This document shows, one piece after another, positions 1 through 64,000 of a stretch of DNA of 64,000 nt; positions within the stretch are counted from its first letter, which is position 1, and every line of letters starts with the position of its first letter. The notes under the pieces are model-generated. The model worked only from the letters and a program-made list of their open reading frames with translations, searched no databases and was not told the DNA's origin. The stretch is from IMG/VR virus record IMGVR_UViG_3300033183_000491, positions 1 to 64,000 of that record, one strand, 5' to 3'. The translations under genes were made by a program, and so were the position numbers.

Positions 1-9
1 ATTATTCCT

Positions 10-64
10 AATCTATTAGCTGACTTGAGTTTCATACGTCTTGTTTCGTCAATCTCAGTCTAGA
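10..64 (-). repeat. Copy 1 of a ~56-bp dispersed intergenic element (copy 2 at 1550-1606)
   Basis: Shared blocks AATCTATTA..TGACTT....TCATAC.TC...TTCGTCAAT..CTC.GTCTAGA are present at both sites. Confidence 0.75.
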
Positions 65-66
65 CA

Positions 67-678
67 CTAAACGAATATAATAGCGATTATGACAATTATA
101 AACACCCAAAATAAATTCTCTCTTCTATTTTGATCACAACCTTGTTCATCAAAATCTTCTTTGTCTTTCGGTATATAGAATATACCTTCATTTGTAACAT
201 TATTTTGATCTCTGTTAAATGTTTTTTCAATTTCTAAGGAATTACATAAGTCACCCCATAAACGAGGACAGACATCATTTGAGTTATTAATATAGTCTCC
301 ATCCAAATCGTCGTCACAATGATCGCCTAAACCGTCTCCATCTAGGTCTTCTTGATAAGGATTATAATAATCTAAACAATTGTCACATAAATCTCCTATT
401 CCATCTCCATCCATATCATATTGATAAGGATTACCTTGTCTCATACAATTATCAGATGGGTCTTCTATCCCGTCATCATCATAGTCGTCTGCATGTTGAT
501 ATGAATCTCCTAAATCTGTATTTGCAATTAATACAGACCCTTTTCCTCCTCCTCCTCCTCCACTTTGATTTGGTGTGCCACAATCCTCATATTGTTTGTC
601 ACATTCATAACTTTGACCATATGATACATTATTCATAAAAACAAAGATCATTAAACAGAAGAAAAAATATGATTTCAT
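67..678 (-). CDS. Secreted or membrane-anchored thrombospondin type-3 repeat (Ca-binding) protein
   Basis: N-terminal signal peptide; repeats NPYQYDMDGDGIGDLCD, NPYQEDLDGDGLGDHCD and DLDGD; C-terminal GC followed by a hydrophobic helix. Confidence 0.8.
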   Translation of the reverse strand: MKSYFFFCLMIFVFMNNVSYGQSYECDKQYEDCGTPNQSGGGGGGKGSVLIANTDLGDSYQHADDYDDDGIEDPSDNCMRQGNPYQYDMDGDGIGDLCDNCLDYYNPYQEDLDGDGLGDHCDDDLDGDYINNSNDVCPRLWGDLCNSLEIEKTFNRDQNNVTNEGIFYIPKDKEDFDEQGCDQNRRENLFWVFIIVIIAIIFV

Positions 679-679
679 T

Positions 680-1504
680 TTAATATCCTTTGATTAGGTG
701 AATCCACCCAGGTAAATATGATGACCCATTTGAAGTGAAAACAGCCTTTTCAAATTCTGCTTTATGATATTTTGTTATACCATTATAACTCCCTGAATAG
801 CCACATTTAAAGCACTCGTCCCATTTTCCAGCAGGATCATTGACATAATAAAAGTTATCTTTATATCCTCTAACAACAAGAACATGTCCTGCTGATGTGA
901 AATATCCATGAACAATAGCAATATACCCTTGTTGTAATGAATCGATTAAATCTTCTGGAGATGCGTTAGTATAAGTATTTATTGTACTATTAGCTGCATA
1001 GTTTCGATAAACAGAGTTTAATCCCGAAGGTGACTGTGCTGTATTTTTTCCATATCTTAAAAAAATTTCATCAGGAGAAATTGTGTATTGGAAATGACTA
1101 AGAATCATTGCAACTGAAGTGTTTTGACAAGTAGATGATGGTGAATATTCGTTGTCATATTGATTATAGTACGGGATGTCTAATATTTCTTCATTGTCTA
1201 AATTATTTGTATCAATATTACTCCAAAGATTTTCTGGACTAGATTCAATATCACAAAGTATAGAAGGATCTCCTAAAATAACACATGCACAAGGTCCTTC
1301 TACACAATCTTTTTGTTTTTCTTGGAAATTGTATTTAACAGCATGCAATGAGTATATACATCCGACATCACATGTAGACCCAGCGTGAAAAGTTTCAGAA
1401 TATGATTTATCTCTAAAGTCTGTTGTGTATCCTTTATAATCATCTAATTCTGAAGAGCATGATAAAACGAATAATGCATTTAATAGTAAAACTAATATTT
1501 TCAT
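680..1504 (-). CDS. Lipoprotein with C39-like (papain-fold) peptidase domain
   Basis: Lipobox-like VLSC; IPYYNQ...STCQNTSVAM (catalytic Cys), GHVLVVRGY (His), YVNDP (Asp). Confidence 0.8.
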   Translation of the reverse strand: MKILVLLLNALFVLSCSSELDDYKGYTTDFRDKSYSETFHAGSTCDVGCIYSLHAVKYNFQEKQKDCVEGPCACVILGDPSILCDIESSPENLWSNIDTNNLDNEEILDIPYYNQYDNEYSPSSTCQNTSVAMILSHFQYTISPDEIFLRYGKNTAQSPSGLNSVYRNYAANSTINTYTNASPEDLIDSLQQGYIAIVHGYFTSAGHVLVVRGYKDNFYYVNDPAGKWDECFKCGYSGSYNGITKYHKAEFEKAVFTSNGSSYLPGWIHLIKGY

Positions 1505-1549
1505 AAGACTCCTAACTAATTCAATTATATCTATTGCTAGACTATGTTA

Positions 1550-1606
1550 AATCTATTAAGTGACTTACATGTCATACCTCTCGCTTCGTCAATTTCTCGG
1601 TCTAGA
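1550..1606 (-). repeat. Copy 2 of the dispersed intergenic element
   Basis: Aligns with 10-64; lies between the terminator at 1622-1646 and the peptidase start codon. Confidence 0.75.
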
Positions 1607-1621
1607 TCTTTTTTTAGATAC

Positions 1622-1646
1622 AAAAAAACCAGCATGAAGCTGGTTT
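1622..1646 (-). terminator. Rho-independent terminator
   Basis: On the minus strand, AAACCAGC-ttcat-GCTGGTTT runs into a T tract, just downstream of the 1671-2015 stop. Confidence 0.8.
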
Positions 1647-1670
1647 AATAAGTTATCTATTTACTTAGAA

Positions 1671-2015
1671 TTAATAATCAATTCCTGGAATGTGACCTTT
1701 TGCACGATATGCTGGAGGCCTTCTTTCAGCTCTCATGCGAGCTCTTTCTTCTCTTTCTTGATCTAATCTTTTTGCGTCTTCTTTTGAATAACTTCCTGCA
1801 ACATTACCTGGTTTAATGTTGTTTCTTGTTTCCCAATCGAATAAATCGTTTTCAAATTCTACTTGTCCCATTTCTGTCGGGGAATATTGATCTCTAACAG
1901 GTTTAGGATCATCAGAAAAATCTAGTTGAGATTCGTCAAACTCATCATGAAATTGAGTTGACTCTTTAATAACACTTCTAATGATTTGTCTAAGACGTCT
2001 TTCAGTAATTTTCAT
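1671..2015 (-). CDS. Hypothetical protein with MKITERRLRQIIRSVIKE leader (putative virion-internal protein)
   Basis: Leader is shared with 45385-45750 and 45811-46209. Confidence 0.7.
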   Translation of the reverse strand: MKITERRLRQIIRSVIKESTQFHDEFDESQLDFSDDPKPVRDQYSPTEMGQVEFENDLFDWETRNNIKPGNVAGSYSKEDAKRLDQEREERARMRAERRPPAYRAKGHIPGIDY

Positions 2016-2072
2016 ATTATCTCCAGTTTAATAAACGTTTATATAGTATTATATATTACTTTATAGACAAGT

Positions 2073-2279
2073 TTATTCTATAACTGTTAAAGAAGATCTT
2101 GAAGCAACATCGATAGAGCCATCTTCAAACATAATATCATACTTTGATTGTAACTCTAGATTATCTGATATCGGGAAAGAAAATTTATATTTTCTAATTA
2201 CTAGTACTGTGTTTCCTCTAAAGTTGCACATTTTTCCTGTTAAGTCTTCTTTAGTATTAGAATTTTCTTTCATTTCCAT
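2073..2279 (-). CDS. Small hypothetical protein (SH3-like beta barrel)
   Basis: ORF track; overlaps the ligase stop; alternating beta-strand pattern. Confidence 0.5.
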   Translation of the reverse strand: MEMKENSNTKEDLTGKMCNFRGNTVLVIRKYKFSFPISDNLELQSKYDIMFEDGSIDVASRSSLTVIE

Positions 2280-3549
2280 GAATTACCTTTATAACTGGGA
2301 ATCTTAGTGAATAATCACCATTTTGATTTTGAGTTTCTTCAAAATACTGAACTGTAATAGTTTTATTTAAGATGTCGTTAGGATTTTTATAAAGATGTTT
2401 TCTTTGATCAATAGTAAATCCGCTTCCAACTCGAACTTCATTTCCTTTGTGTTCGATAGAGATGCCACTTAGCATTTCTTCTTCAACTTCAATGCCTTCT
2501 TTAATATATCTAATAGGACCAAAGAAAGCTTGCTTAACAATATACTCATCATCATAAAAAGTTTTTACTTTTAAGATATCATCAGATCTTTTACCTTTAT
2601 ATGTAGAATCCTTTCTAATCATTATTCCTTCCCATCCTTTTTCAGAAGCTTTAGTATTTAATTGTTCTAATTCGCTGAATGATGTTATGGGTGTTTGTTC
2701 AAGGAAGTCAAGATGCTTTAATTTTTTTCCTAAAAGAAGGTTTTGTAACGCTAGAATTCTTTGAGAGAATATACCTGTTTCACTATAACCTTTTGAAAAT
2801 ATTTTGTATGGGATGAAGTCAAAAATCTGAAATAGACCATTATGAATAGTATGGTCTTTTCTTCCTATTTCTTTCATTATGTCTTGAAAGTCTTCGTTTC
2901 CTTCTTCATCTACAATACACATTTCTCCGTCATAAACAATATTTTTTACGCCAAGATTTTCAATTTCTTTTTCTATTAGAGATAAAGTGTGAAATTGTTT
3001 TCCAGACCTAGCAAAAGATTTAGCCTTTCCTTTTTCATCTACGATGATTAAACATCTGACTCCATCAAGTTTTCTTGAGACGTACCAAACATCTTTTTCT
3101 AGATTAATTTTTTTCTTTGTTTTTTCGTCATATTTATTTGCCAAAGCAACATTGAAAGTCGGAATTAATCCAGGACAGGCTTTATTAATAAGTTTTGATG
3201 ATACTCTAATTTTTAAGTTTCTATCTAATATAAGATAGAATAATTCCTTATACTCAGGATTATTCAGAATGAACCCGTTTGATTCTTTTATTGCTTTATG
3301 ACCAGTAATTAATCTTTGGTTTAAAGAGTCAAGCAGATCAAAAATAGAAACAAATTTAGTATCTAAATTAGCTAAGTCTTTTCTTTTTTCTAAGTTTTTA
3401 GAAGTAATATTATATTGCATAAAAGTATTATAGGTATAGTATAAAACTTTTCTTACTTCATGACTTGATGATCTCATAATATCTACTTTATCATTTGAAG
3501 AAGTAGAACAATTCATTTTTAAAATAAAGTCGTTAATATCTTCGATCAC
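2257..3549 (-). CDS. lig: ATP-dependent DNA ligase
   Basis: Motif I SRKLDGVR, YDGE, FQIFD, GWEGIMIR, LKVK; C-terminal OB fold with VGSGFT and SLRFP. Confidence 0.95.
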   Translation of the reverse strand: MIEDINDFILKMNCSTSSNDKVDIMRSSSHEVRKVLYYTYNTFMQYNITSKNLEKRKDLANLDTKFVSIFDLLDSLNQRLITGHKAIKESNGFILNNPEYKELFYLILDRNLKIRVSSKLINKACPGLIPTFNVALANKYDEKTKKKINLEKDVWYVSRKLDGVRCLIIVDEKGKAKSFARSGKQFHTLSLIEKEIENLGVKNIVYDGEMCIVDEEGNEDFQDIMKEIGRKDHTIHNGLFQIFDFIPYKIFSKGYSETGIFSQRILALQNLLLGKKLKHLDFLEQTPITSFSELEQLNTKASEKGWEGIMIRKDSTYKGKRSDDILKVKTFYDDEYIVKQAFFGPIRYIKEGIEVEEEMLSGISIEHKGNEVRVGSGFTIDQRKHLYKNPNDILNKTITVQYFEETQNQNGDYSLRFPVIKVIHGNERKF

Positions 3550-3746
3550 TTGAAAACCTCGACAATTTTTATTGCTGTAACGTAAGCCATACTAAAAAAT
3601 ATCATTTCAAGAATACAAAACAAGCTCATCGTAATAAAGAAAACAATCTGATTTAATTTATAAATTTCTTTATTATGTTGAGCTTGATCATATGCTATAG
3701 CAATATTAAATAGTAGGATAAAAAATAATCCTAACGGATATATCAT
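3546..3746 (-). CDS. Small membrane protein
   Basis: Two hydrophobic segments; tight overlaps with both neighbours. Confidence 0.55.
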   Translation of the reverse strand: MIYPLGLFFILLFNIAIAYDQAQHNKEIYKLNQIVFFITMSLFCILEMIFFSMAYVTAIKIVEVFK

Positions 3747-3970
3747 TATTTAATATTATCAATGTCAGCTTCAGCTGAAATTGCAACGGCTTCTAAAAAG
3801 ATTTTAGAATTATATGGGATTCTCTTGTTAGTTTGTGCGCATCTATCATAAACAGCTTGTACCCTTCTTAGTGCATCCTTTGGAGAAGTCGCTTCAAAAA
3901 CGTAATCTACAACGCTTTTCTCGTATTCACCTAGTCCATGTCGATCAATTGTAATTTTATATCTCATCAT
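3746..3970 (-). CDS. Hypothetical protein
   Basis: ORF track; AAGGA SD upstream; operon packing. Confidence 0.6.
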   Translation of the reverse strand: MMRYKITIDRHGLGEYEKSVVDYVFEATSPKDALRRVQAVYDRCAQTNKRIPYNSKIFLEAVAISAEADIDNIK

Positions 3971-3987
3971 AATATTTTTCCTTTTTA

Positions 3988-4152
3988 TTAATTAGTGTAA
4001 AGTTTTGCTGCGTTTTCTGCTAGTTGTTTTGATTTGTACTTTCCAATATAGGTCCAACCTTGGGACCATTTATTTTCAGCCTTATGATAAAGTTTAATTT
4101 GGTTGTTGTCTTTAACCATCTTAAAAGTTTCTGTGTTAAAATTATATAACAT
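3988..4152 (-). CDS. Small hypothetical protein (54 aa, absent from the ORF track)
   Basis: Manual translation MLYNFNTETFKMVKDNNQIKLYHKAENKWSQGWTYIGKYKSKQLAENAAKLYTN fills the intergenic gap. Confidence 0.6.
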   Translation of the reverse strand: MLYNFNTETFKMVKDNNQIKLYHKAENKWSQGWTYIGKYKSKQLAENAAKLYTN

Positions 4153-4176
4153 AAATTTCTCTTTTATAAAAAAGTT

Positions 4177-5457
4177 TTACATATTAATGACAATGTCTGA
4201 TCTGTCATTTTCAAAAATTAGTTTGCAATTTTTAGCAAGAACCCAACATCTTTTAAGCCCTCGTGATAAAGAAGGTTTTGGAGCACCACCATCAGTAAGA
4301 ATAATATATCCATCAAATTTTTTCTTGTTTTTAATAGCATGTTTAGTTACAGCCTCAAAACAAGTTCCTCCAGATAATTGTCTTTTAATATGAGGTCTTT
4401 TGTTTTTCTTCCACAAAAATCCATTTTTATCATCTACTATGGAATCAAACCTGTAAAGATAGAAGTCTGTATTTTTAGATAATACATCTAATTCAGAATA
4501 GAACTTTGATAATTCTTCATTGGACACAGAACCGCTTTCATCAATATAAACAGCAATCATTGGACGATAGATTTTTTTATAACCAGGATAAACTCCCATA
4601 TATTTTTTATTTAATTTTCTGATAGATGATTGTCTTTCATCTTTTTTTGTATATCCACAAAATCTTTTTAGAAGAGACTCCCATTTGATTTTACTAGATA
4701 GCATTTTATAAATTTCTTGTCTTGCTTCAGAAGATACTGACCCCCAATGTCTATTTTCTGCTTCTTTGACTGCCTCTTTAACTAATTCTTTAATTTTACC
4801 TTGAAATAATTCTTTCTCACCTTCAGACATTTCGTCCCATCCATCATGATCATCAAATCCGATCATAACACTGTTTTCCATACCTTCAAGGAATTCTTTG
4901 ATTTCTGGGTCTGAAATTAGTTTTTCAAAATAATATTCTGATGTTTTATTTCTTGGTAAACTTTCGATTAAGCTTGATATCTTATTAAAATTATCGATCT
5001 CATCTTGTTTCATGTTTTTGATTTGATCTTTTGTTAAAGATAATTTTTTCCCGGGTATTAATCCACCTTTTGGAAGTTCTCTTTCTGGGATTGTAGAATT
5101 AATAGCTAAGTCTGTTCCATAATTCCAGATAATGCGTGGATCTCTTCTTCTATCAGTTGTATGTCCAAAAACTAAATGTAAACATTCATGTTTTAAAAGA
5201 CCAATAATTTCTTGTGTTTTAAGACTCGCTAGAAACTCTCTATTCCAATAAAGAGTAATATCACCATCGACACATGTAACACCAGCTGTTGGAATATCAG
5301 TAGTTTCTTGTTTATTTAAAGATCTAAGAATTCTACTATAAAAAGGTTCAGTCCAGAGAAAGTCTACTAAATACTTTGTAATATCAAAATTATCAATCTC
5401 CTCTTGAGAAACATCACGTTTAGAATAAAGATTATTGTTATTATCAGACTTACTCAT
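4177..5457 (-). CDS. Metallopeptidase-like/vWA protein (DUF2201 type), partner of the MoxR ATPase
   Basis: HECLH zincin motif, WNYGTDLAIN, MIDAS-like IDESGS, GGTCF and ILTDG. Confidence 0.88.
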   Translation of the reverse strand: MSKSDNNNNLYSKRDVSQEEIDNFDITKYLVDFLWTEPFYSRILRSLNKQETTDIPTAGVTCVDGDITLYWNREFLASLKTQEIIGLLKHECLHLVFGHTTDRRRDPRIIWNYGTDLAINSTIPERELPKGGLIPGKKLSLTKDQIKNMKQDEIDNFNKISSLIESLPRNKTSEYYFEKLISDPEIKEFLEGMENSVMIGFDDHDGWDEMSEGEKELFQGKIKELVKEAVKEAENRHWGSVSSEARQEIYKMLSSKIKWESLLKRFCGYTKKDERQSSIRKLNKKYMGVYPGYKKIYRPMIAVYIDESGSVSNEELSKFYSELDVLSKNTDFYLYRFDSIVDDKNGFLWKKNKRPHIKRQLSGGTCFEAVTKHAIKNKKKFDGYIILTDGGAPKPSLSRGLKRCWVLAKNCKLIFENDRSDIVINM

Positions 5458-5466
5458 TATATAGCC

Positions 5467-6549
5467 TTATTTGTTTAAGAGATCTTTGTTATTATTAACA
5501 ATGTCAACAACATATTGACCAATTTCTTTATGGAATTTCTGAATTGAATTCATATTCTTGCCTTTAGTCACGCAAGACCAAAAGTGGATCATCATCTCTT
5601 GAGAAATTGTCTTGCCTAGTTTTGCAGCGTTCCTAGCTTGGTCTACTGTCCAATCATTTGAAGATGAATGTTCACCAAGTCTTTCAATTAAAGAATTAAT
5701 TCTATCGTTGGACATTGATTCAATCTTCTTTTTACATTTATTAAAGCTACTTAGAAGATCTTCTGGTGTAACAACAATTTCATATTTATTAACAAAATCT
5801 GTAAATTCTACAGCGGTTTCTTGACCAATAAATCCAATTGCTGTATTAAAAATATCAAAATTTTCTCTGTTGTCAATTAAATTGATATTGTTGTATTTTA
5901 GTACTTCATCAAACCTTGCCCATGAAGCAGGTGTTGGAAATACATTCCCTGGATTAACTTTACTAAGATCAACAAATAGATGAGATGAACGTGTCTTTAA
6001 GAATTCAATGATTAAATTATCTACATTTTTAGATTTAGCCCAATCAATCCAATCTTCTTTTGTAGGTTCTAAATCGATAGTCCAAAACCTTCGTAAAAGA
6101 GCAGGATCCATTTCGTTTACATCATATTCATTACCATGGTTAATAGCAGCAAATATTCTTGTTTCTGGATGGATATTATATGGATTACCTTCTTCATCAT
6201 TTCCTAATTGCCTATCTAAAACAATTTGAAAGAATGATTGTTGAACTGTCGGAAGACCTCGGTTAAACTCATCTAAGAAAAGAATAACTGGTTCATTACA
6301 TGCCCTAACAAACCATGAAGGCATGCAAAAAGTCATAATGCCTTTTTCCTTCATACCTTCAATATCAGGAAAACCTTGAACATCACCTTCAGACATAATT
6401 GAAGCACGAACATCAATTAAAGGTAAAGATGTATTTAGAGAAATTTGATTAACTAGAGAAGATTTACCAACGCCAGTCATAGCTCTCATTAGAATAGCAT
6501 GATGAGGAGGAAGAGTTTCTACAATTTTCATGAAACTTTTAATATTCAA
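5467..6549 (-). CDS. MoxR-family AAA+ ATPase
   Basis: Degenerate Walker A AMTGVGKS, Walker B LFLDEFNR, MDPALLRRF and FPTPASW. Confidence 0.88.
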   Translation of the reverse strand: MNIKSFMKIVETLPPHHAILMRAMTGVGKSSLVNQISLNTSLPLIDVRASIMSEGDVQGFPDIEGMKEKGIMTFCMPSWFVRACNEPVILFLDEFNRGLPTVQQSFFQIVLDRQLGNDEEGNPYNIHPETRIFAAINHGNEYDVNEMDPALLRRFWTIDLEPTKEDWIDWAKSKNVDNLIIEFLKTRSSHLFVDLSKVNPGNVFPTPASWARFDEVLKYNNINLIDNRENFDIFNTAIGFIGQETAVEFTDFVNKYEIVVTPEDLLSSFNKCKKKIESMSNDRINSLIERLGEHSSSNDWTVDQARNAAKLGKTISQEMMIHFWSCVTKGKNMNSIQKFHKEIGQYVVDIVNNNKDLLNK

Positions 6550-6604
6550 TTTTTAGTCCTTTAAAAGTAAAGGGTTGAAGTTTAATTTATTATTATTATG
6601 GTTT

Positions 6605-6633
6605 ATTATAACTTTATTAATTTAAATTTACAC
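6605..6633 (-). promoter_or_regulatory. Promoter GTGTAA-N17-TATAAT
   Basis: Exact motif upstream of the MoxR gene; one of 15 copies. Confidence 0.75.
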
Positions 6634-6635
6634 AT

Positions 6636-6983
6636 TTATAATCTATACTGAATTAGCATTATCAATACACTAAGAAGAGTACAAAGTGCTGTCTTTAAAG
6701 TAAAAGGTGATTCACCTAATGTGACATATGTTAAAATAGGATATACAAGATAAGATAGACCAAAAAATATAAATCTAGCAGACCATATTGATCCTCCTGA
6801 ATTGTTTACAAAATGTGTCCAAGCAAAGAGATATAGATAAGCTATAGGTAAACTAAAGACTATAATTATATAGTGATGTTTATCTTTGTAATAAGGATTT
6901 ATAAACTGGAGATTTTGTTGCAAAAATGTCAATGTTGCAGCAAAGACATATGCCAACAAAGCATGAATCATATTATTTAACAC
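6636..6983 (-). CDS. Small multi-pass membrane protein
   Basis: Four hydrophobic helices, SMR/EamA-like in size. Confidence 0.6.
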   Translation of the reverse strand: MLNNMIHALLAYVFAATLTFLQQNLQFINPYYKDKHHYIIIVFSLPIAYLYLFAWTHFVNNSGGSIWSARFIFFGLSYLVYPILTYVTLGESPFTLKTALCTLLSVLIMLIQYRL

Positions 6984-7722
6984 CTACCCGAGCGACTTCG
7001 TTAAAACCTTCTTTTTTAAGATCCAAGAAGAAAGTCCAACCCGCCCCACCAAATCTGTTTTTAATTGTTTCTAGTACCCTAAGACCTTTAAAGTCTTCAT
7101 CCTTTCTCTCAATAGAAAGATGTAACATAGCATCTACCATATGCTTAAGCTTTTGAGAACCAGCCATATTTCCACTTTTGTTTACTTGACCAATACAAAT
7201 TATATTTACATAATGTTCTTTTGCATAGTCAGTTAACATTTGAAGAGATCTAACAGCAGACTGACTGTTTGTATGATCTTCACCGTATTTTCCGTCATTA
7301 AGTGTTTGAAGAGAATCTACAATTAAGAAGAAAGGTTTATTAGGATTTTTTCTTCTTAAAGCATCACAATTTTTAATAAGCCTAGGGACATAAGATTCTT
7401 GCCCTGCAATAAAACCACTTTCTAAGTCGAGTCTTTCACATGTCATCTTTACCTGATATAAACTTTCTTCAGCTGTATTAAAGAGACATACATAACCTTG
7501 TTGAGTTAATGCATTCGCCAAAGTAAGCATTAGAGTAGTTTTACCTGCACCAGGTTCACCAGTAAAAAGTGTCATTGTAGAAGGTGTAAAACCTTCACCT
7601 CCAAAAGCAGCATCAATATAGTCTACACCACATGGATGTCTTTCTCGGAGTTTTGAAGGAATGTTAATGTCAAGAATGTTTGTTCCAAATGAAATGTTAT
7701 CTCTTTTAATATTGAGCTTCAT
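6973..7722 (-). CDS. radA: RadA/Sms-like RecA-fold ATPase (core domain only)
   Basis: GEPGAGKTT, AEES, IVDSLQT, QVNKSGNMAGSQKLKHMVDA and KNRFG; lacks the Zn finger and the Lon-like domain. Confidence 0.85.
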   Translation of the reverse strand: MKLNIKRDNISFGTNILDINIPSKLRERHPCGVDYIDAAFGGEGFTPSTMTLFTGEPGAGKTTLMLTLANALTQQGYVCLFNTAEESLYQVKMTCERLDLESGFIAGQESYVPRLIKNCDALRRKNPNKPFFLIVDSLQTLNDGKYGEDHTNSQSAVRSLQMLTDYAKEHYVNIICIGQVNKSGNMAGSQKLKHMVDAMLHLSIERKDEDFKGLRVLETIKNRFGGAGWTFFLDLKKEGFNEVARVGVK

Positions 7723-7767
7723 TTTTTATTTTCCTTTTAAAGGTTTAAAGGTTTTTATTTATGGTTT

Positions 7768-7796
7768 ATTATACCCTAAATTTATTAATTATACAC
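7768..7796 (-). promoter_or_regulatory. Promoter GTGTAT-N17-TATAAT
   Basis: Upstream of the radA-like gene. Confidence 0.7.
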
Positions 7797-7803
7797 ATTT
7801 ATA

Positions 7804-8130
7804 TTAAATTTGCCTTAAAAATCTTCCATCTACTTGTTTTACAGAATTTTCGACAAGAACAAAGAAACAATTTTTTTCTACTCTTTTTGAAAAATATTCA
7901 TAGTCAGAAACAATAAGGCCAATAATATTATCTCCGTAAGTGAGTCTTACTAAATCATTTATTTTATAATTCCATCTTACAACAGACTTTTTTCTTTCAA
8001 ATCCTTCAGACTTAGTTACAGAATTTTTAGTTACTTTTGTTTTTGCGTTTCTGATTCTTGAAATAGCATCTTGATCTTTCGCTACAAGCTTATTCTTTAT
8101 TTCTTTTAATTGTTTTTTTGAAAGTGACAT
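7804..8130 (-). CDS. Hypothetical protein with C-terminal SH3-like domain
   Basis: GGAGG SD; YKINDLVRL...IGLIV pattern. Confidence 0.6.
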   Translation of the reverse strand: MSLSKKQLKEIKNKLVAKDQDAISRIRNAKTKVTKNSVTKSEGFERKKSVVRWNYKINDLVRLTYGDNIIGLIVSDYEYFSKRVEKNCFFVLVENSVKQVDGRFLRQI

Positions 8131-8147
8131 GTAAACCTCCTATTAGT

Positions 8148-8176
8148 ATAATATATAGTTTTTATAAGATTTACAC
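8148..8176 (-). promoter_or_regulatory. Promoter GTGTAA-N17-TATTAT
   Basis: The -35 box is the GTG TAA end of the upstream gene. Confidence 0.55.
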
Positions 8177-8641
8177 GAATCTTGTCCTTATTGATTCTGC
8201 ATTAACATGTTTCCCATATAAAGATAAAAGACCAGATTTAATATATGACATAATACAATCAGACATATAAATATCGAATCTATCTTCTTCAATATAGAAT
8301 CCTAATTGCTGTGCAAGACTTTTTCCATAATTCCAAGCTAGAATTTCCTCGTTTAATGTGTGAACATATCCTTTTTTAGATCTAATATGATGAGGAGAGT
8401 TTTTGTTAAAACATGTTACATTTTTATGTCTTATATCATTATCAATAACTGCATGACCACTTTCGTGTAACAAACAAAATAATCTCTCTCTATATTTGAG
8501 ATTTTTATTGATATAAATAAGATTTAAATGTGGATACCATGCATCTTCAACAAAAGGTTCTTCAATAACCTTAATATTATAGTGGCTAATAAGGTGGCAT
8601 AAAAGGGTGTTATAATATTCTTTATAATTTGGTAATGACAT
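8171..8641 (-). CDS. ImmA/IrrE-like zinc metallopeptidase
   Basis: RLFCLLHESGHAV and a downstream EEILAWNYG; start reassigned to the ATG at 8641 behind a GGAGG SD. Confidence 0.75.
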   Translation of the reverse strand: MSLPNYKEYYNTLLCHLISHYNIKVIEEPFVEDAWYPHLNLIYINKNLKYRERLFCLLHESGHAVIDNDIRHKNVTCFNKNSPHHIRSKKGYVHTLNEEILAWNYGKSLAQQLGFYIEEDRFDIYMSDCIMSYIKSGLLSLYGKHVNAESIRTRFV

Positions 8642-8659
8642 TTTGTTTCCTCCAAACAT

Positions 8660-8689
8660 ATTATACAATTAAAAATTTATTAATTACAC
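8660..8689 (-). promoter_or_regulatory. Promoter GTGTAA-N18-TATAAT
   Basis: Exact motif. Confidence 0.7.
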
Positions 8690-8699
8690 TTAAGAATCT

Positions 8700-9218
8700 T
8701 TATAGTTTTTTATAAATCTTTTTCTTCAAGATTGATTTAATCTTCTTTCTGCTTTTTAAAACATCTTTAACATAAGGAGATTTATATTCATATTTTTTAT
8801 TGCATTCTTTGTTTCTAGAATTGTTGTAATAACATAATGATTTATTTAATGGTTTAAATCTTTTAACATAATATTTGAGTGCTCTTATACCATGATAAAA
8901 TAAATCACAATTTTTAAGTAATCCATCTCTTTTAATTGCTGATATTTTATTTTTTTTGTTTGGGCACCAATATTGATATTTTATTTGAAGAGGGCCTACA
9001 CATTTATACGGATTAGGTTTTTCTTGTAATGTTAGCCCTGATTCAACCCAGGCTGTTGCTAGTACTAAAGAAGTATCAATATTGAAATTTTTTGACTCTT
9101 CGATCAAAATTGAACAAACTGCTAAATTTTCTTCTGAAGGTTTAAATGTCGATAACTTTTCATAAACTTCAGAACAAAAATTATATTGTAGAAATATAGC
9201 TAAAAATAATTTAGTCAA
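8700..9218 (-). CDS. Lytic transglycosylase-like (SLT/lysozyme fold) protein
   Basis: LVLATAWVESG (catalytic Glu), GPLQI, YYN...YVKDVL. Confidence 0.7.
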   Translation of the reverse strand: MTKLFLAIFLQYNFCSEVYEKLSTFKPSEENLAVCSILIEESKNFNIDTSLVLATAWVESGLTLQEKPNPYKCVGPLQIKYQYWCPNKKNKISAIKRDGLLKNCDLFYHGIRALKYYVKRFKPLNKSLCYYNNSRNKECNKKYEYKSPYVKDVLKSRKKIKSILKKKIYKKL

Positions 9219-9408
9219 AACTCTTTTGAACGTCTCCTGATCTATAAATTTCTATTGAATCATCAGGGTATTTTATCTTGTAAAAGATTCTTACATCTGA
9301 TGTTCCGCCTACTGTCATTTGATTATTTGACTCAGTCAAAATTTCTACAACAATACCGATTCTGTTCATTTTTTGCCAATGATAAACTCTATCACCTTTT
9401 TTTATCAT
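9211..9408 (-). CDS. Small SH3/KOW-like protein
   Basis: IKKGDRVYH...IGIVVEI pattern. Confidence 0.6.
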   Translation of the reverse strand: MIKKGDRVYHWQKMNRIGIVVEILTESNNQMTVGGTSDVRIFYKIKYPDDSIEIYRSGDVQKSFD

Positions 9409-9424
9409 TTAAATTCCTCGTTTT

Positions 9425-9453
9425 ATAATAAATTATTTTTTAAAAATATACAC
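9425..9453 (-). promoter_or_regulatory. Promoter GTGTAT-N17-TATTAT
   Basis: Variant copy in the intergenic gap. Confidence 0.5.
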
Positions 9454-9459
9454 TAAAAT

Positions 9460-10002
9460 TTATCCAAGTACACCACATTTAATTAGTGATTGTAAAACAT
9501 CTAAAAGAGCTTTCGTAGAAGACTCTCTACAAGATGAACCAGTAAAATCCATTAAAGGTTTTAAGCACAAGTCAATATCATGTGGATTAGACATTAAGTG
9601 CTGAGAACAATTATCATATGATGATGTACACGGAACTGTCTGATGAGATTGACTTCTTAAACCACGATAGTGGTCTAAAGCTTCTGGGTGTTTTGCGTGG
9701 TATTCAATATGATCAACATATTCTTGAGGGGTTACTACACCGTCGTCATTTAAGTCAAAATGATGATGTAGCTCTTCAGGAGAAATATTACCTTGATGAT
9801 CAAATTCAATGTCGTGATGAGCTTCACCACTTTCTAAAGAATGAAAATCATAACTTGATTCCTCTACGTTTTCAGGGCATTGACATATTTCGCATCCACA
9901 ACAATCGCATAAAGCTTCACATCTGCATGGGCTATATCCACACCCAGAACATGTGTTTGATGCTAAATCAAGAAATTCTCTTATTAATTTTCTTTCGCTC
10001 AT
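9460..10002 (-). CDS. Cys-rich, His-rich protein with an EF-hand-like loop
   Basis: CSGCGYSPCRCEALCDCCGCEICQC cluster; DLNDDGVVTPQE loop. Confidence 0.65.
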   Translation of the reverse strand: MSERKLIREFLDLASNTCSGCGYSPCRCEALCDCCGCEICQCPENVEESSYDFHSLESGEAHHDIEFDHQGNISPEELHHHFDLNDDGVVTPQEYVDHIEYHAKHPEALDHYRGLRSQSHQTVPCTSSYDNCSQHLMSNPHDIDLCLKPLMDFTGSSCRESSTKALLDVLQSLIKCGVLG

Positions 10003-10039
10003 TACAAACCTTTCTAAAGTTTTTATATAAGTCTAATTA

Positions 10040-11200
10040 TTACTTAAAAGATTTATTTTTTTGTGTATAATCATGTGCTTCTTTTCTACTCATTCCATTA
10101 AAAATTAAATCGGATAATTCTTTTTGAGAGTTGACAATATTCTCCAAAGAATGACATCGACTCTCAGATTCTTCAGAAAGTATTTTTAAATTTTGAATTA
10201 CATAATTTAATCTATCAAGAGTAAAACATGCAATATGTGCAGCATCTTTAAAAATAATTCTTTCTGAAGATGAGTGAGAAATATCTCTTTCTAAAAGAGA
10301 AGTACAATTTTCTACAGCAGTAGAAAAATAAGATTTAAATAATCTAACTAATCCGCAAATATTTTCTGTTAAAATTGGATTCTTTTTATGTGGCATTGCA
10401 CTTGAACCTTTTTGTTTTTCCCTGAAAGGCTCAGACATTTCGTTTATTCCGTCAATACTATAGATTCTTATATCATAAGCTATTTTTTCAACAGCTAGCA
10501 TTAGTTGTAATATACCATAGAAATAATCAAGATAATATTGACGTGGAATGATTTGCGAAGAAACAACTGGTTTTAAGCCTAAAATATCTAATGCTATTTT
10601 TTCATTCATTATAGAATTAAAAGTATAGTTTCCTGATGTTCCACTAAGTTTTCCTAATTTAATTTTAGCATTAGCTTCAATTAAGGAATCATATCCTTTT
10701 CTCAATAGAGAAAGCCATCTATAAAATACATCATAATATGTTTGTATTTCAGCAGCTCTTCCATGAGTTCTAGATAAAATCCTTGATTTAGACTCTTCAG
10801 ATTTTAAGAGTCTATTTAGGTTATAAATAAGATTTGCAGCATAACCACAAATGACATTTAAACTTTCACTACACATTAAAGACAAAGATGTATCTAAAAT
10901 ATCTGAAGATGTTAGACCATAATGAATCCATCTTCCACTATTATCAGGAATAGATTCTTCTAACATTTGAACAAATGCTTGAACGTCATGATGAGTTTCT
11001 GACTCTATCTCTTTCCAACGGTCAATGTCAATTTTAATATTTTCTTTAATAGAATTAAATTCATCATCAACGATAGTTGGATCTGTAATGTTTAAAGTTA
11101 AAGACTCTAAGTGAGCTAATTCTACTTTAAGCCATGTTTTTAGTTTGTTTTCTGTTTTCCAAATATCATGAATTTTTTGAACTTTATACCTTGGTATCAT
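10040..11200 (-). CDS. purB: Adenylosuccinate lyase
   Basis: MIPRY start, HYGLTSSDILDT, RTHG, signature GSSAMPHKKNP and ERDISHSSSER. Confidence 0.95.
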   Translation of the reverse strand: MIPRYKVQKIHDIWKTENKLKTWLKVELAHLESLTLNITDPTIVDDEFNSIKENIKIDIDRWKEIESETHHDVQAFVQMLEESIPDNSGRWIHYGLTSSDILDTSLSLMCSESLNVICGYAANLIYNLNRLLKSEESKSRILSRTHGRAAEIQTYYDVFYRWLSLLRKGYDSLIEANAKIKLGKLSGTSGNYTFNSIMNEKIALDILGLKPVVSSQIIPRQYYLDYFYGILQLMLAVEKIAYDIRIYSIDGINEMSEPFREKQKGSSAMPHKKNPILTENICGLVRLFKSYFSTAVENCTSLLERDISHSSSERIIFKDAAHIACFTLDRLNYVIQNLKILSEESESRCHSLENIVNSQKELSDLIFNGMSRKEAHDYTQKNKSFK

Positions 11201-11375
11201 TTTTTACCTTACTTATATTTTTTGTACTTACAACAATTAGTCTTTTATTATCATAGACTAAACAATAGTTTTTTATTTTTGAATCTATCTTGCTTGGACT
11301 ATAGTTTAAAAAAACCATGTATGATTTATAACTTTTATGATAAACCAAGTCTCCTTCTTTAAGATCATTTATCAT
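11184..11375 (-). CDS. Small SH3/KOW-like protein
   Basis: LKEGDLVYH; overlaps both purA and purB. Confidence 0.55.
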   Translation of the reverse strand: MINDLKEGDLVYHKSYKSYMVFLNYSPSKIDSKIKNYCLVYDNKRLIVVSTKNISKVKNDTKV

Positions 11376-12573
11376 TATTAGACCAGACTATTTCGCCTCT
11401 CTTCGGTCCTGTTGTAAATGATATCTGATTTACTCCTGTATGCATTTCAATGTTATGTAATAGTTCAACAAATCCTAAGTCAGAAAGACTTACTGAGTTA
11501 ATCTTGTATGTTTTATATTTTCTTCCATGAACATAAAAATGTGGGTTGTCAATATGTGTCATAACGTCTGTTTTAACAACACATAAATGAGATACTCCAT
11601 TTTGTTTGACAGCTGTTCTGATTTCGTCTAAATCAATCCAACCACATTGTCTTGGTCTTCCCGTTGTTGCACCAAATTCTTGACCAACTTCAGATAATAT
11701 TTTTTCTTGGCCGTCTGTTATAATACTTGGAAAATCTCCACTTCCTACTTTTGTCTTATAAGACTTGATAACACCAATAACTTCATCGATCTGAGTGTGG
11801 TTAAGACCCGTTGAATTTAAAGCTCCTCCAATTGAAGGAGATGATGAAGTTACGTCAGGATAATTGTTAGAATAAATACTAAGTCCACTTCCTTGTGCAC
11901 CTTCTAAAAGAATATTATAGTTTCTATCATAATAATCTTGAATTAAATCAAATTCATCCTCAACAACATATCCCTTTAAAATAGAAGACATTTCCATAAA
12001 TTTTTCTTGCCAAGAATTAAAATTATTAAAATCTTTTTGTAAGTCTTCTAAAGTTTCTCCGTTCTGTGCTCTTTTTTCTTGAAGATCAAAAAACTTAGAT
12101 TGTATATTCATTAAAGATTTTTCAGGACTATTAATAATATCTTTAACTAAGATAGAATCTCTAGCATAAAAATCTGAATATGCTGGACCAATTCCTTTTG
12201 CAGTTGTTCCTAGTTTCTTTTGATACTTAAGTCTATCAATAATCTTATGTGTTGGTTCAATAATTGGACAAAATCCAGAAACTGTAAGGTTTTGTAGTGG
12301 CTTTACATTAAGATCCATGATTTCATCACAAAAATCTTCGATATCAAGAACGCATCCACGAGAAATTACATTTAATACTTCCTTTGATAAGACACCAACT
12401 GGAAGTATATGAGTTACAAATTTGTTTCCTTTTTTATCATATACAGTATGTCCTGCATTTCCTCCCCCTTGGAATCGAATAACGACATCTGCCCAAGTTT
12501 GAACTAAGTCATCTACGATTCTACCTTTTCCTTCGTCTCCATGTTGAAGACCTAAAACTAATTTAACTGGCAT
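11365..12573 (-). CDS. purA: Adenylosuccinate synthetase
   Basis: GLQHGDEGKG (Asp retained), RFQGGGNAGHT, GIGPAY, LLEGAQG and GATTGRPR. Confidence 0.95.
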   Translation of the reverse strand: MPVKLVLGLQHGDEGKGRIVDDLVQTWADVVIRFQGGGNAGHTVYDKKGNKFVTHILPVGVLSKEVLNVISRGCVLDIEDFCDEIMDLNVKPLQNLTVSGFCPIIEPTHKIIDRLKYQKKLGTTAKGIGPAYSDFYARDSILVKDIINSPEKSLMNIQSKFFDLQEKRAQNGETLEDLQKDFNNFNSWQEKFMEMSSILKGYVVEDEFDLIQDYYDRNYNILLEGAQGSGLSIYSNNYPDVTSSSPSIGGALNSTGLNHTQIDEVIGVIKSYKTKVGSGDFPSIITDGQEKILSEVGQEFGATTGRPRQCGWIDLDEIRTAVKQNGVSHLCVVKTDVMTHIDNPHFYVHGRKYKTYKINSVSLSDLGFVELLHNIEMHTGVNQISFTTGPKRGEIVWSNNDK

Positions 12574-13631
12574 TATTTACCCTTATTAAAAATATGTGGA
12601 TTACCTTCTGTATGTGAAGATGAAGTTTGTTTTCTAAAAACAGCTAACTCTTTAAGTTCTAAAAGGTTTGATGCGCCGCTATAAGACATACCACTTCTTA
12701 CATTCGACATGATTTCATTAATAACTTTAGATGTTGTTCCTTTATAAGGAACGAAGGAAGCGACTCCTTCAATTGAATTATAGGAACCTTTCCAATTTTT
12801 TTGTGCAGCTTTTGAAGCCATCCCGTTATATCTTTTAACTTTTCTTCCTTCTTGAGTAATTATTTTCCCTGGTGTTTCTTTAGTTCCACTTAAAATAGAA
12901 CCAAGCATTACAAAATCTGCACCTGCAGCAAGTGATTTAACAATATCACCAGAATTTTTTATTCCACCATCAGCTACAATATAAGGAACAAAGTTTTCAC
13001 CTTGATCTATTAGATCTTTCTTAGCTTGGTCACATTCAAGTACAGCCTGAAATGTTGGGATTCCGTGTCCAGTTTGGATTCTTGTTGTACAAATACTTCC
13101 ACTACCGACAGATGTTCTAATTGCATGAGCGCCTGATTTTGCTAATCTTTTATATGCATGTCCTGTTGCAACATTTCCTGCCATTATAAAAAGATGTGGA
13201 TACTCATTTCTAATATATTCTATTGCTTTTTCCATTAAGATATGATCACCATGTGCAATATCAATACAAACAATACTTAGATCATTTTTTACTAACTCTT
13301 CTAATCTTTCTTTGTAATCACCTGATGCTCCGATTGCAGCTGCCCTATAATCTCTATGATTAACATATCCTAATAGTTTTGATTGATAATCAATTGAATT
13401 ATATCTGTGAATAATCCCTAATCCCCCATGACTTATCATTGCATTGGACATATAAGACTCAGTAACTGTTGACATAGGGGAGCTAATAATTGGGATACTA
13501 AACCTTAAACTTTTGTCATTATATAAAACTTCAATAGATGTATCAATATTTTTCCTAGATACAAGATCAGAATATTGTGGTTCTAATATTACATCATCAA
13601 AGCTTAAAACTTCTTTTTCGATTATTCTCAT
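12573..13631 (-). CDS. IMPDH/GMP reductase family enzyme without CBS domains, possibly a GMP reductase
   Basis: [44 protein letters not shown] and EGV; no Arg-Tyr dyad in the flap. Confidence 0.9.
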
Positions 13632-13652
13632 TTTATTTCCTTTATATAGAAA

Positions 13653-13681
13653 AGTATAATAAATTAAATTTCTATTTACAC
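13653..13681 (-). promoter_or_regulatory. Promoter GTGTAA-N17-TATACT
   Basis: Upstream of the purine operon. Confidence 0.7.
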
Positions 13682-13688
13682 CAAAGAA

Positions 13689-14609
13689 TTACATATCATT
13701 TAAAAAATCTTTTCTATATTTTAGTAAAGCTTTTTCTTTACATTTAGCTTCTAACATTATATCGACAGATTTTCCAACACTGTCAAAGGGTTTATAATAA
13801 TAATCAGAGTGAGCAGCTGCAGACCTAATTGAAGAGTCTTCGAATTCTTTTTTTCCATTTGAATGGTGACAAGTTGGACGAATTGTTGAAGGCCAAGAAT
13901 CATATGCCATCTCAAATGATTCTTTATAAGGAGCATCTTCTGGGCCAATACTGAAATGGTGTGAATCAAATACAATTGGAATTTTTGAAACTTTATAAAT
14001 ATTGTCATATAAAAACTTTGTACTAAACATAGCAGGTTTATCATCATTTTCTACTGTTAGTCTTGATTGAACTGAAGGTGATAGTTTTCTAAAGTTTTTA
14101 TTAAAGTTATCAGCAGCTAACTTTCTGTTGCCTCCACATGTTGACCCTAAATGAATATTAATTTTAGACCAATGATTTTGATCTAATCCCATCAAGTCAA
14201 ATATTTTACCATGAATTTCTAGATCTTTAATACACAATTCAACAACATGGTCTTTTTCTGAAGCTAGACAATTAAATTGACCAGGATGGAAAGAAACTCT
14301 TTGATTAATTACTTTAGTGTAGTCACCAGCCATTTTAAGATAATGAGCTATTTCTTCATAGTCAGGTAGATCTTGTAAATTATATTCAGATGCCCAAGGT
14401 GCAATCTCTGAAGATATTCTAAAAACTTTTACATTGTTTTTGTAATTCCAATGGAAAATAGGTAATAAGTCTTTTACATTTTGAAGAACTATTTTTGAAA
14501 CATACGGAAGACCTTTAGATTCAAAGGTTGCTTTTCTCATAGTCCTAGAGTTAAAAATATTCTTTTCTCTAAGTTCCATGTTGATACAAGCATATCCGAA
14601 TTGATTCAT
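13689..14609 (-). CDS. uvsE: UV-damage endonuclease
   Basis: FGYACIN, FRISS, SFHPGQF, NIHLG, LTVENDD, VFDSHH, HSDY and MLEAKCKE. Confidence 0.95.
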   Translation of the reverse strand: MNQFGYACINMELREKNIFNSRTMRKATFESKGLPYVSKIVLQNVKDLLPIFHWNYKNNVKVFRISSEIAPWASEYNLQDLPDYEEIAHYLKMAGDYTKVINQRVSFHPGQFNCLASEKDHVVELCIKDLEIHGKIFDLMGLDQNHWSKINIHLGSTCGGNRKLAADNFNKNFRKLSPSVQSRLTVENDDKPAMFSTKFLYDNIYKVSKIPIVFDSHHFSIGPEDAPYKESFEMAYDSWPSTIRPTCHHSNGKKEFEDSSIRSAAAHSDYYYKPFDSVGKSVDIMLEAKCKEKALLKYRKDFLNDM

Positions 14610-14640
14610 TTTAATTTCCTTAGTAAAATATTTTTTTATT

Positions 14641-14669
14641 ATAATACTTCAAAGGAAATAAAATTACAC
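14641..14669 (-). promoter_or_regulatory. Promoter GTGTAA-N17-TATTAT
   Basis: Upstream of uvsE. Confidence 0.6.
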
Positions 14670-14691
14670 TTAAAAATAAAATATATTAAAT

Positions 14692-15753
14692 CTATCTCTG
14701 TGGATCCTTATAAACTTTAGCGTCGTAGGTGTCATGTGTATATGTTAGGTCTAAAATTTTCAAACTTTCAGGTGATAATGAATTATTTTCTAAGTCAGAT
14801 TTGTCAATCCCGATATTAGCTAAGCTGAAATCGTGATAAAAATTTTCTCCTGTCATTAATAATAGATTTCTAATATCTGGAAAATTTCTTGTTCTTTCTA
14901 ATATAAAGTCATAATCTTCTTTTAAATCACTATATACAGTGGTTTTTCTATCATTTTTGATTTTGTTTCCATTTTTATCAAGTTCATATTCACCGTTTTC
15001 GTCAAGTTTATATTCAGGTTTAGTATAATCAATATAATAAACATCGTCATCTGCCATGTTTTCAATAGCTTCAATAAGATATTCTGATGTAATAGAGTCA
15101 GAAGGAATAAATGACTCTCCAAAAGTTTGTTTAAAATGGCTTGCTAAAGATTTTAGAAATAAATCTAATGTTGATACAAATTGATGAGGATTTAAATCTT
15201 CTCTGAATATTGCTGAAATTGTTGGCAATACTTTTTTAATTTGATCTTTAGTAAGATATAAAATTTCAGTAGCTACTTCTTCACCTTCACCATAAACAGT
15301 CCCAACCTTTTCAGCAAAAATCCAAACTGGATTTTCTTCCAAGTCATAATCATATAACTTTGTAAATACTTTTCTAGACCCAGACCCATAATCACTTTTT
15401 GAAACGTTTATTTCTTTTGAATTTGATCTAACACCTCTTATTCCATTTGCAATCTTTAAGATTACGTCTTCAACACCACGTATAAAGAATACAACTCTTT
15501 GAGCGCCTTCTCCTTTTATTTCAAGACCAAGTTCGTTTGATCTTTTTTCTACTGTCACTAAGAACTCGTGATATCTGTCTTGTCGAAAATTTTCTTGTGA
15601 CCAATTACTATAATCTTCAGAAAAAATTTCATTCTTAATTTTAATTAAATCGTTTTTTAATAAATCTAGTTTTTTACCTTCTTCAAAAGTTAAAGATTCA
15701 TTTAAAAAATCTTTCCAGACATTAAAGAAAAAGTTTTTATCTTTATAACTCAT
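14692..15753 (-). CDS. Protein-kinase-like fold protein (paralog of 21702-22976)
   Basis: GEGAQRVVF Gly loop, VILKIA Lys, NSKE Glu, HDFSLANIG catalytic loop and KILDL. Confidence 0.65.
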   Translation of the reverse strand: MSYKDKNFFFNVWKDFLNESLTFEEGKKLDLLKNDLIKIKNEIFSEDYSNWSQENFRQDRYHEFLVTVEKRSNELGLEIKGEGAQRVVFFIRGVEDVILKIANGIRGVRSNSKEINVSKSDYGSGSRKVFTKLYDYDLEENPVWIFAEKVGTVYGEGEEVATEILYLTKDQIKKVLPTISAIFREDLNPHQFVSTLDLFLKSLASHFKQTFGESFIPSDSITSEYLIEAIENMADDDVYYIDYTKPEYKLDENGEYELDKNGNKIKNDRKTTVYSDLKEDYDFILERTRNFPDIRNLLLMTGENFYHDFSLANIGIDKSDLENNSLSPESLKILDLTYTHDTYDAKVYKDPQR

Positions 15754-15776
15754 TGTATCCTCTTTTAAAATAATTT

Positions 15777-15793
15777 CTATAATTATATTTATA
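15777..15793 (-). promoter_or_regulatory. Candidate late promoter TATAAATATAATTATAG
   Basis: Identical 17-mer at 18603-18619 (+); contains the T4 late consensus TATAAATA. Confidence 0.5.
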
Positions 15794-15809
15794 TTTCAAA
15801 GGTATTATA

Positions 15810-16097
15810 ATGCTACCATTTAAAGAAAAAATTATTGAAGAAACAGAAACTTACGTTTTAGTTCAAAGAGATTTTAATTCTTTATCAAAAGAAGAAGATT
15901 TAAATTGGCATTTAGATGAAGAAGACAGGGAAATTTTTGTTATTAAAGGTGATGGTTGGTATCTTCAAATGGAAGATGAGTTACCTAAACCTATGCAGAA
16001 ACAATCTTTATTTAAAATACCTAGAGAAATATGGCATAGGATAATTAATAAAAACGGGACAAATTTAATAATAAACGTGAGGAAATATAAATGTTAA
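15810..16097 (+). CDS. Cupin-like small protein
   Basis: WHLDEEDRE...IP..WHRII double-stranded beta-helix motifs. Confidence 0.6.
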   Translation: MLPFKEKIIEETETYVLVQRDFNSLSKEEDLNWHLDEEDREIFVIKGDGWYLQMEDELPKPMQKQSLFKIPREIWHRIINKNGTNLIINVRKYKC

Positions 16098-16309
16098 GCT
16101 TGCTTGAAAGTTTTATATATGAAATAATCATCGAAGAAGGAAACAAACCTCCTAAGTGGTTAAAAAAATCAAAAAAAGCTATTTATAAAGGAAAAATAGT
16201 AAAAGTAATTGAAGCTGATGGTCCTGGCCCAATGTCTATTATTAAATTAAAAAATGGAAAAGGCAAGGTCAAACAAGTTTTATCTAAAGATTTAAAGCCG
16301 GTTAAATAA
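16091..16309 (+). CDS. Basic protein with LLESFIYE leader
   Basis: ORF track; leader family. Confidence 0.6.
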   Translation: MLSLLESFIYEIIIEEGNKPPKWLKKSKKAIYKGKIVKVIEADGPGPMSIIKLKNGKGKVKQVLSKDLKPVK

Positions 16310-16310
16310 A

Positions 16311-16688
16311 ATGAATATTTTGTTAGAATCATATATAAAGGAAATATTATTAAATGAAACAAAGAAAGACCCTAAAGTAGGTACAGGGAAAAAACCTAAA
16401 GGGAGTGGAAGACGTTTATATACAGATGAAAACCCAAAAGATACAGTAAGAGTTAAATTTAGAACTGCTGAAGATATAAGAAAAACTTTATCTAAAAAAT
16501 CATTTAAATCTAAGTCACATGCTAGACAATCTCAAATTATTAATTTAATACATCAAAGAGTTAGAGCAGCTTATAAAAATGCAAAAGACCCTAAAGTCAA
16601 AGCTAGACTTAAAAGAGCATATGACTATGCATGTAAAAGAAAAGAATCTTCTAAGAAAAAAACAAAAAGATTAAATAAGAAAAAGTGA
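16311..16688 (+). CDS. Basic protein with LLESYIKE leader
   Basis: Lys/Arg-rich; leader family. Confidence 0.7.
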   Translation: MNILLESYIKEILLNETKKDPKVGTGKKPKGSGRRLYTDENPKDTVRVKFRTAEDIRKTLSKKSFKSKSHARQSQIINLIHQRVRAAYKNAKDPKVKARLKRAYDYACKRKESSKKKTKRLNKKK

Positions 16689-16697
16689 GTAAGTAAA

Positions 16698-16946
16698 ATG
16701 GAATTTATTTTATTAGAAGAATTTATAAGAGAATTTATATTTAAAGAGTCTAATAAATCAAAAAAGAAAAGACCCGGCAAAAAAGAATATTATAAAGGGA
16801 CAAAAGAAAGCAATAAGTCTATGGCATATGAAATAGACAAATGCAGTCCTACTGGTAAACCTAAGGGTTGGAAGGCACCTAAGTCATGTTACTCTTACTG
16901 GGATGCTGATAAAAAATACGATAAGTCAAAAAAGAAAAAGAAATGA
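16698..16946 (+). CDS. Basic protein with LLEEFIRE leader
   Basis: Lys-rich; leader family. Confidence 0.65.
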   Translation: MEFILLEEFIREFIFKESNKSKKKRPGKKEYYKGTKESNKSMAYEIDKCSPTGKPKGWKAPKSCYSYWDADKKYDKSKKKKK

Positions 16947-17281
16947 ACGATTTAATATTATTAGAAAATTTAATAAAAGAGTTAGTTTTAATTGAAGCTA
17001 AAAAAAGAAAAAAGAAAAAATCAACAACTCTTTCAGATAAAACGAGAAAAACTCTAAAGAAAAAGGCTGAAGATGCTAACATGCCTTTAGGTGCTTTGAC
17101 TGCTGTTTATAGAAAAGGATTAGCTGCTTGGCTTACTGGACATAGACAAGGAGTCTCTCAACATCAATGGGCTATGGGAAGAGTTAATTCTTTTATTAGG
17201 GGTGGAAAAACAAGATCAGTTGATAAAGCTGAATATAAAAAAGTTCAAGACTTTAGAAAAAAGAAGAGAAAGAAAAAATGA
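16943..17281 (+). CDS. Basic protein with LLENLIKE leader
   Basis: VYRKGLAAW...QWAMGRVNSF core; leader family. Confidence 0.7.
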   Translation: MNDLILLENLIKELVLIEAKKRKKKKSTTLSDKTRKTLKKKAEDANMPLGALTAVYRKGLAAWLTGHRQGVSQHQWAMGRVNSFIRGGKTRSVDKAEYKKVQDFRKKKRKKK

Positions 17282-17910
17282 GAAACAAACTATTATTAGA
17301 AAACAAAAATCTAATTTCAGAAGGTTTAAGGTTTCATTTAATCGAGGGAATTAGTATTGAGAACAATATTTACAGACCTGGTTCTATAAAGTATTTTAAT
17401 CTTTTTAAAGAAGTTAGAGAATTATCAAAACAAGGTTTATATAATTTAAACGAAGTTGAAGATTATTTTATAAATGAGACTGAAATTGGAGAATGGGGCT
17501 TGTATAAAGGAGACTTAGTTCCTTTAGATTACCCTATATTCGAGAAAGATGAATCTTTGTCATTTGATACTTCTCGAGTTATTGAAGAAAAGAAAAAAAC
17601 AAAAACAAAACTCACAAAGAAGAATTCTTATAAAGGGAAAAAAGTAAAACTTAATAAACCAATGAGATCAAGTGGTCCAGGAAAATATAAAGTTTATGTT
17701 AAAAATCCAGATACTGGAAATATCATACAAGTTAATTTTGGATCAAGAGAAATGTCTGTAGGTATTAGTGATCCTGATAGGAGAAAATCTTTTGCTGCTC
17801 GTCATAAATGTCATCTAACTAAAGATAAAACAAAACCTAGATATTGGGCTTGTAGAACTGCAAGATATCCTTATTTAACAGGTAGTAAAAAGAAATATAC
17901 TTGGTGGTGA
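17278..17910 (+). CDS. Hypothetical protein with basic C-terminal domain
   Basis: KYKVYVKNP...VNFG...RRKSFAARHKC...YWAC module. Confidence 0.7.
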   Translation: MRNKLLLENKNLISEGLRFHLIEGISIENNIYRPGSIKYFNLFKEVRELSKQGLYNLNEVEDYFINETEIGEWGLYKGDLVPLDYPIFEKDESLSFDTSRVIEEKKKTKTKLTKKNSYKGKKVKLNKPMRSSGPGKYKVYVKNPDTGNIIQVNFGSREMSVGISDPDRRKSFAARHKCHLTKDKTKPRYWACRTARYPYLTGSKKKYTWW

Positions 17911-17919
17911 TTTTAATAT

Positions 17920-18435
17920 TTACTTGGTAACTTTTCTTTCAAATTCACCTTTTAGAAAGTTATTTAATTCTTTATTAATATCAAATTCATTTGGCATAAT
18001 ATCATCTTTTTTAGATTTAAATTTTTCTTTTAGGTAATCTATAAATTTATCTTCTATTTTATCGTCAAGAATCATTGAAGTCTTATCATCTAAGTCAAAC
18101 TGCCCTAGAAATCCTTTAAGACTATCATCGTCATCTCTCTGTGTAAGAACTTTAAGAGCTTCACCAGCATCCATTGTAGTACTCAATACTTCAGACCAAC
18201 CTCCTGTTGCTAGCATTAAAGCAGCTTTCATTGCTGTCTTGCCATATTTTTTAACGTTTTCTTTAGTTTTCAAATTTCCTTTTTCTTTTGTGATAATGTT
18301 TAAAGCATTAATAAAATCTCCGTAAGTCATTTGATTAGATATATCTTCTTCACCGGATACTTCTGTCGACAATTCTTCTTCTTGATTTTGTTCTAAAAGT
18401 AAAAAATTTCTAACATAATCTTTTATAACATTCAT
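17920..18435 (-). CDS. Hypothetical protein with IKDYVRNFLLLE leader
   Basis: ORF track; leader family. Confidence 0.7.
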   Translation of the reverse strand: MNVIKDYVRNFLLLEQNQEEELSTEVSGEEDISNQMTYGDFINALNIITKEKGNLKTKENVKKYGKTAMKAALMLATGGWSEVLSTTMDAGEALKVLTQRDDDDSLKGFLGQFDLDDKTSMILDDKIEDKFIDYLKEKFKSKKDDIMPNEFDINKELNNFLKGEFERKVTK

Positions 18436-18507
18436 TTAAATCTCTCTTAGCAAAATTATTATTAATTTGAATTTAATATTTACTTATTATATATAGGAGA
18501 AATTTAA

Positions 18508-18588
18508 ATGAAACCATATTATTATATTGCTGAAGTTGTATCTGTTTACGATGGAGATACATGTACTTGCGTCGTCGATTTTAAGTAA
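18508..18588 (+). pseudogene. Truncated N-terminal fragment of a thermonuclease (SNase-like) gene
   Basis: AGGAG SD, then MKPYYYIAEVVSVYDGDTCTCVVDFK-stop; matches the first 25 aa of 19569-19949 (YDGDT motif). Confidence 0.8.
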
Positions 18589-18602
18589 ATGATGATGATA
18601 CT

Positions 18603-18619
18603 TATAAATATAATTATAG
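18603..18619 (+). promoter_or_regulatory. Candidate late promoter TATAAATATAATTATAG
   Basis: Overlaps the SD of the endonuclease gene; identical to 15777-15793. Confidence 0.5.
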
Positions 18620-18628
18620 GAGTTTACA

Positions 18629-28832: not shown

Positions 28833-29643
28833 TTAATAGATTCCTTTCTAGTAAATTAAATGTTTTTATATAATTGTTCCATGACTTTTCTTTTCCTATT
28901 ATAGAATTAAATTCGAAATTTATAAATTCTTTTTTCAATTCTTCCCAATTAAATTTATTTTTCTTCGATATTTCAAATTCTTTTGATTCTTCACTTAGAT
29001 CATGAAGTTTAATCATGAAAACATTCTTGTCATATTTTTCTTTATTATTTTCTACTAACAAAAACTCATTCATTAAATTTTCATCTGAAAGGAGTTTTTG
29101 TGCTTTCTTGTTTCCTACACCATTGAATCCAATAATATTATCAGATTTGTCTCCAACTAATGCTTTCCAAGATACATAATCATATTCTGTTTTTTCAAGA
29201 AAACATTTTCTAACAGGATTGTATACCTCAGTTGTTTCATTAATACATTGGATAAAATCCGTGTCAGATGATATAATTGTTACATTGTCATCTTTATGTT
29301 TCTCAGAGCATAAATAACCAATAACATCATCACATTCATAGTCGTTATGTCTAACGGTCACAAAAGGAAGATATTCTTTTATCATTCTTATAATTTCTTT
29401 TCTTTGATGCGAGAAATTATCTTTGTCATGATAAGTTCTTGTTCCCTTATAATCAGGATCAATATTTAATCTCTTTGTTGGTCTTCCCTCTAAAACAAAA
29501 TAACATAAATCTGGATTAAACTTTTCAATTAAGGGTCTAACACTTCTAAAAAAATTAAATATTACAGAATGATCTCCTTTATTCATTCTAGAATATCTAG
29601 CTCTATAAATTAAGTTATATCCGTCAAGCAGTACTACTTTCAT
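28822..29643 (-). CDS. 5'-3' exonuclease / flap endonuclease (T4 RNase H or PolA 5'-nuclease like)
   Basis: LLDGYNLIYR, YKGTR, YECDDVIG, ISSDTDF and LVGDKSDNIIG. Confidence 0.92.
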   Translation of the reverse strand: MKVVLLDGYNLIYRARYSRMNKGDHSVIFNFFRSVRPLIEKFNPDLCYFVLEGRPTKRLNIDPDYKGTRTYHDKDNFSHQRKEIIRMIKEYLPFVTVRHNDYECDDVIGYLCSEKHKDDNVTIISSDTDFIQCINETTEVYNPVRKCFLEKTEYDYVSWKALVGDKSDNIIGFNGVGNKKAQKLLSDENLMNEFLLVENNKEKYDKNVFMIKLHDLSEESKEFEISKKNKFNWEELKKEFINFEFNSIIGKEKSWNNYIKTFNLLERNLLNDN

Positions 29644-30109
29644 TTTCCTCTTCTATTTCAGGATCATCTTTCAACAATTCTTCAGATAAGACACCTGTAT
29701 TGTCAATAATATTAGCAGTTTGACCATTTTCCAAAATAATCTTTTTTTGGTCTTTATTTATTATAACATTATTTGACTCATTTTTACACTCAAAATTATC
29801 TTTTATTTTTTCTTTCTTTTCTTCAATAAAAAACTCTTCTTCTAAAGTCATTGCATCTTCAATCATTTTGTCAATTGATTCTTTTGCTTTCTTAAGAAGA
29901 TAATCATTTACTTCGTCTAAGTCTAGAAAAATATTTTCAAGTTTTTCAATATCCACTTTTTGACTTTTTTTATTCGGTAATAAAACTTTATAGTTTGTTA
30001 CTTCACCATTCAAATCTTTAATCACAATTTGTTCTACGACTTGAACCGGCACAACTATTTGTTTGTCTTTTATAATTGTATATAAAACTTGTCCTACATC
30101 GTATGACAT
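29624..30109 (-). CDS. Hypothetical protein
   Basis: ORF track. Confidence 0.6.
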   Translation of the reverse strand: MSYDVGQVLYTIIKDKQIVVPVQVVEQIVIKDLNGEVTNYKVLLPNKKSQKVDIEKLENIFLDLDEVNDYLLKKAKESIDKMIEDAMTLEEEFFIEEKKEKIKDNFECKNESNNVIINKDQKKIILENGQTANIIDNTGVLSEELLKDDPEIEEENESSTA

Positions 30110-30116
30110 ATTGATA

Positions 30117-30446
30117 TTATTCCTCTTCTCTTAAGTTATCACTTATTTTATCATTAATCTGTTCACCAAGTTTTGCTGCTTCTTTCAAAGGCATCAAACC
30201 TAATGCAACTCTTACCACATCATAAAGGTCTTCACTCAGCTTACTTTTTAATTGCATCATATTAGCATATGAATGAAGAACTATCTCTCTCTCAAATTCT
30301 TCATCTTCAATTTTTCTTGATTCATACATAAAAAGCACAGAAGGCATATTTTGATTATCTTCTACATTAATAAAAGGCAATCCTCCTGTTATTGTCTCTT
30401 CACCCTTACTAAAATCTTCATAACAAATTTCTGGTTGTCTATTCAT
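30117..30446 (-). CDS. Hypothetical protein
   Basis: ORF track; GGAG SD. Confidence 0.6.
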   Translation of the reverse strand: MNRQPEICYEDFSKGEETITGGLPFINVEDNQNMPSVLFMYESRKIEDEEFEREIVLHSYANMMQLKSKLSEDLYDVVRVALGLMPLKEAAKLGEQINDKISDNLREEE

Positions 30447-30515
30447 TCATCATACTCCTAATATTAAGAAGTATAATAAAAATCAAACAAGTTTATAAAT
30501 TAAATTTTATATTCT

Positions 30516-32870
30516 TTAACCAGTGAGATCTTTAAACAAATCTTCAAGATCTGATTTTTTCCCTGTAAATTTTGTCATATCTGTTATTGTAAATGCATTT
30601 ATTAGTTCTTCTTTATTGAAAATTTGTTTATCACTTGTTGCCACGCCTACTATTCCACCTAATTTATTGTTGTTTAAAATATTAAGAAGTTCTAAAGGTG
30701 AAAAAGTTTTACTATTATTTTGAGAACAATAGACTACCAAGTTATAAATAAGTTGTAAACTTTCTTTTCTGATGTCACTTTGTTCATCAAATTCGTATTC
30801 TAAATCAGATTTATGTTTTTTAAGACCTTTACAAGCAAATTCTACAATTTCTTTTACAATGTTTTTATTATTTCTTAGACTATTAAAGAAAGATTTTTTA
30901 AGATCTTCAGAATCTTCTTGTTGAGAATCAGATTTTTCACTATCTTCAACTTCAGATGATTGACTATCATTTTGTTTTTCTTCTTTACTTTCTGGACTTT
31001 TAGTCTGAGTAGAACCACTTGATTGACTATCTTGGTCAAGATTTAAACTTTTCTGTTGTCCAGTCGTGTCGCCTGATTTTTCGTTTCTATTTAATTTTTT
31101 TTGTTGTTGTGAAGATTTTGGATTTCTTTGCTGATCTTCAGAAGCTTTTTCTTCTAATGATTTTATTTCTTTTTTAAACTTTTCTATTTCTCTTAATGAC
31201 TTGTTAAATACAGTATTGATCAAATTCTCTATCGATGTAGGATTAAAACTTTCTAATATCGTAACTAAACTTTGTGCATCTTCACTCAAGTATTTAGTAT
31301 TAATATTATTTTCATTTACCTGTTTTGCTAACGAGCTTATTTTCTTAAGATAAGAATCTTCACTCTTCACCTTTTTAGTAAAAATTTCATATTGTTTAGA
31401 GAAAAATTCTAAAAACAAAAGTTTAATCTTTCTTTCTAAGATTTTCTTTTCATCGCCAGTAGATTTATCTTCTTCAGATTTTAATTTGTTATAAGCTTCA
31501 GACAAAGCTTCATAGCCTGATTCATTTTTTTCAACGTGCGATTTAAGAAAATTTTCTATTATATTGTCTTTATTTAATAAATTAAAAACATTGTTTTCAG
31601 AAAGTTTTGTTTTATACGTGTTGATTAGTTCATTTTGAATATTTTCAACAGAATTTACTATAGCATTATCGTTAAAGACTTTTTTAAAGAATTCAATTTC
31701 TATATTGTAATGCTCTTTTTCAAGTTGAAGATATGCTAGAAATTTTTCTGTGTCTGACATGTCAATTTGATTTTCAACATCTTCCATATTTTCTTTAAAT
31801 TTACCAGTAGCTTCTTCAGTATTTATTTCTTCTTGAACATTCCTTTTTAAATCACCTATTAGAATTTCTTGAATATCTTCATCTAGCAGTGCAATTGCTA
31901 CAGCTAAAGAGTTAATTAGTTCTAAAAATTTATATGTCCAATCGTCTTGTTTGTAACTTTTATCAACTTCAGTTATAATACTTAAAGTGTTATTATTTAT
32001 AGAAAGAATATTTTTAGATTTAATATTAAAATTTTCATTTGAAAGTTTACCTTCTTTTGAGTCAATTTCTCTTAAAGAAGATCTTAGTTTTGTAATAAAA
32101 TCGTTTGCTTTTTTCTTGTCACCTATTTTATCTGATCTTAGTGTTGTACCACTAAGTGCTTTTGACATTATATTTAATGTTTTTTGTGACTTTGTTTTTT
32201 TAAGTTTGTTTATTTTATCTAAAGAACCTTGAAATATTTTTTTATTAAGAAAAATAGTTATTAATCTTTCTAATTGAACTTTTGTTGATCTATTTTCATT
32301 CAGGATTTTTCTTACTCTTTGATCTGAATGACTTTTATCTCTCTCTTTTCTGTTTTTTGGTAAAATATCAATTAACATAAAATATCTTATTAAATCAAGA
32401 GTATCAAACGAAAGTGGATTTAGTTTACTATATCTTGCTTTTGAGTAAGTTCTCCCAGTTAATATATTAGATATATTAATACTTTCTAAAGCAGAATATC
32501 CGGGTATACCTAAAAGATATGCTGATATTTCTGTTTCAGAAACACCCGCATCAGACATCATAGATGAAACTTTTGAATCAACACTTTTAATGACTGAATC
32601 TGTGTTATCAATAAATTTTATCCTAGATTCTTTCATTGCTTTTTCAAAATCTTCTAAAGACATTAATCCTAAACTAGCTCTTATCGTATAAATAAAATTA
32701 TTTTTTAAAAACTTAATGTTTTGAAATGCAAATTTAGCACTATCTTTTGCAAAGCTTGAAATATCTTTTGCAGTACCTATAGTCATTTTAGATAGTTCAT
32801 CAAAGTCACTATCTTCTTTTAATAACAAGTTATTTTTTCTTATTTTAAGAATCTTTTTGATTTTCTTCAT
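30516..32870 (-). CDS. Large helical protein, putative virion-internal
   Basis: 784 aa; LLLKE, ILNE and LSNE motifs; low-complexity Q/S/E/K region. Confidence 0.6.
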   Translation of the reverse strand: MKKIKKILKIRKNNLLLKEDSDFDELSKMTIGTAKDISSFAKDSAKFAFQNIKFLKNNFIYTIRASLGLMSLEDFEKAMKESRIKFIDNTDSVIKSVDSKVSSMMSDAGVSETEISAYLLGIPGYSALESINISNILTGRTYSKARYSKLNPLSFDTLDLIRYFMLIDILPKNRKERDKSHSDQRVRKILNENRSTKVQLERLITIFLNKKIFQGSLDKINKLKKTKSQKTLNIMSKALSGTTLRSDKIGDKKKANDFITKLRSSLREIDSKEGKLSNENFNIKSKNILSINNNTLSIITEVDKSYKQDDWTYKFLELINSLAVAIALLDEDIQEILIGDLKRNVQEEINTEEATGKFKENMEDVENQIDMSDTEKFLAYLQLEKEHYNIEIEFFKKVFNDNAIVNSVENIQNELINTYKTKLSENNVFNLLNKDNIIENFLKSHVEKNESGYEALSEAYNKLKSEEDKSTGDEKKILERKIKLLFLEFFSKQYEIFTKKVKSEDSYLKKISSLAKQVNENNINTKYLSEDAQSLVTILESFNPTSIENLINTVFNKSLREIEKFKKEIKSLEEKASEDQQRNPKSSQQQKKLNRNEKSGDTTGQQKSLNLDQDSQSSGSTQTKSPESKEEKQNDSQSSEVEDSEKSDSQQEDSEDLKKSFFNSLRNNKNIVKEIVEFACKGLKKHKSDLEYEFDEQSDIRKESLQLIYNLVVYCSQNNSKTFSPLELLNILNNNKLGGIVGVATSDKQIFNKEELINAFTITDMTKFTGKKSDLEDLFKDLTG

Positions 32871-33132
32871 AATGAGTATCTTCTTCAGCTAATATTAATT
32901 CTAATCCATAATTATCTTGACAAAATTTAATAAAAGAAATTTCGAATGAATTCAATGTCTGTTTAAGTGTTTTTTCATTTCTTGTCGAGAAATATTTTCT
33001 TATAGTAGGATGAGAATATCTTAAAATATATTTTTTAATAACTAACCAGTCATTATCTTCATATACATCAATTAATTCTTCAAATAATTCTATTATCTTG
33101 TCTCTATGATTAGATTGAATTTCATTAAACAC
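32845..33132 (-). CDS. Hypothetical protein
   Basis: ORF track. Confidence 0.55.
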   Translation of the reverse strand: MFNEIQSNHRDKIIELFEELIDVYEDNDWLVIKKYILRYSHPTIRKYFSTRNEKTLKQTLNSFEISFIKFCQDNYGLELILAEEDTHYEENQKDS

Positions 33133-34076
33133 TAAAAAACTCCGGGAAATAAAAAGTCATTTTTAAATTCGTTAGATTCTTTAAGAGGTTTTTCTTTATA
33201 AGATATTTCTTCAAAAAGAATATTTTTTTCTATATCTTGATCATATAAAATTATTGAATTATTGAAACCTAATTTTTTCTTTATAAATAAAAAGAATTCT
33301 TCATATAAGATATAAGGTAATAAGTTTTCTATACTATTATTAGAAATATCTTTTTCTTTTAATGATATTTTGCATTCAATTTTACTTTTATCGAATTTAA
33401 ATTTTTTTTGAATGTTATCGTATAATTTTATATTAATTTCTTTTTCTTCATAATGAAAAGTCATAGATTTATTAATAATATAAGTTTTAAACTCTCTAAA
33501 ATCTTCTATATAACTTTTTATATGATATTGATTTGGTATTATAATATTATTTGAGCCTATAATTTTACAAATTTTTTCATTAGTTGTGATAGAATTATCT
33601 ACAATAATTGATCTTTTATTTTTTATTGTAAAAACACCGGGTCTATTCTTATACTCACAAAATAAATAAATTCCTCTAATATGAAAAAGCTTATCATTTG
33701 AATATGTAACAGCTATAAATTTGTTTTCATTTTTCTTAAAATTAATACTATCCCAATACTTGTCATCTTTGTTTCTAGAAAACTCTTCTAGAATAACTTT
33801 AATTATACCATAGTCTTCAGAGTCTTCTTTATAATATTGACTTATTGTTTTTAAACATATACCATTTATATCTCGAGTTTTTTTTGTCCTGAAATCGATG
33901 ACGAATTCTTTTTTAATATTAGACCATCTAACAGGATAAATCTTATTAGAATTTAATTCTTGGCATCCCTTTTTTGATATTATTCTCAATACATTTTTAT
34001 AGAACAATAAACACTTGTCAGTAGAGTCAAGATATTTTAAATCATATGGCTTAATGCCATCAATAATGTTAAGCAT
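33132..34076 (-). CDS. Hypothetical protein
   Basis: ORF track. Confidence 0.55.
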   Translation of the reverse strand: MLNIIDGIKPYDLKYLDSTDKCLLFYKNVLRIISKKGCQELNSNKIYPVRWSNIKKEFVIDFRTKKTRDINGICLKTISQYYKEDSEDYGIIKVILEEFSRNKDDKYWDSINFKKNENKFIAVTYSNDKLFHIRGIYLFCEYKNRPGVFTIKNKRSIIVDNSITTNEKICKIIGSNNIIIPNQYHIKSYIEDFREFKTYIINKSMTFHYEEKEINIKLYDNIQKKFKFDKSKIECKISLKEKDISNNSIENLLPYILYEEFFLFIKKKLGFNNSIILYDQDIEKNILFEEISYKEKPLKESNEFKNDFLFPGVF

Positions 34077-34746
34077 TATTTCTTTTAAAGACTTCTAAAA
34101 TTCCAGATTTGTCTTGTTTGTTTTCTCCAATTTTTACAGGAGTATTACTCAACCTTTCAGCTTCTTCTTTAGATTTTTGTTTTCTTGCAATAGATTTTCT
34201 TTTTTCGCTAGTTGCAGATCCATTCTTAGTAATATCGAATTTTAAATCTCGAGGAGAATAAGCAGCACTTCCGTCAACATCCATTAAAGTAACTTGAGTT
34301 AGTCCTTTCATAAAGATATAAAGAACATATTTTTCTCCCGGAGTTAATTTGTTGAAATATTTCTTCATTTCTTCACTAACTTCTGGGTCAGATAAAGAAT
34401 GAGATGCTCTAAATTGATTTAATGATCTAACTAATTCATCAAAATTAGTTGCATTAGACAAAGAAATCGTTGAAGGTGACTCATCAGGAGTACCTACATC
34501 CATATTTACTTCCTTATCATCACTTAATTCATCATCATCACCAGAGATTTTCTTAACGATTTCTTTATCTTCTTCTTCTTCACTATCTTTGGAGTCTTCT
34601 TTAACAGAATCTTTTACAATATCTTTTGCATGAGTTCCTCTTGATCGAGAATCTGCTATAAAACTATTAGCCCTGTCTTCAGCTTTATCCCATGGAGAAT
34701 CTTCATTTAAAATCTCTTTAAGTGAGTTAATAATATCAAAATTCAT
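34069..34746 (-). CDS. Hypothetical protein with LKEILNE leader
   Basis: ORF track; leader family. Confidence 0.65.
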   Translation of the reverse strand: MNFDIINSLKEILNEDSPWDKAEDRANSFIADSRSRGTHAKDIVKDSVKEDSKDSEEEEDKEIVKKISGDDDELSDDKEVNMDVGTPDESPSTISLSNATNFDELVRSLNQFRASHSLSDPEVSEEMKKYFNKLTPGEKYVLYIFMKGLTQVTLMDVDGSAAYSPRDLKFDITKNGSATSEKRKSIARKQKSKEEAERLSNTPVKIGENKQDKSGILEVFKRNNA

Positions 34747-34916
34747 TATTGTTTCTCCCAGACAATTCTATTTTGCCATCTTTCATGATACTGTTCAGCT
34801 CTTAATCTTCGAAGTCTATCAAGTTCTTGATCTTCAACTCTTTTTTGATTCTTTTGCTGATTTTCAGCTACTCTCTTATCCAAATCAGTTACAAACTTAT
34901 CAAATTCAAATTCCAT
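34746..34916 (-). CDS. Small coiled-coil protein (56 aa, absent from the ORF track)
   Basis: MEFEFDKFVTDLDKRVAENQQ...WEKQ; stop overlaps the next start (TAATG). Confidence 0.65.
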   Translation of the reverse strand: MEFEFDKFVTDLDKRVAENQQKNQKRVEDQELDRLRRLRAEQYHERWQNRIVWEKQ

Positions 34917-34917
34917 A

Positions 34918-35286
34918 TTAGATTTCCTGTTCTTTTAATATAACTATTTTTATTTTATAATTATTTTTCGAAATGAATTTTATTTTCTTTTTAGCTAAAT
35001 GTTTATTTGAATTGATAACTTTTAATTCTTTGTTTCCTAAACACAATTTAATATTAAAATCCGAGTTTGAGATTAATGTCTGTAAAGTGTTTTGATTCGA
35101 CATGAATGTCAACTTATACTTTTTATTACATTCATCTAAAGACAAAACAGATAACTTTTGATTATTGATCTCGATATAAAACTCAAAATCTTTTTCTTGA
35201 TAAGAATTATCAGATAGATTGTTTAAATCTATTAAGTCTTCTAAATCTTCTGAAAGGAATATTCTTTCTTCATTCTTCATTTGCAT
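34918..35286 (-). CDS. Hypothetical protein
   Basis: ORF track. Confidence 0.55.
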   Translation of the reverse strand: MQMKNEERIFLSEDLEDLIDLNNLSDNSYQEKDFEFYIEINNQKLSVLSLDECNKKYKLTFMSNQNTLQTLISNSDFNIKLCLGNKELKVINSNKHLAKKKIKFISKNNYKIKIVILKEQEI

Positions 35287-35629
35287 AATAATACATGACG
35301 TCTTTTTTAATCTTATCTATTTCCTTAGAACACTCTAGTTCAAGCTCAGATATATGATTAGAATAAGCGTGAATTATAATACCTACATTTAAATCTCTAA
35401 ATCTAGTTTCAATATCGACTTCTAGATCACGTTTATATTTTATTATTTCAACTATAAAATTCTCGAAAAATTTTCTATCTTCAAACTTAAATACTTTTTT
35501 AATACTTCTTTCTTCCAAAGACCATTCAGACTTTTTTACATTTAAAGGTCTAAAACTGTTTTCAACTTCAAACTTTTTATTATTTGAAGTCTCATTTAAA
35601 TAGTCAAACATAATATTTTTTAAAATCAT
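35270..35629 (-). CDS. Pterin-4a-carbinolamine dehydratase-like fold protein (degenerate)
   Basis: EW....IKKVFKFED...F...I, then HIS.LELE.SKEID; the catalytic HHP is absent. Confidence 0.45.
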   Translation of the reverse strand: MILKNIMFDYLNETSNNKKFEVENSFRPLNVKKSEWSLEERSIKKVFKFEDRKFFENFIVEIIKYKRDLEVDIETRFRDLNVGIIIHAYSNHISELELECSKEIDKIKKDVMYYYANEE

Positions 35630-35648
35630 TTTTTAATTTTCTTCTTTT

Positions 35649-38600
35649 TTAAAAGCCATACTCGTCTTCAAGCCATTCTACGAATTGTTTGTCTGCCAAA
35701 TTTTTCTTATTTGACTTAACATATTCCGACATTGCTTTTTTAGAATCTTTTAATATATTTTGTGCCAGTTTTAAAAATTCACTTGCGTCTTCGCGATCTC
35801 TAAATTCGCTTTCTGCTAAACAGAAAGAAACTAATACGTTAAGTTCGTCCTGTGGCATTGTATTTATATGTGAAACAATCTCTTCAGATCTTGTTTTTGT
35901 TAAGACTTGATATTCTTCATAAACAGATCCAATTATAGAATTTGGTAAAGGGCTAAATGCATCTTTAAGAAGTTTTTCAACATCATCAGGTCCAAATTGT
36001 CCTCCATTGATTCCTTTTAGTTTTTCACTCTCTTCTTTACCATCATTAAACTTTGTATTAATGAATTTAGCTAAGTCTCCTCTTGAATCAGATTCTCCGA
36101 GTGCATATTGTAATTGACTTTGTCTAACTGAAGATAAATCAGAATCTGGGACTGCTCCTTTAGCGCCTGCAGATTTAATACCTACTCTTTTCATGATCAA
36201 AGCAGCGATTTTATTTAAAAGAGATGTACTAGGTTTATCGACCTTATAAAGATCAGCTAAATTTTGATTATCTTTAAAACTAGGAGCAACGATGCCTTTT
36301 CCATAATTTACATCAAAATATTTCTTAATAGCATGATGTAGTTCATCTTCAACTTCACTCCAAATATTTTTTGTATAATAATCATTACAAATCTTTGAAA
36401 CGAATCTTCTGAATCCAGTATTTCCCGATATCATACTATCCAAGATTGCTTGTGCCATTAATTGTGGATCTGTATTAGCTAAGTTTTCAAGTCTTCTTGT
36501 AACTTCATCTTCGTCACCGGCACTCATTTCAAAAATTTCATTGATTTTTTCTTCTAAAATATTACTATAACTAGTATCTGAGTTATCATCAAAGTATTTC
36601 ATTAATTTCGAAGGATTACTAATCATATCATAGATTAAATCAAAAAACGCTGATTTTTTCTGTCGTCCAGAAGAATCTTCAATATCATTGATTATCTTTA
36701 AAATTTCTGTTCGATAATCTAATTTGACTTTGTCTTCTGGAGAAATTTCACCTGATTGTTGTTTTCTTTCCAAATCTTCAACTGATGCTTTAATCGCTGC
36801 CTTGTTAGAAATCAATTTTTCTTTATTAATAGTTTTAAAGGCTTTTGGATTTTTCATATCATCAAGACTAGGTATTTTAACAATATCACTTTCGTCAAAA
36901 GATTCAATCATATCATGGACTAAATCTAATTTTATAATTGTTTCACACCACTTTTCACCAGCTGCAGCATAAATATTAGATTTTTCTTTTAAGTTACTAT
37001 TAAAGAATAATTGGTTTTCCCATGCTTTTTGCCCAGCTTGTCTTGGTCCCGCAGAACCTTTATACAATCCGTATGAAGCTCTTTGAATATCTGCCCAAGT
37101 ATATGCTTGATTTGGATTATCTAAACCTAAATCTTTTAAATGTTGCTTTATTGCATTAGGATCAATGCTATCTTCGTAGATAAGATCAGTAAACTCTCCT
37201 CTTCTTGACAGATTATAAATTTCATAACTTCTTTGATCTGCTTCTATCTCTAAGACAAGTTTTTCCATCTCTTCAATTTCTTCTTGTGTCAAACCTTCTG
37301 AAGAGATGTAGTCAGGAATATAATCATCATCTGGTTGTATAAAGTCAGATAATTTATGATCAGGATTATTTGGATTATACCCATTAGCTTTAACAACATT
37401 AAAAATATCAGGATTTACTTGTCCAGATGATTTTTTCTGTAAGTCTATTAATCTTTGAACTTTTTCTCCAATTGATTTTACTAGTCTTGCAGCAGAAATT
37501 GATGTTAACATACTATTTAGTTTTGACTCAGAACTATCAATTAAATCTTGAGTATCAATAACCTTTTTACCATTGATTATTTTTTCATGATTTATTTTTT
37601 TAATAGTTTCTTCATCAGCTTCTAAAGGCTCGCCAGTCTCTGGATCTATTTCTCCTGATCCGTCAATACTTGCCATTCTTTCTTGATAAGCTCTTTCAGC
37701 TTCTTCATCTTCTGGTGATAAAGGCTCTAATTCTTCATATTTTGGTTTGTTTAAATCACTCTCGTCTATAGGGTATTGATTATCTAAATAACTTATAAAA
37801 TATTTATAGTCTTCTTTAAGTTGACCAGCAGATAAATACAACAATTCAGATATTTCTTCTTCGGAAACAATATCTGAATCTAAATTATTTTCTACATTTG
37901 GTCCAATTCTTGAAACTAAGTCATTATATTTTTTCTGAAGGTCTTCTCTTTGTTCATGAGTTAATCCAGAGGATATAGAAGATACTTGTTGGGTTGCTAA
38001 ATAATCACTTATACTTGAGAATTTTTGTCTAATATTTAAATAAGATCTAATTTTTTCAAACATAAAGAATTTTCTTAATCCTTCGTTTGAAATTCCTTGT
38101 TCTTCTATTAGTCTATACATAGCAATTATATGAAGCTTTTCAGAGACCTTCAACTTCTCAGCATCCCAATTTGGATTTGATTTTACACTTGGAAGAAATA
38201 TTCCAAGCTTGTCTTTAATAAATTTTGTTTTTCTATGTCTTTCTGAGAGAGAATCTGTTTTCTTTGGAAATATACTTTGATATCTGTTTATTATATCTGA
38301 TATTTCTTTATTAGTATTCATTTTCGTAGAATATACATCTTCTTCATCTTCCAAGTCAATTTCTTCCAAATCTAAATCACTTGGTTCTTCTTCATACCCG
38401 TTAGATTCAATTAAGTTAATATTTTCATTAATAGACTTAACAAGAGAATTTTCTAGCTTTTTATCAAGATCTTTATTTATAAATCTTACTTTGTCTAATT
38501 CTTCGTTGATTAAATCTATTTCACTGTCTAAATTAGATGAATAATTTAAATTACATGATTCTTTAATTGAATTAACTTTTGAGTCAGAAAATAAATTACT

Positions 38601-38810
38601 AATAAATTCATAAGTATATTTTTCTGACGGGAATTCGCCATTTGATTCATTTAGAGATCTTACTAAGCACTTAAATTCTTCAAATAAATAATCATTCTTT
38701 TTAATATTACTTTCGCTTAATCTTGACAAAATATAGAACTTTTTTCTATACTCTGTGTTTTTAAATGATAAAAGCTTATTAATTCTATTTTTTAAGTTAT
38801 TATTAATCAT
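35649..38810 (-). CDS. Very large acidic protein, putative head-internal or ejected protein
   Basis: 1053 aa; N-terminal 160 aa dense in LNE, IKE, INE and LIE motifs. Confidence 0.6.
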   Translation of the reverse strand: MINNNLKNRINKLLSFKNTEYRKKFYILSRLSESNIKKNDYLFEEFKCLVRSLNESNGEFPSEKYTYEFISNLFSDSKVNSIKESCNLNYSSNLDSEIDLINEELDKVRFINKDLDKKLENSLVKSINENINLIESNGYEEEPSDLDLEEIDLEDEEDVYSTKMNTNKEISDIINRYQSIFPKKTDSLSERHRKTKFIKDKLGIFLPSVKSNPNWDAEKLKVSEKLHIIAMYRLIEEQGISNEGLRKFFMFEKIRSYLNIRQKFSSISDYLATQQVSSISSGLTHEQREDLQKKYNDLVSRIGPNVENNLDSDIVSEEEISELLYLSAGQLKEDYKYFISYLDNQYPIDESDLNKPKYEELEPLSPEDEEAERAYQERMASIDGSGEIDPETGEPLEADEETIKKINHEKIINGKKVIDTQDLIDSSESKLNSMLTSISAARLVKSIGEKVQRLIDLQKKSSGQVNPDIFNVVKANGYNPNNPDHKLSDFIQPDDDYIPDYISSEGLTQEEIEEMEKLVLEIEADQRSYEIYNLSRRGEFTDLIYEDSIDPNAIKQHLKDLGLDNPNQAYTWADIQRASYGLYKGSAGPRQAGQKAWENQLFFNSNLKEKSNIYAAAGEKWCETIIKLDLVHDMIESFDESDIVKIPSLDDMKNPKAFKTINKEKLISNKAAIKASVEDLERKQQSGEISPEDKVKLDYRTEILKIINDIEDSSGRQKKSAFFDLIYDMISNPSKLMKYFDDNSDTSYSNILEEKINEIFEMSAGDEDEVTRRLENLANTDPQLMAQAILDSMISGNTGFRRFVSKICNDYYTKNIWSEVEDELHHAIKKYFDVNYGKGIVAPSFKDNQNLADLYKVDKPSTSLLNKIAALIMKRVGIKSAGAKGAVPDSDLSSVRQSQLQYALGESDSRGDLAKFINTKFNDGKEESEKLKGINGGQFGPDDVEKLLKDAFSPLPNSIIGSVYEEYQVLTKTRSEEIVSHINTMPQDELNVLVSFCLAESEFRDREDASEFLKLAQNILKDSKKAMSEYVKSNKKNLADKQFVEWLEDEYGF

Positions 38811-38814
38811 TAAT

Positions 38815-39192
38815 TTAATCCTGATTTTTGTTTAATATTTTTGTTACTGATGTCCAAACAGCTTTAGCTACTTCGTCTGTTAAATTTTCATTATCACAAT
38901 CGTCAATTATAGAATACAAAGCAGATTGTAATTCTACACTTTTTGGAATGTATTGATTGTCTCTTGTATTAATGTTTCTTACATTTAAATTTATATCAAC
39001 AAAGTTATCACCAGTAATAGGCGGGATGAACTCTTTTTCATGTTCAACCCCATTACCATCGGAGTTTGACTTTTTAATATTTGGTATATCTCTGCTACTA
39101 GTATAGTCATCTGGCATAAACATTTCTTTTAAATGATTTTCAAACAAAATGTCTTTGACAAAACTTCTAAAGTCTTCTTTATTAATACTCAT
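38815..39192 (-). CDS. Hypothetical protein with VKDILFE..LKE leader
   Basis: ORF track; TATAAATA upstream. Confidence 0.65.
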   Translation of the reverse strand: MSINKEDFRSFVKDILFENHLKEMFMPDDYTSSRDIPNIKKSNSDGNGVEHEKEFIPPITGDNFVDINLNVRNINTRDNQYIPKSVELQSALYSIIDDCDNENLTDEVAKAVWTSVTKILNKNQD

Positions 39193-39238
39193 AAAACCCT
39201 CTTTTTAATATAAATATTTATATTAACTGATTTTATTA

Positions 39239-39556
39239 TTAATGATATTTAATTTTGTTTTTTAAATCAAGAATATCTTCTTCACCATAAATAATGTTTT
39301 CAACAACAATGTTTAAAACACTTACAGAATAGACTATACTAGACATATCTTTTTCTAATAATGAATTTTTTTCTTGAATAGATTTAATTTGATCTGATTT
39401 AATTCTATTTTCTTCTTCAAGTAAATCTATTTTTTCTTTTAGTAAATCAACTTCAGAGTTAAAATTCTCGATATAACTAATAATATTATTAAGATTATTT
39501 TTAATCTTCTTTAAAGGGAGAGTTTTGTTCAATAGCATTGTACAAGTCCTTTTCAC
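39239..39556 (-). CDS. Coiled-coil hypothetical protein
   Basis: Heptad pattern; start uncertain. Confidence 0.5.
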   Translation of the reverse strand: MKRTCTMLLNKTLPLKKIKNNLNNIISYIENFNSEVDLLKEKIDLLEEENRIKSDQIKSIQEKNSLLEKDMSSIVYSVSVLNIVVENIIYGEEDILDLKNKIKYH

Positions 39557-39803
39557 TTATTTCTTTTAAATTGTCAATTTTTTTGTTTTTAAGTTCTTCA
39601 ACCCGTTCAGATACTAAGTCTTTTATGTAAGTGTCGTCATAAACATATTTTTCTGCCATTAGTCTGAAAAATTTTTGAATTGACATTTCATCAAGAAATA
39701 ACTTAACTTTAAGTTTTTTATGTATCTCCCCAGGAAGTTCAATATGAACTGTTTTATTATTAACAATTTTCCTGACTTGTTTATTTATGCTTTTTCTATT
39801 CAT
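39501..39803 (-). CDS. Ribbon-helix-helix-like DNA-binding protein
   Basis: KTVHIELPGEIHKKLK.....MSIQKFF pattern. Confidence 0.55.
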   Translation of the reverse strand: MNRKSINKQVRKIVNNKTVHIELPGEIHKKLKVKLFLDEMSIQKFFRLMAEKYVYDDTYIKDLVSERVEELKNKKIDNLKEISEKDLYNAIEQNSPFKED

Positions 39804-40576
39804 TAGCCTTGTTTAACTGCACCTGTTGCTACGTTTTGTTTGACGTTAACGAGCGCATATTCTGGATAATCAATACCAAAGATTTTACTTAGTTCTTCAT
39901 GGAAAAGTTCTTCAAAGTCTTTAACATTCTGTTCAGCTTTAGCGCCACTATCTAATACTAATACGTTAATAGCAGCTTGTTTAACAATATTTTCTTTTGA
40001 AAATAAGTTATCAAAGTTTCGATATGCATTTATAGCAGCATTGACATATTTTTTAATATCTACTTCTTTTGGGCTATTAAATTGATCTACTAGTTGAGAT
40101 CCTTTTGACAATATATTTTGTAATGTATCAATATCGTCCTCAACTTTCTTTAAATCTTTATCTTCTTTAATTAAAAAATCTTTAATAGAAGATCTACTGT
40201 AAGAGAAAGACTCAGACAAATAATTTCTTATTGTACCTTCTACTTCCCAAGTTAAGCTGTCTTGATTTAGCATATCAAATATTTTATCAATTTTAGAAGA
40301 CAAATCTTTTATTGCTTTATCGTCAATTTGTTTATTTTCATCTGCAGATAAGTTATCATCTGTCGTCAAATCATCTTCCTGAGATTCGCTATCTAAAGCG
40401 CCTTCATCACCTCCTCCTTCTTCTTCTGTTTCATTATCTTCTTCATCACCTTCAGGATCAGGCATATCAAAAGAAACTTCATTACTACTTTCTTCTTCGT
40501 CTTTTTCTAAAATTAGTTTTGACAAATTTAATTGATTATTCTCTAACATGAATTCTATTTTATCTGAATATTTCAT
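39803..40576 (-). CDS. Acidic protein, putative scaffold or head-internal
   Basis: MLE, ILE, LSE and LIKE motifs plus an acidic linker; start reassigned to the ATG at 40576 behind AAGGA. Confidence 0.55.
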   Translation of the reverse strand: MKYSDKIEFMLENNQLNLSKLILEKDEEESSNEVSFDMPDPEGDEEDNETEEEGGGDEGALDSESQEDDLTTDDNLSADENKQIDDKAIKDLSSKIDKIFDMLNQDSLTWEVEGTIRNYLSESFSYSRSSIKDFLIKEDKDLKKVEDDIDTLQNILSKGSQLVDQFNSPKEVDIKKYVNAAINAYRNFDNLFSKENIVKQAAINVLVLDSGAKAEQNVKDFEELFHEELSKIFGIDYPEYALVNVKQNVATGAVKQG

Positions 40577-40586
40577 TTTAATTTCC

Positions 40587-41303
40587 TTAAAGTATTTTTG
40601 AAACACTATCAGCTTTTTTAATTCTGTCTTCAATAACAGACCAGTTCAACTCTTTCATCATTCCAAAAACATAGGTTTTTCTATCTTTTAGATAATCTCT
40701 ATAATAACTATGTTCCCAACAATCCATAACTATTACTGGAATCATACCAACCATTACATTTTGACTATGAAGATCTATAATTGTGTTTACAAATCTTTTT
40801 AGATAAATGTCATAGTAAGTAATTGCCCAACCATTTCTAGCAGAAAGACAACATGCTACAAAATCTTCTTGCCAAGAATCAAATGTACCAAAATCTCTAG
40901 ATAATCTCATATAAGAAAGAGAATCCATAGTAATACTACTATTTAAATCACTTATATTTTCAAAATATAGGCCGTGTAGAAAAGCTGCGTTGTGATTATA
41001 AGACTCATCTATTTTAAGACTTCTAAAATTAGAATTATTAAGATTAGCTGATGTTTTATCTACGCCGTCTAATGAAGAAGATATTTTATTTAATTTTTCA
41101 ATATAACCTTCAAGTAATTCTTGATGAGCTTTTTTTGTTTTAGAAGATAACAATTCAGTCTGTAAACTAAAACTTCCAGGTTCTACAACGTAAGATTCAT
41201 TTAAACTTTCTTTTTTTGATTCACTATCACTATGGTTTATAGAGCTTTGATCATTCATAGTATTATCAATAGCTTCTTTTATTATTTGATCTAAACTTTT
41301 CAT
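40587..41303 (-). CDS. sod: Fe/Mn superoxide dismutase with N-terminal extension
   Basis: AHQELLEGY, NAAFLHGLYF, GWA and MDCWEHSYYRDY. Confidence 0.88.
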   Translation of the reverse strand: MKSLDQIIKEAIDNTMNDQSSINHSDSESKKESLNESYVVEPGSFSLQTELLSSKTKKAHQELLEGYIEKLNKISSSLDGVDKTSANLNNSNFRSLKIDESYNHNAAFLHGLYFENISDLNSSITMDSLSYMRLSRDFGTFDSWQEDFVACCLSARNGWAITYYDIYLKRFVNTIIDLHSQNVMVGMIPVIVMDCWEHSYYRDYLKDRKTYVFGMMKELNWSVIEDRIKKADSVSKIL

Positions 41304-41779
41304 AGACTAAACTCTTTCTCAAATATATCAATTTCAACATCTAAATATGGACCATCAGAATTATATTGTTTCATCGCGCTAGGATTTTTAATATTTGGTT
41401 TATTTGACTTTTTAAATGCAGCTTTTTTATTGGGAGGGAATATATCACCATTTAATCTTTTAAGATTCATTGAATCTTCGTCTTCTTCTGAAGTTTCTTC
41501 TTTTTCGTCCATTCTAGAAAAAGATTTTTGTTTTATATCTTCTAATGGTTCTCCCGGACCGAGAAGTCTTACAAAAATCTTTCCATCTTTTTCTATTACA
41601 TCTTCAACAGTGTATCTAAATCCAGCTCTATCTGATACTTTTAATCCTTTTGCTGAAGATATTAAATCATTGTCGCTTTTATCTTTTACTTCTATTTCAC
41701 TTAGATTAGCATAATGATTTATTCTTTTTTCATACTCTTCTTTAAGGATATGAATCATTTCTCTTTTATTTAAAGACAT
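41300..41779 (-). CDS. Hypothetical protein with MIHILKEE leader
   Basis: ORF track; leader family. Confidence 0.6.
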   Translation of the reverse strand: MSLNKREMIHILKEEYEKRINHYANLSEIEVKDKSDNDLISSAKGLKVSDRAGFRYTVEDVIEKDGKIFVRLLGPGEPLEDIKQKSFSRMDEKEETSEEDEDSMNLKRLNGDIFPPNKKAAFKKSNKPNIKNPSAMKQYNSDGPYLDVEIDIFEKEFSL

Positions 41780-41807
41780 ATTAATACCTACTTAATTTTA
41801 TTATATT

Positions 41808-42230
41808 CTAATTATCAATATATGATGTAACTTCAATATTAGAAGATTCTAACATTTTAATTCCTGTTTCATCTCTATATCTTTCTTTGTAAACAACTTT
41901 TTTAATTCCACTATTTATTATAGCCATTGCACAGTTTTCACATGGGCTCAATGTTAAATACATAATTTTATCTTTTGGATTATTATAATCTAATTTTAAC
42001 AAAGCATTAATTTCAGCATGCAATAATCCACTGCAACCAGGTTCATCAGATTGAGGTACGTTTGACATTCCTGCTGCATTTCCATTATACCCTAAAGAAA
42101 GAACTTGTGTATTATCTGATGTAACTATTAATGATCCTACCTTAAAATTAGGATGATGACTTCTTTGTGATATTGTTTCTGCCATTGTCATCCAAACTTT
42201 ATCCCAGCTTGGCCTATTTATTTCTAACAC
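41808..42230 (-). CDS. dcd: dCMP deaminase
   Basis: RPSWD, VGSLIV, GYNG, LHAEINAL and TLSPCENCA. Confidence 0.92.
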   Translation of the reverse strand: MLEINRPSWDKVWMTMAETISQRSHHPNFKVGSLIVTSDNTQVLSLGYNGNAAGMSNVPQSDEPGCSGLLHAEINALLKLDYNNPKDKIMYLTLSPCENCAMAIINSGIKKVVYKERYRDETGIKMLESSNIEVTSYIDN

Positions 42231-42248
42231 TATATACTCCGAGGTTTT

Positions 42249-42704
42249 ATGAATAATCTACTTAAAGAATATGTTTATAATATTATATTAGAAAATAAAA
42301 AAAATACAAGAAATTTATATGTCTTTGATTTTGACATGACTTTATATGATCCAAATAATAAATTATGGATTGATAAATCGATAAGCGAACTTAACAAAGT
42401 CAAAAATAACAATTTGATTGTTTTATGTACAGCAAGATTAAACTCTAGCGAAATCATAAAAGAAACAAAAAAACTTCTTAAAGAAAAAAATATAAAGTTT
42501 GATTATTACTATTTTAAACCTAGATCTATTACAATGTCTACACATGAATATAAAAAAGGAGTAATTGAAAAGTTAATAAATGAAAACAATATCGAAGAAA
42601 TTTATTTCTGGGAAGATAATTTAAAAAATCTAAGTGCAGTTAAAGATATAAAAGAAATTAAATCAGGAAAAATAAAATACTATCCTAAATTAGTTAAAAT
42701 ATAA
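42249..42704 (+). CDS. HAD-family phosphatase-like protein
   Basis: VFDFDMTL, CTAR, K and FWEDN; carries the LLKEY leader. Confidence 0.75.
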   Translation: MNNLLKEYVYNIILENKKNTRNLYVFDFDMTLYDPNNKLWIDKSISELNKVKNNNLIVLCTARLNSSEIIKETKKLLKEKNIKFDYYYFKPRSITMSTHEYKKGVIEKLINENNIEEIYFWEDNLKNLSAVKDIKEIKSGKIKYYPKLVKI

Positions 42705-43571
42705 TTCTTTTTTCCATGACGCGATTTTTCTTTCTAATTTTAACTTTTTTTCTTCTTCAAGGCAATCTTCAATTGTAATTCTATTCCAAGGGTAAACTTT
42801 TCCTGTATTTGTTTTTGCCTGAATTGTTTTTATTCCTTTTATAGAGTAAAGATATATCTTTGAGTCTTCTATAATAACGTTTCTTTTAAATCTTAATAAT
42901 TTAGGAGGTCTTCCCAAATCAGACATTTCTTGATCCTTATAAAGTAAATCTTTACTATCCCATGGTATGGCAAATTTAATCGCATCTTCTTTGTAAGGAG
43001 TTACGTAAGAATACTTTTTTAAGATACTAAACCTTTTTTGACTCCCATGATAAAATATTCTTTTGCTAATTTCAGGTATATAATACTGAGGTTTTACTTT
43101 AAACGGAATAAAAACTTCTATGTCGTTTATAGGTCTATCAATAAATTGTAAATCTTCTTTAGATTCATCTTCATACCAAACTTTATATGTATTAACAAAT
43201 CCTTGAATACCTTTTGAAAAAACAGTTTCTCCATTTAATGTCAAAGAAAATAAACATTTTTCAATTTCATGAGGTAAAAGTTTAAAATAATAAGTATACT
43301 CTTTTCTTTCTAAAATTTGATCTGGCCTGTGAGAGTTAGTAGCATTAAATAATGATGCTCTTACAAAAGAAGTATTTTTTTCATGATACGGAAAGTATTC
43401 TCTAACTTCAGACTCGATAATTTTTAATTTATCACCTTGATCTATATTATTATATCTTTTTGGCCTTAGACATTTTTTGTATTTTAAATCACTACAAACA
43501 AACCAAATATCAGAAGTCAAGAATTTTGCTCCTAAATCTTTTACTTCGAAAGGAACATTAATTTTTTTCAA
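42690..43571 (-). CDS. Hypothetical protein with C-terminal ADP-ribosyltransferase-like motif
   Basis: IFYHGS.....KKYSYVTP..EDAIKFA resembles Arr-type ARTs. Confidence 0.45.
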   Translation of the reverse strand: MKKINVPFEVKDLGAKFLTSDIWFVCSDLKYKKCLRPKRYNNIDQGDKLKIIESEVREYFPYHEKNTSFVRASLFNATNSHRPDQILERKEYTYYFKLLPHEIEKCLFSLTLNGETVFSKGIQGFVNTYKVWYEDESKEDLQFIDRPINDIEVFIPFKVKPQYYIPEISKRIFYHGSQKRFSILKKYSYVTPYKEDAIKFAIPWDSKDLLYKDQEMSDLGRPPKLLRFKRNVIIEDSKIYLYSIKGIKTIQAKTNTGKVYPWNRITIEDCLEEEKKLKLERKIASWKKELYFN

Positions 43572-44140
43572 ATATATCTCTCTTTAAAAGTAGTATAATG
43601 TTTAGCACATCTTGGTTCATACATTCCTTTTGATCCTATTCTCTCTTCAGCTGAAGCGTTGTTGATATCAAACATAGCTTCAGTAAAATATGCGTCTTGA
43701 TCACAGTCAGTACAAACAGCAGGACAAACTTCTATTCTTGTTGCCCAAGGCATCATATTTTTTATATTCTCAAAAGGTATCTCGTTTGCATCTAATTGAA
43801 TTGAAGACACTATTATATTAATACCTTTGCGATATAAAGAAATCAAAACAGAATCAATATCTTGAATCATAAAAGCCTCATCAACAGCTATAACTGTATT
43901 TGAGTTAAACATTTCTTCATTAACATAACATAAAATCTCTTCTGCATGATTAATACAAAACGCTGGATAAGAAGCTCCAGTATGAGTACTAATCGATTCT
44001 TTTGTATATCTATTGTCTCTCTTAGCTTTAAAAGCAAGAACATTTCGTCCTTTATATAAAGATCGATCGATGTCCGACATTAACTTTGTTGTTTTTGACC
44101 CAAACATTGGTCCTGTATATATTGTAAATTGAGGATTCAT
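43568..44140 (-). CDS. tdk: Thymidine kinase (type II)
   Basis: GPMFGSKTT, AVDEA, C..C..DAYFT and YEPRCAKH. Confidence 0.93.
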   Translation of the reverse strand: MNPQFTIYTGPMFGSKTTKLMSDIDRSLYKGRNVLAFKAKRDNRYTKESISTHTGASYPAFCINHAEEILCYVNEEMFNSNTVIAVDEAFMIQDIDSVLISLYRKGINIIVSSIQLDANEIPFENIKNMMPWATRIEVCPAVCTDCDQDAYFTEAMFDINNASAEERIGSKGMYEPRCAKHYTTFKERYI

Positions 44141-44154
44141 ATTGTTTCCTTGAA

Positions 44155-45039
44155 CTAAATAAATGCAGATCTTATATGAATATTTAATTCAATATCGACA
44201 TCTTTAGGTAAAGACATTTCTTTAGCAGATTTTATACTAAGTATTTTTAAGAATTGATAATCACACCACAAATCCTTAGATACATTAGATTGAGTTAATG
44301 TTGCTGAAACCTGTAGTTTATTTTTTCTCCAAAGAAAATGAATTAAATTTATATTTCCATCATTACAAATAAAGAATCTTTTACTGTCATGTTTTTGTGG
44401 AAATCCAATATCATTAATCCCTGTAAATTCTCTAAATATTTTATTAAAAAATTCATTTTCAATATTTAGATAATAATTTGACCGACTTGGATGATACATT
44501 ATAGTATAATCAATAGTATTTTTATCGATTACTTCAGAAGTTCTAATATCAATTAGTTCATTATTTCCACTATTGATTACCAAAGACTTGATCAATTCAT
44601 CAGTTGGTATATCATTTAAAGAATTAATAAAATTAATAGATTTTTCAACATTCTCTTCTAAAGAATCATCTTCAAGTAAAAGAACATTAGGATAATTTCC
44701 TAAATTATATTTACAAAGTTTTTCATAATGACTCCTTACCTGAAGTATACTTTTTTCATCTTGGATTTCATCTCCTCTTATTTTATACCTTTCTAAGATT
44801 GTTTTCTCACTCGGGAGCAAAACAATATATAAAATATCTAATCTTTTAAGTTCATTAATGATTTTATCATACCACTTAGATTCTATTCCACGATTATACA
44901 TTTTAGAATAAACAATCATTGACATACAACTTCTATCTTGTATGTTATAAACATAATTTGTTTTCTTGTGGATTTCATTAAACAAAGTTGATTTTCCTGC
45001 ACAATCAGGACCTTCAATAATAATATGAGAAAAACGCAA
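44155..45039 (-). CDS. dNMP (dTMP) kinase-like domain fused to a degenerate thymidylate-synthase-like domain
   Basis: IIIEGPDCAGKST, QDRS and RGDE; C-terminus IHFLWRKNKLQVSATLTQSN resembles the ThyA QF...L...RSxD strand without its catalytic residues. Confidence 0.65.
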   Translation of the reverse strand: MRFSHIIIEGPDCAGKSTLFNEIHKKTNYVYNIQDRSCMSMIVYSKMYNRGIESKWYDKIINELKRLDILYIVLLPSEKTILERYKIRGDEIQDEKSILQVRSHYEKLCKYNLGNYPNVLLLEDDSLEENVEKSINFINSLNDIPTDELIKSLVINSGNNELIDIRTSEVIDKNTIDYTIMYHPSRSNYYLNIENEFFNKIFREFTGINDIGFPQKHDSKRFFICNDGNINLIHFLWRKNKLQVSATLTQSNVSKDLWCDYQFLKILSIKSAKEMSLPKDVDIELNIHIRSAFI

Positions 45040-45091
45040 ATTTAATTACAAAACCTTTAAATTTAAAATTAATAAAATATCGACAATATTT

Positions 45092-45120
45092 ATTATATTA
45101 TTTAGTAGTTATATTTACAA
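45092..45120 (-). promoter_or_regulatory. Promoter TTGTAA-N17-TATAAT (variant)
   Basis: Upstream of the kinase/TK operon. Confidence 0.6.
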
Positions 45121-45136
45121 TATAAAGAGAACAACA

Positions 45137-45385
45137 ATGAAAAATTTAATAGAGACTTATATAAATTTTTTTCTAGAAAATAACAATTCAGATGATAGAC
45201 CTTTTGTAGACTTCATGAAAGATATTGAAAAAGAAGAAAAAGACAAAAAAAATAATGATCGTGTTGAAAATACTAAACCTAACATCAAAAAAGAAGATAA
45301 TATTAATATCTTAAGAAATCCTAATGATAATCTTTTATTTTACAGAAAAATTAAAAATAAGAAAAATAAGCCTGGAGAAAACTAA
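45137..45385 (+). CDS. Hypothetical protein with LIETYINFFLE leader
   Basis: ORF track; leader family. Confidence 0.6.
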   Translation: MKNLIETYINFFLENNNSDDRPFVDFMKDIEKEEKDKKNNDRVENTKPNIKKEDNINILRNPNDNLLFYRKIKNKKNKPGEN

Positions 45386-45750
45386 TGAAAATTACAGAAA
45401 CAAAATTAAGAAATTTAATAAGGAAAGTTATCTTAGAAAATAACATGACTTATTTAGAATTTGGTCAAAATCTAATTGAAGGTGAACCTATTGATAGAAT
45501 AAATCCCGGTTATGGTTTATATCTTGTAACTGGTGAAGACTTTTATGAAGAAACTGTTGGTGGAAGAGTTATCGAAAAATTTGATGTTTATGTTTGCGAA
45601 GGACCATATAAACAGATTGATGAACTTGAAGTAAGAAAGTATGACGATAGTTCATTATTAAAATTGAGGAATAATTTAGTTTTTGTAAAACAATCAGATA
45701 AAGAATATCGCATCCCAGTTTCAGAAGCTAAAACACCTGAATTTGATTAA
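45385..45750 (+). CDS. Hypothetical protein with MKITETKLRNLIRKVILE leader
   Basis: Leader family. Confidence 0.7.
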   Translation: MKITETKLRNLIRKVILENNMTYLEFGQNLIEGEPIDRINPGYGLYLVTGEDFYEETVGGRVIEKFDVYVCEGPYKQIDELEVRKYDDSSLLKLRNNLVFVKQSDKEYRIPVSEAKTPEFD

Positions 45751-45789
45751 AAACATATTTAAAAACATATTTAAAAACATATTTAAAAA
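45747..45789. repeat. Tandem repeat, 3.6 x TTAAAAACATAT
   Basis: Three exact 12-bp units plus a partial unit. Confidence 0.9.
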
Positions 45790-45810
45790 TAATCTTAAAG
45801 GAAAATTAAA

Positions 45811-46209
45811 ATGAAAATTACAGAAAGACGTTTACGCTCAATTATTAAGAACATTATTAAAGAACAAAGCGATATAAATCCTCGTGGCGCCCGTGCAGCA
45901 GGACCAGATCTTCAACAAAAGTATTCTGTAGATCTTATTAACACTCTTAGACAATGTAACACACTCTCAGATATTCATGCCCTAATGAAAAAAGACGGAT
46001 TTAGCGAAGAAGATTTCGAAGATGAAAGAAGTAATTCATACCAATATTTTTGGTTTTTATATATATCAGTATGTCAAACTTTAGAGGATTTACAACGCGA
46101 AGGTTATAAAGTAGGATTTGTTATGAAACTTGATCAATGGCCTTGGTATACAGCAGATGCAAAGGAACCTTCTTCAGGAGAAGATTATTGTGCAATCTTG
46201 TTAAAATAA
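45811..46209 (+). CDS. Hypothetical protein with MKITERRLRSIIKNIIKE leader
   Basis: Leader family. Confidence 0.7.
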   Translation: MKITERRLRSIIKNIIKEQSDINPRGARAAGPDLQQKYSVDLINTLRQCNTLSDIHALMKKDGFSEEDFEDERSNSYQYFWFLYISVCQTLEDLQREGYKVGFVMKLDQWPWYTADAKEPSSGEDYCAILLK

Positions 46210-46240
46210 TTAATCAAACTTGTTAAAATAATTAATCAAA
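46197..46240. repeat. Exact 22-bp tandem duplication CTTGTTAAAATAATTAATCAAA
   Basis: Copies at 46197-46218 and 46219-46240 span the convergent stops. Confidence 0.9.
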
Positions 46241-47308
46241 AGCATTAATCTTTTTAAGCTTAGCAAGATTTGAAGACATACCCCACCCTACATCATTCTT
46301 CACGTCAGCAAGCCAAGTACTAAACTCAATATCATCATCAAGATTACCCCATACTCTTAACCAACCACTACGATTATCTGAATCGACACATTTCCAACGC
46401 ATAAATGCTTTACCATTTTTTGTTGTTTTTCTAATAACTTCAGTCACGGTAAACCATCCGATTCCACGATCACCTGGATTAATATCAAAAACACTACTAA
46501 TTTGCTTCTGTTTTAACTTTTTAAGAAGACTAGGTGGAAACAATAAGTCATCATTTGCGTCGTTACTGAGTTCAAAATAATTTTTAATTTTTTCTGATCT
46601 TTTCCAGTCAGACACAATTTTATATTTTGATAATAAATCTTCGACGATAGGTGTTAATTCCTCACCTTTTTTAAGGGCGCGTTTAATAGCTGTCTTAGTC
46701 ATTCCAAATCTTCCCTTTTTAAGTAATACATAGTTATCGAGAATTAAATCATGGAGTTGCTTATGATTATCAAGTTTATCGTCTTTAAATTCACTGAGAG
46801 ATTTAAATGCTTCCATCTTTGTTAGGGATGAAAAAGCTGTTTTATTCATCTTTGAATGCTTCCATTCTCCTTCTTCATTATAAAATAGATCTTCTAAATT
46901 ATTGTATGGTCTATTTGCAAATATTTCTTCAACAGCTTTATCACCTACTCCTTTAAGAGACGTTAAAGGTGGAACAAAAGCTTTCAAATCTTCAGAATAT
47001 TCCCATTCTGAACCAGAGTGATTTACATCAATTGCTGAAATGTCATATCCTAATGCTTTTATTTCAGCAATAACTTTTGACATACCTTTAGGGCTGCCAT
47101 TTTCAGATTGTAAAACTGTTGCTAACCATTCTGTTTCGTAGTGTGTGTGTAACCATGCAGCGTAATAAGAATCAATTGCATATGAAACAGCGTGAGAGTT
47201 AGATTGCAAAATACCATTACTTAAGTAATATTGATGATCATGATGTGAAACTTCTAGATCATACGTTTGTTGCTTACCAGTAAATTCAATTGATAAAATA
47301 CGAGGCAT
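46232..47308 (-). CDS. dnaE: DNA polymerase III alpha, C-terminal half (IntC + extein)
   Basis: The 37-aa IntC is followed by SHAVSY, IDVNHS, LTSLKGVG.KAVEEI (HhH), and the OB fold KTTKNGKAFM. Confidence 0.93.
   Translation of the reverse strand: MPRILSIEFTGKQQTYDLEVSHHDHQYYLSNGILQSNSHAVSYAIDSYYAAWLHTHYETEWLATVLQSENGSPKGMSKVIAEIKALGYDISAIDVNHSGSEWEYSEDLKAFVPPLTSLKGVGDKAVEEIFANRPYNNLEDLFYNEEGEWKHSKMNKTAFSSLTKMEAFKSLSEFKDDKLDNHKQLHDLILDNYVLLKKGRFGMTKTAIKRALKKGEELTPIVEDLLSKYKIVSDWKRSEKIKNYFELSNDANDDLLFPPSLLKKLKQKQISSVFDINPGDRGIGWFTVTEVIRKTTKNGKAFMRWKCVDSDNRSGWLRVWGNLDDDIEFSTWLADVKNDVGWGMSSNLAKLKKINAFD
47198..47308 (-). mobile_element. Split intein C-fragment (37 aa)
   Basis: MPRILSIEFTGKQQTYDLEVSHHDHQYYLSNGILQSN|S: block F YDLEV, terminal Asn, +1 Ser. 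Confidence 0.92.
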
Positions 47309-47330
47309 TATAAACCTTTCTTTTTAATTT

Positions 47331-47359
47331 ATTGTACATAATTAATTTTTTGTTTACAC
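47331..47359 (-). promoter_or_regulatory. Promoter GTGTAA-N17-TACAAT for dnaE-C
   Basis: The -35 box coincides with the endonuclease's last codon and stop (GTG TAA). Confidence 0.65.
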
Positions 47360-48340
47360 ATAAGACTTTCCAAATAACCATAATCCTCTTGTTTTATTAA
47401 GAATAATACTTTCTATTTTGTCTAATGTTTCTTTATTAAACGTACCATTTTCTTTATATTCATATTCATCATGAGAAATCCTAATTACAGTCCAACCTTC
47501 TTCTATTAAGACTTCATTTAATTCTTTGTCTTTTTTTGTAACTTCACTAAGATTTCCTTTTTTCTTAAACACGTCTTTAAAATGATGTATACCGTCAAAT
47601 TCAATAACTATTTTATTTTCTAATGACATAATATCAATCTGTCTAGTGTTTGTCTTAGTTGATAAAAACTTTCCTGTTCTTTTAAGTGTTTGATTTCTTT
47701 TAAAAGTATTAGGAAAGTTTTTATCAACAATGTTAAATAAATCACCTTCAGGTTTAGACTGCCAAGATTTATGCATAACTGAGGTGCATTTTTTATAAAA
47801 TTCTCCCGGGTTATTCTTTCGCCATTCTGCAAGTCTATTTGATCTTTCTTTTTGGATATCTTTCCTACTTGAAGTTTTTTTAGCAGTCCTCGAAGATCTT
47901 TCTCTAAATTCTTGCGTTTTGTTTAAATTAGAAAGATTTTTTCTTCTTGATTCTCTAGCAAACTCTGAATTCATAATTCCTTTAGAAATAGATTTTCCTA
48001 ATTTTTCAATGTATTCTGAAAGATCCTCGCCTTTTTCTTTTTTTCTAGATATCCATGCTCCGTTTTTCTTTCCTGACATTGAATATTTATTTTTAGATTT
48101 TTCACACATCGCTAAGCCATATTTTAATTCATATTCTTCTTTACTTAAATTATGATTTTTAATATGTAATTTTATATTTTTTCTTACAAATCCACAAATT
48201 TGACATTTTACATAATCAATATTTTCTTTGTAATTTTCTAATATAAATTTACATTTTTCTTGATGGCTTTTTAATGTCGATTCTTTTATATAAGATTTTC
48301 CACACACACAATCGAAAGATCTTCTTGAATTATCAACCAT
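47354..48340 (-). mobile_element. Free-standing homing endonuclease (Zn fingers + Vsr/EDxHD-like nuclease) between the dnaE halves
   Basis: CVCGK...HQEKC, CQICG...H; SKPE, QIDI, IEFDGIHH, KDKELN and GWTVIRI. Confidence 0.88.
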
Positions 48341-51258
48341 AATGGAAGCATCCTTCCATCTTCAACTCTAAACTTGTGATGCATTGTACATTCAACACTT
48401 TTATCATTTTCCAGCGTAATCTTGAATGTTGGAACTTCTCCATGATCATGGTTTGCCAAAACCTGTGTAAATATATCTTCCTTTTTTTCTTCATCTCTTG
48501 ACTTAACGTAAACTCCAGGGACAACATCTTTAATCTCTTTCGTAGATAAATAATTTCCTTCGTGATCATAAGTATCTATTAAAGTATTAAATAGTAAACT
48601 TTTATTGAAGCCGTAAACAGCGAAACCTTCTATCTCTTCCCAAAGTTTTCTTGATATGTGTTCAGGAACATCATTAATTTCTTTTGCGCCTTTAATAAAC
48701 TTTTCTCTTGCAATTGTTTTTTCATCTTTTTTATTTCCCATAGTTGCAAGATTGTTTTTAACAAGTGTTTTTCTTAACTTGTCAGCTTCACCAGGGTCAA
48801 AACCAGATAGTTTTTGTGCAAGAAGCATAAATTGCTCTTGAAAAACAACATAAGAGAAAGTTGGTCCTAAAACTTCTTCAATAATTGGATGGTCATATTT
48901 AATCTGGTCAGCATTTTGTTTAGATTTAACATATTTCTTGTGAACGTTAGCTTTAAGAGGTCCTGGTCGATAAATTGCTGTAAGTGCAGCTAGTTCTTCA
49001 ATATTCTCTGGTTTTGCTTCTAGAGAGAAGTTTCTTGCGCCAGAATTTGTAAATTGAAATATTCCTACAAATCTTCCATCGTGATATACATGTTTCCAAA
49101 CCTCTTGATCATTTTGGTCGTGAAATCTACAGTTAAGATGTTTGTCAAAAAATTCTTTTGCATCTGAAAAAGTTGGGTTTTTATTGCCTTGTTTTTTCAA
49201 GATTTTATAGATACAATTTTCAATGTCTTTTAGTAATGATAACCCCAAGAAATCAAACTTAATAAATCCATTATCTTCTAGATTTCTAAAGTTTAATCCT
49301 TCTGACCAAGGAGTTTGTAATTCGCCACGAACACCGACAATAGGCATTGTTGTTTCTAAATGTTCTGGATCAGCTACAAGAACTCCTCCTGCGTGACGTC
49401 CAATTGCTCTATTTTGCATAAACAAAGAAGCAATATGCGTTTCTACTTCAGGATACCTTTCCATAAAGTCTTTATATTCAGACGAATATTTTTTACAATC
49501 TTCATGTTTAAGAACAAACACAGATTTTTCTTGATCATCACCTTTAGCCATTTTCATGACTTGTTCTTGAAGAGGTCCAGTAACTTTATTAACTTCATCA
49601 AAAGGAATATCGTAAAATTTTGAAATATCTTTAACTAGAGATTTAAGTTTAAGAGTATTAAAATTTGAAACAGGAATAACAGCATCATTACCATATAATT
49701 CTTTTGCTGCGTTAATTAATTCATCACGATCACCTGCATCCGTATCAATGTCAGGCCAACTAACTCTATGTCGCCCTAAAAATCTAGCCCAAAGAAGATC
49801 GTATGGCAAAGGATCAACTTGCGTAATACCTAACAAATAATTAACTAAAGATCCCGCACCTGAGCCTCTTCCTGGACCAAGTAATGTTTTCTTTTCAGCA
49901 CGTTTAAATATTTCATACATCGTAATAAAATAAGCTTCATGTCCAAGATATTTTATATCTGAAAGTTCTTCTTTAGCTCTTTCAACATATTCTTTATTCG
50001 TATGAAGATTATGTTCGATAAGAGATTCTTTAACTAAAGAAGACAAATGCTGAAATGGTGTTTTGTTTGGTACGTTAATTGTTGGAAGTTTAACTCCTGT
50101 ATCAATCCATGTATCTTCAAACTCATTCCAAACAATATCGTGAGTTCTATTAATAGCATCACTAACAAGTTGCTCATTACCTTTATAAAAATCATATAAT
50201 GGATATGAATCTAAAAATTCATCCCACATTTGTGATGCATTCTTTGGATATAATTCGCATTTAAGGTCTTCAAACTCAGGTAAAGTAAGATTGTCTCTTT
50301 TACCTAACCATCCAAGTTTTTTATATAGTTCTCTTGCTTGCCATTTTTCATTTGAAGGATAATGCGAATCTGCTGTACAGATAAGTGGAATACCTGTTAA
50401 CTTGTGATGTTCAATAAGATAGTCATTAACAGTATGCTGTTTTTCTAATTTATTAAATTGAAGTTCTAATTTAAAATTATTTTCGCCAACGCAAGAAACA
50501 AATCTATCTGTTAGGTTTAATAATTCTTTTTGAATTTGCTCGCGAGATTGATTATGTACTTCACCTCTTAGAATACGATTACTAAAAAGTCCGCCAAGAC
50601 ATGCGGTTGATATATGTAATCCTTCACCATGTTCTTGAAGCATTTGAAAATCAATACGAGGATATCTATAAAACCCGTATTTATAAGATTTTTTAACTAA
50701 AGTAAATAAATTGTGAAGACCTTTTTGGTTTCTTGCAGTTACGACAAGATGATAGCGTCGTTTCCATTCGTCTTTAAGAATATCTACGTTTTTTGTTTCG
50801 TCTTCGTCCTCGACAACTAAACCACCACTTTCATCATCTGCATCAATGTCAATTTTCTCTTTAGACTTCTTTTCAGCTGCAGCAGCTGTCTTAGCATCTT
50901 GAATAGCTTGTTTATGTGCGGCATAATCTTCTTTCCATTGCTGAAGAGATGGAACAAAATAAAATTCAACACCATAAATTTGTCTAAATTTTCTTCCAGA
51001 CTTTTGCATTCTAACTGCATGAGATCGTGCATGCGCAAGTCCATTACCATTACCATGATCAGTTAATGCCCATGCATCCATACCTTGAGATTCTGATATT
51101 ACAAAATCAATGTGGTCTGAAGGATATCCTAATCCATCAAATGTAGATACCTAGGAGAAGGTTGAATGGGCATGCAAACCAACGAATCTGTCGGGTCTAA
51201 GCATATCAAGTTCAACCTTCTCTAGGTACCTCCTTTCTGTTTTAAATGTATTATTCAT
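48286..51258 (-). CDS. dnaE: DNA polymerase III alpha, N-terminal half (PHP + polymerase + IntN), with in-frame TAG at 51151-51153
   Basis: An ATG at 51258 (or 51204) is in frame with the 931-aa ORF; FVGLHAHSTFS-TAG-VS-TFDG, LTDHG, GVE, TADSHY, GRGSGAGSL, WPDIDTD, FDFLGL and YGFNK. Confidence 0.9.
48289..48600 (-). mobile_element. Split intein N-fragment (104 aa)
   Basis: Begins after YGFNK with Ser1 (SLLFNT); block B CTMHHKF; ends at a TAA. Confidence 0.9.
51145..51231 (-). other. 21-bp hairpin in dnaE mRNA enclosing the premature UAG
   Basis: Arms at 51211-51231 and 51145-51166: 12 bp, a bulged C, then 9 bp with one G-U pair; 44-nt loop. Confidence 0.9.
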
Positions 51259-51292
51259 TATATACCTTTTTAATATGTTTAAATTGTGATTT

Positions 51293-51322
51293 ATTATATC
51301 AATGTAATGTTTATATTTACAC
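51293..51322 (-). promoter_or_regulatory. Promoter GTGTAA-N18-TATAAT for dnaE-N
   Basis: Exact motif 35 nt upstream of the ATG at 51258. Confidence 0.75.
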
Positions 51323-51359
51323 ATAAAAGATATAATAAGGTTTAACTAATAAAAAATTT

Positions 51360-52553
51360 TTATAGACTTGCTTCATCATTTAAAAGTTTAAAAGTTCTTT
51401 GTTCATTGAATCTCATTACTTTACCATATTTGAGACGCATACTTTCTACACAACTTATTATATTATTTGGACTCTGTGCGTCTTCACTATATCTATTAAA
51501 AAACTCTATTAAAGCATCTAAAGATTTAAATCCTCCTCCAAGACCCCAGTAACATTCGCCTGCAAACCACATTCTTGCTCTATTTGGCATCCATCTATTT
51601 TTAATACACAGATTAATCTCTCTATCAAGACTTTCTAAACCTGTGTTTCCATTAAACAATTGTTCTTTTGTGAAAACAGGGTCAAATAGGTTATTAGTAA
51701 GATTATTTATAGATTCTTTATCAAGTACTTTATTACAAATTGATTTTGTTTCTTCACAAAGACTTATATTTTTAGATCTTATTTTATTAATACAAATTTC
51801 TCTAAAAGCCAATTGTCGTAATATAGGGACATGTTTATTTTCTTTGGTTAACCCTAACGAAGTTTGAGATAAAATTATGTGTATTAATTCTCGACTATCT
51901 ATTACTCCATGATGTAGATACTTAGAAATCTTTGTACTTCCATTTCTACTATTTCTAGTATTAGAATAATTCTCAACAACACTCTTTAAAGAAGATAAAT
52001 GATCTTTTAAAATTAATCCAAAGTTTTGAGCCATTTCAAAATTAACATAGTATTTTTCTCCAAAAGGTTTATAAAAAGAAAAATCTTTTTCTTTAATAAA
52101 AACTTTATCTTTTGACAATCTATTTCGATCCCAAAAAATCCATCTACTCTTTGCAGACATTTTCTCACATTCAGGAATATAAGAATCATTGTCTATTTCT
52201 AATACATTAACGTTTTTAGAGAAATTAATTTTTTTACTGAAAAGTGGTTTGTCATATAAAACTGTATCAACTTTATTTTCTATACAGAAATCTTCTATTT
52301 CTTTTTCTGGATTTTTTGTCTTAAGAATATAAAGACTTTGTCCATATTTTTTTTCTAGTTTATATGCAAAATAGTTTATTGTTTCTTTGAAAAAAGAAGA
52401 GCCAAATTCAGTATATAATTTCTTTGCATTTGAATCGTAATACCAGTTAGAAACATATACTATAGATATTTCTTTATACGTAGAAAAAGCAAATTTAATC
52501 ATAAGACTATTTAATCTAAAACTATGATCTAATACAATTAAACATTTAGACAT
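51360..52553 (-). CDS. phr: DNA photolyase/cryptochrome-like protein
   Basis: TKISKYLHHG, LRQLAFRE, GNTG..SLD, WMPNRARMWFA and DAQSPNN; divergent, with a short C-terminus. Confidence 0.75.
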   Translation of the reverse strand: MSKCLIVLDHSFRLNSLMIKFAFSTYKEISIVYVSNWYYDSNAKKLYTEFGSSFFKETINYFAYKLEKKYGQSLYILKTKNPEKEIEDFCIENKVDTVLYDKPLFSKKINFSKNVNVLEIDNDSYIPECEKMSAKSRWIFWDRNRLSKDKVFIKEKDFSFYKPFGEKYYVNFEMAQNFGLILKDHLSSLKSVVENYSNTRNSRNGSTKISKYLHHGVIDSRELIHIILSQTSLGLTKENKHVPILRQLAFREICINKIRSKNISLCEETKSICNKVLDKESINNLTNNLFDPVFTKEQLFNGNTGLESLDREINLCIKNRWMPNRARMWFAGECYWGLGGGFKSLDALIEFFNRYSEDAQSPNNIISCVESMRLKYGKVMRFNEQRTFKLLNDEASL

Positions 52554-52573
52554 AATAATCCTTTTTTTGTTTT

Positions 52574-52603
52574 ATTATATTGAATTAATATTTATATTTA
52601 CAC
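52574..52603 (-). promoter_or_regulatory. Promoter GTGTAA-N18-TATAAT
   Basis: Upstream of the photolyase-like gene. Confidence 0.75.
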
Positions 52604-52621
52604 AAATAAAAAAGGATTATT

Positions 52622-54991
52622 ATGAATACAAAAAATTTATTAAGAGAATGGAAGACTTTTCTTCTCAATGAACATAAAGTTTTTTCTTTACAAGAAATTA
52701 TTCAAACATTAATACAATCTCAAAGAAGTGAAAAAGAAGTTGCTTATCTTAAAGATTTTTGGATTAATAATAGATTTATTACAAAATATACACAAGTCAT
52801 TCGAGACGAAATTAAATATACTCATGAACCGATTGAAGAAATATTAGATGTTTGCGAGTTACATTACGAAAAAATATATCAATCTGCAGGCCCAGATATT
52901 AAAGATCAAATAGGCAGCGGAAATATTACTATAGACGATCTTAGAAAGCAAATAGATTTTAATTTTAATTTTAATAAAAATGAAATTAGACAACAATGTG
53001 ACTACCAGAATAATAGACCTGTGGTTGGAAATTATCAAGATTTTGATATAGTATATAGTGAATCAGATTTTATAGTGATAGAGCCTAAAACAACAAAAGG
53101 TTCAATAGCTTGGGCTCATGGTAAACCTGACGGTTCAGAAGAAACTGATCAAGATAGAAGAGTAGGTTGGTGCACAGGAGTCTCTTCAGTCAACAATATG
53201 TTTCAAAACTATGCAGGTGATTTACACATGTTTTATGTTATTAATACAGATTATGATAATGATAATTCTAAGAATAGAAGAATATGTTTGTCATTCGTCG
53301 TTATAAATGGTGAGCCTTCCCTTAAAGAAGAATCTTTTTCAACTGTTAATGCTTTAAATAAATCGATAGACAAAGAAGACATAGAAAATATTAAAAATCA
53401 AAAATTCTATCAGAACATCTTAGAAAGACTTCAAGGTAGAAAAGAAACCTCATATCAAAATATTTATAGTAAAGCTTCTATAGGACAAATTATAAGAATT
53501 ATAAAACAGATGAAAAGAAACAATCTTAGTGATAATTTATTAGACGAAGAAATAAAAAATTATATAAGATATACTGAATTTGACGATGTGCTATTACATT
53601 TTTTTCAAGATAAAAAATACGAAGAAATAATTACACGTAAAGTTTCTAAAGATAATGTAAGATTTGATAATACATTTAAAAAAGTATTAGAAATAGACGA
53701 ACTTTTACCGATAGTTGCAAAATATACTCAAGATCAAGATATAATTAAATTTTTAATTTCAAAAAAAATGTTTAATATAAATTGGGAACTTTTCCATAAT
53801 GAAAATGTTGACGAATCAATAAAAAAAGAATTATCTGACTATATTGTTCCTCCTTATGAGACTTTTAATAAAGAAACTCCCATACAAGATTTAATTCATT
53901 TTATAGGACTTTTTCTCAAAAGCCAAAGCACAAAATCTACTATTTTAGAAAATATCTTTAAAAATGTTTCATATGATAATTTAAAAAATATATTTTATTT
54001 ATTATTTATAGAAAAAGACGCAGATGAAATTATTGGTAAATCATTCATTGGAAATGACCATAGTCTTAAAAGCAAAAAAAATCTTTATTGTCAAATCATT
54101 TTATATATTAAAAAAATCAATCCAGAAAAATTTTCTCAAAATTTTGATTTTTGGCTTGACTTATTAATAAATAACTTCTTCACAGATAAAATTCTGGAAA
54201 ACTTTGAAATAAGTTATTTATTATCCGATGTAAATCTAAACGATAGACAAGTAAACAAACTCATCAGACTTTCTATGAGTTTAACAGCAATACCAAATAA
54301 TCGATCAAATGTTAAGTTAATAACATGCTTATATAGTCTCGATCTTAGTGACACTCAAAATAAAAAAATTAACAGCATAATAGAATTTGAAAATGAATAT
54401 TTTTCTAGCAAAATATTCAATAATATTTATTATAACTTAGATAAGTTAAATAACTTTGATATATATGATTTTTCTTTAGAGTTGTTTAATAGTTCAAACG
54501 AATCTCAAAAAAGTTATCTATCACTTGCTGTTCAAAAAGCTCTTGGTGAGTTTTGTCCAGAACTAATTAGTAATTATACAAATAATAGTATTCCTAACTA
54601 TTTAAAACTTTTGTCTGAAGAATGTCTAGATTTACCTTATGAAGAATATAGCAAACTATTTCATCAAGCTAATTTTGATGATTTTGTAAAAGAATTCAAT
54701 AGCGAAAGTTATGAATTTTATGACAAATACATTGAATTCATAGAATATTTTCGTGAATGTAATATAGTTCAAGAAAACCCTGAAGGTGTGTATAATCTTT
54801 TTAAATCAATAGGAATAGATCTTTCTAGTGAAAGATCACTTGAATATTTCTTTTATGGTTTTGAATTTGATGATGTGGAGGAATGTAAAGAGATGTTTGA
54901 GAATGAGCCTTACTTAAAACCAATTTTTGGTCGAAACATAGACTTAAATGAATCTTTATTGAAAAAATATATTAGCTTACTAATTTTTTAA
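52622..54991 (+). CDS. Large hypothetical protein with LLREWKTFLLNE leader and a leader-like C-terminus
   Basis: IVIEP....SIAW....GWCT core; ends LNESLLKKYISLLIF. Confidence 0.7.
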   Translation: MNTKNLLREWKTFLLNEHKVFSLQEIIQTLIQSQRSEKEVAYLKDFWINNRFITKYTQVIRDEIKYTHEPIEEILDVCELHYEKIYQSAGPDIKDQIGSGNITIDDLRKQIDFNFNFNKNEIRQQCDYQNNRPVVGNYQDFDIVYSESDFIVIEPKTTKGSIAWAHGKPDGSEETDQDRRVGWCTGVSSVNNMFQNYAGDLHMFYVINTDYDNDNSKNRRICLSFVVINGEPSLKEESFSTVNALNKSIDKEDIENIKNQKFYQNILERLQGRKETSYQNIYSKASIGQIIRIIKQMKRNNLSDNLLDEEIKNYIRYTEFDDVLLHFFQDKKYEEIITRKVSKDNVRFDNTFKKVLEIDELLPIVAKYTQDQDIIKFLISKKMFNINWELFHNENVDESIKKELSDYIVPPYETFNKETPIQDLIHFIGLFLKSQSTKSTILENIFKNVSYDNLKNIFYLLFIEKDADEIIGKSFIGNDHSLKSKKNLYCQIILYIKKINPEKFSQNFDFWLDLLINNFFTDKILENFEISYLLSDVNLNDRQVNKLIRLSMSLTAIPNNRSNVKLITCLYSLDLSDTQNKKINSIIEFENEYFSSKIFNNIYYNLDKLNNFDIYDFSLELFNSSNESQKSYLSLAVQKALGEFCPELISNYTNNSIPNYLKLLSEECLDLPYEEYSKLFHQANFDDFVKEFNSESYEFYDKYIEFIEYFRECNIVQENPEGVYNLFKSIGIDLSSERSLEYFFYGFEFDDVEECKEMFENEPYLKPIFGRNIDLNESLLKKYISLLIF

Positions 54992-55002
54992 AAAATTTAA
55001 TA

Positions 55003-55227
55003 TTATATTTTTTTGACCCATATTCCATCTTGATTTTCCAAATCTATTGTTTCTTTTGAAGTTCCGTTTAAATAGACAATTAAACCTTTTACAAAGTAAT
55101 GATCTTGAATAATTTCTAAAATCAAGCAATTATTTTTTATTTTTTCACCATAGAAAAATATATCAATTATATCACCTTTTTTTAATTGTGAAACAAAACG
55201 TATTTCTTTTTCATGATCATCGGACAT
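55003..55227 (-). CDS. Small SH3/KOW-like protein
   Basis: LKKGDII...CLILEI. Confidence 0.55.
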   Translation of the reverse strand: MSDDHEKEIRFVSQLKKGDIIDIFFYGEKIKNNCLILEIIQDHYFVKGLIVYLNGTSKETIDLENQDGIWVKKI

Positions 55228-56428
55228 CTAAATTTGGTCTTCCCCATCTTAAAGTTATTTTTGCATTGTTATTAAGCATGTTTGTACATATATTAAAAGG
55301 ATCAACATCATAAAATTTTAAAATTTTATAAAGATCATCATACAAATAATCAACTCCTTCTTCTAAAATTTGTAAATCATTAAAAACATTTAAATCACCA
55401 TCAGCTATGACAGGTCCTATTCTACACATAATCTCTTCAATAATCGCATTAAAAGCTTCGGCTACTTGATTTGCGTTAACAACAAAAGAAAATTCATTAG
55501 GCGCAGTATTAAGAGTATTTCCGCTTATAGATTGTAATGCATTTGTATTTGCATTGTCTACACCTAATGTATAAACTGTAATGCAAGGATTTATATTCGT
55601 TGAATAAATGCAGTTATCATCGTTAAGATTCATTATGTGATTTTGTACAAAATTTTGCGAAGGACCAATCCCTTCATTTGGAGAACCATCTGATATTAAC
55701 AGTATGTAGTATGCTTCGTAATCAGATGACAATACTTGTTGTATTGCTTTATTTAAAGGAGCTAAGAAATTTGTGCCTCCGCCTGGTGATCTATTATTAA
55801 TCATAGAAGCCACAGTTTGTTTGTGTTGAGGGCTTTTACCAATATTTGATGAAACTATTATGTCACTACTATAAAGAATAACAGAGTAACTCAGATTAAA
55901 ATCTGAATTTATAAATTGATTGACTGTGTCTTTAAGTTGTTGTATTCTATTACCTCTCATAGATCCACTATAATCTAATAGCATTATTACAGCAGCATCT
56001 ATTAGGTCAACGTCGTGAGTTTCTTCAGAAACAGATATTTTAATTGACTTTGACGTTTCTCCTCTACCCGGATTATAGCTTGAAGATATTCCAAACTTTC
56101 TTTCACAAACGTTTTCGAAATTACATTCAAGACCTAGATCAATACATGTAAAGTCTGGCGTAACATTATTTGAAAGACTTGATGCACATTCATTAAGATA
56201 ATCTGGTGAACAAATATCTTCAATATTATTTGTTTTAATAATAGACGATCCTAAACCAATACCACAAGAGTTTAAGACTTGCTTTTCTTCCATCACATTT
56301 AAAGATATTCTTCCATATTGTATTGTGATAAAAGACAAAATTGCTAATACAGCAGATACTAATACTATTGTAATAGCTGCAAAACCTTTATTTTTTCTTT
56401 TTTGTATATATGAGATGTCTTGTTCCAT
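55217..56428 (-). CDS. TadG-like protein: N-terminal pilin-like helix plus vWA domain
   Basis: KG-FAAITIVLV hydrophobic helix; MIDAS LLDYSGS, GGTNF, LISDG and VYTLGV. Confidence 0.75.
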   Translation of the reverse strand: MEQDISYIQKRKNKGFAAITIVLVSAVLAILSFITIQYGRISLNVMEEKQVLNSCGIGLGSSIIKTNNIEDICSPDYLNECASSLSNNVTPDFTCIDLGLECNFENVCERKFGISSSYNPGRGETSKSIKISVSEETHDVDLIDAAVIMLLDYSGSMRGNRIQQLKDTVNQFINSDFNLSYSVILYSSDIIVSSNIGKSPQHKQTVASMINNRSPGGGTNFLAPLNKAIQQVLSSDYEAYYILLISDGSPNEGIGPSQNFVQNHIMNLNDDNCIYSTNINPCITVYTLGVDNANTNALQSISGNTLNTAPNEFSFVVNANQVAEAFNAIIEEIMCRIGPVIADGDLNVFNDLQILEEGVDYLYDDLYKILKFYDVDPFNICTNMLNNNAKITLRWGRPNLDVR

Positions 56429-57140
56429 GATAATTTTTATTTTCTATATTGTCAATTGTCCAATAATGATTACTTTGTTTTATTTGTTTATAAAAGTCTC
56501 TCATTAGCAAAATATCTATGTTGATTCCTTCTTGTTTTAATAAGTCAACAGCCAATATATTTGAATTAAATTTTCGATCTCTTCTGATTGCCTTTAACTC
56601 AACATATTTGTCTTCATCAGGATGATAGAAGTCTGGAGTATATTGTTTATCTTTTCCTCCGTAATTCACAGTAAAAGTTTTATGTTCATAAATATAACTT
56701 TTATTTGTTGCTTCACACCATCTTGCATAGTCTGCTTCTAAAGATGACTTAAAAAAATAATTGTTTGGAAGATCATATCGATATCCTAATCTTCCATTTG
56801 AAGGTATTTCATGCATTCCGCTACTTTGTGCACTATTTTGACATTTCTTTCCACAGTATTTTGTTTCTCTCCCGATAGGTTTTTCATAATTAATACCACA
56901 ATAATTACAATTTAATTGCACTCTTTCAGTTTTTGTTTTTAAGAGATAGCATTCTCTTGAACAAAATTTAACGCCTCTTTTAGAGTTAAAACTTTTATTA
57001 CAATTTTCACATGAAGAGACTATTGAATTATTTTTTGATGAGTCTTTACAAGATTTAGAACAATATTTTGAAGACTTTATTCTGGATTTAGGTCTCTCAT
57101 ATTCAGAATTACATTTTTCACATATTAAGGTAACTGGCAT
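56388..57140 (-). mobile_element. Free-standing homing endonuclease (CxxC/YCSxxC repeats + PD-(D/E)XK nuclease)
   Basis: Three CxxC...KxCSxxC units; FKSSLE..YA, YEHKTF, YTPDFY and YVELKA. Confidence 0.75.
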
Positions 57141-57199
57141 ATTTTCTCCTTTTTAGATAAATATGACTCAGCGTATGTACCTTAAGCATTGTAAATATA

Positions 57200-57457
57200 T
57201 TATAATTTAGAGATATGTTTGATTTTTACTCTTTTATTTCTACTAATATTTAATTTTCTTATTTTATTATTAAATAAAATTTCGATAGAGTGTGGTCTTA
57301 TATCGTTCTCTTTATATAGAACTTTTGTGATTAAACAATTTTCATATTTAGAGTTTTTTAGTATTTGTCTGTATTCTAAAACGACGTCGATTAAATCTCC
57401 AATATTTTTTTCGTCTAAGTAGTAATCATTAGTCAGATAAAAAAAGTTTTCTTCCAT
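57200..57457 (-). CDS. Small SH3/KOW-like protein
   Basis: IGDLIDV...CLITKV. Confidence 0.55.
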   Translation of the reverse strand: MEENFFYLTNDYYLDEKNIGDLIDVVLEYRQILKNSKYENCLITKVLYKENDIRPHSIEILFNNKIRKLNISRNKRVKIKHISKL

Positions 57458-57671
57458 AAATATTCTCGTTTATTATTGTATAATCCATTATACTAAAAGG
57501 GATAAGATCAACTTCGTTTAATTCATTTAAAATTGATATCATATAAGAAAAATTTAAATCTTCTTTGATTTTTAAGATAATGCCAAATTTATCATCTTCA
57601 TTAGAAAATAAAAAATTATATCTAACAAGTTGGCCTTTTTTAAGATCTAAAATTTTAGATTTATCTTTCAT
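57429..57671 (-). CDS. Small SH3/KOW-like protein
   Basis: LKKGQLVRY...FGIILKI. Confidence 0.55.
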   Translation of the reverse strand: MKDKSKILDLKKGQLVRYNFLFSNEDDKFGIILKIKEDLNFSYMISILNELNEVDLIPFSIMDYTIINENIYGRKLFLSD

Positions 57672-57879
57672 GAAACTCCGATATTATTTTTGCATAAATT
57701 ATCAACTCAGAATCAATCTTCTGAATTTCTTTTCCATTAAGTAAATAAACATTAGTGATACCATTCCAGTAATCAGTTTTAATATCTAGAACTAAACAAA
57801 TATTTGGAGTACCTTCTATAAACTTGTCTTTTCTATAGTAAGAAATTAAACTTCCTTTTTTAAATCTCTTTTGATCCAA
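57661..57879 (-). CDS. Small SH3/KOW-like protein
   Basis: FKKGSLISY...CLVLDI. Confidence 0.55.
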   Translation of the reverse strand: MDQKRFKKGSLISYYRKDKFIEGTPNICLVLDIKTDYWNGITNVYLLNGKEIQKIDSELIIYAKIISEFHER

Positions 57880-58663
57880 AAGTTTGTCTTTCTTTTACCC
57901 AATGCGTAGTTCTTCCATCTAACGTTGTTTCTTTTAACACTGGTTTTCTATTGTAGTCATAGTTTTTTCCATATACAACGAATCCTTCTACAGCATTTCC
58001 AGATTCTCCATCAAAAGTATAATAACTTTGTATTGATGCACCTTGTTCTTGATATGACTTATTCATGACAAATCTTATTGCCTTATCTAGGGTGTTTAAA
58101 TTTTCTTCTGTTAAGTCTTTTATAAAAGAATGAGGATTTATACGTGAATACCATAAAGACTCTGCTTTAATATAATTTCCAACTCCAGAAATAATACTTT
58201 GATTCATTAATACCTCACAAATATTTTTATGATTATATTTTCTTAAACGAGAAATAAAATCGTTAGGAGGATTAGAAAGCATATCAGGACCAATCGACTT
58301 AAGTTTTTTTTCTAAGTCTAAAGGCGTCTTTATCTGAAAAGTTCCAAAGTTTCTAATGTCATTAAAATAAAGATTATCTCCATCTTTAAAAGATATCTCT
58401 ATTCTACTATGTTTTGTTTTAAATTTGTTCCAAGAACCTGTCATACCTAAAGTATTAAAAACTATAATTTTATCGATATCTATCCAAATAAACTTTCCTT
58501 TGCAATTAAAAGATTTGATTGTTTCACCTGACAGGGTTTCAATTTTTTCTATTGGTTTTTTAACATATCTGCCACTTAAAATTTCAACTTTGTCAATTGT
58601 TTTTTCTTTATAAAAAGAATTTAACTTGTCAACAAATAATTTAACTTCTGGAGCTTCTGGCAT
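57860..58663 (-). CDS. mutM: Fpg/Nei DNA glycosylase with zincless finger
   Basis: MPEAPEV, KGKF, LGMTG, DIRNFG, H2TH motif LMNQSIISGVGNYIKAESL and GRTTHWV. Confidence 0.92.
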   Translation of the reverse strand: MPEAPEVKLFVDKLNSFYKEKTIDKVEILSGRYVKKPIEKIETLSGETIKSFNCKGKFIWIDIDKIIVFNTLGMTGSWNKFKTKHSRIEISFKDGDNLYFNDIRNFGTFQIKTPLDLEKKLKSIGPDMLSNPPNDFISRLRKYNHKNICEVLMNQSIISGVGNYIKAESLWYSRINPHSFIKDLTEENLNTLDKAIRFVMNKSYQEQGASIQSYYTFDGESGNAVEGFVVYGKNYDYNRKPVLKETTLDGRTTHWVKERQTFGSKEI

Positions 58664-58665
58664 TT

Positions 58666-58878
58666 TTAATCCTTTAGAATAGTTCTATTGATTTCCGGAA
58701 CATCATTTTCTGTATTGGCAGTTTTTGATTCTTCAACACCTTCTTTAGGTAATGTATTATCATGAATCTTATCAGCTAGTTCTGGTTTTCCAAACCATTG
58801 TAGGATTTGCATTAATGGATGAGCAACAATATTATGAAAAGCATAGCTTTTAATAAACTTTTCGTATTTAAGATTCAA
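58666..58878 (-). CDS. Hypothetical protein
   Basis: HNIVAHP...HDNTLP; GAGGTG SD. Confidence 0.6.
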   Translation of the reverse strand: MNLKYEKFIKSYAFHNIVAHPLMQILQWFGKPELADKIHDNTLPKEGVEESKTANTENDVPEINRTILKD

Positions 58879-58886
58879 GTATCACC

Positions 58887-59336
58887 TCATTCGATAGCAT
58901 CTGCATAAGGTTCAATAGGTAATTCTCCTGACTCAATAGCTCTATCTAAATAATCTTCTAGTTCTTCGAAGGATGTACATACCTTAATACCGCTTCTTGC
59001 AAGCATTAGATTAAACTTAGCTCCCGAAGGAAGTCCTGCACAGAAATATACAATTGGTCGTCCAAAAGCAAAAGCATATCCGGCTTCCCAAATAGTTCCA
59101 ATATCTTTGTCACGAGTATTAACTATAAGAAAGTCAGATGTCTTAATATGATGAAGGTTACCTTCAAATGTTTCATCTTGAACTTCTTTAGGAGCGTTTG
59201 GCGGACAAATAAAGATTCGTCGAGGTGATGCAAGCTCAAAGTGTTCTGCGCGATCGTCAAAAATCTTTTCAAGCTGTGTAAGCTCTGCATCTTGTGTTGG
59301 GTTAAACCATCCGCTAGCTAGGTAAATCTTTCTCAT
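58887..59336 (-). CDS. Nucleoside 2-deoxyribosyltransferase / nucleotide N-glycosidase-like protein
   Basis: KIYLASGWF, SDFLIV and DIGTIWEAGYA. Confidence 0.82.
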   Translation of the reverse strand: MRKIYLASGWFNPTQDAELTQLEKIFDDRAEHFELASPRRIFICPPNAPKEVQDETFEGNLHHIKTSDFLIVNTRDKDIGTIWEAGYAFAFGRPIVYFCAGLPSGAKFNLMLARSGIKVCTSFEELEDYLDRAIESGELPIEPYADAIE

Positions 59337-59400
59337 TAAAATGTTCCTTTTGTAAATAAATTTTATATTTTTTGTTTGTTTTTATTAGAGGTTATATTCG

Positions 59401-60372
59401 TTAAAATTCATCAGTTAGCTTCTGGCGAATATCGTTTACAATTTCAACATCTTCTCTCCACATTCGAGTAAAGATTTTTTCTTGTCCTGATTTATTACCG
59501 TTAATCTCCTCTCTTCTACACTGATAAATTGAATCATTTTCATTAAATTCAAAAAGATCATTCTTAGGCTCAGGATGATATAAGTTTGTTCCTTTCGATG
59601 TATAAGATCCATCAGGTAGTTTCACTCTAAATGTTCGGACATAATGCATGTCAGGTTTATCAAAGTCAAGACATGTTGAAACTTCAGGAATAGCTTGACA
59701 TACGAGTGTAGCAATTCTAGTAGCAATAATATTATCAACTTCAGGTTGAATTTGAACATCTTGTCGCTGTTTAATAAGGCCAATTAGATCTTTTAGATTA
59801 AATCTTGCAACATAAAATGTTTCAATAGACTTTGGGAGAATAACACGTGCATCCATAAGGGAAACTAATCTTGAGTCAACCATGTCTGAATATAGTTGTT
59901 TTGCTGCAGCTGCAACTTCAATAAATCTGTGATGAAAGCTAGAATTTTCAATTGACTCAGGAACTAAAATATTGTCATTTCTAAGATCTCGATCTCCTGT
60001 ACATTGAGCTGCAAATGATCCTGCCCTATGTCTGATTAGATGTGTAACAGTTTGTGTGTCAATCCCACTGATTTTAAATGTAAACCCTAAACATTCCATA
60101 GGTGTTGGAAGAGCTCTAAAGTTTAAGACATCTTGAAGATTTTCAGATTTCTCTTGTGGTGAAGCATTTTCAAAAGGTGTTTGATCTGGTGTGTCATCCC
60201 ACGTTGCTTTAGTCATATGCCAAGCAATTCTTTGTGCTTGTTCTCTTGTCGGAGCATCAATAACTTCAATTTTAAGAGACTCTAGATTGTTAATGTAATT
60301 TGTTACAGGTACTTGATTAAATTTAAGATCCATAGGAAGAGTGATAGGCTCTAAAGTATTATTAATTGGCAA
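59401..60372 (-). CDS. Divergent flavin-dependent thymidylate synthase (ThyX) paralog
   Basis: FTFKISGI, HLIRHRAGSFAAQC and DARVILP; the motif Ser is replaced by Cys. Confidence 0.78.
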   Translation of the reverse strand: MPINNTLEPITLPMDLKFNQVPVTNYINNLESLKIEVIDAPTREQAQRIAWHMTKATWDDTPDQTPFENASPQEKSENLQDVLNFRALPTPMECLGFTFKISGIDTQTVTHLIRHRAGSFAAQCTGDRDLRNDNILVPESIENSSFHHRFIEVAAAAKQLYSDMVDSRLVSLMDARVILPKSIETFYVARFNLKDLIGLIKQRQDVQIQPEVDNIIATRIATLVCQAIPEVSTCLDFDKPDMHYVRTFRVKLPDGSYTSKGTNLYHPEPKNDLFEFNENDSIYQCRREEINGNKSGQEKIFTRMWREDVEIVNDIRQKLTDEF

Positions 60373-60399
60373 ATTTTTTCTCCTTGTTATTTACCATTT

Positions 60400-60428
60400 A
60401 TTATAATTTTTTTTTGTATTATTTACAC
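60400..60428 (-). promoter_or_regulatory. Promoter GTGTAA-N17-TATAAT
   Basis: Upstream of the ThyX-like/NDT operon. Confidence 0.75.
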
Positions 60429-60437
60429 AAAATGAGT

Positions 60438-61091
60438 TTAAATATTTTTTATAATTTGTCTAATCAAATCTTTATTATCTTTGCATATTCTGTTTGATTG
60501 ACAAAGATAGTCTAAAGAGTCTTCTGTTTTAAGTCTCTTAAGAAAACTATATGTTCTTGTTATTTCATAGTCACTATCAATTTCTGCAATAACAGAGTCA
60601 TAATCGTGAATATCTAAATTCAAGATGTTTCTATTAATAGCATATTGGATTTCTCTAACTAGATTAAGAAATATATTAATTTTAAAATCGTTATAATTTA
60701 TTACATTTAAGTTAACTGATGATGAATATTCTATTATTCCTTCGTCACCTAAATTATTTTTTAAAAAATATAATTTACACGATTCATTTTCGCATAAAAA
60801 ATATTTTTTTGAATTTATAATACATAATTCTATTTCAATAGAAAAATCTTCGCAGTAGTTAATAGAATGCTGAAAGTTGTAGTGATATTTTTGGTCAAAT
60901 ATATGATTAAAATTACTAGTAACAGTCATAAAACATATACCTGGATCAATTACAATAGTTATATTCCCATTATTAATTAATCCAATTGAGTATATTAAAT
61001 CATTTTCTAAAAGATTCCATATCTGATTGATGTATTCATAAGATCTAAAATTAGGATTTTTATATAAATTTAGATCTTCATGAAAAAACAT
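60438..61091 (-). CDS. Hypothetical protein
   Basis: ORF track. Confidence 0.55.
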   Translation of the reverse strand: MFFHEDLNLYKNPNFRSYEYINQIWNLLENDLIYSIGLINNGNITIVIDPGICFMTVTSNFNHIFDQKYHYNFQHSINYCEDFSIEIELCIINSKKYFLCENESCKLYFLKNNLGDEGIIEYSSSVNLNVINYNDFKINIFLNLVREIQYAINRNILNLDIHDYDSVIAEIDSDYEITRTYSFLKRLKTEDSLDYLCQSNRICKDNKDLIRQIIKNI

Positions 61092-61092
61092 T

Positions 61093-61467
61093 TTAATAGC
61101 CTTTTTGTAATCTCCTTCTAATTATGTCATCTTTTACATTAAAGGCATTATAAAATTCATCAACATTAACACCCATTAAAATCATTAGTGAAAAGAAATA
61201 ATTAAATGCATCGACTATTTCTTCTAGAAATTCTTCTCTATTAATCTCAGGCATTTCTGTTTCTCTATGAGGCTTCCAATTCTTAAGATGTTGTAAAGCT
61301 TCAAACATTTCTTCAACGCCTTTTAAAGCCGTTTCTCTTAGTATGTTTTGACTTGATTTATCGCTAATGTCTACAGGCCAGTTATTAGGATAAGAATCAG
61401 GAAATTTTTCCTGAATTAGAGACATAAACTGTTCTCTTTTATTAAAAATATTTTCTAACTTGTCCAA
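61093..61467 (-). CDS. MazG / dimeric dUTPase-like all-alpha NTP pyrophosphatase
   Basis: EEMFEAL..LKNWKPH...EEIVDAFNY. Confidence 0.8.
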   Translation of the reverse strand: MDKLENIFNKREQFMSLIQEKFPDSYPNNWPVDISDKSSQNILRETALKGVEEMFEALQHLKNWKPHRETEMPEINREEFLEEIVDAFNYFFSLMILMGVNVDEFYNAFNVKDDIIRRRLQKGY

Positions 61468-61698
61468 TTAGTCACCTTGTTGTGTGTCTTGAGGTTGCGA
61501 TTGAAGTGCTTGATTATCTAACATTTTTTTGATTTGTTCTTCGAATACATCAGAATATTCTTGATTTATTCTAATCTTATCATCTTCGCCAATTTCAAAC
61601 TGAGCCATCCTAAGATGATCAACAATATCAGTTCCAGTTAAAATAGCAATTTGAATTAGTTTTGCAACGTGTGCAATTGATGAATCATGTAGTACCAA
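61468..61698 (-). CDS. Hypothetical protein
   Basis: TTG start with AGGAG SD. Confidence 0.6.
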   Translation of the reverse strand: MVLHDSSIAHVAKLIQIAILTGTDIVDHLRMAQFEIGEDDKIRINQEYSDVFEEQIKKMLDNQALQSQPQDTQQGD

Positions 61699-61709
61699 AA
61701 TTTTCTCCT

Positions 61710-62081
61710 TTAAATTATAATTGGTGATCTTTCGATTTTTTTATTAATCGCGTCAGTATCGTGTTCTAAAACTTTTATCATAGATACTCCATCAATAGTC
61801 TTTAAAGACTTAAGAACTGTCATAAATTTGTTTTTAGAATCAACGAACTTTTCAATATAAGAAACATTCATTTCTATTATTCTATGTCCATAAGAAGAAA
61901 CTATATCAGATATAGGTCGAGTTTGTCTAACTGTGACTATTCCTGGTAAAGCTCTCATGTCTGTCATTATATCGAGAACAGTAGGGTCTTCTCTTTCTTC
62001 GATTTTTATTCTGCATCTAATAAGCATATTGACAAGATCATCATGTCTTTCTAATAATATTTGTTCTTTTTTGTTAGTCAT
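61710..62081 (-). CDS. Hypothetical protein (ferredoxin/ACT-like alpha-beta pattern)
   Basis: ORF track; GAGG SD. Confidence 0.55.
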   Translation of the reverse strand: MTNKKEQILLERHDDLVNMLIRCRIKIEEREDPTVLDIMTDMRALPGIVTVRQTRPISDIVSSYGHRIIEMNVSYIEKFVDSKNKFMTVLKSLKTIDGVSMIKVLEHDTDAINKKIERSPIII

Positions 62082-62120
62082 TTTAACCTCACAGATATAT
62101 ACTTATAAATATGATAACAA

Positions 62121-62825
62121 TTAACTTCTGTTAATAAAAGAATTAACTGTTACAGGCCATAATTCAGAAATTATATTTAACATTTCGTTTGCTAATTGTT
62201 GAATTTCCCATTGTGCACCTTCATGAGTTCTAAGTTCAATAAACTTAAGAATATTATTTAAATTAGCTGTAGCATAATATTCAGTATATAAATTTTGTGG
62301 AAGAATTCCTCTTGCTTGCTCTCTACAAACACCCACTGACAGAAGAGTATCAAATAATTTTAATGAATCTTTATGATAATTTTTAATAGCTTCTGAAACT
62401 GTAACTGTTAACGGAGTTGAGCTATAATCTGTATTAAACGAAATTTCTGGATTAATTAAATCTTCAATGTTAGACGATTGTCTATTGGATTTATGTTGAG
62501 TCCTAAAAGACTCAGGTTGATAGAATTCTAAATTAGAATCTGTATATCTTCGGCTGATTTCGTTATAAGACCATGTTCTATGCCTATGATGTTGAGATCT
62601 AACAAAAAGTGGGACTTTAATTCTAAAGGTTGCAATATTATGCTCAAGAGTTGAAGTATGTTTATGATTAATAAGATAATTGATTAGTTTTTCATCTTTT
62701 TGGTCTAAAGAGTCTTTATGAACTCCGAAAGAAACTCTTGCTGAATTTACTACGGTGATATCTTCTCCGACATGTTGTACTAATTCAATTTTACCAATAT
62801 TATCATCATATAAATAATTTGTCAT
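62121..62825 (-). CDS. thyX: Flavin-dependent thymidylate synthase
   Basis: VNSARVSF, HTSTLEH, RHRTWSYNEISRRY, EQARGILP and LR....AQWEI. Confidence 0.95.
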   Translation of the reverse strand: MTNYLYDDNIGKIELVQHVGEDITVVNSARVSFGVHKDSLDQKDEKLINYLINHKHTSTLEHNIATFRIKVPLFVRSQHHRHRTWSYNEISRRYTDSNLEFYQPESFRTQHKSNRQSSNIEDLINPEISFNTDYSSTPLTVTVSEAIKNYHKDSLKLFDTLLSVGVCREQARGILPQNLYTEYYATANLNNILKFIELRTHEGAQWEIQQLANEMLNIISELWPVTVNSFINRS

Positions 62826-62847
62826 TAAATTTCCTCTGTTTTAATGA

Positions 62848-62877
62848 ATTATAAATTTATAATTAAACCAATTACAC
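62848..62877 (-). promoter_or_regulatory. Promoter GTGTAA-N18-TATAAT
   Basis: Upstream of thyX. Confidence 0.75.
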
Positions 62878-62880
62878 TTA

Positions 62881-63645
62881 TTAATCTTCACTATCAGTGT
62901 CATTTAATGGTTTTTCAAAGTGATAAAATGCTCCACCTGTATGTCCATCATGGATCAAAGTTGCAAAGCATCTAGCAACAGGACCTCCAAGTTTATCTTT
63001 TAGAGCTTTGTAGTAAGGATGGTTTTTAATTTCTTTCGGGATTCTCCACGAAGAAGAAGTTGAATACCCCGTATCGTACTTAATAAAATTAAATCCTGTA
63101 TTTGTACCTAGTTCGATAAAGTCTTCGTGAACTGGAAAATTTACGTGTCCAATTTTATGCTCTTTTTCAGGGGAATGAAACTGAGTATCTTTTGTGTTCA
63201 TTGGAAATCCTAATACCATTTTTCCGCCAGGACGAAGTATTCGATAAAGCTCTTTCATAATATAAGGATAGTTATGATCTTCAATATGCTCAAAAACTTC
63301 AGATGAAACCATAATATCAAACATTTCATCGTCATAAGGAAGTCCTGTTGTAATATCATGCTGTTTTAGCTGAAATTTGTTACTTTGTTTACTCCATGCC
63401 ATATCGATGTATTTTTGTTGATAATCAATACCATAATACTCTGTAAAGACAAAAAGACTTTTCATAAAGGTCCATAAACGTCCATTATAACATCCGATAT
63501 CTAAGAGTTTAGGTTGATTTTTTCCATCATATCCATTCTCTACACACCATTTCCTTACAGCTTCAACTAGGTAATTCTGTGAAAAAACAATAAATTGACA
63601 ATCAATAAGAGTTTGAGGATGTGATTTTTTTTGGATAGCAACCAT
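62881..63645 (-). CDS. Class I SAM-dependent methyltransferase
   Basis: LLDIGCYNG, YGID, HDI, FDIMVSSEVFEHI and LRPGG. Confidence 0.88.
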   Translation of the reverse strand: MVAIQKKSHPQTLIDCQFIVFSQNYLVEAVRKWCVENGYDGKNQPKLLDIGCYNGRLWTFMKSLFVFTEYYGIDYQQKYIDMAWSKQSNKFQLKQHDITTGLPYDDEMFDIMVSSEVFEHIEDHNYPYIMKELYRILRPGGKMVLGFPMNTKDTQFHSPEKEHKIGHVNFPVHEDFIELGTNTGFNFIKYDTGYSTSSSWRIPKEIKNHPYYKALKDKLGGPVARCFATLIHDGHTGGAFYHFEKPLNDTDSED

Positions 63646-63691
63646 TTAATTATATAACCTTTCATGATTTATTTGTTAATAAGATTATATA

Positions 63692-63720
63692 ATTTTAATA
63701 ATTAATGTTTAAATTTACAC
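63692..63720 (-). promoter_or_regulatory. Promoter GTGTAA-N17-TAAAAT
   Basis: The -35 box is the GTG TAA end of the upstream gene. Confidence 0.55.
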
Positions 63721-63999
63721 TAAATTTTCATCAAGGCCGTAATATAATTTTTCTGCCCATGGAATAACATCCCATTTTTTATCTGAAATGTTGTGGTGAC
63801 CTACAATACTGTAATTAGATGCTTCCTTAACAGACATAACATCTAAACTTTCACAAACAGGTTTGTCTTCTAATCCAGTAGCTTCTCTTAATGATTGTAA
63901 AAATTGTCGACAAATATCAGCAAATTCATCACCAATCATTACCGTTTTGCGACCTTTTACTCTAGAATCAGGAATATTGCAAACTTGAAGTTGTGCATC
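63715..63999 (-). CDS. C-terminal part of an N-acetylmuramoyl-L-alanine amidase-like protein (runs off the window edge)
   Basis: Frame is open to the edge; IVGHHNIS..KWD resembles the amidase_2 GH...K.D motif. Confidence 0.6.
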   Translation of the reverse strand, partial: DAQLQVCNIPDSRVKGRKTVMIGDEFADICRQFLQSLREATGLEDKPVCESLDVMSVKEASNYSIVGHHNISDKKWDVIPWAEKLYYGLDENLV

Positions 64000-64000
64000 T

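What the first reader, a model, noticed from the sequence alone, without database searches (positions are those of the whole stretch)
1671..54991. Shared N-terminal leader on about 20 unrelated proteins: candidate capsid-targeting and protease-cleavage signal
Otherwise unrelated ORFs begin with an amphipathic helix ending in hydrophobic-x-Glu. Examples are MKITERRLRQIIRSVIKE (1671), MKITETKLRNLIRKVILE (45385), MKITERRLRSIIKNIIKE (45811), LLESYIKEILLNE (16311), LLEEFIREFIFKE (16698), LLENLIKELVLIE (16943), IKDYVRNFLLLE (17920), LLKEYVYNIILE (42249), LLREWKTFLLNE (52622), VWKDFLNE (14692) and LKEILNE (34069). T4 prohead protease gp21 cleaves after (I/L)-x-E and T4 internal proteins carry a short capsid-targeting leader, so these may be head-packaged, ejected effectors. 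The cargo would include a kinase-like protein, a HAD phosphatase and SOD. The 789-aa protein also ends in a leader-like string (LNESLLKKYISLLIF).
Basis: partly seen in the sequence, partly recalled or inferred. Interest (0 to 1): 0.65.

Follow-up and report, generated by a model that had tools for sequence, protein, structure and literature searches.

The report
Head-targeting leader peptides of a jumbo phage
A 240-kb marine T4-like phage puts the same short N-terminal helix, ending in the cut site of its own head protease, on about 27 otherwise unrelated proteins, most likely to load them into the capsid as T4 does with its internal proteins.

Summary
The window is the first 64 kb of a 239,550-bp, 29% GC phage genome. 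That genome carries a T4-type head module: Gp23 capsid protein, T4 portal, terminase and a Peptidase_S77 (gp21-type) prohead protease with its catalytic His and Ser in place.

- **Count:** 14 window genes carry a clear leader and 2 a weaker one. Genome-wide there are about 27.
- **Form:** the leader is a 13-26-residue amphipathic N-terminal helix ending in (L/I/F)-x-Glu.
- **Enrichment:** A 211-kb relative repeats this (9/277 vs 1/3429). Unrelated AT-rich viral contigs do not.
- **Modularity:** bodies are mostly unrelated, leaders differ by synonymous codons, and two neighbouring genes share an identical 42-nt leader before diverging abruptly.
- **Cut site:** in 58 homologues of one cargo (DUF5824), P1 is always Glu, P3 is always hydrophobic and P2 varies. 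This is the T4 gp21 rule.
- **Contrast:** a podovirus homologue of that cargo has no leader.

Best reading: T4-style capsid-targeting propeptides, on an unusually large scale. Packaging, cleavage and ejection remain untested. The leader-like C-terminus of the 789-aa protein is not supported.

The parts
1671..2015 (-). 114-aa ORFan with a KITE-type leader (18 aa, nt 1962-2015), ending I-K-E
   Evidence: The same leader sits on different bodies in 17 IMG/VR loci.
14692..15753 (-). 353-aa protein, kinase-like as a lead only, with a W-type leader (19 aa, nt 15697-15753), ending L-N-E
   Evidence: The G1 orthologue keeps the leader. Paralogue of genome 201929.
16091..16309 (+). 72-aa basic protein (mature pI 10.4), leader nt 16091-16138
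   Evidence: (10.8 bits, held out). Fused with the next gene in G1, where only V-N-E remains at the junction.
16311..16688 (+). 125-aa basic protein (mature pI 10.9), leader nt 16311-16358, ending L-N-E
16698..16946 (+). 82-aa basic protein (mature pI 9.9), leader nt 16698-16748, ending F-K-E
   Evidence: In metagenome homologues this body is fused to the next one with a leader-like stretch between them.
16943..17281 (+). 112-aa basic DUF5824 protein (mature pI 11.2), leader nt 16943-16996, ending L-I-E then A
   Evidence: AF2 model: helix 2-21, weak linker, compact helical domain 32-111.
17920..18435 (-). 171-aa acidic ORFan, leader nt 18391-18435, ending L-L-E
34069..34746 (-). 225-aa ORFan, short leader nt 34702-34746, ending L-N-E
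   Evidence: leader 73% identical in G1, body 49%
35270..35629 (-). 119-aa ORFan, weaker candidate leader nt 35591-35629, ending L-N-E
   Evidence: kept in L005 and G1. HMM score only 2.8 bits.
38815..39192 (-). 125-aa ORFan, leader nt 39139-39192, ending L-F-E
   Evidence: (10.5 bits, held out)
40587..41303 (-). Fe/Mn superoxide dismutase with an N-terminal extension of about 36 aa (nt 41196-41303). Weak candidate: the first site has Asp, and a second site L-N-E lies just before the SOD fold.
   Evidence: Sod_Fe_C at residues 133-227; orthologues have L-S-E and V/L-S-E
42249..42704 (+). 151-aa HAD-type phosphatase, leader nt 42249-42293, ending I-L-E
   Evidence: Orthologues in L005, G1 and L098 keep a leader of different sequence.
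45137..45385 (+). 82-aa ORFan, leader nt 45137-45178, ending F-L-E
   Evidence: No counterpart at this site in L005 and no G1 hit.
45385..45750 (+). 121-aa ORFan, KITE-type leader nt 45385-45438, ending I-L-E
45811..46209 (+). 132-aa ORFan, KITE-type leader nt 45811-45864, ending I-K-E
52622..54991 (+). 789-aa ORFan, W-type leader nt 52622-52672, ending L-N-E. The leader-like C-terminal tail is not supported.
   Evidence: (paralogue of genome 113170). The relative L005 has a different 291-aa leader protein at this site.

Best explanation
The leaders are T4-type N-terminal propeptides, that is, capsid-targeting sequences. Each is a 13-26-residue amphipathic helix. During head assembly the helix would bind the protein to the scaffolding core of the prohead. 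The helix ends in (L/I/F)-x-Glu. After the shell closes, the phage's gp21-type serine protease (Peptidase_S77, genome 122607-123209) would cut after that Glu and free the mature protein inside the head.

The four tandem, very basic small proteins at 16091-17281 would then behave like T4 internal proteins bound to the packaged DNA. The larger cargo (HAD phosphatase, kinase-like protein, possibly SOD, many ORFans) would travel with the DNA and probably enter the host on infection.

Shown here: the leaders exist, are enriched, occur at N-termini or at fusion junctions, and are modular. Their P3 and P1 positions are invariant. The genome has the matching protease and head module.

Inferred, not shown: binding to the core, cleavage, packaging and ejection.
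For: 1. T4-type head module: Gp23, Peptidase_S77, Portal_T4 and terminase. The protease is 36% identical to T4 gp21 over 143 aligned residues, with the equivalents of His85 and Ser140 conserved.
2. Held-out N-terminal enrichment in this genome and in relative G1, and none in unrelated AT-rich viral contigs.
3. In 58 DUF5824 homologues that carry the leader, P1 is Glu in 58/58, P3 is L/I/M/V/F in 58/58, P2 varies and P1' is Ala or Gly in 42/58. T4 gp21 cuts after L/I-x-E, first seen at a Glu-Ala bond (PMC9026906).
4. Strictly N-terminal: all 10 KITE-pattern matches in six-frame translations of three genomes are at ORF starts. All 17 IMG/VR loci found with a 9-residue pattern (18 matches) are at ORF starts, nearly all on diverse bodies (one is a 33-aa ORF), and all but one continue the leader to hydrophobic-x-E, three others ending earlier than at the usual position.
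5. Modularity: the KITE leaders use synonymous codons and their upstream DNA is not conserved. Genes 203734 and 204615 share an identical 42 nt and then diverge, as T4 ipII and ipIII share an identical 30-nt leader. A homologous body in G1 carries a different leader class.
6. Fusion evidence: metagenome proteins join the 16698-like and DUF5824 bodies with an internal leader-like stretch between them. G1 fuses 16091 and 16311 and keeps only V-N-E at the junction.
7. The DUF5824 protein of podovirus HTVC202P has no leader. In the T4-like phage Melnitz the DUF5824-containing protein starts much like the T4 leader.
8. Head-module proteins next to the protease carry the motif: 121786, 121413, and an internal site in 119929 that is conserved in G1. 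The protease and capsid protein N-termini resemble the W-type leader.
9. Mature pI is 9.9-11.2 for the four tandem proteins.
10. Lineage link: 3 of 5 long leader-bearing contigs encode S77. The other two, and two shorter ones, are fragments of the same lineage.
Against: - No experimental evidence of packaging or cleavage exists for this phage or any relative that I could find.
- The leader is not detectably similar in sequence to the T4 leaders; T4 head-protein N-termini score under 5 bits with the profile.
- The protease-leader complex prediction gave no answer.
- About 9% of all genes carrying the tag is far more than in T4. Cargo such as SOD or a HAD phosphatase has no known role inside a capsid.
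- The promoter-word test is weak: TATATAA upstream of 12/44 structural genes, 4/17 leader genes and 5/81 others.
- Some weak leaders could be chance, because the loose motif occurs in 4.5% of internal windows.
Confidence: 0.7

Rival explanations
1. The shared helix is a protein-protein or membrane-association module with no link to the capsid. It might drive oligomerisation, serve as a docking tag for another phage machine such as the encoded cpn60 chaperonin, or act as an activation peptide removed in the cytoplasm.
For: The helix is amphipathic with heptad-like spacing and is predicted as a free helix on a flexible linker. Cargo includes soluble enzymes. No direct evidence ties it to heads.
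Against: - This does not explain the invariant Glu with invariant hydrophobic P3 and free P2.
- It does not explain the same motif in proteins of the head module and at fusion junctions.
- It does not explain the missing leader in a podovirus homologue.
- So far the leader occurs only in a lineage that encodes S77.
Confidence: 0.15
2. The similarity is a by-product of gene duplication and recombination at gene starts, or of selection on the mRNA (translation start region), with no function for the peptide.
For: Two neighbouring genes share an identical 42-nt start. Two pairs of leader proteins are true paralogues.
Against: - The KITE leaders differ at synonymous sites while keeping the peptide, and their upstream DNA is not conserved.
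- The peptide pattern survives in a 53% GC relative, with Arg replacing Lys.
- Leaders are more conserved than bodies (58% vs 40% identity).
- The leader also occurs inside fusion proteins.
Confidence: 0.05
3. The leaders are export signals (Sec, Tat or lipoprotein signal peptides) or membrane anchors.
For: They are N-terminal and partly hydrophobic. The genome does encode true lipoprotein-like signals elsewhere, for example the ORFs at 680-1504 and 23282-25027.
Against: - The sequences carry charged residues every 3-4 positions, and the longest uncharged hydrophobic run is about 4-5 residues.
- There is no A-x-A or lipobox.
- The motif recurs internally in fusion proteins.
Confidence: 0.03
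4. The pattern is a chance product of the AT-rich, Lys/Ile/Leu/Glu/Asn-rich proteome.
For: A loose hydrophobic-x-E rule is only 2-fold enriched at N-termini. The octapeptide of one leader class occurs mostly at internal, unrelated places in IMG/VR.
Against: - The held-out profile tests give p = 8e-7 and 6e-10.
- The control contigs are negative.
- 18/18 and 10/10 pattern matches lie at ORF starts.
- The motif is conserved in a 53% GC relative.
Confidence: 0.02

Closest known systems
Capsid targeting sequence (CTS) of phage T4 internal proteins IPI, IPII, IPIII and Alt, removed by prohead protease gp21
   Same: - Short N-terminal propeptide; 10-20 residues in T4 (PMC5694885).
- Ends in L/I-x-E (PMC9026906).
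- Sits on otherwise unrelated, partly very basic proteins (PMC3012670).
- The leader DNA is identical between two neighbouring genes: T4 ipII/ipIII share 30 nt, and here 203734/204615 share 42 nt.
- The protease is of the same family.
   Different: - The consensus differs and is somewhat longer (13-26 aa), falling into three recognisable classes (KITE, LLENYIKE and W types).
- There is no detectable sequence similarity to the T4 leader.
- About 27 tagged genes, against a handful in T4.
- Function is inferred here and proven in T4.
Long propeptides of head and ejection proteins in giant phages phiKZ, 201phi2-1 and SPN3US, cut by gp175/gp245
   Same: A jumbo phage in which many head proteins are processed after Glu by a gp21-related protease. 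The propeptides are thought to target proteins into the prohead (PMC5694885, PMC9026906).
   Different: In those phages most propeptides exceed 100 residues and P3 is Ala, Ser or Gly (PMC5694885). Here the leaders are short and P3 is Leu or Ile, as in T4. The head module here is T4-like in sequence.
Cargo-loading peptides of encapsulins (from general knowledge, not tested here)
   Same: A short peptide tag directs unrelated enzymes into an HK97-fold protein shell.
   Different: The encapsulin tags are usually C-terminal, are not removed by a protease, and the shell holds no DNA. This is an analogy of principle only.

Membership tests
T4-type capsid-targeting propeptide system (CTS plus gp21 protease) | The genome encodes a gp21-type prohead serine protease within a T4-type head module | tested here: met
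   Peptidase_S77 at E = 1.7e-28, next to Portal_T4, Gp23 and terminase. His85 and Ser140 equivalents are conserved (residue numbers are counted in the alignment, and their catalytic role is from general knowledge of T4 gp21).
T4-type capsid-targeting propeptide system (CTS plus gp21 protease) | A short propeptide (10-20 residues) at the extreme N-terminus | tested here: met
   Leaders are 13-26 residues. All pattern matches lie at ORF starts. The length range for T4 comes from PMC5694885.
T4-type capsid-targeting propeptide system (CTS plus gp21 protease) | The propeptide ends in the protease motif L/I-x-E | tested here: met
   In the genome's 27 leaders P3 is L 17, I 7, F 2, Y 1. In 58 DUF5824 homologues P1 is E in 58/58 and P3 is hydrophobic in 58/58.
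T4-type capsid-targeting propeptide system (CTS plus gp21 protease) | The same leader sits on otherwise unrelated proteins (a modular tag) | tested here: met
T4-type capsid-targeting propeptide system (CTS plus gp21 protease) | Sequence similarity of the leader to the T4 CTS | tested here: not met
   T4 head-protein N-termini score <=4.9 bits with the leader profile. Only the hydrophobic-x-x-hydrophobic-hydrophobic-x-E pattern is shared. The ipII/ipIII leader itself (MKTYQEFIAE, read from the T4 record) was not put to the profile.
T4-type capsid-targeting propeptide system (CTS plus gp21 protease) | The tagged proteins are incorporated into proheads and the leader is removed by the protease | not testable with these tools
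   This needs virion mass spectrometry or a cleavage assay. The one complex prediction gave no answer.
T4 internal proteins (small basic DNA-associated head proteins) | Small, strongly basic mature proteins carrying the leader, encoded in a variable cluster | tested here: met
   For 16091-17281 the mature parts are 56-109 aa with pI 9.9-11.2. The genes are split or fused differently in relatives. No sequence homology to T4 IPs was sought or claimed.
phiKZ/SPN3US-type long propeptides | Propeptides over 100 residues with A/S/G at P3 | tested here: not met
   Leaders are 13-26 residues and P3 is L/I/F.
Sec/Tat/lipoprotein signal peptides | An uninterrupted hydrophobic core of 7-15 residues followed by a signal-peptidase site | tested here: not met
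   Read directly from the sequences: charged residues every 3-4 positions, with no A-x-A or lipobox.

The most novel reading that the evidence does not exclude
A whole lineage of uncultured marine jumbo T4-like phages loads roughly a tenth of its encoded proteins into the capsid through three interchangeable leader classes and ejects them with the DNA. The load would include enzymes such as a kinase-like protein, a HAD phosphatase, an Fe/Mn SOD and a lysozyme-like protein. If so, the leader is a sequence tag that lets one read the injected effector set of uncultured phages straight from metagenomes.
Probability: 0.35. Interest if true: 0.75.

Novelty: new variant of a known kind. Interest (0 to 1): 0.55.

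Why it matters
T4's capsid-targeting sequence is the textbook case of a peptide tag that loads arbitrary proteins into a phage head. It has been described for a handful of proteins in T-even phages.

If these leaders work the same way, a distant marine jumbo lineage uses the principle on about 27 genes per genome. The consensus is different and easy to recognise, and it recurs in many viral metagenome contigs.

That would give a purely sequence-based way to list the proteins a phage carries into the cell. These are candidate anti-defence and host-takeover factors, and the phages concerned cannot yet be grown. It would also offer new, longer targeting tags for packaging foreign proteins.

Tried and rejected
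- **Complex prediction:** protease with the first 40 residues of the 16311 protein gave no answer, score 0.00. This is evidence neither for nor against.
- **tblastn against isolated phages:** a KITE protein and its 24-residue leader found no match.
- **Word search with the 45811 protein:** only two close relatives.
- **Foldseek of the DUF5824 model against the PDB:** no match at E <= 0.001; the cargo fold stays unknown.
- **Pfam and PHROGs on leader proteins:** mostly no family.
- **T4 head-protein N-termini:** they do not score with the leader profile.
- **Upstream k-mers as a late-promoter test:** the trend is weak and the numbers too small.
- **Loose seed-free motif:** only 2-fold enriched.
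- **Octapeptide of the LLENYIKE class in IMG/VR:** 69 matches, only about 12 near ORF starts and the rest in unrelated proteins, so this short word is not diagnostic.
- **Leader-like C-terminus of the 789-aa protein:** not conserved in the paralogue, and C-termini score no higher than internal tiles (best 9.6 bits).
- **Cluster look-up for named relatives of the DUF5824 protein:** no names.
- **Terminase search in five leader-bearing fragments:** nothing, because they cover the non-structural half. A lineage-specific 1053-aa protein showed that four of them belong to the same lineage.

Full report
**What the window is.** The 64-kb window is the start of a single 239,550-bp contig with 29% G+C. 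Outside the window the genome has a T4-type head module:
- a Gp23 major capsid protein (E = 7e-78);
- a Peptidase_S77 prohead protease, the family of T4 gp21 (E = 1.7e-28, genome 122607-123209);
- a T4-type portal and a T4-type large terminase.

The nearest capsid proteins in the isolated-phage collection are an uncultured huge phage (40% identity) and Rhodothermus phage RM378 (34%). This is therefore a distant T4-like jumbo phage. The protease is 36% identical to T4 gp21 over 143 aligned residues, and the motifs holding His85 and Ser140 of gp21 are conserved (GELDHP and GISSRG).

**The observation.** A simple gene call adds more leaders in the window, at 16091, 38815 and 45137, with weaker ones at 35270 and on the SOD at 40587. 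Thirteen more lie in the rest of the genome.

Three classes can be seen:
- a KITE type (M-K-I-T-E-x-x-L-R-x-I-I-x-x-I-x-E);
- an LLENYIKE type;
- a W type (L-L-x-E-W-x-x-F-L-x-E).

All end in a hydrophobic residue, any residue, then Glu. In the 27 clearest leaders P3 is Leu 17, Ile 7, Phe 2, Tyr 1.

- At 10 bits or more it finds 7 of 291 other N-termini and 3 of 3839 internal 30-residue tiles (p = 8e-7).
- Two of those three internal tiles are one site in a head-module protein.
- A 211-kb relative from IMG/VR (G1) gives 9 of 277 against 1 of 3429 (p = 6e-10). Its single internal hit is the orthologous site in the same head protein.
- In 378 kb of other AT-rich viral contigs only 1 of 471 N-termini passes, and that one lies on a contig that also carries a leader-bearing HAD-like gene.
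- A loose 'hydrophobic stretch then hydrophobic-x-E' rule is only 2-fold enriched. The short examples are weak on their own.

**A peptide-level, modular element.**
- With the leaders removed, the 27 bodies show only two related pairs by BLASTP.
- The three KITE leaders differ at synonymous codon positions and their upstream DNA is not conserved.
- Genes 203734 and 204615 share an identical 42-nt leader and then diverge abruptly. T4 ipII and ipIII do the same with their 30-nt leader.
- Between this genome and G1 the leaders are 58% identical and the bodies 40%. The KITE matches rest on the leader alone. One homologous body carries a W-type leader in G1 and an LLENYIKE-type leader here.
- A degenerate DNA pattern for nine residues of the KITE leader found 17 IMG/VR loci (18 matches). 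Every match is at an ORF start. All but one continue the leader beyond the pattern to hydrophobic-x-E; 14 end at the usual 18th residue, three end earlier, and one is a 33-aa ORF that loses the leader. The bodies differ.
- In six-frame translations of three genomes, a KITE regular expression matches 10 times, always at an ORF start. This includes a 53% G+C relative in which Arg replaces Lys.

**Link to the head protease.**
- Three of five long KITE-bearing contigs encode Peptidase_S77. The other two, and two shorter ones, are fragments of under 50% completeness that carry the lineage-specific 1053-aa protein of the window. I found no leader-bearing genome that demonstrably lacks the protease.
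- Small proteins encoded between the protease and the capsid gene carry the motif at their N-termini (121786, 121413). A 285-aa head-module protein carries it internally, and that site is conserved in G1.
- The N-termini of the protease and of the capsid protein resemble the W-type leader and the corresponding T4 sequences.
- The capsid protein has L-L-E and L-R-E sites 19-28 residues before the first block that aligns with T4 gp23. T4 cuts 33 residues before that block.

**The DUF5824 cargo as a natural experiment.** The 112-aa protein at 16943 has 199 relatives with E <= 0.001, of which the best 120 are listed.
- In an alignment of 60 of them, 58 have a leader. In those, P1 is Glu in 58/58, P3 is hydrophobic in 58/58 (Leu 46), P2 varies, and P1' is Ala or Gly in 42.
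- A basic linker of very variable length, absent in some homologues and tens of residues long in others, follows the leader.
- This is the published gp21 rule: L/I-x-E, first seen at a Glu-Ala bond (PMC9026906).
- Several relatives are fusions of the neighbouring 16698-like body and the DUF5824 body, with a leader-like stretch kept between them. G1 fuses 16091 and 16311 and keeps only V-N-E at the joint.
- The DUF5824 protein of the Pelagibacter podovirus HTVC202P has no leader. In the T4-like phage Melnitz the DUF5824-containing protein begins much like the T4 leader.
- An AlphaFold model places the leader in a separate helix (residues 2-21), joined by a low-confidence linker to a compact helical domain. 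No solved fold matched.

**Cargo.**
- The four tandem genes at 16091-17281 give mature proteins of 56-109 residues with pI 9.9-11.2, like T4 internal proteins.
- The 42249 protein is HAD-like.
- The 40587 protein is an Fe/Mn SOD with an N-terminal extension of about 36 residues. Its first site has Asp in this genome but Glu in two relatives.
- 'Kinase-like' for 14692 is only a lead from look-alike clusters.
- A 466-aa leader protein outside the window has a weak lysozyme hit.
- Leader genes sit in variable spots. The relative L005 has one gene where the window has three (45137-46209), and a different 291-aa leader protein where the window has the 789-aa one.

**Mechanism and known systems.** In T4 the first 10 residues of IPIII suffice for packaging. 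Residues 4 and 7 matter for targeting and residues 8 and 10 for processing. Asp at position 10 blocks cutting but not targeting (PMC9026906). T4 internal proteins are diverse, sharing only the leader (PMC3012670). T4 propeptides are 10-20 residues long, whereas most phiKZ-type propeptides exceed 100 residues and have Ala, Ser or Gly at P3 (PMC5694885).

The leaders here fit the T4 pattern in place, length, cut site and modularity. They do not fit in sequence, and they occur on far more genes. I therefore file this as a new variant of the T4 capsid-targeting system, with confidence 0.7. Packaging, cleavage and ejection are inferences.

**What is not supported.**
- The leader-like C-terminus of the 789-aa protein.
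- The count of about 20 in the window; I find 14 clear and 2 weak.

The complex prediction gave no answer.

Noticed in passing
window 46232-51081 (-): The DNA polymerase III alpha gene is split. ORF 48286-51081 holds PHP, the NTPase and the finger domains. ORF 46232-47308 holds the HHH_6 part. A 328-aa ORF with DUF559 (Vsr-like endonuclease) and a zinc-finger-like hit lies between them. The start of the downstream piece looks like the C-terminal block of an intein, so this may be a split-intein 'fractured gene'. The relative L005 has the same layout.
   Followed up: partly
genome 66386-70418 (L001:2386-6418): A second possibly fractured gene lies just outside the window. One ORF starts with an intein-like C-terminal block, and a 252-aa ORF with a GIY-YIG-like start sits between two larger ORFs. 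This was read from the sequence only.
   Followed up: no
genome 109658-109894 (L002:1658-1894, -): A 78-aa protein near the head module is built almost wholly of three leader-like repeats, two of them identical 21-residue copies. It could be a core protein that is cut into peptides.
   Followed up: partly
window 26980-28611 (-) and 25962-26711 (-): The phage encodes a cpn60/GroEL-type chaperonin and a sigma-70 family factor with regions 1.2, 2 and 3.
   Followed up: partly
window 10040-13631 (-): Three purine-nucleotide genes lie in a row: a Lyase_1 family protein (adenylosuccinate-lyase-like), adenylosuccinate synthetase, and an IMP dehydrogenase/GMP reductase family protein.
   Followed up: partly
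window about 45749-45784 (+): Three tandem copies of a 12-nt unit lie directly upstream of the leader gene at 45811.
   Followed up: no
window 67-1504 (-) and 23282-25027 (-): Several ORFs start with classical lipoprotein-type signal peptides (a hydrophobic core followed by Ser-Cys). These are clearly different from the leaders discussed here.
   Followed up: no
L114 (Methylophilales phage Melnitz, MZ577097.1 14525-16866): Two adjacent genes of this T4-like marine phage both begin M-K-K-F-S-E, close to the T4 ipII/ipIII leader. One of them carries a DUF5824 domain inside a 650-aa protein. This suggests T4-type leaders in that phage family too.
   Followed up: partly

What the first reader, a model, noticed from the sequence alone, without database searches (positions are those of the whole stretch)
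10040..13631. Possible G-to-A purine conversion operon (GMP reductase, PurA, PurB) in an AT-rich phage
The IMPDH/GMPR-family gene precedes purA and purB behind one promoter. Its flap reads [23 protein letters not shown] and lacks the Arg-Tyr dyad that IMPDHs need for hydrolysis. GMASK resembles the GuaB1-type GMP reductases of mycobacteria. GMP to IMP to adenylosuccinate to AMP would convert guanine nucleotides from a GC-rich host into the adenine this AT-rich genome needs. An automatic guaB call would imply the opposite flux.
Basis: partly seen in the sequence, partly recalled or inferred. Interest (0 to 1): 0.65.

Follow-up and report, generated by a model that had tools for sequence, protein, structure and literature searches.

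The report
Phage guanine-to-adenine nucleotide conversion genes
An AT-rich marine jumbo phage carries three tightly packed genes that most likely turn guanine nucleotides into adenine nucleotides, and the first enzyme belongs to a large virus-borne group that databases tend to mislabel as IMP dehydrogenase.

Summary
All of them overlap or abut. The quoted flap is exact and has no Arg-Tyr dyad.

The first enzyme is most likely a GMP reductase (about 0.65). It keeps the shared catalytic Cys, Thr and Glu. It has GMAS where every dyad-bearing IMPDH in my set has GMGS or GEAS. Its flap is shorter than all but one of those IMPDHs. It lies outside the IMPDH clade (support 100/96). It is neither a GuaB1 member nor a classical GuaC, and it fails every curated cut-off. 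It belongs to a CBS-less, mostly viral group with at least 527 IMG/VR loci.

PurA and PurB keep their catalytic residues, and PurA is not PurZ. The gene order is kept in all 17 close relatives examined (local GC 26-34%); in one, the contig ends inside purA. The complete genome (239,550 bp, 29.3% GC) lacks guaA, CTP synthase and preQ0 genes. It has dCMP deaminase, ThyX, thymidine kinase and RNR.

The "GC-rich host" and "one promoter" claims are unsupported. Activity is inferred, not shown.

The parts
12573..13631 (-). IMPDH/GMPR-family enzyme, 352 aa, no CBS/Bateman domain; predicted GMP reductase of a virus-dominated 'GMAS short-flap' group
   Evidence: PF00478 E 1.7e-95. It is below all NCBIfam equivalog cut-offs. 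Cys181, Thr183 and Glu288 are invariant. The AF2 model has pLDDT 91. It lies outside the dyad-bearing IMPDH clade.
12762..12830 (-). Active-site flap, residues 268-290 (YNGMAS...IEGV): no Arg-Tyr dyad, 14 residues between GMAS and EG
Evidence: Largely invariant in 15 close homologues. The pattern GMAS-x-x-AQ-x-x-W-[KR]-G is kept, with rare substitutions, in 80 viral loci. Flap lengths: 14 here, IMPDH median 24, GuaC median 17.
11365..12573 (-). Adenylosuccinate synthetase (PurA-like), 402 aa; its start overlaps the stop of the upstream gene (TAATG)
   Evidence: PF00709 E 3.3e-94. NF002223 scores 309.6 bits (cut-off 402); PurZ model scores 124.8 (cut-off 300). 212 bits to H. pylori AdSS against 43-74 bits to PurZ-type structures. 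The E. coli equivalents of Asp13, Lys16, Asn38, His41, Thr128/129, Gln224, Arg303, Arg305, Lys331 and Asp333 are kept. Junction sequence.
11184..11375 (-). Small ORF, 63 aa, unknown function, overlapping purA by 11 nt and purB by 17 nt
   Evidence: No Pfam or NCBIfam hit. An ORF of 52-75 aa sits at the same place in relatives, 27-28% identical. Junctions.
10040..11200 (-). Adenylosuccinate lyase (PurB-like, B. subtilis/T. maritima type), 386 aa, about 50 aa shorter at the C-terminus than solved homologues
   Evidence: TIGR00928 scores 307.8 bits (cut-off 326.2). 231 bits to T. maritima ASL 1c3u over residues 1-378 of 431. The His68 and His141 equivalents and the GSSAMPHKKNP loop are kept. Relatives have the same length, 383 aa.
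13632..13688 (-). 57-nt AT-rich spacer between uvdE and gene 1, with AGGA eight bases before the ATG; no promoter could be established
   Evidence: Sequence; promoter scan at chance level; no clearly conserved motif among 12 relatives.
41808..42230 (-). Context: dCMP deaminase (C -> U step of the pyrimidine counterpart)
   Evidence: PF00383 E 1.5e-23.
43568..44140 (-). Context: thymidine kinase
   Evidence: PF00265 E 1.8e-32.
62121..62825 (-). Context: ThyX thymidylate synthase (a second, divergent ThyX-like gene lies at 59401-60372)
   Evidence: PF02511 E 6.6e-50 and 4.5e-20.

Best explanation
The four overlapping minus-strand genes form a self-contained module that converts guanine ribonucleotides into adenine ribonucleotides.

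Step 1 (inferred): the CBS-less IMPDH/GMPR-family enzyme deaminates and reduces GMP to IMP with NADPH. It uses the Cys181 thioimidate intermediate and the Thr183/Glu288 pair to protonate the leaving ammonia. Its truncated flap, which lacks the dyad, does not hydrolyse the intermediate to XMP.

Step 2 (inferred from fully conserved catalytic and ligand residues): PurA condenses IMP with aspartate at the cost of GTP.

Step 3 (inferred likewise): PurB releases fumarate to give AMP.

Host adenylate kinase and the phage ribonucleotide reductase then feed dATP. Together with the phage's dCMP deaminase, ThyX and thymidine kinase, the module shifts the infected cell's nucleotide pool towards A and T for a 29% GC genome. 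The surplus G more likely comes from host RNA and free nucleotides than from a GC-rich host chromosome. The 63-aa ORF has no assigned role.
For: Flap and motif:
- There is no Arg-Tyr dyad.
- Replacing Arg418 slows hydrolysis about 1000-fold. GMPRs lack the dyad and have a truncated flap (PMC2525682).
- In 78 aligned family members, the 26 dyad-bearing proteins have GMGS (24) or GEAS (2). None of the 52 dyad-less proteins has Gly at that position. The proven GMPRs among them are GM[S]S or GS[AS]S, and the phage group is GMAS.
- Mycobacterial GMPR binds GMP through Met387-Ala388.
- Cys, Thr and Glu are invariant in all 78.

Phylogeny and paralogy:
- In an ML tree with the flap columns removed, all dyad-bearing IMPDHs form one branch (100/96). 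The viral group (100/99) lies outside it, weakly on the GuaC side (82/51).
- In 7 of 8 cellular genomes, a GMAS/no-dyad protein coexists with a canonical IMPDH.
- In one of these (L043), the GMAS protein sits directly after purA-purB.

The other genes and conservation:
- PurA and PurB keep their catalytic residues, and PurA is not PurZ.
- The gene order is kept in all 17 IMG/VR loci at 63% identity or more, with local GC 26-34%. In one of them the contig ends inside purA. It is also kept in L002-L006.
- Stop/start overlaps link the genes.

Genome content and precedent:
- The complete genome has no guaA, CTP synthase or adenylate kinase.
- It has RNR, dCMP deaminase and ThyX and thymidine kinase.
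- Precedent for a GMPR-homologue -> PurA -> PurB sequence: TubD/ToyE (PMC6112128).
Against: - No activity data exist.
- Overall similarity is highest to IMPDH. TIGR01302 gives the best score (270 bits). Identity is 38-41% to bacterial IMPDH cores against 31-33% to GuaC. The best fold matches are IMPDH catalytic domains with the CBS domain deleted (TM 0.88-0.90).
- The protein fails every curated GMPR cut-off.
- The AU test does not reject a tree that joins the viral group to the IMPDH clade (p = 0.115).
- IMPDH has a second, slower water-activation route through Thr321-Glu431. Both residues are present here, so a dyad-less enzyme could still be a slow IMPDH (PMC2525682).
- A basic residue (Lys/Arg281) is conserved in the flap.
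- Gene adjacency is not diagnostic. In L062, purA sits next to a canonical IMPDH.
- The link between the trio and low GC rests on one lineage.
Confidence: 0.65

Rival explanations
1. Gene 1 is a minimal IMP dehydrogenase, CBS-less and using the ancestral Thr-Glu water-activation route or the conserved Lys/Arg281. The cluster then boosts both branches from IMP: XMP/GMP with host GuaA, and AMP with phage PurA/PurB.
For: Best HMM score is to IMP_dehydrog. Highest identity and best fold matches are to IMPDH cores. JGI annotates relatives as IMPDH. The AU test cannot separate the group from IMPDH. The Thr321-Glu431 pathway exists. purA lies next to a canonical IMPDH in L062.
Against: No Arg-Tyr dyad; GMAS rather than GMGS. 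At 14 residues the flap is 10 shorter than the IMPDH median of 24; the IMPDH range is 16-26. The protein is excluded from the IMPDH clade at 100/96. Related cellular dyad-less proteins are second copies beside a true IMPDH. There is no guaA in the phage. Two enzymes competing for IMP would be an odd pair to couple translationally.
Confidence: 0.15
2. The trio acts on a non-standard substrate. One option is deoxynucleotides: dGMP -> dIMP -> dAMP, direct salvage of degraded DNA, as PurZ uses dGMP. The other is a modified purine such as a 7-deazaguanine nucleotide, as ToyE/ToyG/ToyF do, giving an unusual adenine-type base.
For: PurA homologues that use dGMP exist in phages (PurZ hits). TubD/ToyE are GMPR homologues working on 7-deaza nucleotides. 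All three phage proteins are divergent and below the equivalog cut-offs. A staphylococcal-nuclease-like gene lies near the trio in relatives.
Against: No TGT/DpdA, QueC or GTP cyclohydrolase I in the complete genome. PurA keeps the Asp13 and His41 equivalents and all IMP, Asp and GTP ligands of E. coli PurA. It scores 212 bits to AdSS against 43-74 bits to PurZ-type structures. The ribose-binding Asp221 of gene 1 is kept. The phage has its own RNR, so a ribonucleotide route suffices.
Confidence: 0.1
3. PurA/PurB serve mainly to rebuild the adenylate pool from IMP, for example after host defences deaminate or deplete ATP. Gene 1 merely adds IMP supply, and genome composition is irrelevant.
For: Only indirect. 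About 50%-identical relatives of gene 1 occur in phage contigs with local GC 34-48% without adjacent purA/purB. So the first enzyme is not restricted to AT-rich phages.
Against: No defence or counter-defence gene is linked to the trio in the loci inspected. The full trio was seen only in loci with local GC 26-34%. The parallel C -> T gene set fits a composition-driven reading.
Confidence: 0.05

Closest known systems
Classical GMP reductases GuaC type 1 (E. coli, human GMPR1/2; TIGR01305, NF003470) and type 2 (B. subtilis; TIGR01306)
   Same: About 350 aa, no CBS domain. Cys-Thr loop and the Glu before the last strand. Truncated flap without Arg-Tyr. Ser or Ala rather than Gly after the loop Met/Ser. 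Weakly on the same side of the tree (82/51).
   Different: Only 29-33% identical. Scores of 159-234 bits lie well below the cut-offs of 344-492. The flap is 14 residues with a conserved AQ..W[KR]G, against 17 (type 1) or 10 (type 2). The C-terminus resembles the IMPDH ...E-x-x-P-H tail.
Bacterial IMP dehydrogenase GuaB catalytic domain (TIGR01302; e.g. 1vrd, 4my1, 4q32)
   Same: Highest sequence (38-41%) and fold similarity (TM about 0.9); same barrel, Cys loop and C-terminal tail.
   Different: No Arg-Tyr dyad; GMAS rather than GMGS. The flap is 14 residues against an IMPDH median of 24 (range 16-26). No Bateman domain. Outside the IMPDH clade. 270 bits against a cut-off of 481.5.
Mycobacterial GuaB1 GMP reductase (NF052358; PDB 7oy9)
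   Same: An IMPDH-like protein proven to be a GMPR. Its GMP-binding loop uses Met-Ala, as in GMAS here.
   Different: GuaB1 has a CBS domain that is required in vivo and is described as Actinobacteria-specific. The phage protein has none. It scores 195-206 bits against cut-offs of 549-675, and its C-terminal third matches 7oy9 worse (48 bits) than IMPDH (98) or human GMPR2 (75).
Legionella pneumophila 'IMP dehydrogenase' 3r2g (structural-genomics entry, 361 aa)
   Same: CBS-less, flap GMASREAQ... without Arg-Tyr; 217 bits over the full length. The closest solved member of the same motif class.
   Different: Cellular; 18-residue flap; function not found in the literature held.
ToyE/ToyG/ToyF and TubD of toyocamycin and tubercidin biosynthesis
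   Same: A dedicated GMPR homologue followed by adenylosuccinate synthetase and lyase steps to turn a guanine-type nucleotide into an adenine-type one. TubD reduces GMP with NADPH in vitro.
   Different: Those act on 7-deazapurines and sit beside preQ0/CDG genes. No such genes are in this phage.
PurZ/PurB route to 2-aminoadenine in Z-genome phages
   Same: A phage-borne PurA homologue plus an adenylosuccinate lyase step.
   Different: The phage PurA keeps the PurA catalytic set. It scores 125 bits on the PurZ model (cut-off 300) and is 24-29% identical to phage PurZ-like genes, against 35-38% to bacterial PurA.

Membership tests
GMP reductase (functional class, EC 1.7.1.7) | IMPDH/GMPR (beta/alpha)8 barrel with catalytic Cys and Thr on one loop and the conserved Glu | tested here: met
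   PF00478 full length. Cys181, Thr183 and Glu288 are invariant in 78 family members. The model has pLDDT 91.
GMP reductase (functional class, EC 1.7.1.7) | No Arg-Tyr dyad and a flap truncated relative to IMPDH | tested here: met
   the criterion comes from PMC2525682.
GMP reductase (functional class, EC 1.7.1.7) | Passes a curated GuaC model (TIGR01305, NF003470, TIGR01306, NF003966) | tested here: not met
   219, 234, 159 and 199 bits against cut-offs of 492, 397, 466 and 344.
GMP reductase (functional class, EC 1.7.1.7) | Groups with characterised GMPRs in a tree | tested here: inconclusive
   On the GuaC side at only 82/51. The AU test does not reject a join with IMPDH (p = 0.115). GuaB1 and T. 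brucei GMPR sequences could not be placed.
GMP reductase (functional class, EC 1.7.1.7) | [quoted passage not shown] | not testable with these tools
   Needs an enzyme assay or guaC complementation.
IMP dehydrogenase (GuaB, EC 1.1.1.205) | Arg-Tyr dyad on a long mobile flap | tested here: not met
IMP dehydrogenase (GuaB, EC 1.1.1.205) | Inside the clade of dyad-bearing IMPDHs; passes TIGR01302 | tested here: not met
   Excluded by a 100/96 branch. 270.5 bits against a cut-off of 481.5.
GuaB1-type GMP reductase | CBS/Bateman domain (needed in vivo) and passing NF052358 or NF005869 | tested here: not met
   No CBS domain. 195 and 206 bits against cut-offs of 675 and 549. PMC9790621.
Adenylosuccinate synthetase (PurA) | Catalytic Asp13/His41, P-loop Lys16, IMP, aspartate (Arg303, Arg305) and guanine (Lys331, Asp333) ligands | tested here: met
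   Alignment with E. coli PurA; PF00709.
Adenylosuccinate synthetase (PurA) | Passes the curated equivalog cut-off | tested here: not met
   309.6 bits against 402 (NF002223); 292.8 against 395.6 (TIGR00184). About 30 aa are deleted in the C-terminal part.
PurZ (succino-amino-deoxyadenylate synthase) | Passes NF038379; closest to PurZ structures | tested here: not met
   124.8 bits against 300. 43-74 bits to PurZ-type chains against 212 bits to AdSS.
Adenylosuccinate lyase (PurB, TIGR00928 type) | Catalytic His68 and His141 and the Ser-loop signature | tested here: met
   Alignment to T. maritima 1c3u.
Adenylosuccinate lyase (PurB, TIGR00928 type) | Full-length domain 3; passes the curated cut-off | tested here: not met
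   It ends at the position of residue 378 of 431. 307.8 bits against 326.2. The short form is kept in relatives.
7-deazapurine (Toy/Tub-like or Dpd-like) pathway | preQ0/CDG genes (GTP cyclohydrolase I, QueC) or a DpdA/TGT transglycosylase in the same genome | tested here: not met
   No match in the complete genome, with controls positive. QueD and QueE were not searched.

The most novel reading that the evidence does not exclude
The module works at the deoxynucleotide level, or on a modified purine. In the deoxy version, dGMP released from degraded DNA is converted directly to dAMP (dGMP -> dIMP -> succino-dAMP -> dAMP). That would be a ribonucleotide-reductase-independent purine swap, mirroring the way PurZ phages use dGMP. 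The CBS-less GMAS short-flap enzymes would then be a new class of (d)GMP reductases specific to viruses.
Probability: 0.08. Interest if true: 0.8.

Novelty: new variant of a known kind. Interest (0 to 1): 0.5.

Why it matters
If the assignment is right, phages do more than boost nucleotide supply. They re-tune the purine ratio of the infected cell to their own base composition, with a G -> A module beside the familiar C -> T genes (dCMP deaminase, ThyX).

It would also define a large group of GMP reductases, mostly viral, with at least 527 IMG/VR loci. No curated model captures this group, and pipelines often call it IMP dehydrogenase, which reverses the inferred flux in metabolic readings of marine viromes.

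The dyad-less, GMAS-type second copies in Chloroflexota, Bdellovibrionota, archaea and Legionella (3r2g) would deserve the same re-examination.

Tried and rejected
- 7-deazapurine route: searched the complete genome for TGT/DpdA, QueC and GTP cyclohydrolase I and found none.
- PurZ/Z-base route: rejected by HMM and PDB scores and by the catalytic residues.
- Promoter and terminator scan: at chance level. The alignment of upstream regions showed no clear motif.
- Transcript evidence: only DNA metagenomes from seawater, marine and estuary samples (10 studies) hold the stretch, and no RNA run does.
- Host:
  - No tRNA in the window.
  - Only 1 of 401 Pelagibacterales genomes holds a viral-type gene. 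That is the SAG already found, on a 7-kb phage-like contig, 51-53% identical and without purA beside it.
  - Cluster-member names gave nothing beyond one Flavobacteriia MAG label.
  - The host stays unknown.
- GuaC type 1 references: a sample of 41 genomes drawn around a Burkholderiales MAG yielded none. E. coli GuaC and a SAR11 GuaC were used instead.
- GuaB1 and T. brucei GMPR sequences could not be brought into the tree. They are known here only as PDB hits and from papers.
- Foldseek cannot separate function. The top hits are IMPDH cores.
- Literature searches found no description of a phage GMPR-purA-purB cluster or of 3r2g.
- The 437-aa 'fused PurB' gene call in L005 is an artefact, because a stop codon lies inside it.
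- The costly representative-protein search was not used. It returns no names and would not have settled function.
Full report
**Observation.** The window is the first 64 kb of a complete virus record. The record is 239,550 bp long, has a 141-bp direct terminal repeat and is 29.3% GC. The stretch 10040-13631 carries four overlapping ORFs on the minus strand:
- an IMPDH/GMPR-family gene, 13631..12573, 352 aa;
- purA, 12573..11365, 402 aa;
- an unannotated 63-aa ORF, 11375..11184;
- purB, 11200..10040, 386 aa.

Pfam and NCBIfam confirm the three families, but none of the three proteins reaches a curated equivalog cut-off. The junctions are a TAATG stop/start overlap, an 11-nt overlap and a 17-nt overlap. 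A single promoter cannot be shown. The sigma-70 scan is at chance level, and the upstream regions of 12 relatives share no clear motif. The trio's GC (30.4%) matches the genome, so it is not a recent import.

**Is gene 1 an IMPDH or a GMPR? Similarity points to IMPDH.**
- The best HMM score is to IMP_dehydrog: 270 bits in two pieces, because the CBS domain is absent.
- Identity is 38-41% to bacterial IMPDH cores against 29-33% to GuaC.
- A confident AF2 model (pLDDT 91) superposes best on engineered CBS-deleted IMPDH domains (TM 0.88-0.90).

**The mechanistic markers point the other way.**
- IMPDH needs the flap Arg-Tyr dyad to hydrolyse the enzyme-XMP intermediate. Replacing the Arg costs about 1000-fold. 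GMPRs lack the dyad and have a truncated flap, while Thr321 and Glu431 are shared by both (PMC2525682).
- The phage protein keeps Cys181, Thr183 and Glu288 but has no dyad.
- Its flap has 14 residues between GMAS and EG. The median is 24 in IMPDH (range 16-26) and 17 in GuaC.
- In 78 aligned family members, the 26 dyad-bearing proteins read GMGS (24) or GEAS (2) at the purine-binding loop. None of the 52 dyad-less proteins has Gly there.
- The proven mycobacterial GMPR binds GMP through Met387-Ala388 (PMC9790621).

**Phylogeny.** I built a careful ML tree (78 rows, LG+C20, flap columns removed). All dyad-bearing IMPDHs fall on one branch (100/96). This includes E. coli GuaB and the naturally CBS-less proteins of Parachlamydiaceae and a haemoplasma. 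The viral group (100/99) lies outside that branch, next to two other phage proteins and weakly (82/51) on the side of GuaC types 1 and 2. The deep position is not resolved. An AU test does not reject a tree that joins the viral group to the IMPDH clade (lnL difference 29, p = 0.115).

**Paralogy in cells.** Dyad-less GMAS proteins also occur in Chloroflexota, Bdellovibrionota, Nitrososphaerales, Vulcanimicrobiota and a Burkholderiales MAG, with or without CBS. In 7 of 8 genomes checked they coexist with a canonical dyad-bearing IMPDH. That argues for a different function. In one Thermoflexales MAG (L043) the GMAS protein directly follows purA and purB, a cellular echo of the phage trio. As a caution, in L062 purA lies next to a canonical IMPDH, so adjacency is not diagnostic. 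The structural-genomics entry 3r2g from Legionella (CBS-less, flap GMASREAQ...) is the closest solved member of this motif class and is uncharacterised.

**PurA and PurB.**
- PurA keeps the E. coli equivalents of Asp13, Lys16, Asn38, His41, Thr128/129, Gln224, Arg303, Arg305, Lys331 and Asp333. It has a deletion of about 30 aa in a C-terminal surface region.
- PurA scores 212 bits to H. pylori AdSS against 43-74 bits to PurZ-type structures. It is 35-38% identical to bacterial PurA and 24-29% to phage PurZ-like genes.
- PurB keeps the His68 and His141 equivalents and the GSSAMPHKKNP loop. It ends about 50 aa before solved homologues, and relatives share that length.
- The small ORF is kept in position but is only 27-28% identical among lineages.

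**Conservation.**
- Relatives of gene 1 at 65-84% identity abound in marine metagenomes, on contigs of up to 278 kb.
- The order gene 1 - purA - small ORF - purB recurs in L002-L006.
- In IMG/VR, at least 527 loci encode a relative.
- Among the 80 best loci, all 17 at 63% identity or more (local GC 26-34%) have gene 1 followed by purA. Sixteen also show purB. In the last, the contig ends inside purA.
- The other 63 loci (about 50% identity, local GC 34-48%) lack adjacent purA/purB. Five of them have a short PurA-like gene within 5 kb.
- The 80 share a 14-residue flap with the pattern GMAS-x-x-AQ-x-x-W-[KR]-G, with rare substitutions. Tyr284 is not conserved outside the jumbo clade.

**Genome context.**
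- The complete genome has no GMP synthase, CTP synthase or adenylate kinase.
- It has a ribonucleotide reductase, two dCMP deaminase-family genes, ThyX and a ThyX-like gene and thymidine kinase.
- The detected phage enzymes therefore push towards A and T. I found none that pushes towards G or C.
- No TGT/DpdA, QueC or GTP cyclohydrolase I was found. This removes support for a Toy/Tub-like 7-deazapurine route, although TubD/ToyE remain a useful precedent for GMPR homologue -> PurA -> PurB chemistry (PMC6112128).

**Host.** Nothing supports a GC-rich host. The stretch occurs only in seawater, marine and estuary DNA metagenomes. The only cell-labelled relatives come from a Pelagibacteraceae SAG contig and from Flavobacteriales/Flavobacteriia MAG contigs, all AT-rich marine lineages. 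That SAG has its own bona fide GuaC, and 400 other Pelagibacterales genomes lack the viral gene. The host is unknown. My inference is that the surplus G comes from host RNA and free nucleotides.

**Verdict.** The module most likely converts GMP to AMP (confidence 0.65). Gene 1 belongs neither to GuaB1 nor to classical GuaC but to a CBS-less, short-flap, GMAS-type group that is mostly viral and often mislabelled as IMPDH. This is a new variant of a known kind, of moderate interest. Enzyme assays and guaB/guaC complementation would decide it.

Noticed in passing
window 11184-11375 (-): A 63-aa ORF wedged between purA and purB, overlapping both. An ORF of 52-75 aa is kept at the same place in related phages but is only 27-28% identical. 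Similar small 'K-x-G-D-L/V' ORFs occur nearby (for example 9211-9408). Function unknown.
   Followed up: partly
G000:C1 about 67,490-70,120 (outside the window): The ribonucleotide reductase large subunit matches in three pieces in different frames, one with an internal TAA. This suggests an interrupted gene (intron, intein or homing endonuclease) or a frameshift.
   Followed up: no
window 46232-51081 (-): A DnaE-type DNA polymerase III alpha (PHP, NTPase and finger domains; 931 aa) has its helix-hairpin-helix tail in a separate 358-aa ORF. An unassigned 328-aa ORF lies between them, so the replicative polymerase may be split.
   Followed up: no
window 26980-28611 (-), 40587-41303 (-), 57860-58663 (-), 13689-14609 (-): The phage encodes a GroEL-like chaperonin, an Fe/Mn superoxide dismutase domain protein, an Fpg/Nei DNA glycosylase and a UvdE UV endonuclease. 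That is an unusually rich set of stress and repair genes.
   Followed up: no
window 59401-60372 (-) and 62121-62825 (-); G000:C1 230721-231026 (+): There are two ThyX-family genes, one divergent and longer (323 aa). A second, weak dCMP-deaminase-family gene lies far from the first.
   Followed up: no
L146, L177, L178, L192, L204 (IMG/VR loci, local GC 35-48%): A short PurA-like gene (333-347 aa) lies 2-4 kb upstream of the viral GMAS-type gene. It lacks the helical insert, keeps the GDEGKG and NAGH motifs, and is closer to PurA than to PurZ models. This may be a second, looser form of the same pairing.
   Followed up: partly
L043 (Thermoflexales MAG) 1152-5455; L207: A cellular purA-purB-GMAS/no-dyad cluster, with a canonical IMPDH elsewhere in the same genome. 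NCBIfam's IMPDH equivalog passes one tested dyad-less CBS-bearing protein of this kind (L094: 553 bits, cut-off 481.5). Many 'IMPDH' annotations in Chloroflexota and archaea may therefore be GMP reductases.
   Followed up: partly
L007 2632-3252 and L008 2123-2737: In the two phage-like contigs binned with a Pelagibacteraceae SAG and a Flavobacteriales MAG, a PP-loop ATPase (PF01171) lies about 1 kb upstream of the GMAS-type gene. Role unknown.
   Followed up: no
window 9460-10002 (-): A Cys/His-rich acidic 180-aa protein lies directly downstream of purB. Relatives have faint EF-hand hits. It is kept next to the trio in L002/L003.
   Followed up: no

Follow-up and report, generated by a model that had tools for sequence, protein, structure and literature searches.

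In the 64,000-nt stretch of viral DNA analyzed here (the window; positions 1 to 64,000 of IMG/VR record IMGVR_UViG_3300033183_000491), dnaE is a fractured gene whose two protein products are very probably rejoined by trans-splicing through a split intein, with the nuclease encoded between them as the presumed homing enzyme. Inspection of the sequence and its open-reading frames confirmed the layout base for base, with all features on the minus strand. The N-extein (48601..51150; 850 codons, in a frame of 954 open codons) runs from just after an in-frame TAG to ...AVYGFNK and contains the Pfam domains PHP, DNA_pol3_alpha, and DNA_pol3_finger; the dnaE-N ORF that carries these PHP, DNA_pol3_alpha, and finger domains (48286..51081) has the intein half IntN as its C-terminal end. 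IntN occupies 48600..48289 (104 aa, TAA at 48288..48286), while the 37-aa IntC (47308..47198, ATG at 47308) ends ...NGILQSN and opens the downstream ORF (46232..47308), which continues as the C-extein (46232..47197), 321 codons from SHAVSYA... with a Pfam HHH_6 domain and a TAA stop at 46232-46234. The intein halves are about 1 kb apart and on separate ORFs; as in naturally split inteins, each half is joined to its own portion of DnaE, and the free-standing endonuclease ORF lies between them on the same strand. The break at YGFNK/SH (the slash marks the insertion point) and the lengths of both halves had been correctly called in the original prediction. The source is a marine jumbo phage, and it is the gene for its replicative polymerase that is in pieces.

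Joining the exteins gives YGFNK-SHAVSYA, a sequence encoded without interruption, as YGFNKSHA(V/I), in 13 related phage contigs. Uninterrupted homologues that equal the joined exteins and a nuclease ORF between the intein halves are both marks of the fractured genes that Dassa and colleagues described in 2009 (PMC2677866). The closest relative, L006, has an empty site and is 95% identical over N-extein residues 184-850, and the relatives' uninterrupted dnaE genes match the C-extein at 73-86% identity in their 3′ part. In the proposed mechanism, the DnaE-N+IntN and IntC+DnaE-C polypeptides would associate via IntN and IntC and be joined by class-1 protein trans-splicing, in which Ser1 would perform the N-O acyl shift, Ser+1 the transesterification, and Asn37 the cyclization, assisted by T72 and H75 of block B. 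The product would be an intact DnaE reading ...YGFNKSHAVSYA..., and the 13 cassette-free contigs, L006 included, carry exactly this predicted splice product as an uninterrupted gene. The nuclease, binding DNA by its zinc fingers and cleaving by its Vsr-like domain, would cut the intein-less dnaE of co-infecting relatives, and repair after the cut would copy the whole cassette into the intein-less allele.

The nuclease gene (47354..48340) encodes 328 aa from an ATG start, ends GTG TAA (47359..47354), and overlaps the IntN ORF in a different frame by exactly 55 nt, the figure predicted originally. It has its own Shine-Dalgarno-like GGAAGGA inside IntN; a hairpin that could sequester this ribosome-binding site before the nuclease start was found in the present genome only, was not significant (z -0.97), and was not conserved in relatives. 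The protein begins with a C2HC and a Ros/MucR-type zinc finger, continues with a helical middle, and ends in a Vsr-like nuclease domain (approximately residues 193-327). In Pfam, the DUF559 match (E 4.8e-5) passed the cut-off of that family, ROS_MUCR (PF05443) was matched at E 1.7e-4, and the profile of the nuclease family matched Ros (PDB 2JSP) at E 4e-4. The AF2 model (pLDDT 82), compared by VIA-align over residues 177/193-327, gave Z 12.2 with 1CW0 and 11.7 with 1VSR, both Vsr, and Z 10.9 with I-Bth0305I (3R3P; 97/98 residues aligned), although the latter was out of reach of the family's profile-to-sequence search. Like I-Bth0305I, the EDxHD prototype, the nuclease combines a C-terminal Vsr-like fold with an N-terminal DNA-binding region (PMC3239194), and invariant Glu, Asp, His, and Asp residues in its own family are candidate counterparts of the composite EDxHD motif. 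The DNA-binding region is made of one C2HC and one Ros/MucR-type finger in place of the NUMOD/HTH of I-Bth0305I, which is, moreover, intron-encoded rather than free-standing between intein halves (PMC3239194). The Vsr part of the predicted Vsr/EDxHD likeness is borne out by the fold; the NUMOD/HTH modules of I-Bth0305I are absent, and zinc fingers take their place. Q234, D236, E247, D249, H253, and D271 never vary across 27 homologues, the most distant of which share 35% identity; E247, D249, H253, and D271, together with D236, are candidate catalytic residues.

Three in-frame TAA codons part the nuclease ORF from IntC, and the expression signals of the downstream half (47315..47359) begin within the nuclease gene itself. 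GTGTAA (47359-47354), which is the last codon and stop of the nuclease, is followed by a 17-nt spacer and TACAAT (47336-47331), this motif copy (47359..47331) ending 22 nt upstream of the IntC ATG, and by a Shine-Dalgarno sequence, AAGAAAGG (47322-47315), 6 nt before that ATG. In the window, the form GTGTAA-N15-19-TAnAAT has 10 copies, every one of them on the coding (minus) strand, where shuffled sequence gives 0.76 ± 0.89. Genome-wide it has 28 copies, compared to a median of 3 when the hexamers are permuted. All 28 are co-oriented with the local gene block, and in 19 cases an ORF of 80 or more codons follows within 150 nt. The copy before IntC is kept in cassette-bearing relatives, and another (51293..51322, GTGTAA-N18-TATAAT), upstream of dnaE, is found in both allele classes of relatives. 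The sequence data thus support GTGTAA-N15-19-TAnAAT as a real promoter-like motif of this phage, and with it the suggestion that the nuclease terminus doubles as a -35 box, even though the proposed promoter before IntC was not among the calls of a plain sigma-70 consensus scan.

This dual use of the nuclease stop codon would also suit a different role for the middle ORF, namely a domesticated or inactive remnant kept solely as a 3′-end source of a promoter for dnaE-C. Sliding-window identities around the site, in which no clear co-conversion tract was seen, fit such a remnant as well, and because of this result, recent homing into the present genome is inferred only from the pattern of presence and absence. 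That pattern is patchy among close relatives, as expected of ongoing mobility. The intein/nuclease cassette was found in five other distinct viral contigs, and a 76%-identical nuclease homologue (P0002) stands in the same dnaE-N/nuclease/dnaE-C order on additional contigs from ENA, JGI, and Tara. Independent seawater and marine runs yielded Logan contigs that cover the cassette contiguously at approximately 97-98% identity; no RNA run was listed for the phage. All three parts of the cassette are under purifying selection, with dN/dS of 0.09-0.14 for IntN, 0.13-0.19 for the nuclease, and 0.02-0.11 for IntC, similar to the exteins. Constraint on the nuclease acts on the whole 328-aa protein and not on its end alone, and the candidate catalytic residues have been retained even in homologues of 35% identity, making an inactive remnant unlikely and favoring a homing enzyme.

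The intein halves retain every catalytic position predicted for them. IntN begins with Ser1 and has the block B T72-M-H-H75, which phmmer aligned with the T..H of Npu DnaE; IntC ends ILQSN/SHAV with a terminal Asn37 and Ser at +1, a junction shared by 31 contiguous inteins at the site, and is 86-95% conserved in 4 cassette-bearing relatives. Homology to solved inteins, well beyond chance (E 5.9e-9 for IntN against the solved Npu/Ssp DnaE IntN chains; E 1.8e-3 for IntC against the Npu DnaE IntC chains), together with the N-terminal nucleophile, block B TxxH, and the C-terminal Asn and +1 residue on the IntC side, marks the two halves as a class 1 (HINT) intein whose splicing is predicted. IntN and IntC are predicted to dock: their complex model reached an ipSAE of 0.90, a mark attained by 51/78 solved complexes and 2/108 mismatched pairs in the benchmark, while none of 3 controls scored above 0.00. 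A similar complex has already been solved, however, so that the score speaks for likeness rather than binding and may in part stem from Npu DnaE structures that the model has memorized. The runs agreed in at least 95% of contacts, with partner pLDDT of at least 83.

A tight IntN/IntC complex would equally fit mere association, in which the halves act as a non-covalent zipper and the DnaE pieces assemble with no peptide bond formed. The NrdA halves of phage Aeh1, split by mobE, assemble with no intein at all, and the penultimate residue of IntC is Ser instead of the usual His. However, Npu DnaE, which has the same Ser-Asn ending, splices very fast. Retention of Ser1, T72xxH75, the terminal Asn, and Ser+1, along with strong purifying selection on both halves (dN/dS 0.02-0.14), likewise points to splicing, and the break falls inside a conserved catalytic polymerase motif, where an additional 141 residues would be likely to do harm. 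A zipper is accordingly improbable, more so than a remnant nuclease, and trans-splicing remains the preferred reading. Least probable is that dnaE has become a pseudogene in decay, no longer functional after a selfish insertion and a stop codon broke it. Such a reading would suit a gene in three ORF pieces with an in-frame TAG near its 5′ end but is at odds with purifying selection on every piece, with the same layout in many diverged, abundant marine phages, and with dnaE being the sole C-family polymerase of a genome in which a search for PolB found none and the only other polymerase-like ORF is a 361-aa PolA-like one.

As predicted, the intein is close to that of Npu DnaE. It shares with the cyanobacterial Npu/Ssp DnaE inteins the host protein, homologous halves of similar size (104/37 vs 102/36), the canonical split point, and a Ser-Asn C-terminus that has no penultimate His. 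The cyanobacterial junction reads ...Y/CFNKSH, with Cys1 and Cys+1 (cf. PMC2677866). The present insertion is four residues downstream, at YGFNK/SH, has Ser1 and Ser+1, and keeps its halves adjacent with a nuclease gene between, whereas the cyanobacterial halves are far apart in the genome. The cyanobacterial split-intein allele was ruled out on these grounds (site, Ser1/Ser+1, and halves about 1 kb apart). A search of 1.84 billion representative proteins gave 219 relatives of IntN at E<1e-3. Almost all of them occupy this dnaE site, with Ser, Cys, or Thr as the first residue and Ser1 the commonest. In metagenomes, where this allele is abundant, split, mini, and large contiguous (full-length) inteins are all found at this one site, which fits the Dassa 2009 model of a mini-intein invaded by a nuclease gene (PMC2677866).

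That the arrangement was known from metagenomic phages is correct: dnaE genes fractured at sites other than the cyanobacterial one, and accompanied by Vsr-like nucleases, have been on record since 2009 from the GOS loci DnaE-1, -2, and -3 (PMC2677866). Those loci resemble the present one in their phage-like marine DNA, in an integration point away from the cyanobacterial one, and in control elements that travel with the nuclease, and the Vsr-like domain of the DnaE-2 nuclease spans residues 196-315, compared to 193-327 here (PMC2677866). Compared by description, the 2009 loci are noted for overlaps at the nuclease 3′ end, while here IntN overlaps its 5′ end (PMC2677866); neither a conserved RBS hairpin nor a TATAAATA late-promoter element of the kind reported there was found at the present locus. 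The inteins gp41-1, NrdJ-1, and IMPDH-1 are also naturally split, come from metagenomic-phage fractured-gene cassettes, and have Ser at +1, but have Cys1 and reside in other host genes than dnaE, and no significant sequence similarity to them was seen (gp41-1, E 0.32). Cysteine-less split inteins have already been characterized (the Aes123 PolB1-derived CL/CLm, LCGC14 PolB2, and PolB16 OarG; PMC13014065, PMC12707363) and share Ser1/Ser+1, phage or metagenome origin, and the canonical split; they derive from PolB, whereas the present intein belongs to the DnaE lineage that includes the ultrafast Npu. The proposed cysteine independence holds at the catalytic positions, Ser1 and Ser+1, and not for IntN as a whole, which keeps the non-catalytic C71 and C99, so the intein is a candidate cysteine-independent tool in respect of its catalytic positions only. 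The novelty implied originally is lower, with the arrangement known since 2009 (PMC2677866) and Ser1/Ser+1 being the commonest state of a widespread allele at YGFNK/SH, and we regard that of the split-intein cassette as modest.

A second interruption of dnaE, overlooked in the original prediction, lies near the 5′ end of the gene. An in-frame TAG (51151-51153) stands between Ser codons in TCC TAG GTA TCT (51145..51156), inside PHP motif I. Upstream of it are the first 35 dnaE codons (51154..51258; MNNTFKTERRY...LHAHSTFS), which end at the putative take-off Ser codon, are specific to the TAG-bearing allele class, and start at an ATG (51258) that AAAAGG precedes by 6 nt and the promoter-like motif by a longer distance. 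The site has 9 nt extra relative to uninterrupted alleles encoding HSTFSTFDG. Carried by 13 viral contigs and 27 from metagenomes, the TAG insert never has a sense codon in place of the stop. The same PHP motif also hosts related inserts, 6-68 nt long, some of which have double stops or shift the frame. Nearly all of these other variants have UCN...UCN flanks and a stop directly after the take-off codon; the exceptions are L056, with ACG as its landing codon, and L055, which lacks a stop at that position. In every variant, the uninterrupted motif HSxFS(T/V)(F/Y)DG is recovered once the gap is skipped. The conserved stop looks like an undescribed ribosome "stop-hop", with TCC as the candidate take-off codon and TCT as the candidate landing codon, both readable by one tRNA, and a gap that opens with a stop codon. 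Judged from these alignments, ribosomal bypassing appears to be the only mechanism that explains the family of 6-68 nt inserts well.

The closest known counterpart is the translational bypass cassette T4 mobA - gene 60 (bioRxiv 10.1101/2022.08.31.505936; review PMC5009743). In both cases, a stop comes right after the take-off codon, the landing codon can be read by the same tRNA, the insert interrupts a replication gene within a highly conserved motif, and a free-standing nuclease gene is linked, with the adjacent coding stretch replaced. The T4 case differs in its gap of 50 nt, compared to 6 nt here and 6-65 nt in relatives, in its topoisomerase host gene and matched Gly codons where the present gene is dnaE with matched Ser codons, and in its nuclease family, the linked nuclease here being endonuclease I-like.

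The dnaE gene of the window is broken by a split-intein cassette, and every feature that the original prediction had described was found in its place on the minus strand. The dnaE-N and IntN open reading frame (48286..51081, minus strand) encodes the DnaE domains PHP, polymerase core and finger, and the sequence ...AVYGFNK is followed by the claimed 104 residues of IntN (48600..48289), beginning with Ser and containing T72-M-H-H75. The nuclease open-reading frame (47354..48340, minus strand, 328 aa) takes an ATG within IntN as its start and runs in a different frame; as had been proposed, it overlaps the IntN reading frame by 55 nt and ends with GTG TAA. The IntC and dnaE-C reading frame (46232..47308, minus strand) opens with 37 residues ending in ...ILQSN, continues with SHAVSYA... 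and carries the HHH_6 domain of the C-terminal part of DnaE. The nuclease and IntC reading frames share a frame but are divided by three TAA codons, and a nested in-frame nuclease domain is therefore excluded for this cassette. The split-dnaE finding is real and was read correctly. The arrangement is of a kind already described in 2009, when 26 such loci were reported; in three of them the fractured gene was dnaE and the nuclease was Vsr-like (Dassa et al. 2009, PMC2677866), and this dnaE adds a further member. The nuclease is also much like the DnaE-2 nuclease of that work, modelled there on Vsr over residues 196-315, when set beside its published description (PMC2677866).

Both intein halves are homologous to the cyanobacterial DnaE inteins. 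IntN matched the IntN chains of the solved Npu and Ssp DnaE inteins with E values of 5.9e-9 to 1e-3 and IntC matched Npu IntC at 1.8e-3, with the block B Thr/His and the terminal Ser-Asn corresponding in alignments to the Npu/Ssp DnaE chains. When IntN and IntC were modelled as a complex, each with five extein residues, the ipSAE was 0.90 compared to 0.00 for the best of three controls, a level that 51 of 78 solved complexes and 2 of 108 mismatched pairs attain, and contacts agreed at 95% or above between runs with a partner pLDDT of at least 83. Since Npu DnaE complexes have already been solved, the model is taken as a sign of likeness rather than of binding. A phmmer search of 1.84 billion representative proteins returned 219 IntN relatives at E<1e-3. 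Among the best 150 of these, at least 123 occupy the same dnaE site after (Y/F)xFN(K/R/A/L), 78 are split forms that end directly after IntN, and 31 are contiguous inteins, either mini (16, about 130-170 aa) or large (15, about 240-430 aa). Of the 78 split relatives, 43 have Ser as residue 1, 28 have Cys and 7 have Thr, and the ...N|SH C-terminal junction is present in all 31 contiguous inteins, indicating that Ser1/Ser+1 is the commonest state of a widespread allele and no peculiarity of this phage. This variation of position 1 among Ser, Cys and Thr also indicates that the nucleophile has switched repeatedly. The Ser1 codon is AGT in most cassette copies (48598-48600 in the window) and TCC in the related viral contig L017 (L017:3609), where residue 2 is Cys. 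Two non-catalytic cysteines are kept in IntN, and it is reasonable to regard this intein as a candidate splicing tool. Characterised cysteine-less split inteins (PMC13014065, PMC12707363) are, unlike this one, not of the DnaE lineage, and the allele points to many naturally split Ser1/Ser+1 inteins, a large and so far unexploited pool, that share their lineage with the ultrafast Npu DnaE intein.

The nuclease between the halves had been described as Vsr/EDxHD-like, an assignment supported by comparison of its fold. Pfam detected DUF559 at residues 235-301 (E 4.8e-5, above the cut-off) and a ROS_MUCR zinc finger at residues 42-77, and several sources label members of its 44 homologues as very-short-patch-repair endonucleases. 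An alignment of 27 homologues, with identity down to 35%, left Q234, D236, E247, F248, D249, G250, H253, F254, D271, I286 and R287 invariant. The family profile matched the Ros zinc finger among PDB sequences (2JSP, E 4e-4) and none for the nuclease domain; as this search reached only the zinc-finger part, the relationship was established through the fold. The AlphaFold model (pLDDT 82) aligned with E. coli Vsr at Z scores of 12.2 and 11.7, with the I-Bth0305I catalytic domain at 10.9 (97 of 98 residues, rmsd 2.7) and with a DUF559 protein at 10.1, compared to 9.4, 9.1 and then 7.5 or below for the next unrelated folds. The model thus points to an EDxHD-type nuclease core behind a zinc-finger DNA-binding region; the fold of this core is shared with I-Bth0305I, which carries NUMOD/HTH modules in place of the zinc fingers (PMC3239194). 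The start is likely the ATG at 48340, not the GTG picked by some gene callers, because the first zinc finger needs Cys11; GGAAGGA lies 10 nt upstream of this ATG. A hairpin sequestering the ribosome-binding site of the nuclease was considered as a conserved regulator and rejected, as the window forms an 8-bp stem with a z of -0.97 that synonymous changes abolish in four of four relatives.

Viral contigs were scanned with the C-extein, and of the 18 loci detected 13 encode an uninterrupted ...(V/Q)YGFN(K/L)SHA(V/I)(A/S)YA..., the exact junction predicted from splicing. Five further distinct viral contigs (L002, L003, L004, L005/L016 and L017) carry the cassette with order and strand kept, a nuclease homologue of 76% identity lies in the order dnaE-N, nuclease, dnaE-C on further ENA, JGI and Tara contigs, and Logan contigs from independent runs span the cassette without a break. 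The closest N-extein to that of the window, in L006 (95% amino-acid identity over residues 184-850), has an empty site, and those of cassette-bearing relatives are only about 79-81% identical. This patchy presence is the pattern that a mobile element would produce. The special closeness of L006 is confined to the N-side, ending at the junction and lost on the C-side, and a sliding-window comparison with relatives did not find a clear co-conversion or donor tract around the cassette. Against four relatives, IntN had a dN/dS of 0.09-0.14, the nuclease one of 0.13-0.19 and IntC one of 0.02-0.11, low values like those of the exteins (0.05-0.14), which indicates that all three are kept as working proteins. 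The stages of the Dassa gene-breaking model, empty, mini-intein, large intein and split intein, coexist at this one dnaE site. With a complete fractured replication gene in context, comprising a full genome, empty-site relatives and a cassette with its own promoter-like motif, donor and recipient alleles are defined and the homing and gene-breaking model can be put to a direct test.

The original prediction also held that expression of the downstream half depends on signals brought by the invader, through the GTG TAA at the end of the nuclease. A scan for the sigma-70 consensus found promoter-like sites at chance level and did not list the promoter proposed upstream of IntC. The string at that position recurs upstream of dnaE in this genome and in all relatives, and as GTGTAA-N15-19-TAnAAT it is present in 10 copies in the window, all on the minus (coding) strand, compared to 0.76 ± 0.89 in shuffles. 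With a following A or T, GTGTAA(A/T)-N15-19-TAnAAT, the minus-strand copies lie at 6605-6633, 8660-8689, 26746-26774, 29760-29789, 47331-47359, 51293-51322, 52574-52603, 60400-60428, 62848-62877 and 63692-63720. Genome-wide there are 28 copies, whereas the 90 permutations of the hexamer have a median of 3 and at most 17; all 28 are co-oriented with the local gene block, and a reading frame of at least 80 codons begins within 150 nt downstream of 19 of them, at 18-60 nt in 17 cases. The copy at 47359..47331 begins at the last codon and stop of the nuclease and is followed by AAGAAAGG, then 6 nt, then the IntC ATG. The claim is therefore supported by enrichment of a phage-specific motif, not TTGACA, one copy of which starts with the nuclease GTG TAA, and the motif is a likely promoter type of this uncultured phage group.

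A second interruption lies near the 5′ end of the same gene. The dnaE frame runs upstream past the annotated ATG (51081) to an in-frame TAG (51153..51151, minus strand), beyond which 35 further codons from an ATG at 51258 encode the first PHP motif (51154-51258, minus strand), and the frame across the TAG reads ...FVGLHAHSTFS-TAG-VSTFDG.... Relatives fall into two allele classes, one with an uninterrupted ...HSTFSTFDG... and one with 9 extra nt, TCC TAG GTA or TCG TAG ATA before TCT, and a different N-terminal leader. Codons on either side of the TAG vary mostly synonymously, indicating that both sides are translated, and the canonical motif is regained when the stretch between the first Ser codon and the second is cut out together with one of the two. 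An Rfam scan of 44-54 kb gave no intron or known RNA element at E<=0.1.

Wider sampling showed the same spot interrupted in other lineages, with about 15 sequence variants of 6-68 nt, and uninterrupted in 54 relatives. Written as take-off, gap and landing, the 6-nt insert is TCG TAG TCG, in frame. The 9-nt inserts comprise TCC TAA TAA TCT (double stop; five contigs, L084 and four from metagenomes), TCC TAG TGA TCC (double stop) and five further in-frame variants. Three 10-nt inserts change the frame, TCT TGAAAAA TCT, TCC TGAATGG TCT and TCG TAAAGTT ACG, the last with a landing codon that is not UCN, and the 11-nt insert, TCG TAATAATA TCA, has both a double stop and a frame change. The two longest also change the frame and follow the first Ser of the motif: 38 nt with TCG TAG, a 10-bp GC hairpin and TCG, and 68 nt with TCT, a perfect 18-bp hairpin and TCA, where the take-off codon has no direct stop. 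Nearly all variants thus have a UCN Ser codon and immediate stop at the 5′ edge and a UCN codon at the 3′ edge. No dnaE contig had a sense codon at the stop position under either search pattern, with TAG in 13 of 13 dnaE matches to a pattern allowing any codon there and a stop in 27 of 27 matches to a pattern also allowing TGG. Relatives with inserts in PHP motif I are L005, L007, L008, L013, L015, L018, L022, L053, L055, L056, L084, L091, L092, L097 and L112-L144.

Judged from these alleles, programmed bypassing would be the best reading of the window's own in-frame TAG variant, an assignment we hold with slightly better than even confidence. Peptidyl-tRNA-Ser would leave TCC at the stop (TCC-TAG-GTA-TCT, 51156-51145) and re-pair with TCT 9 nt downstream, giving HSTFSTFDG, exactly the motif of uninterrupted alleles, and the TAG site would be one member of a family of bypass inserts, 6, 9, 10, 11, 38 or 68 nt long, that interrupt PHP motif I of phage dnaE. 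The main alternative for the in-frame variant of the window is readthrough of the TAG with insertion of three residues, which in its simple form is ruled out for variants with double stops or frame changes. Frameshifting by +1 or -1 could rescue some insert variants but leaves the matched flanking Ser codons unexplained. Genome-wide reassignment of TAG was rejected, as the seven tRNAs include no suppressor, reading through TAG gains no long reading frames and dnaE is the only gene with a convincing in-frame TAG.

The putative bypass inserts would be linked to an endonuclease-I-like gene immediately upstream of dnaE. This gene, of about 300 aa (PF05367, E 2e-6), lies directly upstream of dnaE at 9 of the 16 interrupted loci and at none of the 54 uninterrupted ones (Fisher p 1.8e-7, with shared ancestry not corrected for), at L007:1366-2271, L013:134-1039, L056:1504-2397, L084:1494-2420 and L091:975-1892 and also in L015, L018 and L008. 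The protein consists of a zinc finger and an endonuclease-I-like part and ends in ...WEGK. A mere remnant of the gene is left in L097, and it is absent from the window. The inserts resemble T4 mobA/gene 60 in having a stop after the take-off codon, a landing codon that the same tRNA can read and an adjacent nuclease (bioRxiv 10.1101/2022.08.31.505936). We lean modestly toward the view that DnaE is made through two unconventional repairs, trans-splicing at FNK|SH and a stop-hop at 51156-51145, each needed because a different nuclease cassette has left its scar, and the latter within an undescribed family of bypass inserts. Synthetic stop-hops are known, and such constructs have since 1987 led to the prediction of short natural hops over stops, with none known as of 2016 (PMC5009743), and no link between dnaE and ribosomal bypassing was found in the literature searched. 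If bypassing is correct, T4 mobA/gene 60 would have a counterpart in a new gene, the in-frame insert variants would be the first natural stop-hop, and the in-frame TAG would matter more than the split intein. A natural series of gaps at a single site, graded from 6 to 68 nt, would then be unusually good for working out take-off and landing rules.

In this phage clade dnaE is an insertion hotspot, with at least five insertion sites carrying such elements, four or more of them other than FNK|SH. A second split intein at FLGRHR|C...HN|TSWPDIDTD with an endonuclease-I-like nuclease is present in L005 (3300-4560) and also in L004, another at HISTA|C...HN|CLGG with a Vsr-like nuclease in L006 (1548-3000) and also in L008, and L009 and L022 are among the relatives with split-intein and nuclease cassettes at other dnaE sites. 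The dnaE of the window is intact at the FLGRHR|C and HISTA|C sites. Between 50581 and 50596, near-identical strains in runs X1, X2 and X4 carry a different stretch of sequence (509 nt in X2).

The record behind the window, which is its first 64 kb, is 239,550 bp long with direct terminal repeats, a GC content of 29% and seven tRNA genes. Megablast against 50,697 phage records found no close relative, the closest DnaE protein among phage records (about 31% identity) is from Bacillus phages, and near-identical sequence is present in Logan contigs from seawater, marine and estuary metagenomes of several studies. Among the runs listed for this phage none is of RNA. The lack of a close phage record together with these marine contigs identifies the source as an uncultured marine jumbo phage. 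Neighbouring genes inside the window encode, among others, dCMP deaminase and thymidine kinase. A large protein encoded at 52622-54991 (plus strand) belongs to a family sharing the N-terminal signature ...(L/F)(L/I)xEWKxF(L/I)N..., for which Pfam gave no significant match. Reading frames of the same family lie upstream of dnaE in L002, L005, L010, L011, L012, L014 and L017, and in most relatives members of the family sit beside dnaE but on the opposite strand, in some cases as two tandem copies.

What the first reader, a model, noticed from the sequence alone, without database searches (positions are those of the whole stretch)
51145..51258. Stop codon inside the first catalytic motif of DnaE, on a 9-nt insert that exactly pairs with an upstream arm: candidate ribosomal bypass or RNA-processing switch
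Seen directly: from the ATG at 51258 the frame reads MNNTFKTERRYLEKVELDMLRPDRFVGLHAHSTFS-TAG-VS-TFDGLGYP and continues without a shift into the 931-aa ORF. The DnaE PHP motif has fixed spacing, H-x-H-S-x-(Y/F)-S-x-x-D-G, and removing 9 nt restores HAHSTFSTFDG exactly. The mRNA forms a 21-bp stem (51211-51231 with 51145-51166) made of 12 bp, a bulged C and 9 bp. The outer 9-bp helix is exactly UAGGUAUCU, the insert. The codons flanking the gap are UCC and UCU, both read by tRNA-Ser(GGA), which is the matched take-off / stop / landing layout of T4 gene 60 bypassing and mitochondrial byps. The 5' arm also covers AGGAGG and AAGG SD-like sequences ahead of the ATG at 51204. Starting at Met 51081 would lose the HxH and Asp metal ligands and the first barrel strand. 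Inference: synthesis of the replicative polymerase is gated by a compact hop, excision or readthrough element that I do not recognise from any described dnaE.
Basis: partly seen in the sequence, partly recalled or inferred. Interest (0 to 1): 0.92.

Follow-up and report, generated by a model that had tools for sequence, protein, structure and literature searches.

The report
Ribosome-hop cassette in phage dnaE
The stop codon inside this marine phage's DNA polymerase gene is the conserved end-piece of a mobile homing-endonuclease cassette, and the polymerase can most plausibly be made only if ribosomes hop over 9 bases, which would make this a second natural family of the rare "translational bypassing" known from phage T4 gene 60.

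Summary
dnaE (minus strand, ATG 51258) has an in-frame TAG at 51153-51151 on a 9-nt insert, and a 21-bp RNA helix pairs 51231-51211 with 51166-45. It is not an artefact. 17 distinct relatives keep the insert and both arms, with CG/UG/UA covariation. Third-codon positions are nearly frozen in the arms but free elsewhere. Both sides of the stop are under protein-level purifying selection.

Uninterrupted relatives read HAHSTFSTFDG and lack both the insert and the 14-codon N-terminal extension that carries the 5' arm.

In most insert-bearing relatives, an endonuclease-I-type homing endonuclease gene sits just upstream, preceded by a remnant of the original dnaE 5' end cut off at ...HSTF. So the insert is the 3' end of a mobile cassette: endonuclease, new N-terminus, replacement coding stretch, then gap. 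The window has lost the endonuclease.

Related cassettes at the same place have gaps of 5, 7, 10, 12, 38, 39, 40 and 68 nt, or two stops in a row. Most are out of frame, so readthrough cannot explain them. Each has a hairpin whose 3' strand ends at a serine take-off codon.

Best explanation: a UCC-to-UCU ribosomal hop. It resembles T4 gene 60/MobA but is not homologous to it. No experiment has tested it.

The parts
51290..51322 (-). Promoter-like motif GTGTAAAT-N(16)-TATAATAAA upstream of dnaE. Its 5' part matches uninterrupted relatives and its 3' flank matches the cassette copy. This is the likely crossover point where the endonuclease gene was lost.
   Evidence: 4 copies in the window, 0 expected; the same motif occurs twice in endonuclease-bearing relatives, flanking the remnant and the endonuclease gene.
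51202..51258 (-). Start codon (51258-51256) and cassette-specific N-terminal extension, codons 1-19 (MNNTFKTERRYLEKVELDM). Uninterrupted relatives lack it.
   Evidence: the extension and the 9-nt insert always occur together (35 of 35 loci) and never in the ~57 uninterrupted loci.
51211..51231 (-). 5' arm of the long-range RNA helix. It lies inside the extension (codons RYLEKVE). An invariant GAAAGGAGG (Shine-Dalgarno-like) sequence overlaps its 5' end.
   Evidence: 21 pairs, 99.7% of cells paired. Its three variable positions all keep pairing (AU/GU, CG/UG/UA, CG/UG).
51179..51194 (-). Inner hairpin in the 44-nt loop (CCGAC / GUUGG).
   Evidence: helix 3 is 97.6% paired, with CG to UA double changes in 5 sequences.
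51154..51201 (-). Cassette-encoded replacement for the native DnaE N-terminus (LRPDRFVGLHAHSTFS). It carries the first PHP strand and the HxH metal ligands.
   Evidence: synonymous differences far outnumber non-synonymous ones per site; endonuclease-bearing relatives also keep the original copy as a truncated remnant.
51145..51166 (-). 3' arm of the helix. It covers the last 4 sense codons before the stop, the stop, GUA and the landing codon.
   Evidence: invariant in 17 distinct sequences except for the bulged base and one covarying G/A.
51154..51156 (-). Take-off codon UCC (Ser35). Its third base is the bulge of the helix.
   Evidence: UCC in 12 sequences, UCG in 4, UCA in 1.
51145..51153 (-). 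The 9-nt coding gap UAG GUA UCU: stop 51153-51151, spacer 51150-51148, landing codon UCU 51147-51145. Decoding would resume at ACA 51144-51142.
   Evidence: The gap is absent from uninterrupted relatives. The recombination breakpoint between sister genomes lies exactly here.
48598..51144 (-). Body of DnaE downstream of the gap (rest of PHP, polymerase core, fingers), up to ...YGFNK.
   Evidence: Pfam; 84% identity to L008 DnaE; dN/dS 0.04-0.1 among gap carriers.

Best explanation
What it is. The 9-nt insert is the 3' terminal 'coding gap' of a mobile DNA cassette that homes into the PHP-motif site of phage dnaE. A complete cassette has four parts in order:
1. A free-standing homing endonuclease with a phage endonuclease-I-type nuclease domain.
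2. A promoter copy and a new start codon with an N-terminal extension.
3. A recoded replacement for the first ~16 DnaE residues.
4. The gap.
In the window the endonuclease gene and the remnant of the old 5' end have been lost, probably by recombination between the two promoter copies. The extension, the replacement stretch and the gap remain.

How DnaE is made (inferred). Ribosomes start at AUG 51258. With UCC (Ser35) in the P site and UAG in the A site, termination is slow. Peptidyl-tRNA-Ser lets go of UCC, the mRNA slides 9 nt, and the tRNA re-pairs with UCU. Decoding resumes at ACA and gives ...HAHSTFSTFDG..., identical to uninterrupted relatives. The conserved helix is the stimulator. Its 3' strand is inside the ribosome at take-off. 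Re-zipping with the free 5' arm behind the ribosome would pull the mRNA forward.

Why the gap exists (inferred, by analogy with MobA and gene 60). It separates the half-sites of the endonuclease target that the replacement coding stretch would otherwise rebuild. This protects carriers from cleavage.

Status of each step. Shown: cassette anatomy, mobility, conservation, covariation, and selection on both coding pieces. Inferred: the hop, the role of the helix, and the immunity function.
For: Conservation of the RNA element:
- 17 distinct sequences keep the stop, the landing codon UCU and both arms.
- Pair 12-88 is CG in 8, UG in 4 and UA in 5, and never mismatched.
- Only 3 of 15 third-codon positions vary in the arms, against 16 of 18 outside them (p = 9e-5).

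Both coding pieces are under selection:
- Downstream of the stop, dN/dS is 0.04-0.1 with saturated dS.
- In the replacement stretch upstream of the stop, about 0.6 synonymous against about 0.06 non-synonymous differences per site.

Cassette anatomy:
- The endonuclease gene lies upstream in 11 of 17 unique gap loci and in 0 of 43 uninterrupted loci (p = 4e-8).
- It matches PHROG endonuclease families (3e-18), T7 endonuclease I in the PDB, and PF05367 in its relatives.
- Every endonuclease-bearing locus keeps the original dnaE start truncated at ...HSTF, and that remnant matches the local uninterrupted lineage.

Mobility:
- Gap carriers are scattered over the DnaE tree, with at least 8 changes forced by well-supported branches.
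- Sister genomes are 95-100% identical from the landing site onward and unrelated upstream of it.

The mechanism must be independent of reading frame:
- Homologous cassettes (endonucleases 42-47% identical) have gaps of 5, 7, 10, 38, 40 and 68 nt, none a multiple of three.
- One has a 9-nt gap, UCC UAA UAA UCU, with two stops.
- In one 10-nt gap the +1 frame contains UGA, so a simple frameshift fails.

Shared architecture:
- In every type a hairpin's 3' strand ends at or next to a Ser take-off codon, which is followed by a stop.

No alternative route:
- There is no in-frame start codon between the stop and Met 51081.
- No tRNA gene was found in the window or in 29 related loci.
Against: - There is no protein, RNA or ribosome data. 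Bypassing is inferred only from comparative sequence.
- The window's gap is in frame, so UAG readthrough is formally possible here.
- At take-off the 3' arm lies inside the ribosome. How a helix that includes the gap itself could act is therefore unclear, and the 9-bp outer helix is not shared by the other gap types.
- Two gene 60 features are missing: there is no take-off stem-loop inside the gap, and no Shine-Dalgarno-like triplet at the right distance from the landing codon.
- A nascent-peptide signal cannot be separated from the RNA constraint.
- In four short out-of-frame relatives the landing triplet matches the take-off codon at only 1-2 of 3 positions.
- Some endonuclease family members sit upstream of uninterrupted dnaE, so the gap is not obligatory.
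- Only 64 kb of the 239-kb genome was scanned for a suppressor tRNA.
Confidence: 0.65

Rival explanations
1. UAG readthrough. A suppressor tRNA or a near-cognate tRNA inserts an amino acid at UAG, and DnaE carries a 3-residue insertion (S-x-V/I-S) in the loop after the HxH.
For: The gap is in frame in the window type. The middle codon varies only between Val and Ile (GUA/AUA). Most of the 239-kb genome was not available to scan for tRNAs.
Against: - No tRNA in the window or in 29 related loci.
- No other TAG-interrupted ORF, and 7 long ORFs end in TAG.
- Nucleotide-level invariance and covariation of the arms are not needed for readthrough.
- Homologous cassettes have out-of-frame gaps or two consecutive stops.
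- The S-x-x-D-G spacing is invariant in every uninterrupted relative.
Confidence: 0.15
2. RNA-level removal. The 9 nt are cut out of the transcript or edited, for example by cleavage within the helix followed by ligation, before translation.
For: The gap lies in a 21-bp duplex. Frame-independent removal would also explain the 5-68-nt gaps.
Against: No known bacterial or phage system excises 5-68 nt precisely. There is no Rfam match. Duplex cleavage would also cut the 5' arm, which is coding. The historical precedent (gene 60) turned out to be translational.
Confidence: 0.06
3. The helix is mainly a regulatory switch. It would control initiation, mRNA stability or timing, with the stop dealt with in some other way. 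Alternatively, DnaE is made as two pieces (a 35-residue peptide plus a re-initiated body).
For: An invariant strong Shine-Dalgarno-like sequence sits at the 5' edge of the 5' arm. The same dnaE is in any case split further downstream by a split-intein-like arrangement.
Against: The internal ATG 51204 is not conserved. No in-frame AUG, GUG or UUG exists between the stop and Met 51081, and none exists in the longer-gap relatives. A body starting at 51081 would lack the conserved Asp and the first strand.
Confidence: 0.08
4. Dead gene or assembly artefact.
For: A stop in a catalytic motif is what a pseudogene looks like.
Against: The same feature occurs in dozens of independent assemblies. There is strong purifying selection on both sides of the stop. 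The downstream ORFs are intact.
Confidence: 0.02

Closest known systems
Phage T4 gene 60 coding gap with the MobA homing endonuclease (Bonocora et al. 2011, from my own knowledge; Manning and Atkins, bioRxiv 10.1101/2022.08.31.505936)
   Same: - A stop-containing gap directly after the take-off codon, with a synonymous landing codon.
- A cassette made of a homing endonuclease, a new N-terminal extension, a replacement stretch homologous to the displaced host sequence, and the gap.
- Insertion in a metal-binding motif of an essential replication enzyme.
- Repeated independent insertions.
- Loss of the endonuclease while the gap is retained.
- An upstream stem-loop close to the take-off codon.
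   Different: - Host gene is dnaE, not the topoisomerase.
- Ser codons are used, not Gly or Asp.
- The nuclease is of the endonuclease-I (PD-(D/E)xK) type, not the HNH-type MobA.
- Gaps are 5-68 nt (9 in the window), not about 50.
- The window type has no stem-loop inside the gap and no correctly spaced mini Shine-Dalgarno element.
- The upstream helix is the best-conserved element here, whereas the gene 60 5' stem-loop is not conserved between clades.
- Only a useless 19-residue remnant lies upstream, not a functional subunit.
- There is no sequence homology.
Short 'stop-hopping' in E. coli (Weiss et al. 1987 and O'Connor et al. 1989, from my own knowledge; summarised as hopping over a slow-to-decode codon, with 9 nucleotides specifying one amino acid)
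   Same: Peptidyl-tRNA detaches at a codon followed by a stop and re-pairs with a synonymous codon a few bases downstream.
   Different: Those events are low-efficiency, were found in reporters, and span 6 nt. Here the hop would be 9 nt, natural, essential for an essential enzyme, and flanked by a selected RNA helix.
byp elements of Magnusiomyces mitochondria (Lang et al. 2014, from my own knowledge; cited)
   Same: Mobile inserts of tens of nucleotides with hairpins, bounded by matched or near-matched codons, with tolerance for imperfect landing matches. The 38-40-nt and 68-nt relatives resemble these.
   Different: The byps are mitochondrial, occur many per genome in many genes, and have no associated endonuclease. 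The dnaE cassettes use a single site.
Fractured genes: free-standing homing endonucleases splitting phage replication genes, including dnaE, in marine metagenomes (Dassa et al. 2009, PMC2677866)
   Same: The same kind of phages and the same host gene, with endonuclease genes inserted at conserved motifs. The window's dnaE also shows this arrangement at its 3' part.
   Different: There, function is restored by split inteins at the protein level. At the 5' site studied here there is no intein, and the proposed rescue is translational.

Membership tests
Homing-endonuclease-borne translational bypass cassette of the T4 gene 60 type | Take-off and landing codons readable by one peptidyl-tRNA | tested here: met
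   Window: UCC to UCU. Relatives: UCG or UCA to UCU. UCG to UCG in L068 and L111, and UCC to UCU in L170. In four short out-of-frame types only 1-2 of 3 positions match.
Homing-endonuclease-borne translational bypass cassette of the T4 gene 60 type | [quoted passage not shown] | tested here: met
   UAG in all 17 distinct window-type sequences. UAA or UAG in all other types except the 68-nt L110.
Homing-endonuclease-borne translational bypass cassette of the T4 gene 60 type | Stem-loop inside the gap, starting at or just after the take-off codon | tested here: not met
   The window's 9-nt gap has no room for more than a 3-bp mini-hairpin. GC-rich gap hairpins with compensatory changes do exist in the 38-40-nt and 68-nt relatives.
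Homing-endonuclease-borne translational bypass cassette of the T4 gene 60 type | Upstream (5') stem-loop close to the take-off codon | tested here: met
   In every gap type a hairpin's 3' strand ends at or next to the take-off codon. The window type extends it through the gap, and covariation supports it.
Homing-endonuclease-borne translational bypass cassette of the T4 gene 60 type | Nascent-peptide signal encoded upstream | tested here: inconclusive
   A cassette-specific extension (…ERRYLEK…) always accompanies the gap. However, its invariance is explained by RNA pairing, and Tyr is replaced by Cys in 6 of 17 sequences through a change that keeps a G-U pair.
Homing-endonuclease-borne translational bypass cassette of the T4 gene 60 type | Shine-Dalgarno-like triplet 5-6 nt 5' of the landing codon | tested here: not met
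   The only candidate is AGG, 2 nt before UCU, and it is lost in the AUA variants. A strong GGAGG lies 75 nt upstream, opposite the landing codon in the helix. Its meaning is unknown.
Homing-endonuclease-borne translational bypass cassette of the T4 gene 60 type | Cassette layout: endonuclease gene, new N-terminus, replacement of the displaced host coding stretch, gap. Multiple insertions, with later endonuclease loss. | tested here: met
   layout and association; mobility; endonuclease-less state of the window.
Homing-endonuclease-borne translational bypass cassette of the T4 gene 60 type | Homology to the gene 60 cassette, MobA or the topoisomerase host gene | tested here: not met
   The host gene is dnaE. 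The nuclease domain is Phage_endo_I / T7 endonuclease I-like. The codons and the gap sequence are unrelated. So this works like gene 60 but is not a member of its lineage.
Homing-endonuclease-borne translational bypass cassette of the T4 gene 60 type | One continuous protein made across the gap, and the gap protecting against the endonuclease | not testable with these tools
   Needs mass spectrometry or reporter assays, and cleavage assays.
Stop-codon reassignment or suppressor-tRNA readthrough in phages | In-frame TAG in many genes, and/or a suppressor tRNA gene | tested here: not met
   This is the only site in the window where a short upstream piece is split from a long ORF by a single stop, apart from two same-frame gene pairs separated by TAA. 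7 of 80 long ORFs end in TAG. There are no tRNA genes. The rest of the genome was not available.
Fractured gene with split intein and free-standing endonuclease (applies to the 3' part of the same dnaE) | Host gene broken at a conserved motif, an endonuclease gene between the halves, and intein halves with Ser1 and Asn-Ser at the junctions | tested here: inconclusive
   The break is at GFNK|S. ORF 46232-47308 is 85% identical to the DnaE C-terminus from its residue 38. The ORF between has a DUF559/Vsr-like hit. The junction residues fit by eye, but Pfam finds no intein domain.

The most novel reading that the evidence does not exclude
A whole, previously undescribed family of mobile translational-bypass cassettes exists in the replicative polymerase gene of abundant marine and freshwater phages. 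It is carried by endonuclease-I-type homing endonucleases and has at least nine gap designs (5-68 nt) at one site. The main driver of the hop would be the re-zipping of an mRNA hairpin whose 3' strand ends at the take-off codon. In the window type this helix continues through the gap to the landing codon, and so might set the length of the hop.
Probability: 0.5. Interest if true: 0.92.

Novelty: new variant of a known kind. Interest (0 to 1): 0.88.

Why it matters
Programmed translational bypassing has rested on essentially one bacterial example, T4 gene 60 and its homologues in topoisomerase genes, plus the yeast mitochondrial byps. The most recent survey still calls the gene 60 cassette unique.

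An independent family would matter in four ways:
- It would give natural variation for asking what is truly required for a ribosome to let go of the mRNA and land again. The family has different codons, a different nuclease, a different host gene and a graded series of gap lengths. Its upstream helix is supported by covariation.
- It would show that pairing a homing endonuclease with a bypass gap is a recurrent evolutionary solution for invading invariant catalytic motifs, not a T4 oddity.
- It bears on annotation. Gene callers truncate these dnaE genes at Met 51081 or call them pseudogenes.
- It suggests compact (9-12 nt) hop signals that could be tested as tools.

Tried and rejected
- Nucleotide search of GenBank phages with the 5' region found nothing. 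Protein search found only ~28% identical DnaE. There is no cultured relative.
- An exact 17-mer scan of viral contigs gave five hits in unrelated genes on the other strand (L014, L017, L020, L022, L024). These are chance matches and were ignored.
- General TAG recoding was rejected. A suppressor tRNA was not found.
- The inverted-repeat finder did not list the helix, because the bulge and the G-U pair split it. I relied on folding and covariation instead.
- Rfam gave no match. The sigma-70 scan found nothing on the minus strand.
- An internal start at ATG 51204 hidden by the helix was rejected, because that ATG is not conserved.
- Termination followed by re-initiation was rejected, because there is no in-frame start codon before Met 51081.
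- The 5-nt gap in L083 was checked as a possible assembly error. Against its sister L107 the alignment has no stray indels, and only a patch from the start codon to about 60 nt past the gap is diverged. It looks like a conversion tract, but it remains a single example.
- Searching viral contigs with the endonuclease protein found only close relatives. The large protein search reached further.
- One look-up of a relative returned no DNA.
Full report
**1. The observation**

On the minus strand, dnaE starts at ATG 51258. Translation gives MNNTFKTERRYLEKVELDMLRPDRFVGLHAHSTFS, then TAG (51153-51151), then VSTFDGLGYP..., in the frame of the 931-aa ORF 48286..51081. Pfam finds PHP, the polymerase core and the fingers in the downstream piece. 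The PHP match starts only at profile position 10, so the first strand and the HxH are upstream of the stop.

The arms 51231-51211 and 51166-51145 pair as 12 bp, a bulged C, then 9 bp. The minimum-energy fold of the region contains this helix and an inner hairpin (-50.8 kcal/mol, z = -4.6).

The window is 28% G+C and has no tRNA genes. It shows no general TAG recoding: 7 of 80 long ORFs end in TAG. Apart from two same-frame gene pairs separated by TAA, this is the only place where a short piece is split from a long ORF by one stop.

The window is part of a 239.5-kb IMG/VR contig. It also encodes a chaperonin and a DNA ligase. No cultured phage is close to it.

**2. It is conserved, and the RNA helix is under selection**

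Scans of viral and metagenome contigs gave about 150 loci with related dnaE. They fall into two forms:
- About 57 loci are uninterrupted. They start about 14 codons later and read ...HAHSTFSTFDG...
- 35 loci (17 distinct 105-nt cores) have both the N-terminal extension and the 9-nt insert, and never one without the other.

In the 3' arm, only two positions vary: the bulged third base of the take-off codon (UCC 12, UCG 4, UCA 1) and one G/A. That G/A covaries with a C/U in the 5' arm (CG 8, UG 4, UA 5, no mismatch). Two other 5'-arm changes give G-U pairs. One of them costs a Tyr-to-Cys change, which points to RNA rather than protein constraint.

Third-codon positions vary at 3 of 15 sites in the arms and at 16 of 18 sites outside them (p = 9e-5). 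The inner hairpin also shows CG-to-UA double changes.

The internal ATG 51204 is not conserved.

**3. Both coding pieces are translated**

Among gap carriers the downstream 270 codons have saturated dS and dN/dS of 0.04-0.1. The 16 codons before the stop show about ten times more synonymous than non-synonymous change per site. So the stretch upstream of the stop is a functional part of DnaE and must be joined to the rest. There is no in-frame AUG, GUG or UUG between the stop and Met 51081.

**4. What the insert is: the end of a mobile cassette**

*Mobility.* On a tree of the downstream 250 residues, gap carriers are scattered, with at least 8 changes forced by well-supported branches. Sister pairs such as L001/L060 and L056/L066 are 95-100% identical from the landing site onward and unrelated upstream of it.

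*The endonuclease gene.* In 11 of 17 unique gap loci with enough upstream sequence, an ORF of about 300 aa ending ...WEGK lies about 128 nt upstream of the dnaE start. It is full-length in 10 of them and truncated in one. It is found in 0 of 43 uninterrupted loci (p = 4e-8). The protein has N-terminal zinc ribbons and a C-terminal nuclease domain. The domain matches PHROG endonuclease families (3e-18), T7 endonuclease I in the PDB, and, in its relatives, Pfam Phage_endo_I.

*The remnant.* Upstream of this gene, every such locus keeps the original dnaE promoter, start and first ~19 codons, cut off exactly at ...HSTF. This remnant matches the local uninterrupted lineage, which shows independent insertions into different genomes.

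*The layout* is therefore: remnant | endonuclease, promoter copy, extension, replacement coding stretch, gap | rest of dnaE. This is the layout described for MobA and gene 60 in T4-like phages.

*The window.* The native 397-aa neighbour (51360-52553, also found next to uninterrupted dnaE in L033, L064 and L093) is directly upstream. The intergenic region switches from native-like to cassette-like sequence within the promoter motif. This fits loss of the remnant and the endonuclease gene by recombination between the two promoter copies. L076 shows an internal deletion of the endonuclease gene.

**5. Relatives show that the mechanism must be independent of frame**

In more distant dnaE genes, cassettes with homologous endonucleases (47% identity between L008 and L109; remnants ending ...ILWEGK in L068 and L080) carry other gaps at the same place.

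| Position of gap | Length | Locus | Sequence features |
|---|---|---|---|
| After HAHS | 39 nt | L068 | UCG UAA, hairpin, UCG |
| After HAHS | 40 nt | L080-82 | |
| After HAHS | 38 nt | L111 | |
| After HAHS | 68 nt | L110 | perfect 18-bp hairpin starting at the take-off codon |
| After HAHSxFS | 12 nt | L118 | UCG UAA AUA AAA UCA |
| After HAHSxFS | 10 nt | L109, L166 | |
| After HAHSxFS | 7 nt | L163/164 | |
| After HAHSxFS | 5 nt | L083 | |
| After HAHSxFS | 9 nt | L170 | UCC UAA UAA UCU |

In each case, skipping the gap restores the invariant motif. Most lengths are not multiples of three. L170 has two stops. In L166 the +1 frame contains UGA. Neither readthrough nor a simple frameshift can explain the family.

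The gap hairpins and the upstream hairpins of L068, L080 and L111 differ by compensatory changes.

In every type, a hairpin formed by the cassette-encoded N-terminal coding region has its 3' strand ending at or next to the Ser take-off codon. Only the window type extends it over the gap.

The endonuclease family has 219 clusters. All sampled members sit directly upstream of dnaE, and some of those dnaE genes are uninterrupted. So the gap is a feature of part of the family.

**6. How it most likely works**

*Shown:*
- the anatomy, mobility and conservation;
- the covariation;
- selection on both coding pieces;
- the need for a frame-independent mechanism in relatives.

*Inferred:*
- With UCC in the P site and UAG in the A site, peptidyl-tRNA-Ser detaches, the mRNA slides 9 nt and the tRNA re-pairs with UCU.
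- At that moment, roughly the last 12 nt of the 3' strand are inside the ribosome and the 5' arm is free behind it, held close by the inner hairpin.
- Zipping of the helix at the mRNA exit would pull the mRNA in the forward direction. This idea has been discussed for gene 60.
- The gap would exist because the replacement coding stretch rebuilds the endonuclease target at the right-hand junction. An insert there prevents self-cleavage, as reported for MobA.

*Unexplained:*
- why the window type pairs the gap itself with the 5' arm;
- why a strong GGAGG (AAGGAG in other types) is invariant at the 5' edge of the 5' arm;
- how landing works in the four short types with poorly matched triplets.

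**7. Comparison and novelty**

The system works like the T4 gene 60/MobA cassette but is not homologous to it. It differs in host gene, codons, nuclease family and gap lengths. The window type has no stem-loop in the gap and no correctly spaced mini Shine-Dalgarno element. Its upstream helix is conserved, whereas that of gene 60 is not.

Full-text searches found no description of a bypass in dnaE. The 2022 survey states that the bypass cassette remains unique to the topoisomerase gene. The searchable library does not cover all journals.

I rate it a new variant of a known kind and of high interest. The central caveat is that bypassing has not been shown experimentally.

**8. Seen in passing**

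The same dnaE is broken again at GFNK|S. ORF1 continues into a 104-residue tail. A DUF559/Vsr-like ORF follows (47354-48340). ORF 46232-47308 then resumes DnaE at its residue 38, after ...QSN|S. This is the 'fractured gene' arrangement of Dassa et al. 2009.

Noticed in passing
window 46232-48600 (minus strand): The same dnaE is split a second time at the conserved GFNK|SHA motif. ORF1 runs on into a 104-residue tail starting with Ser (48600-48289). A DUF559/Vsr-like, Ros/MucR-like ORF follows (47354-48340). ORF 46232-47308 then has 37 residues ending ...QSN, followed by SHAV..., and from there is 85% identical to the DnaE C-terminus of L008. It looks like a split intein with a free-standing endonuclease ('fractured gene', PMC2677866). 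Pfam finds no intein domain.
   Followed up: partly
window 6602-6633, 51290-51322, 52571-52603, 60397-60428 (all minus strand): The motif GTGTAAAT-N(15-16)-TATAATAAA occurs 4 times where 0 are expected. The same motif precedes dnaE in many related loci. It is probably a phage-specific promoter.
   Followed up: partly
L006, L009, L010, L012, L013; L083 about 281 codons past the DG anchor: Several relatives have 1.3-1.5-kb insertions inside dnaE. Many ORFs break about 281 codons in, and in L083 the inserted sequence begins CLTGD..., like an intein. dnaE in this phage group is a hot spot for selfish elements.
   Followed up: no
window 51229-51237, and the equivalent place in L068, L080, L109, L111, L118, L170: A Shine-Dalgarno-like AAGGAG(G) is kept at the 5' edge of the upstream hairpin arm in every cassette type, although no start codon follows at a usable distance. 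In the window's helix it lies opposite the landing codon. Its role is unknown.
   Followed up: partly
L110 about 1050-1120: A 68-nt insert at the HAHS site with a perfect 18-bp hairpin that begins at the Ser codon, but with no stop directly after it (the first stop is 6 codons in). It could be a different kind of bypass signal, or a dead gene. There is only one example.
   Followed up: no
L159/L160 and L168: Distant members of the endonuclease family overlap the start of an uninterrupted dnaE. The family therefore also exists without a gap, which raises the question of how those carriers avoid self-cleavage.
   Followed up: no
window 52551-52567 and 52608-52624: A perfect 17-bp inverted repeat covers the start regions of the two divergent genes 51360-52553 (minus) and 52622-54991 (plus).
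   Followed up: no
window 26980-28611 (minus strand): The phage encodes a Cpn60/GroEL-type chaperonin (Pfam 4e-58).
   Followed up: no
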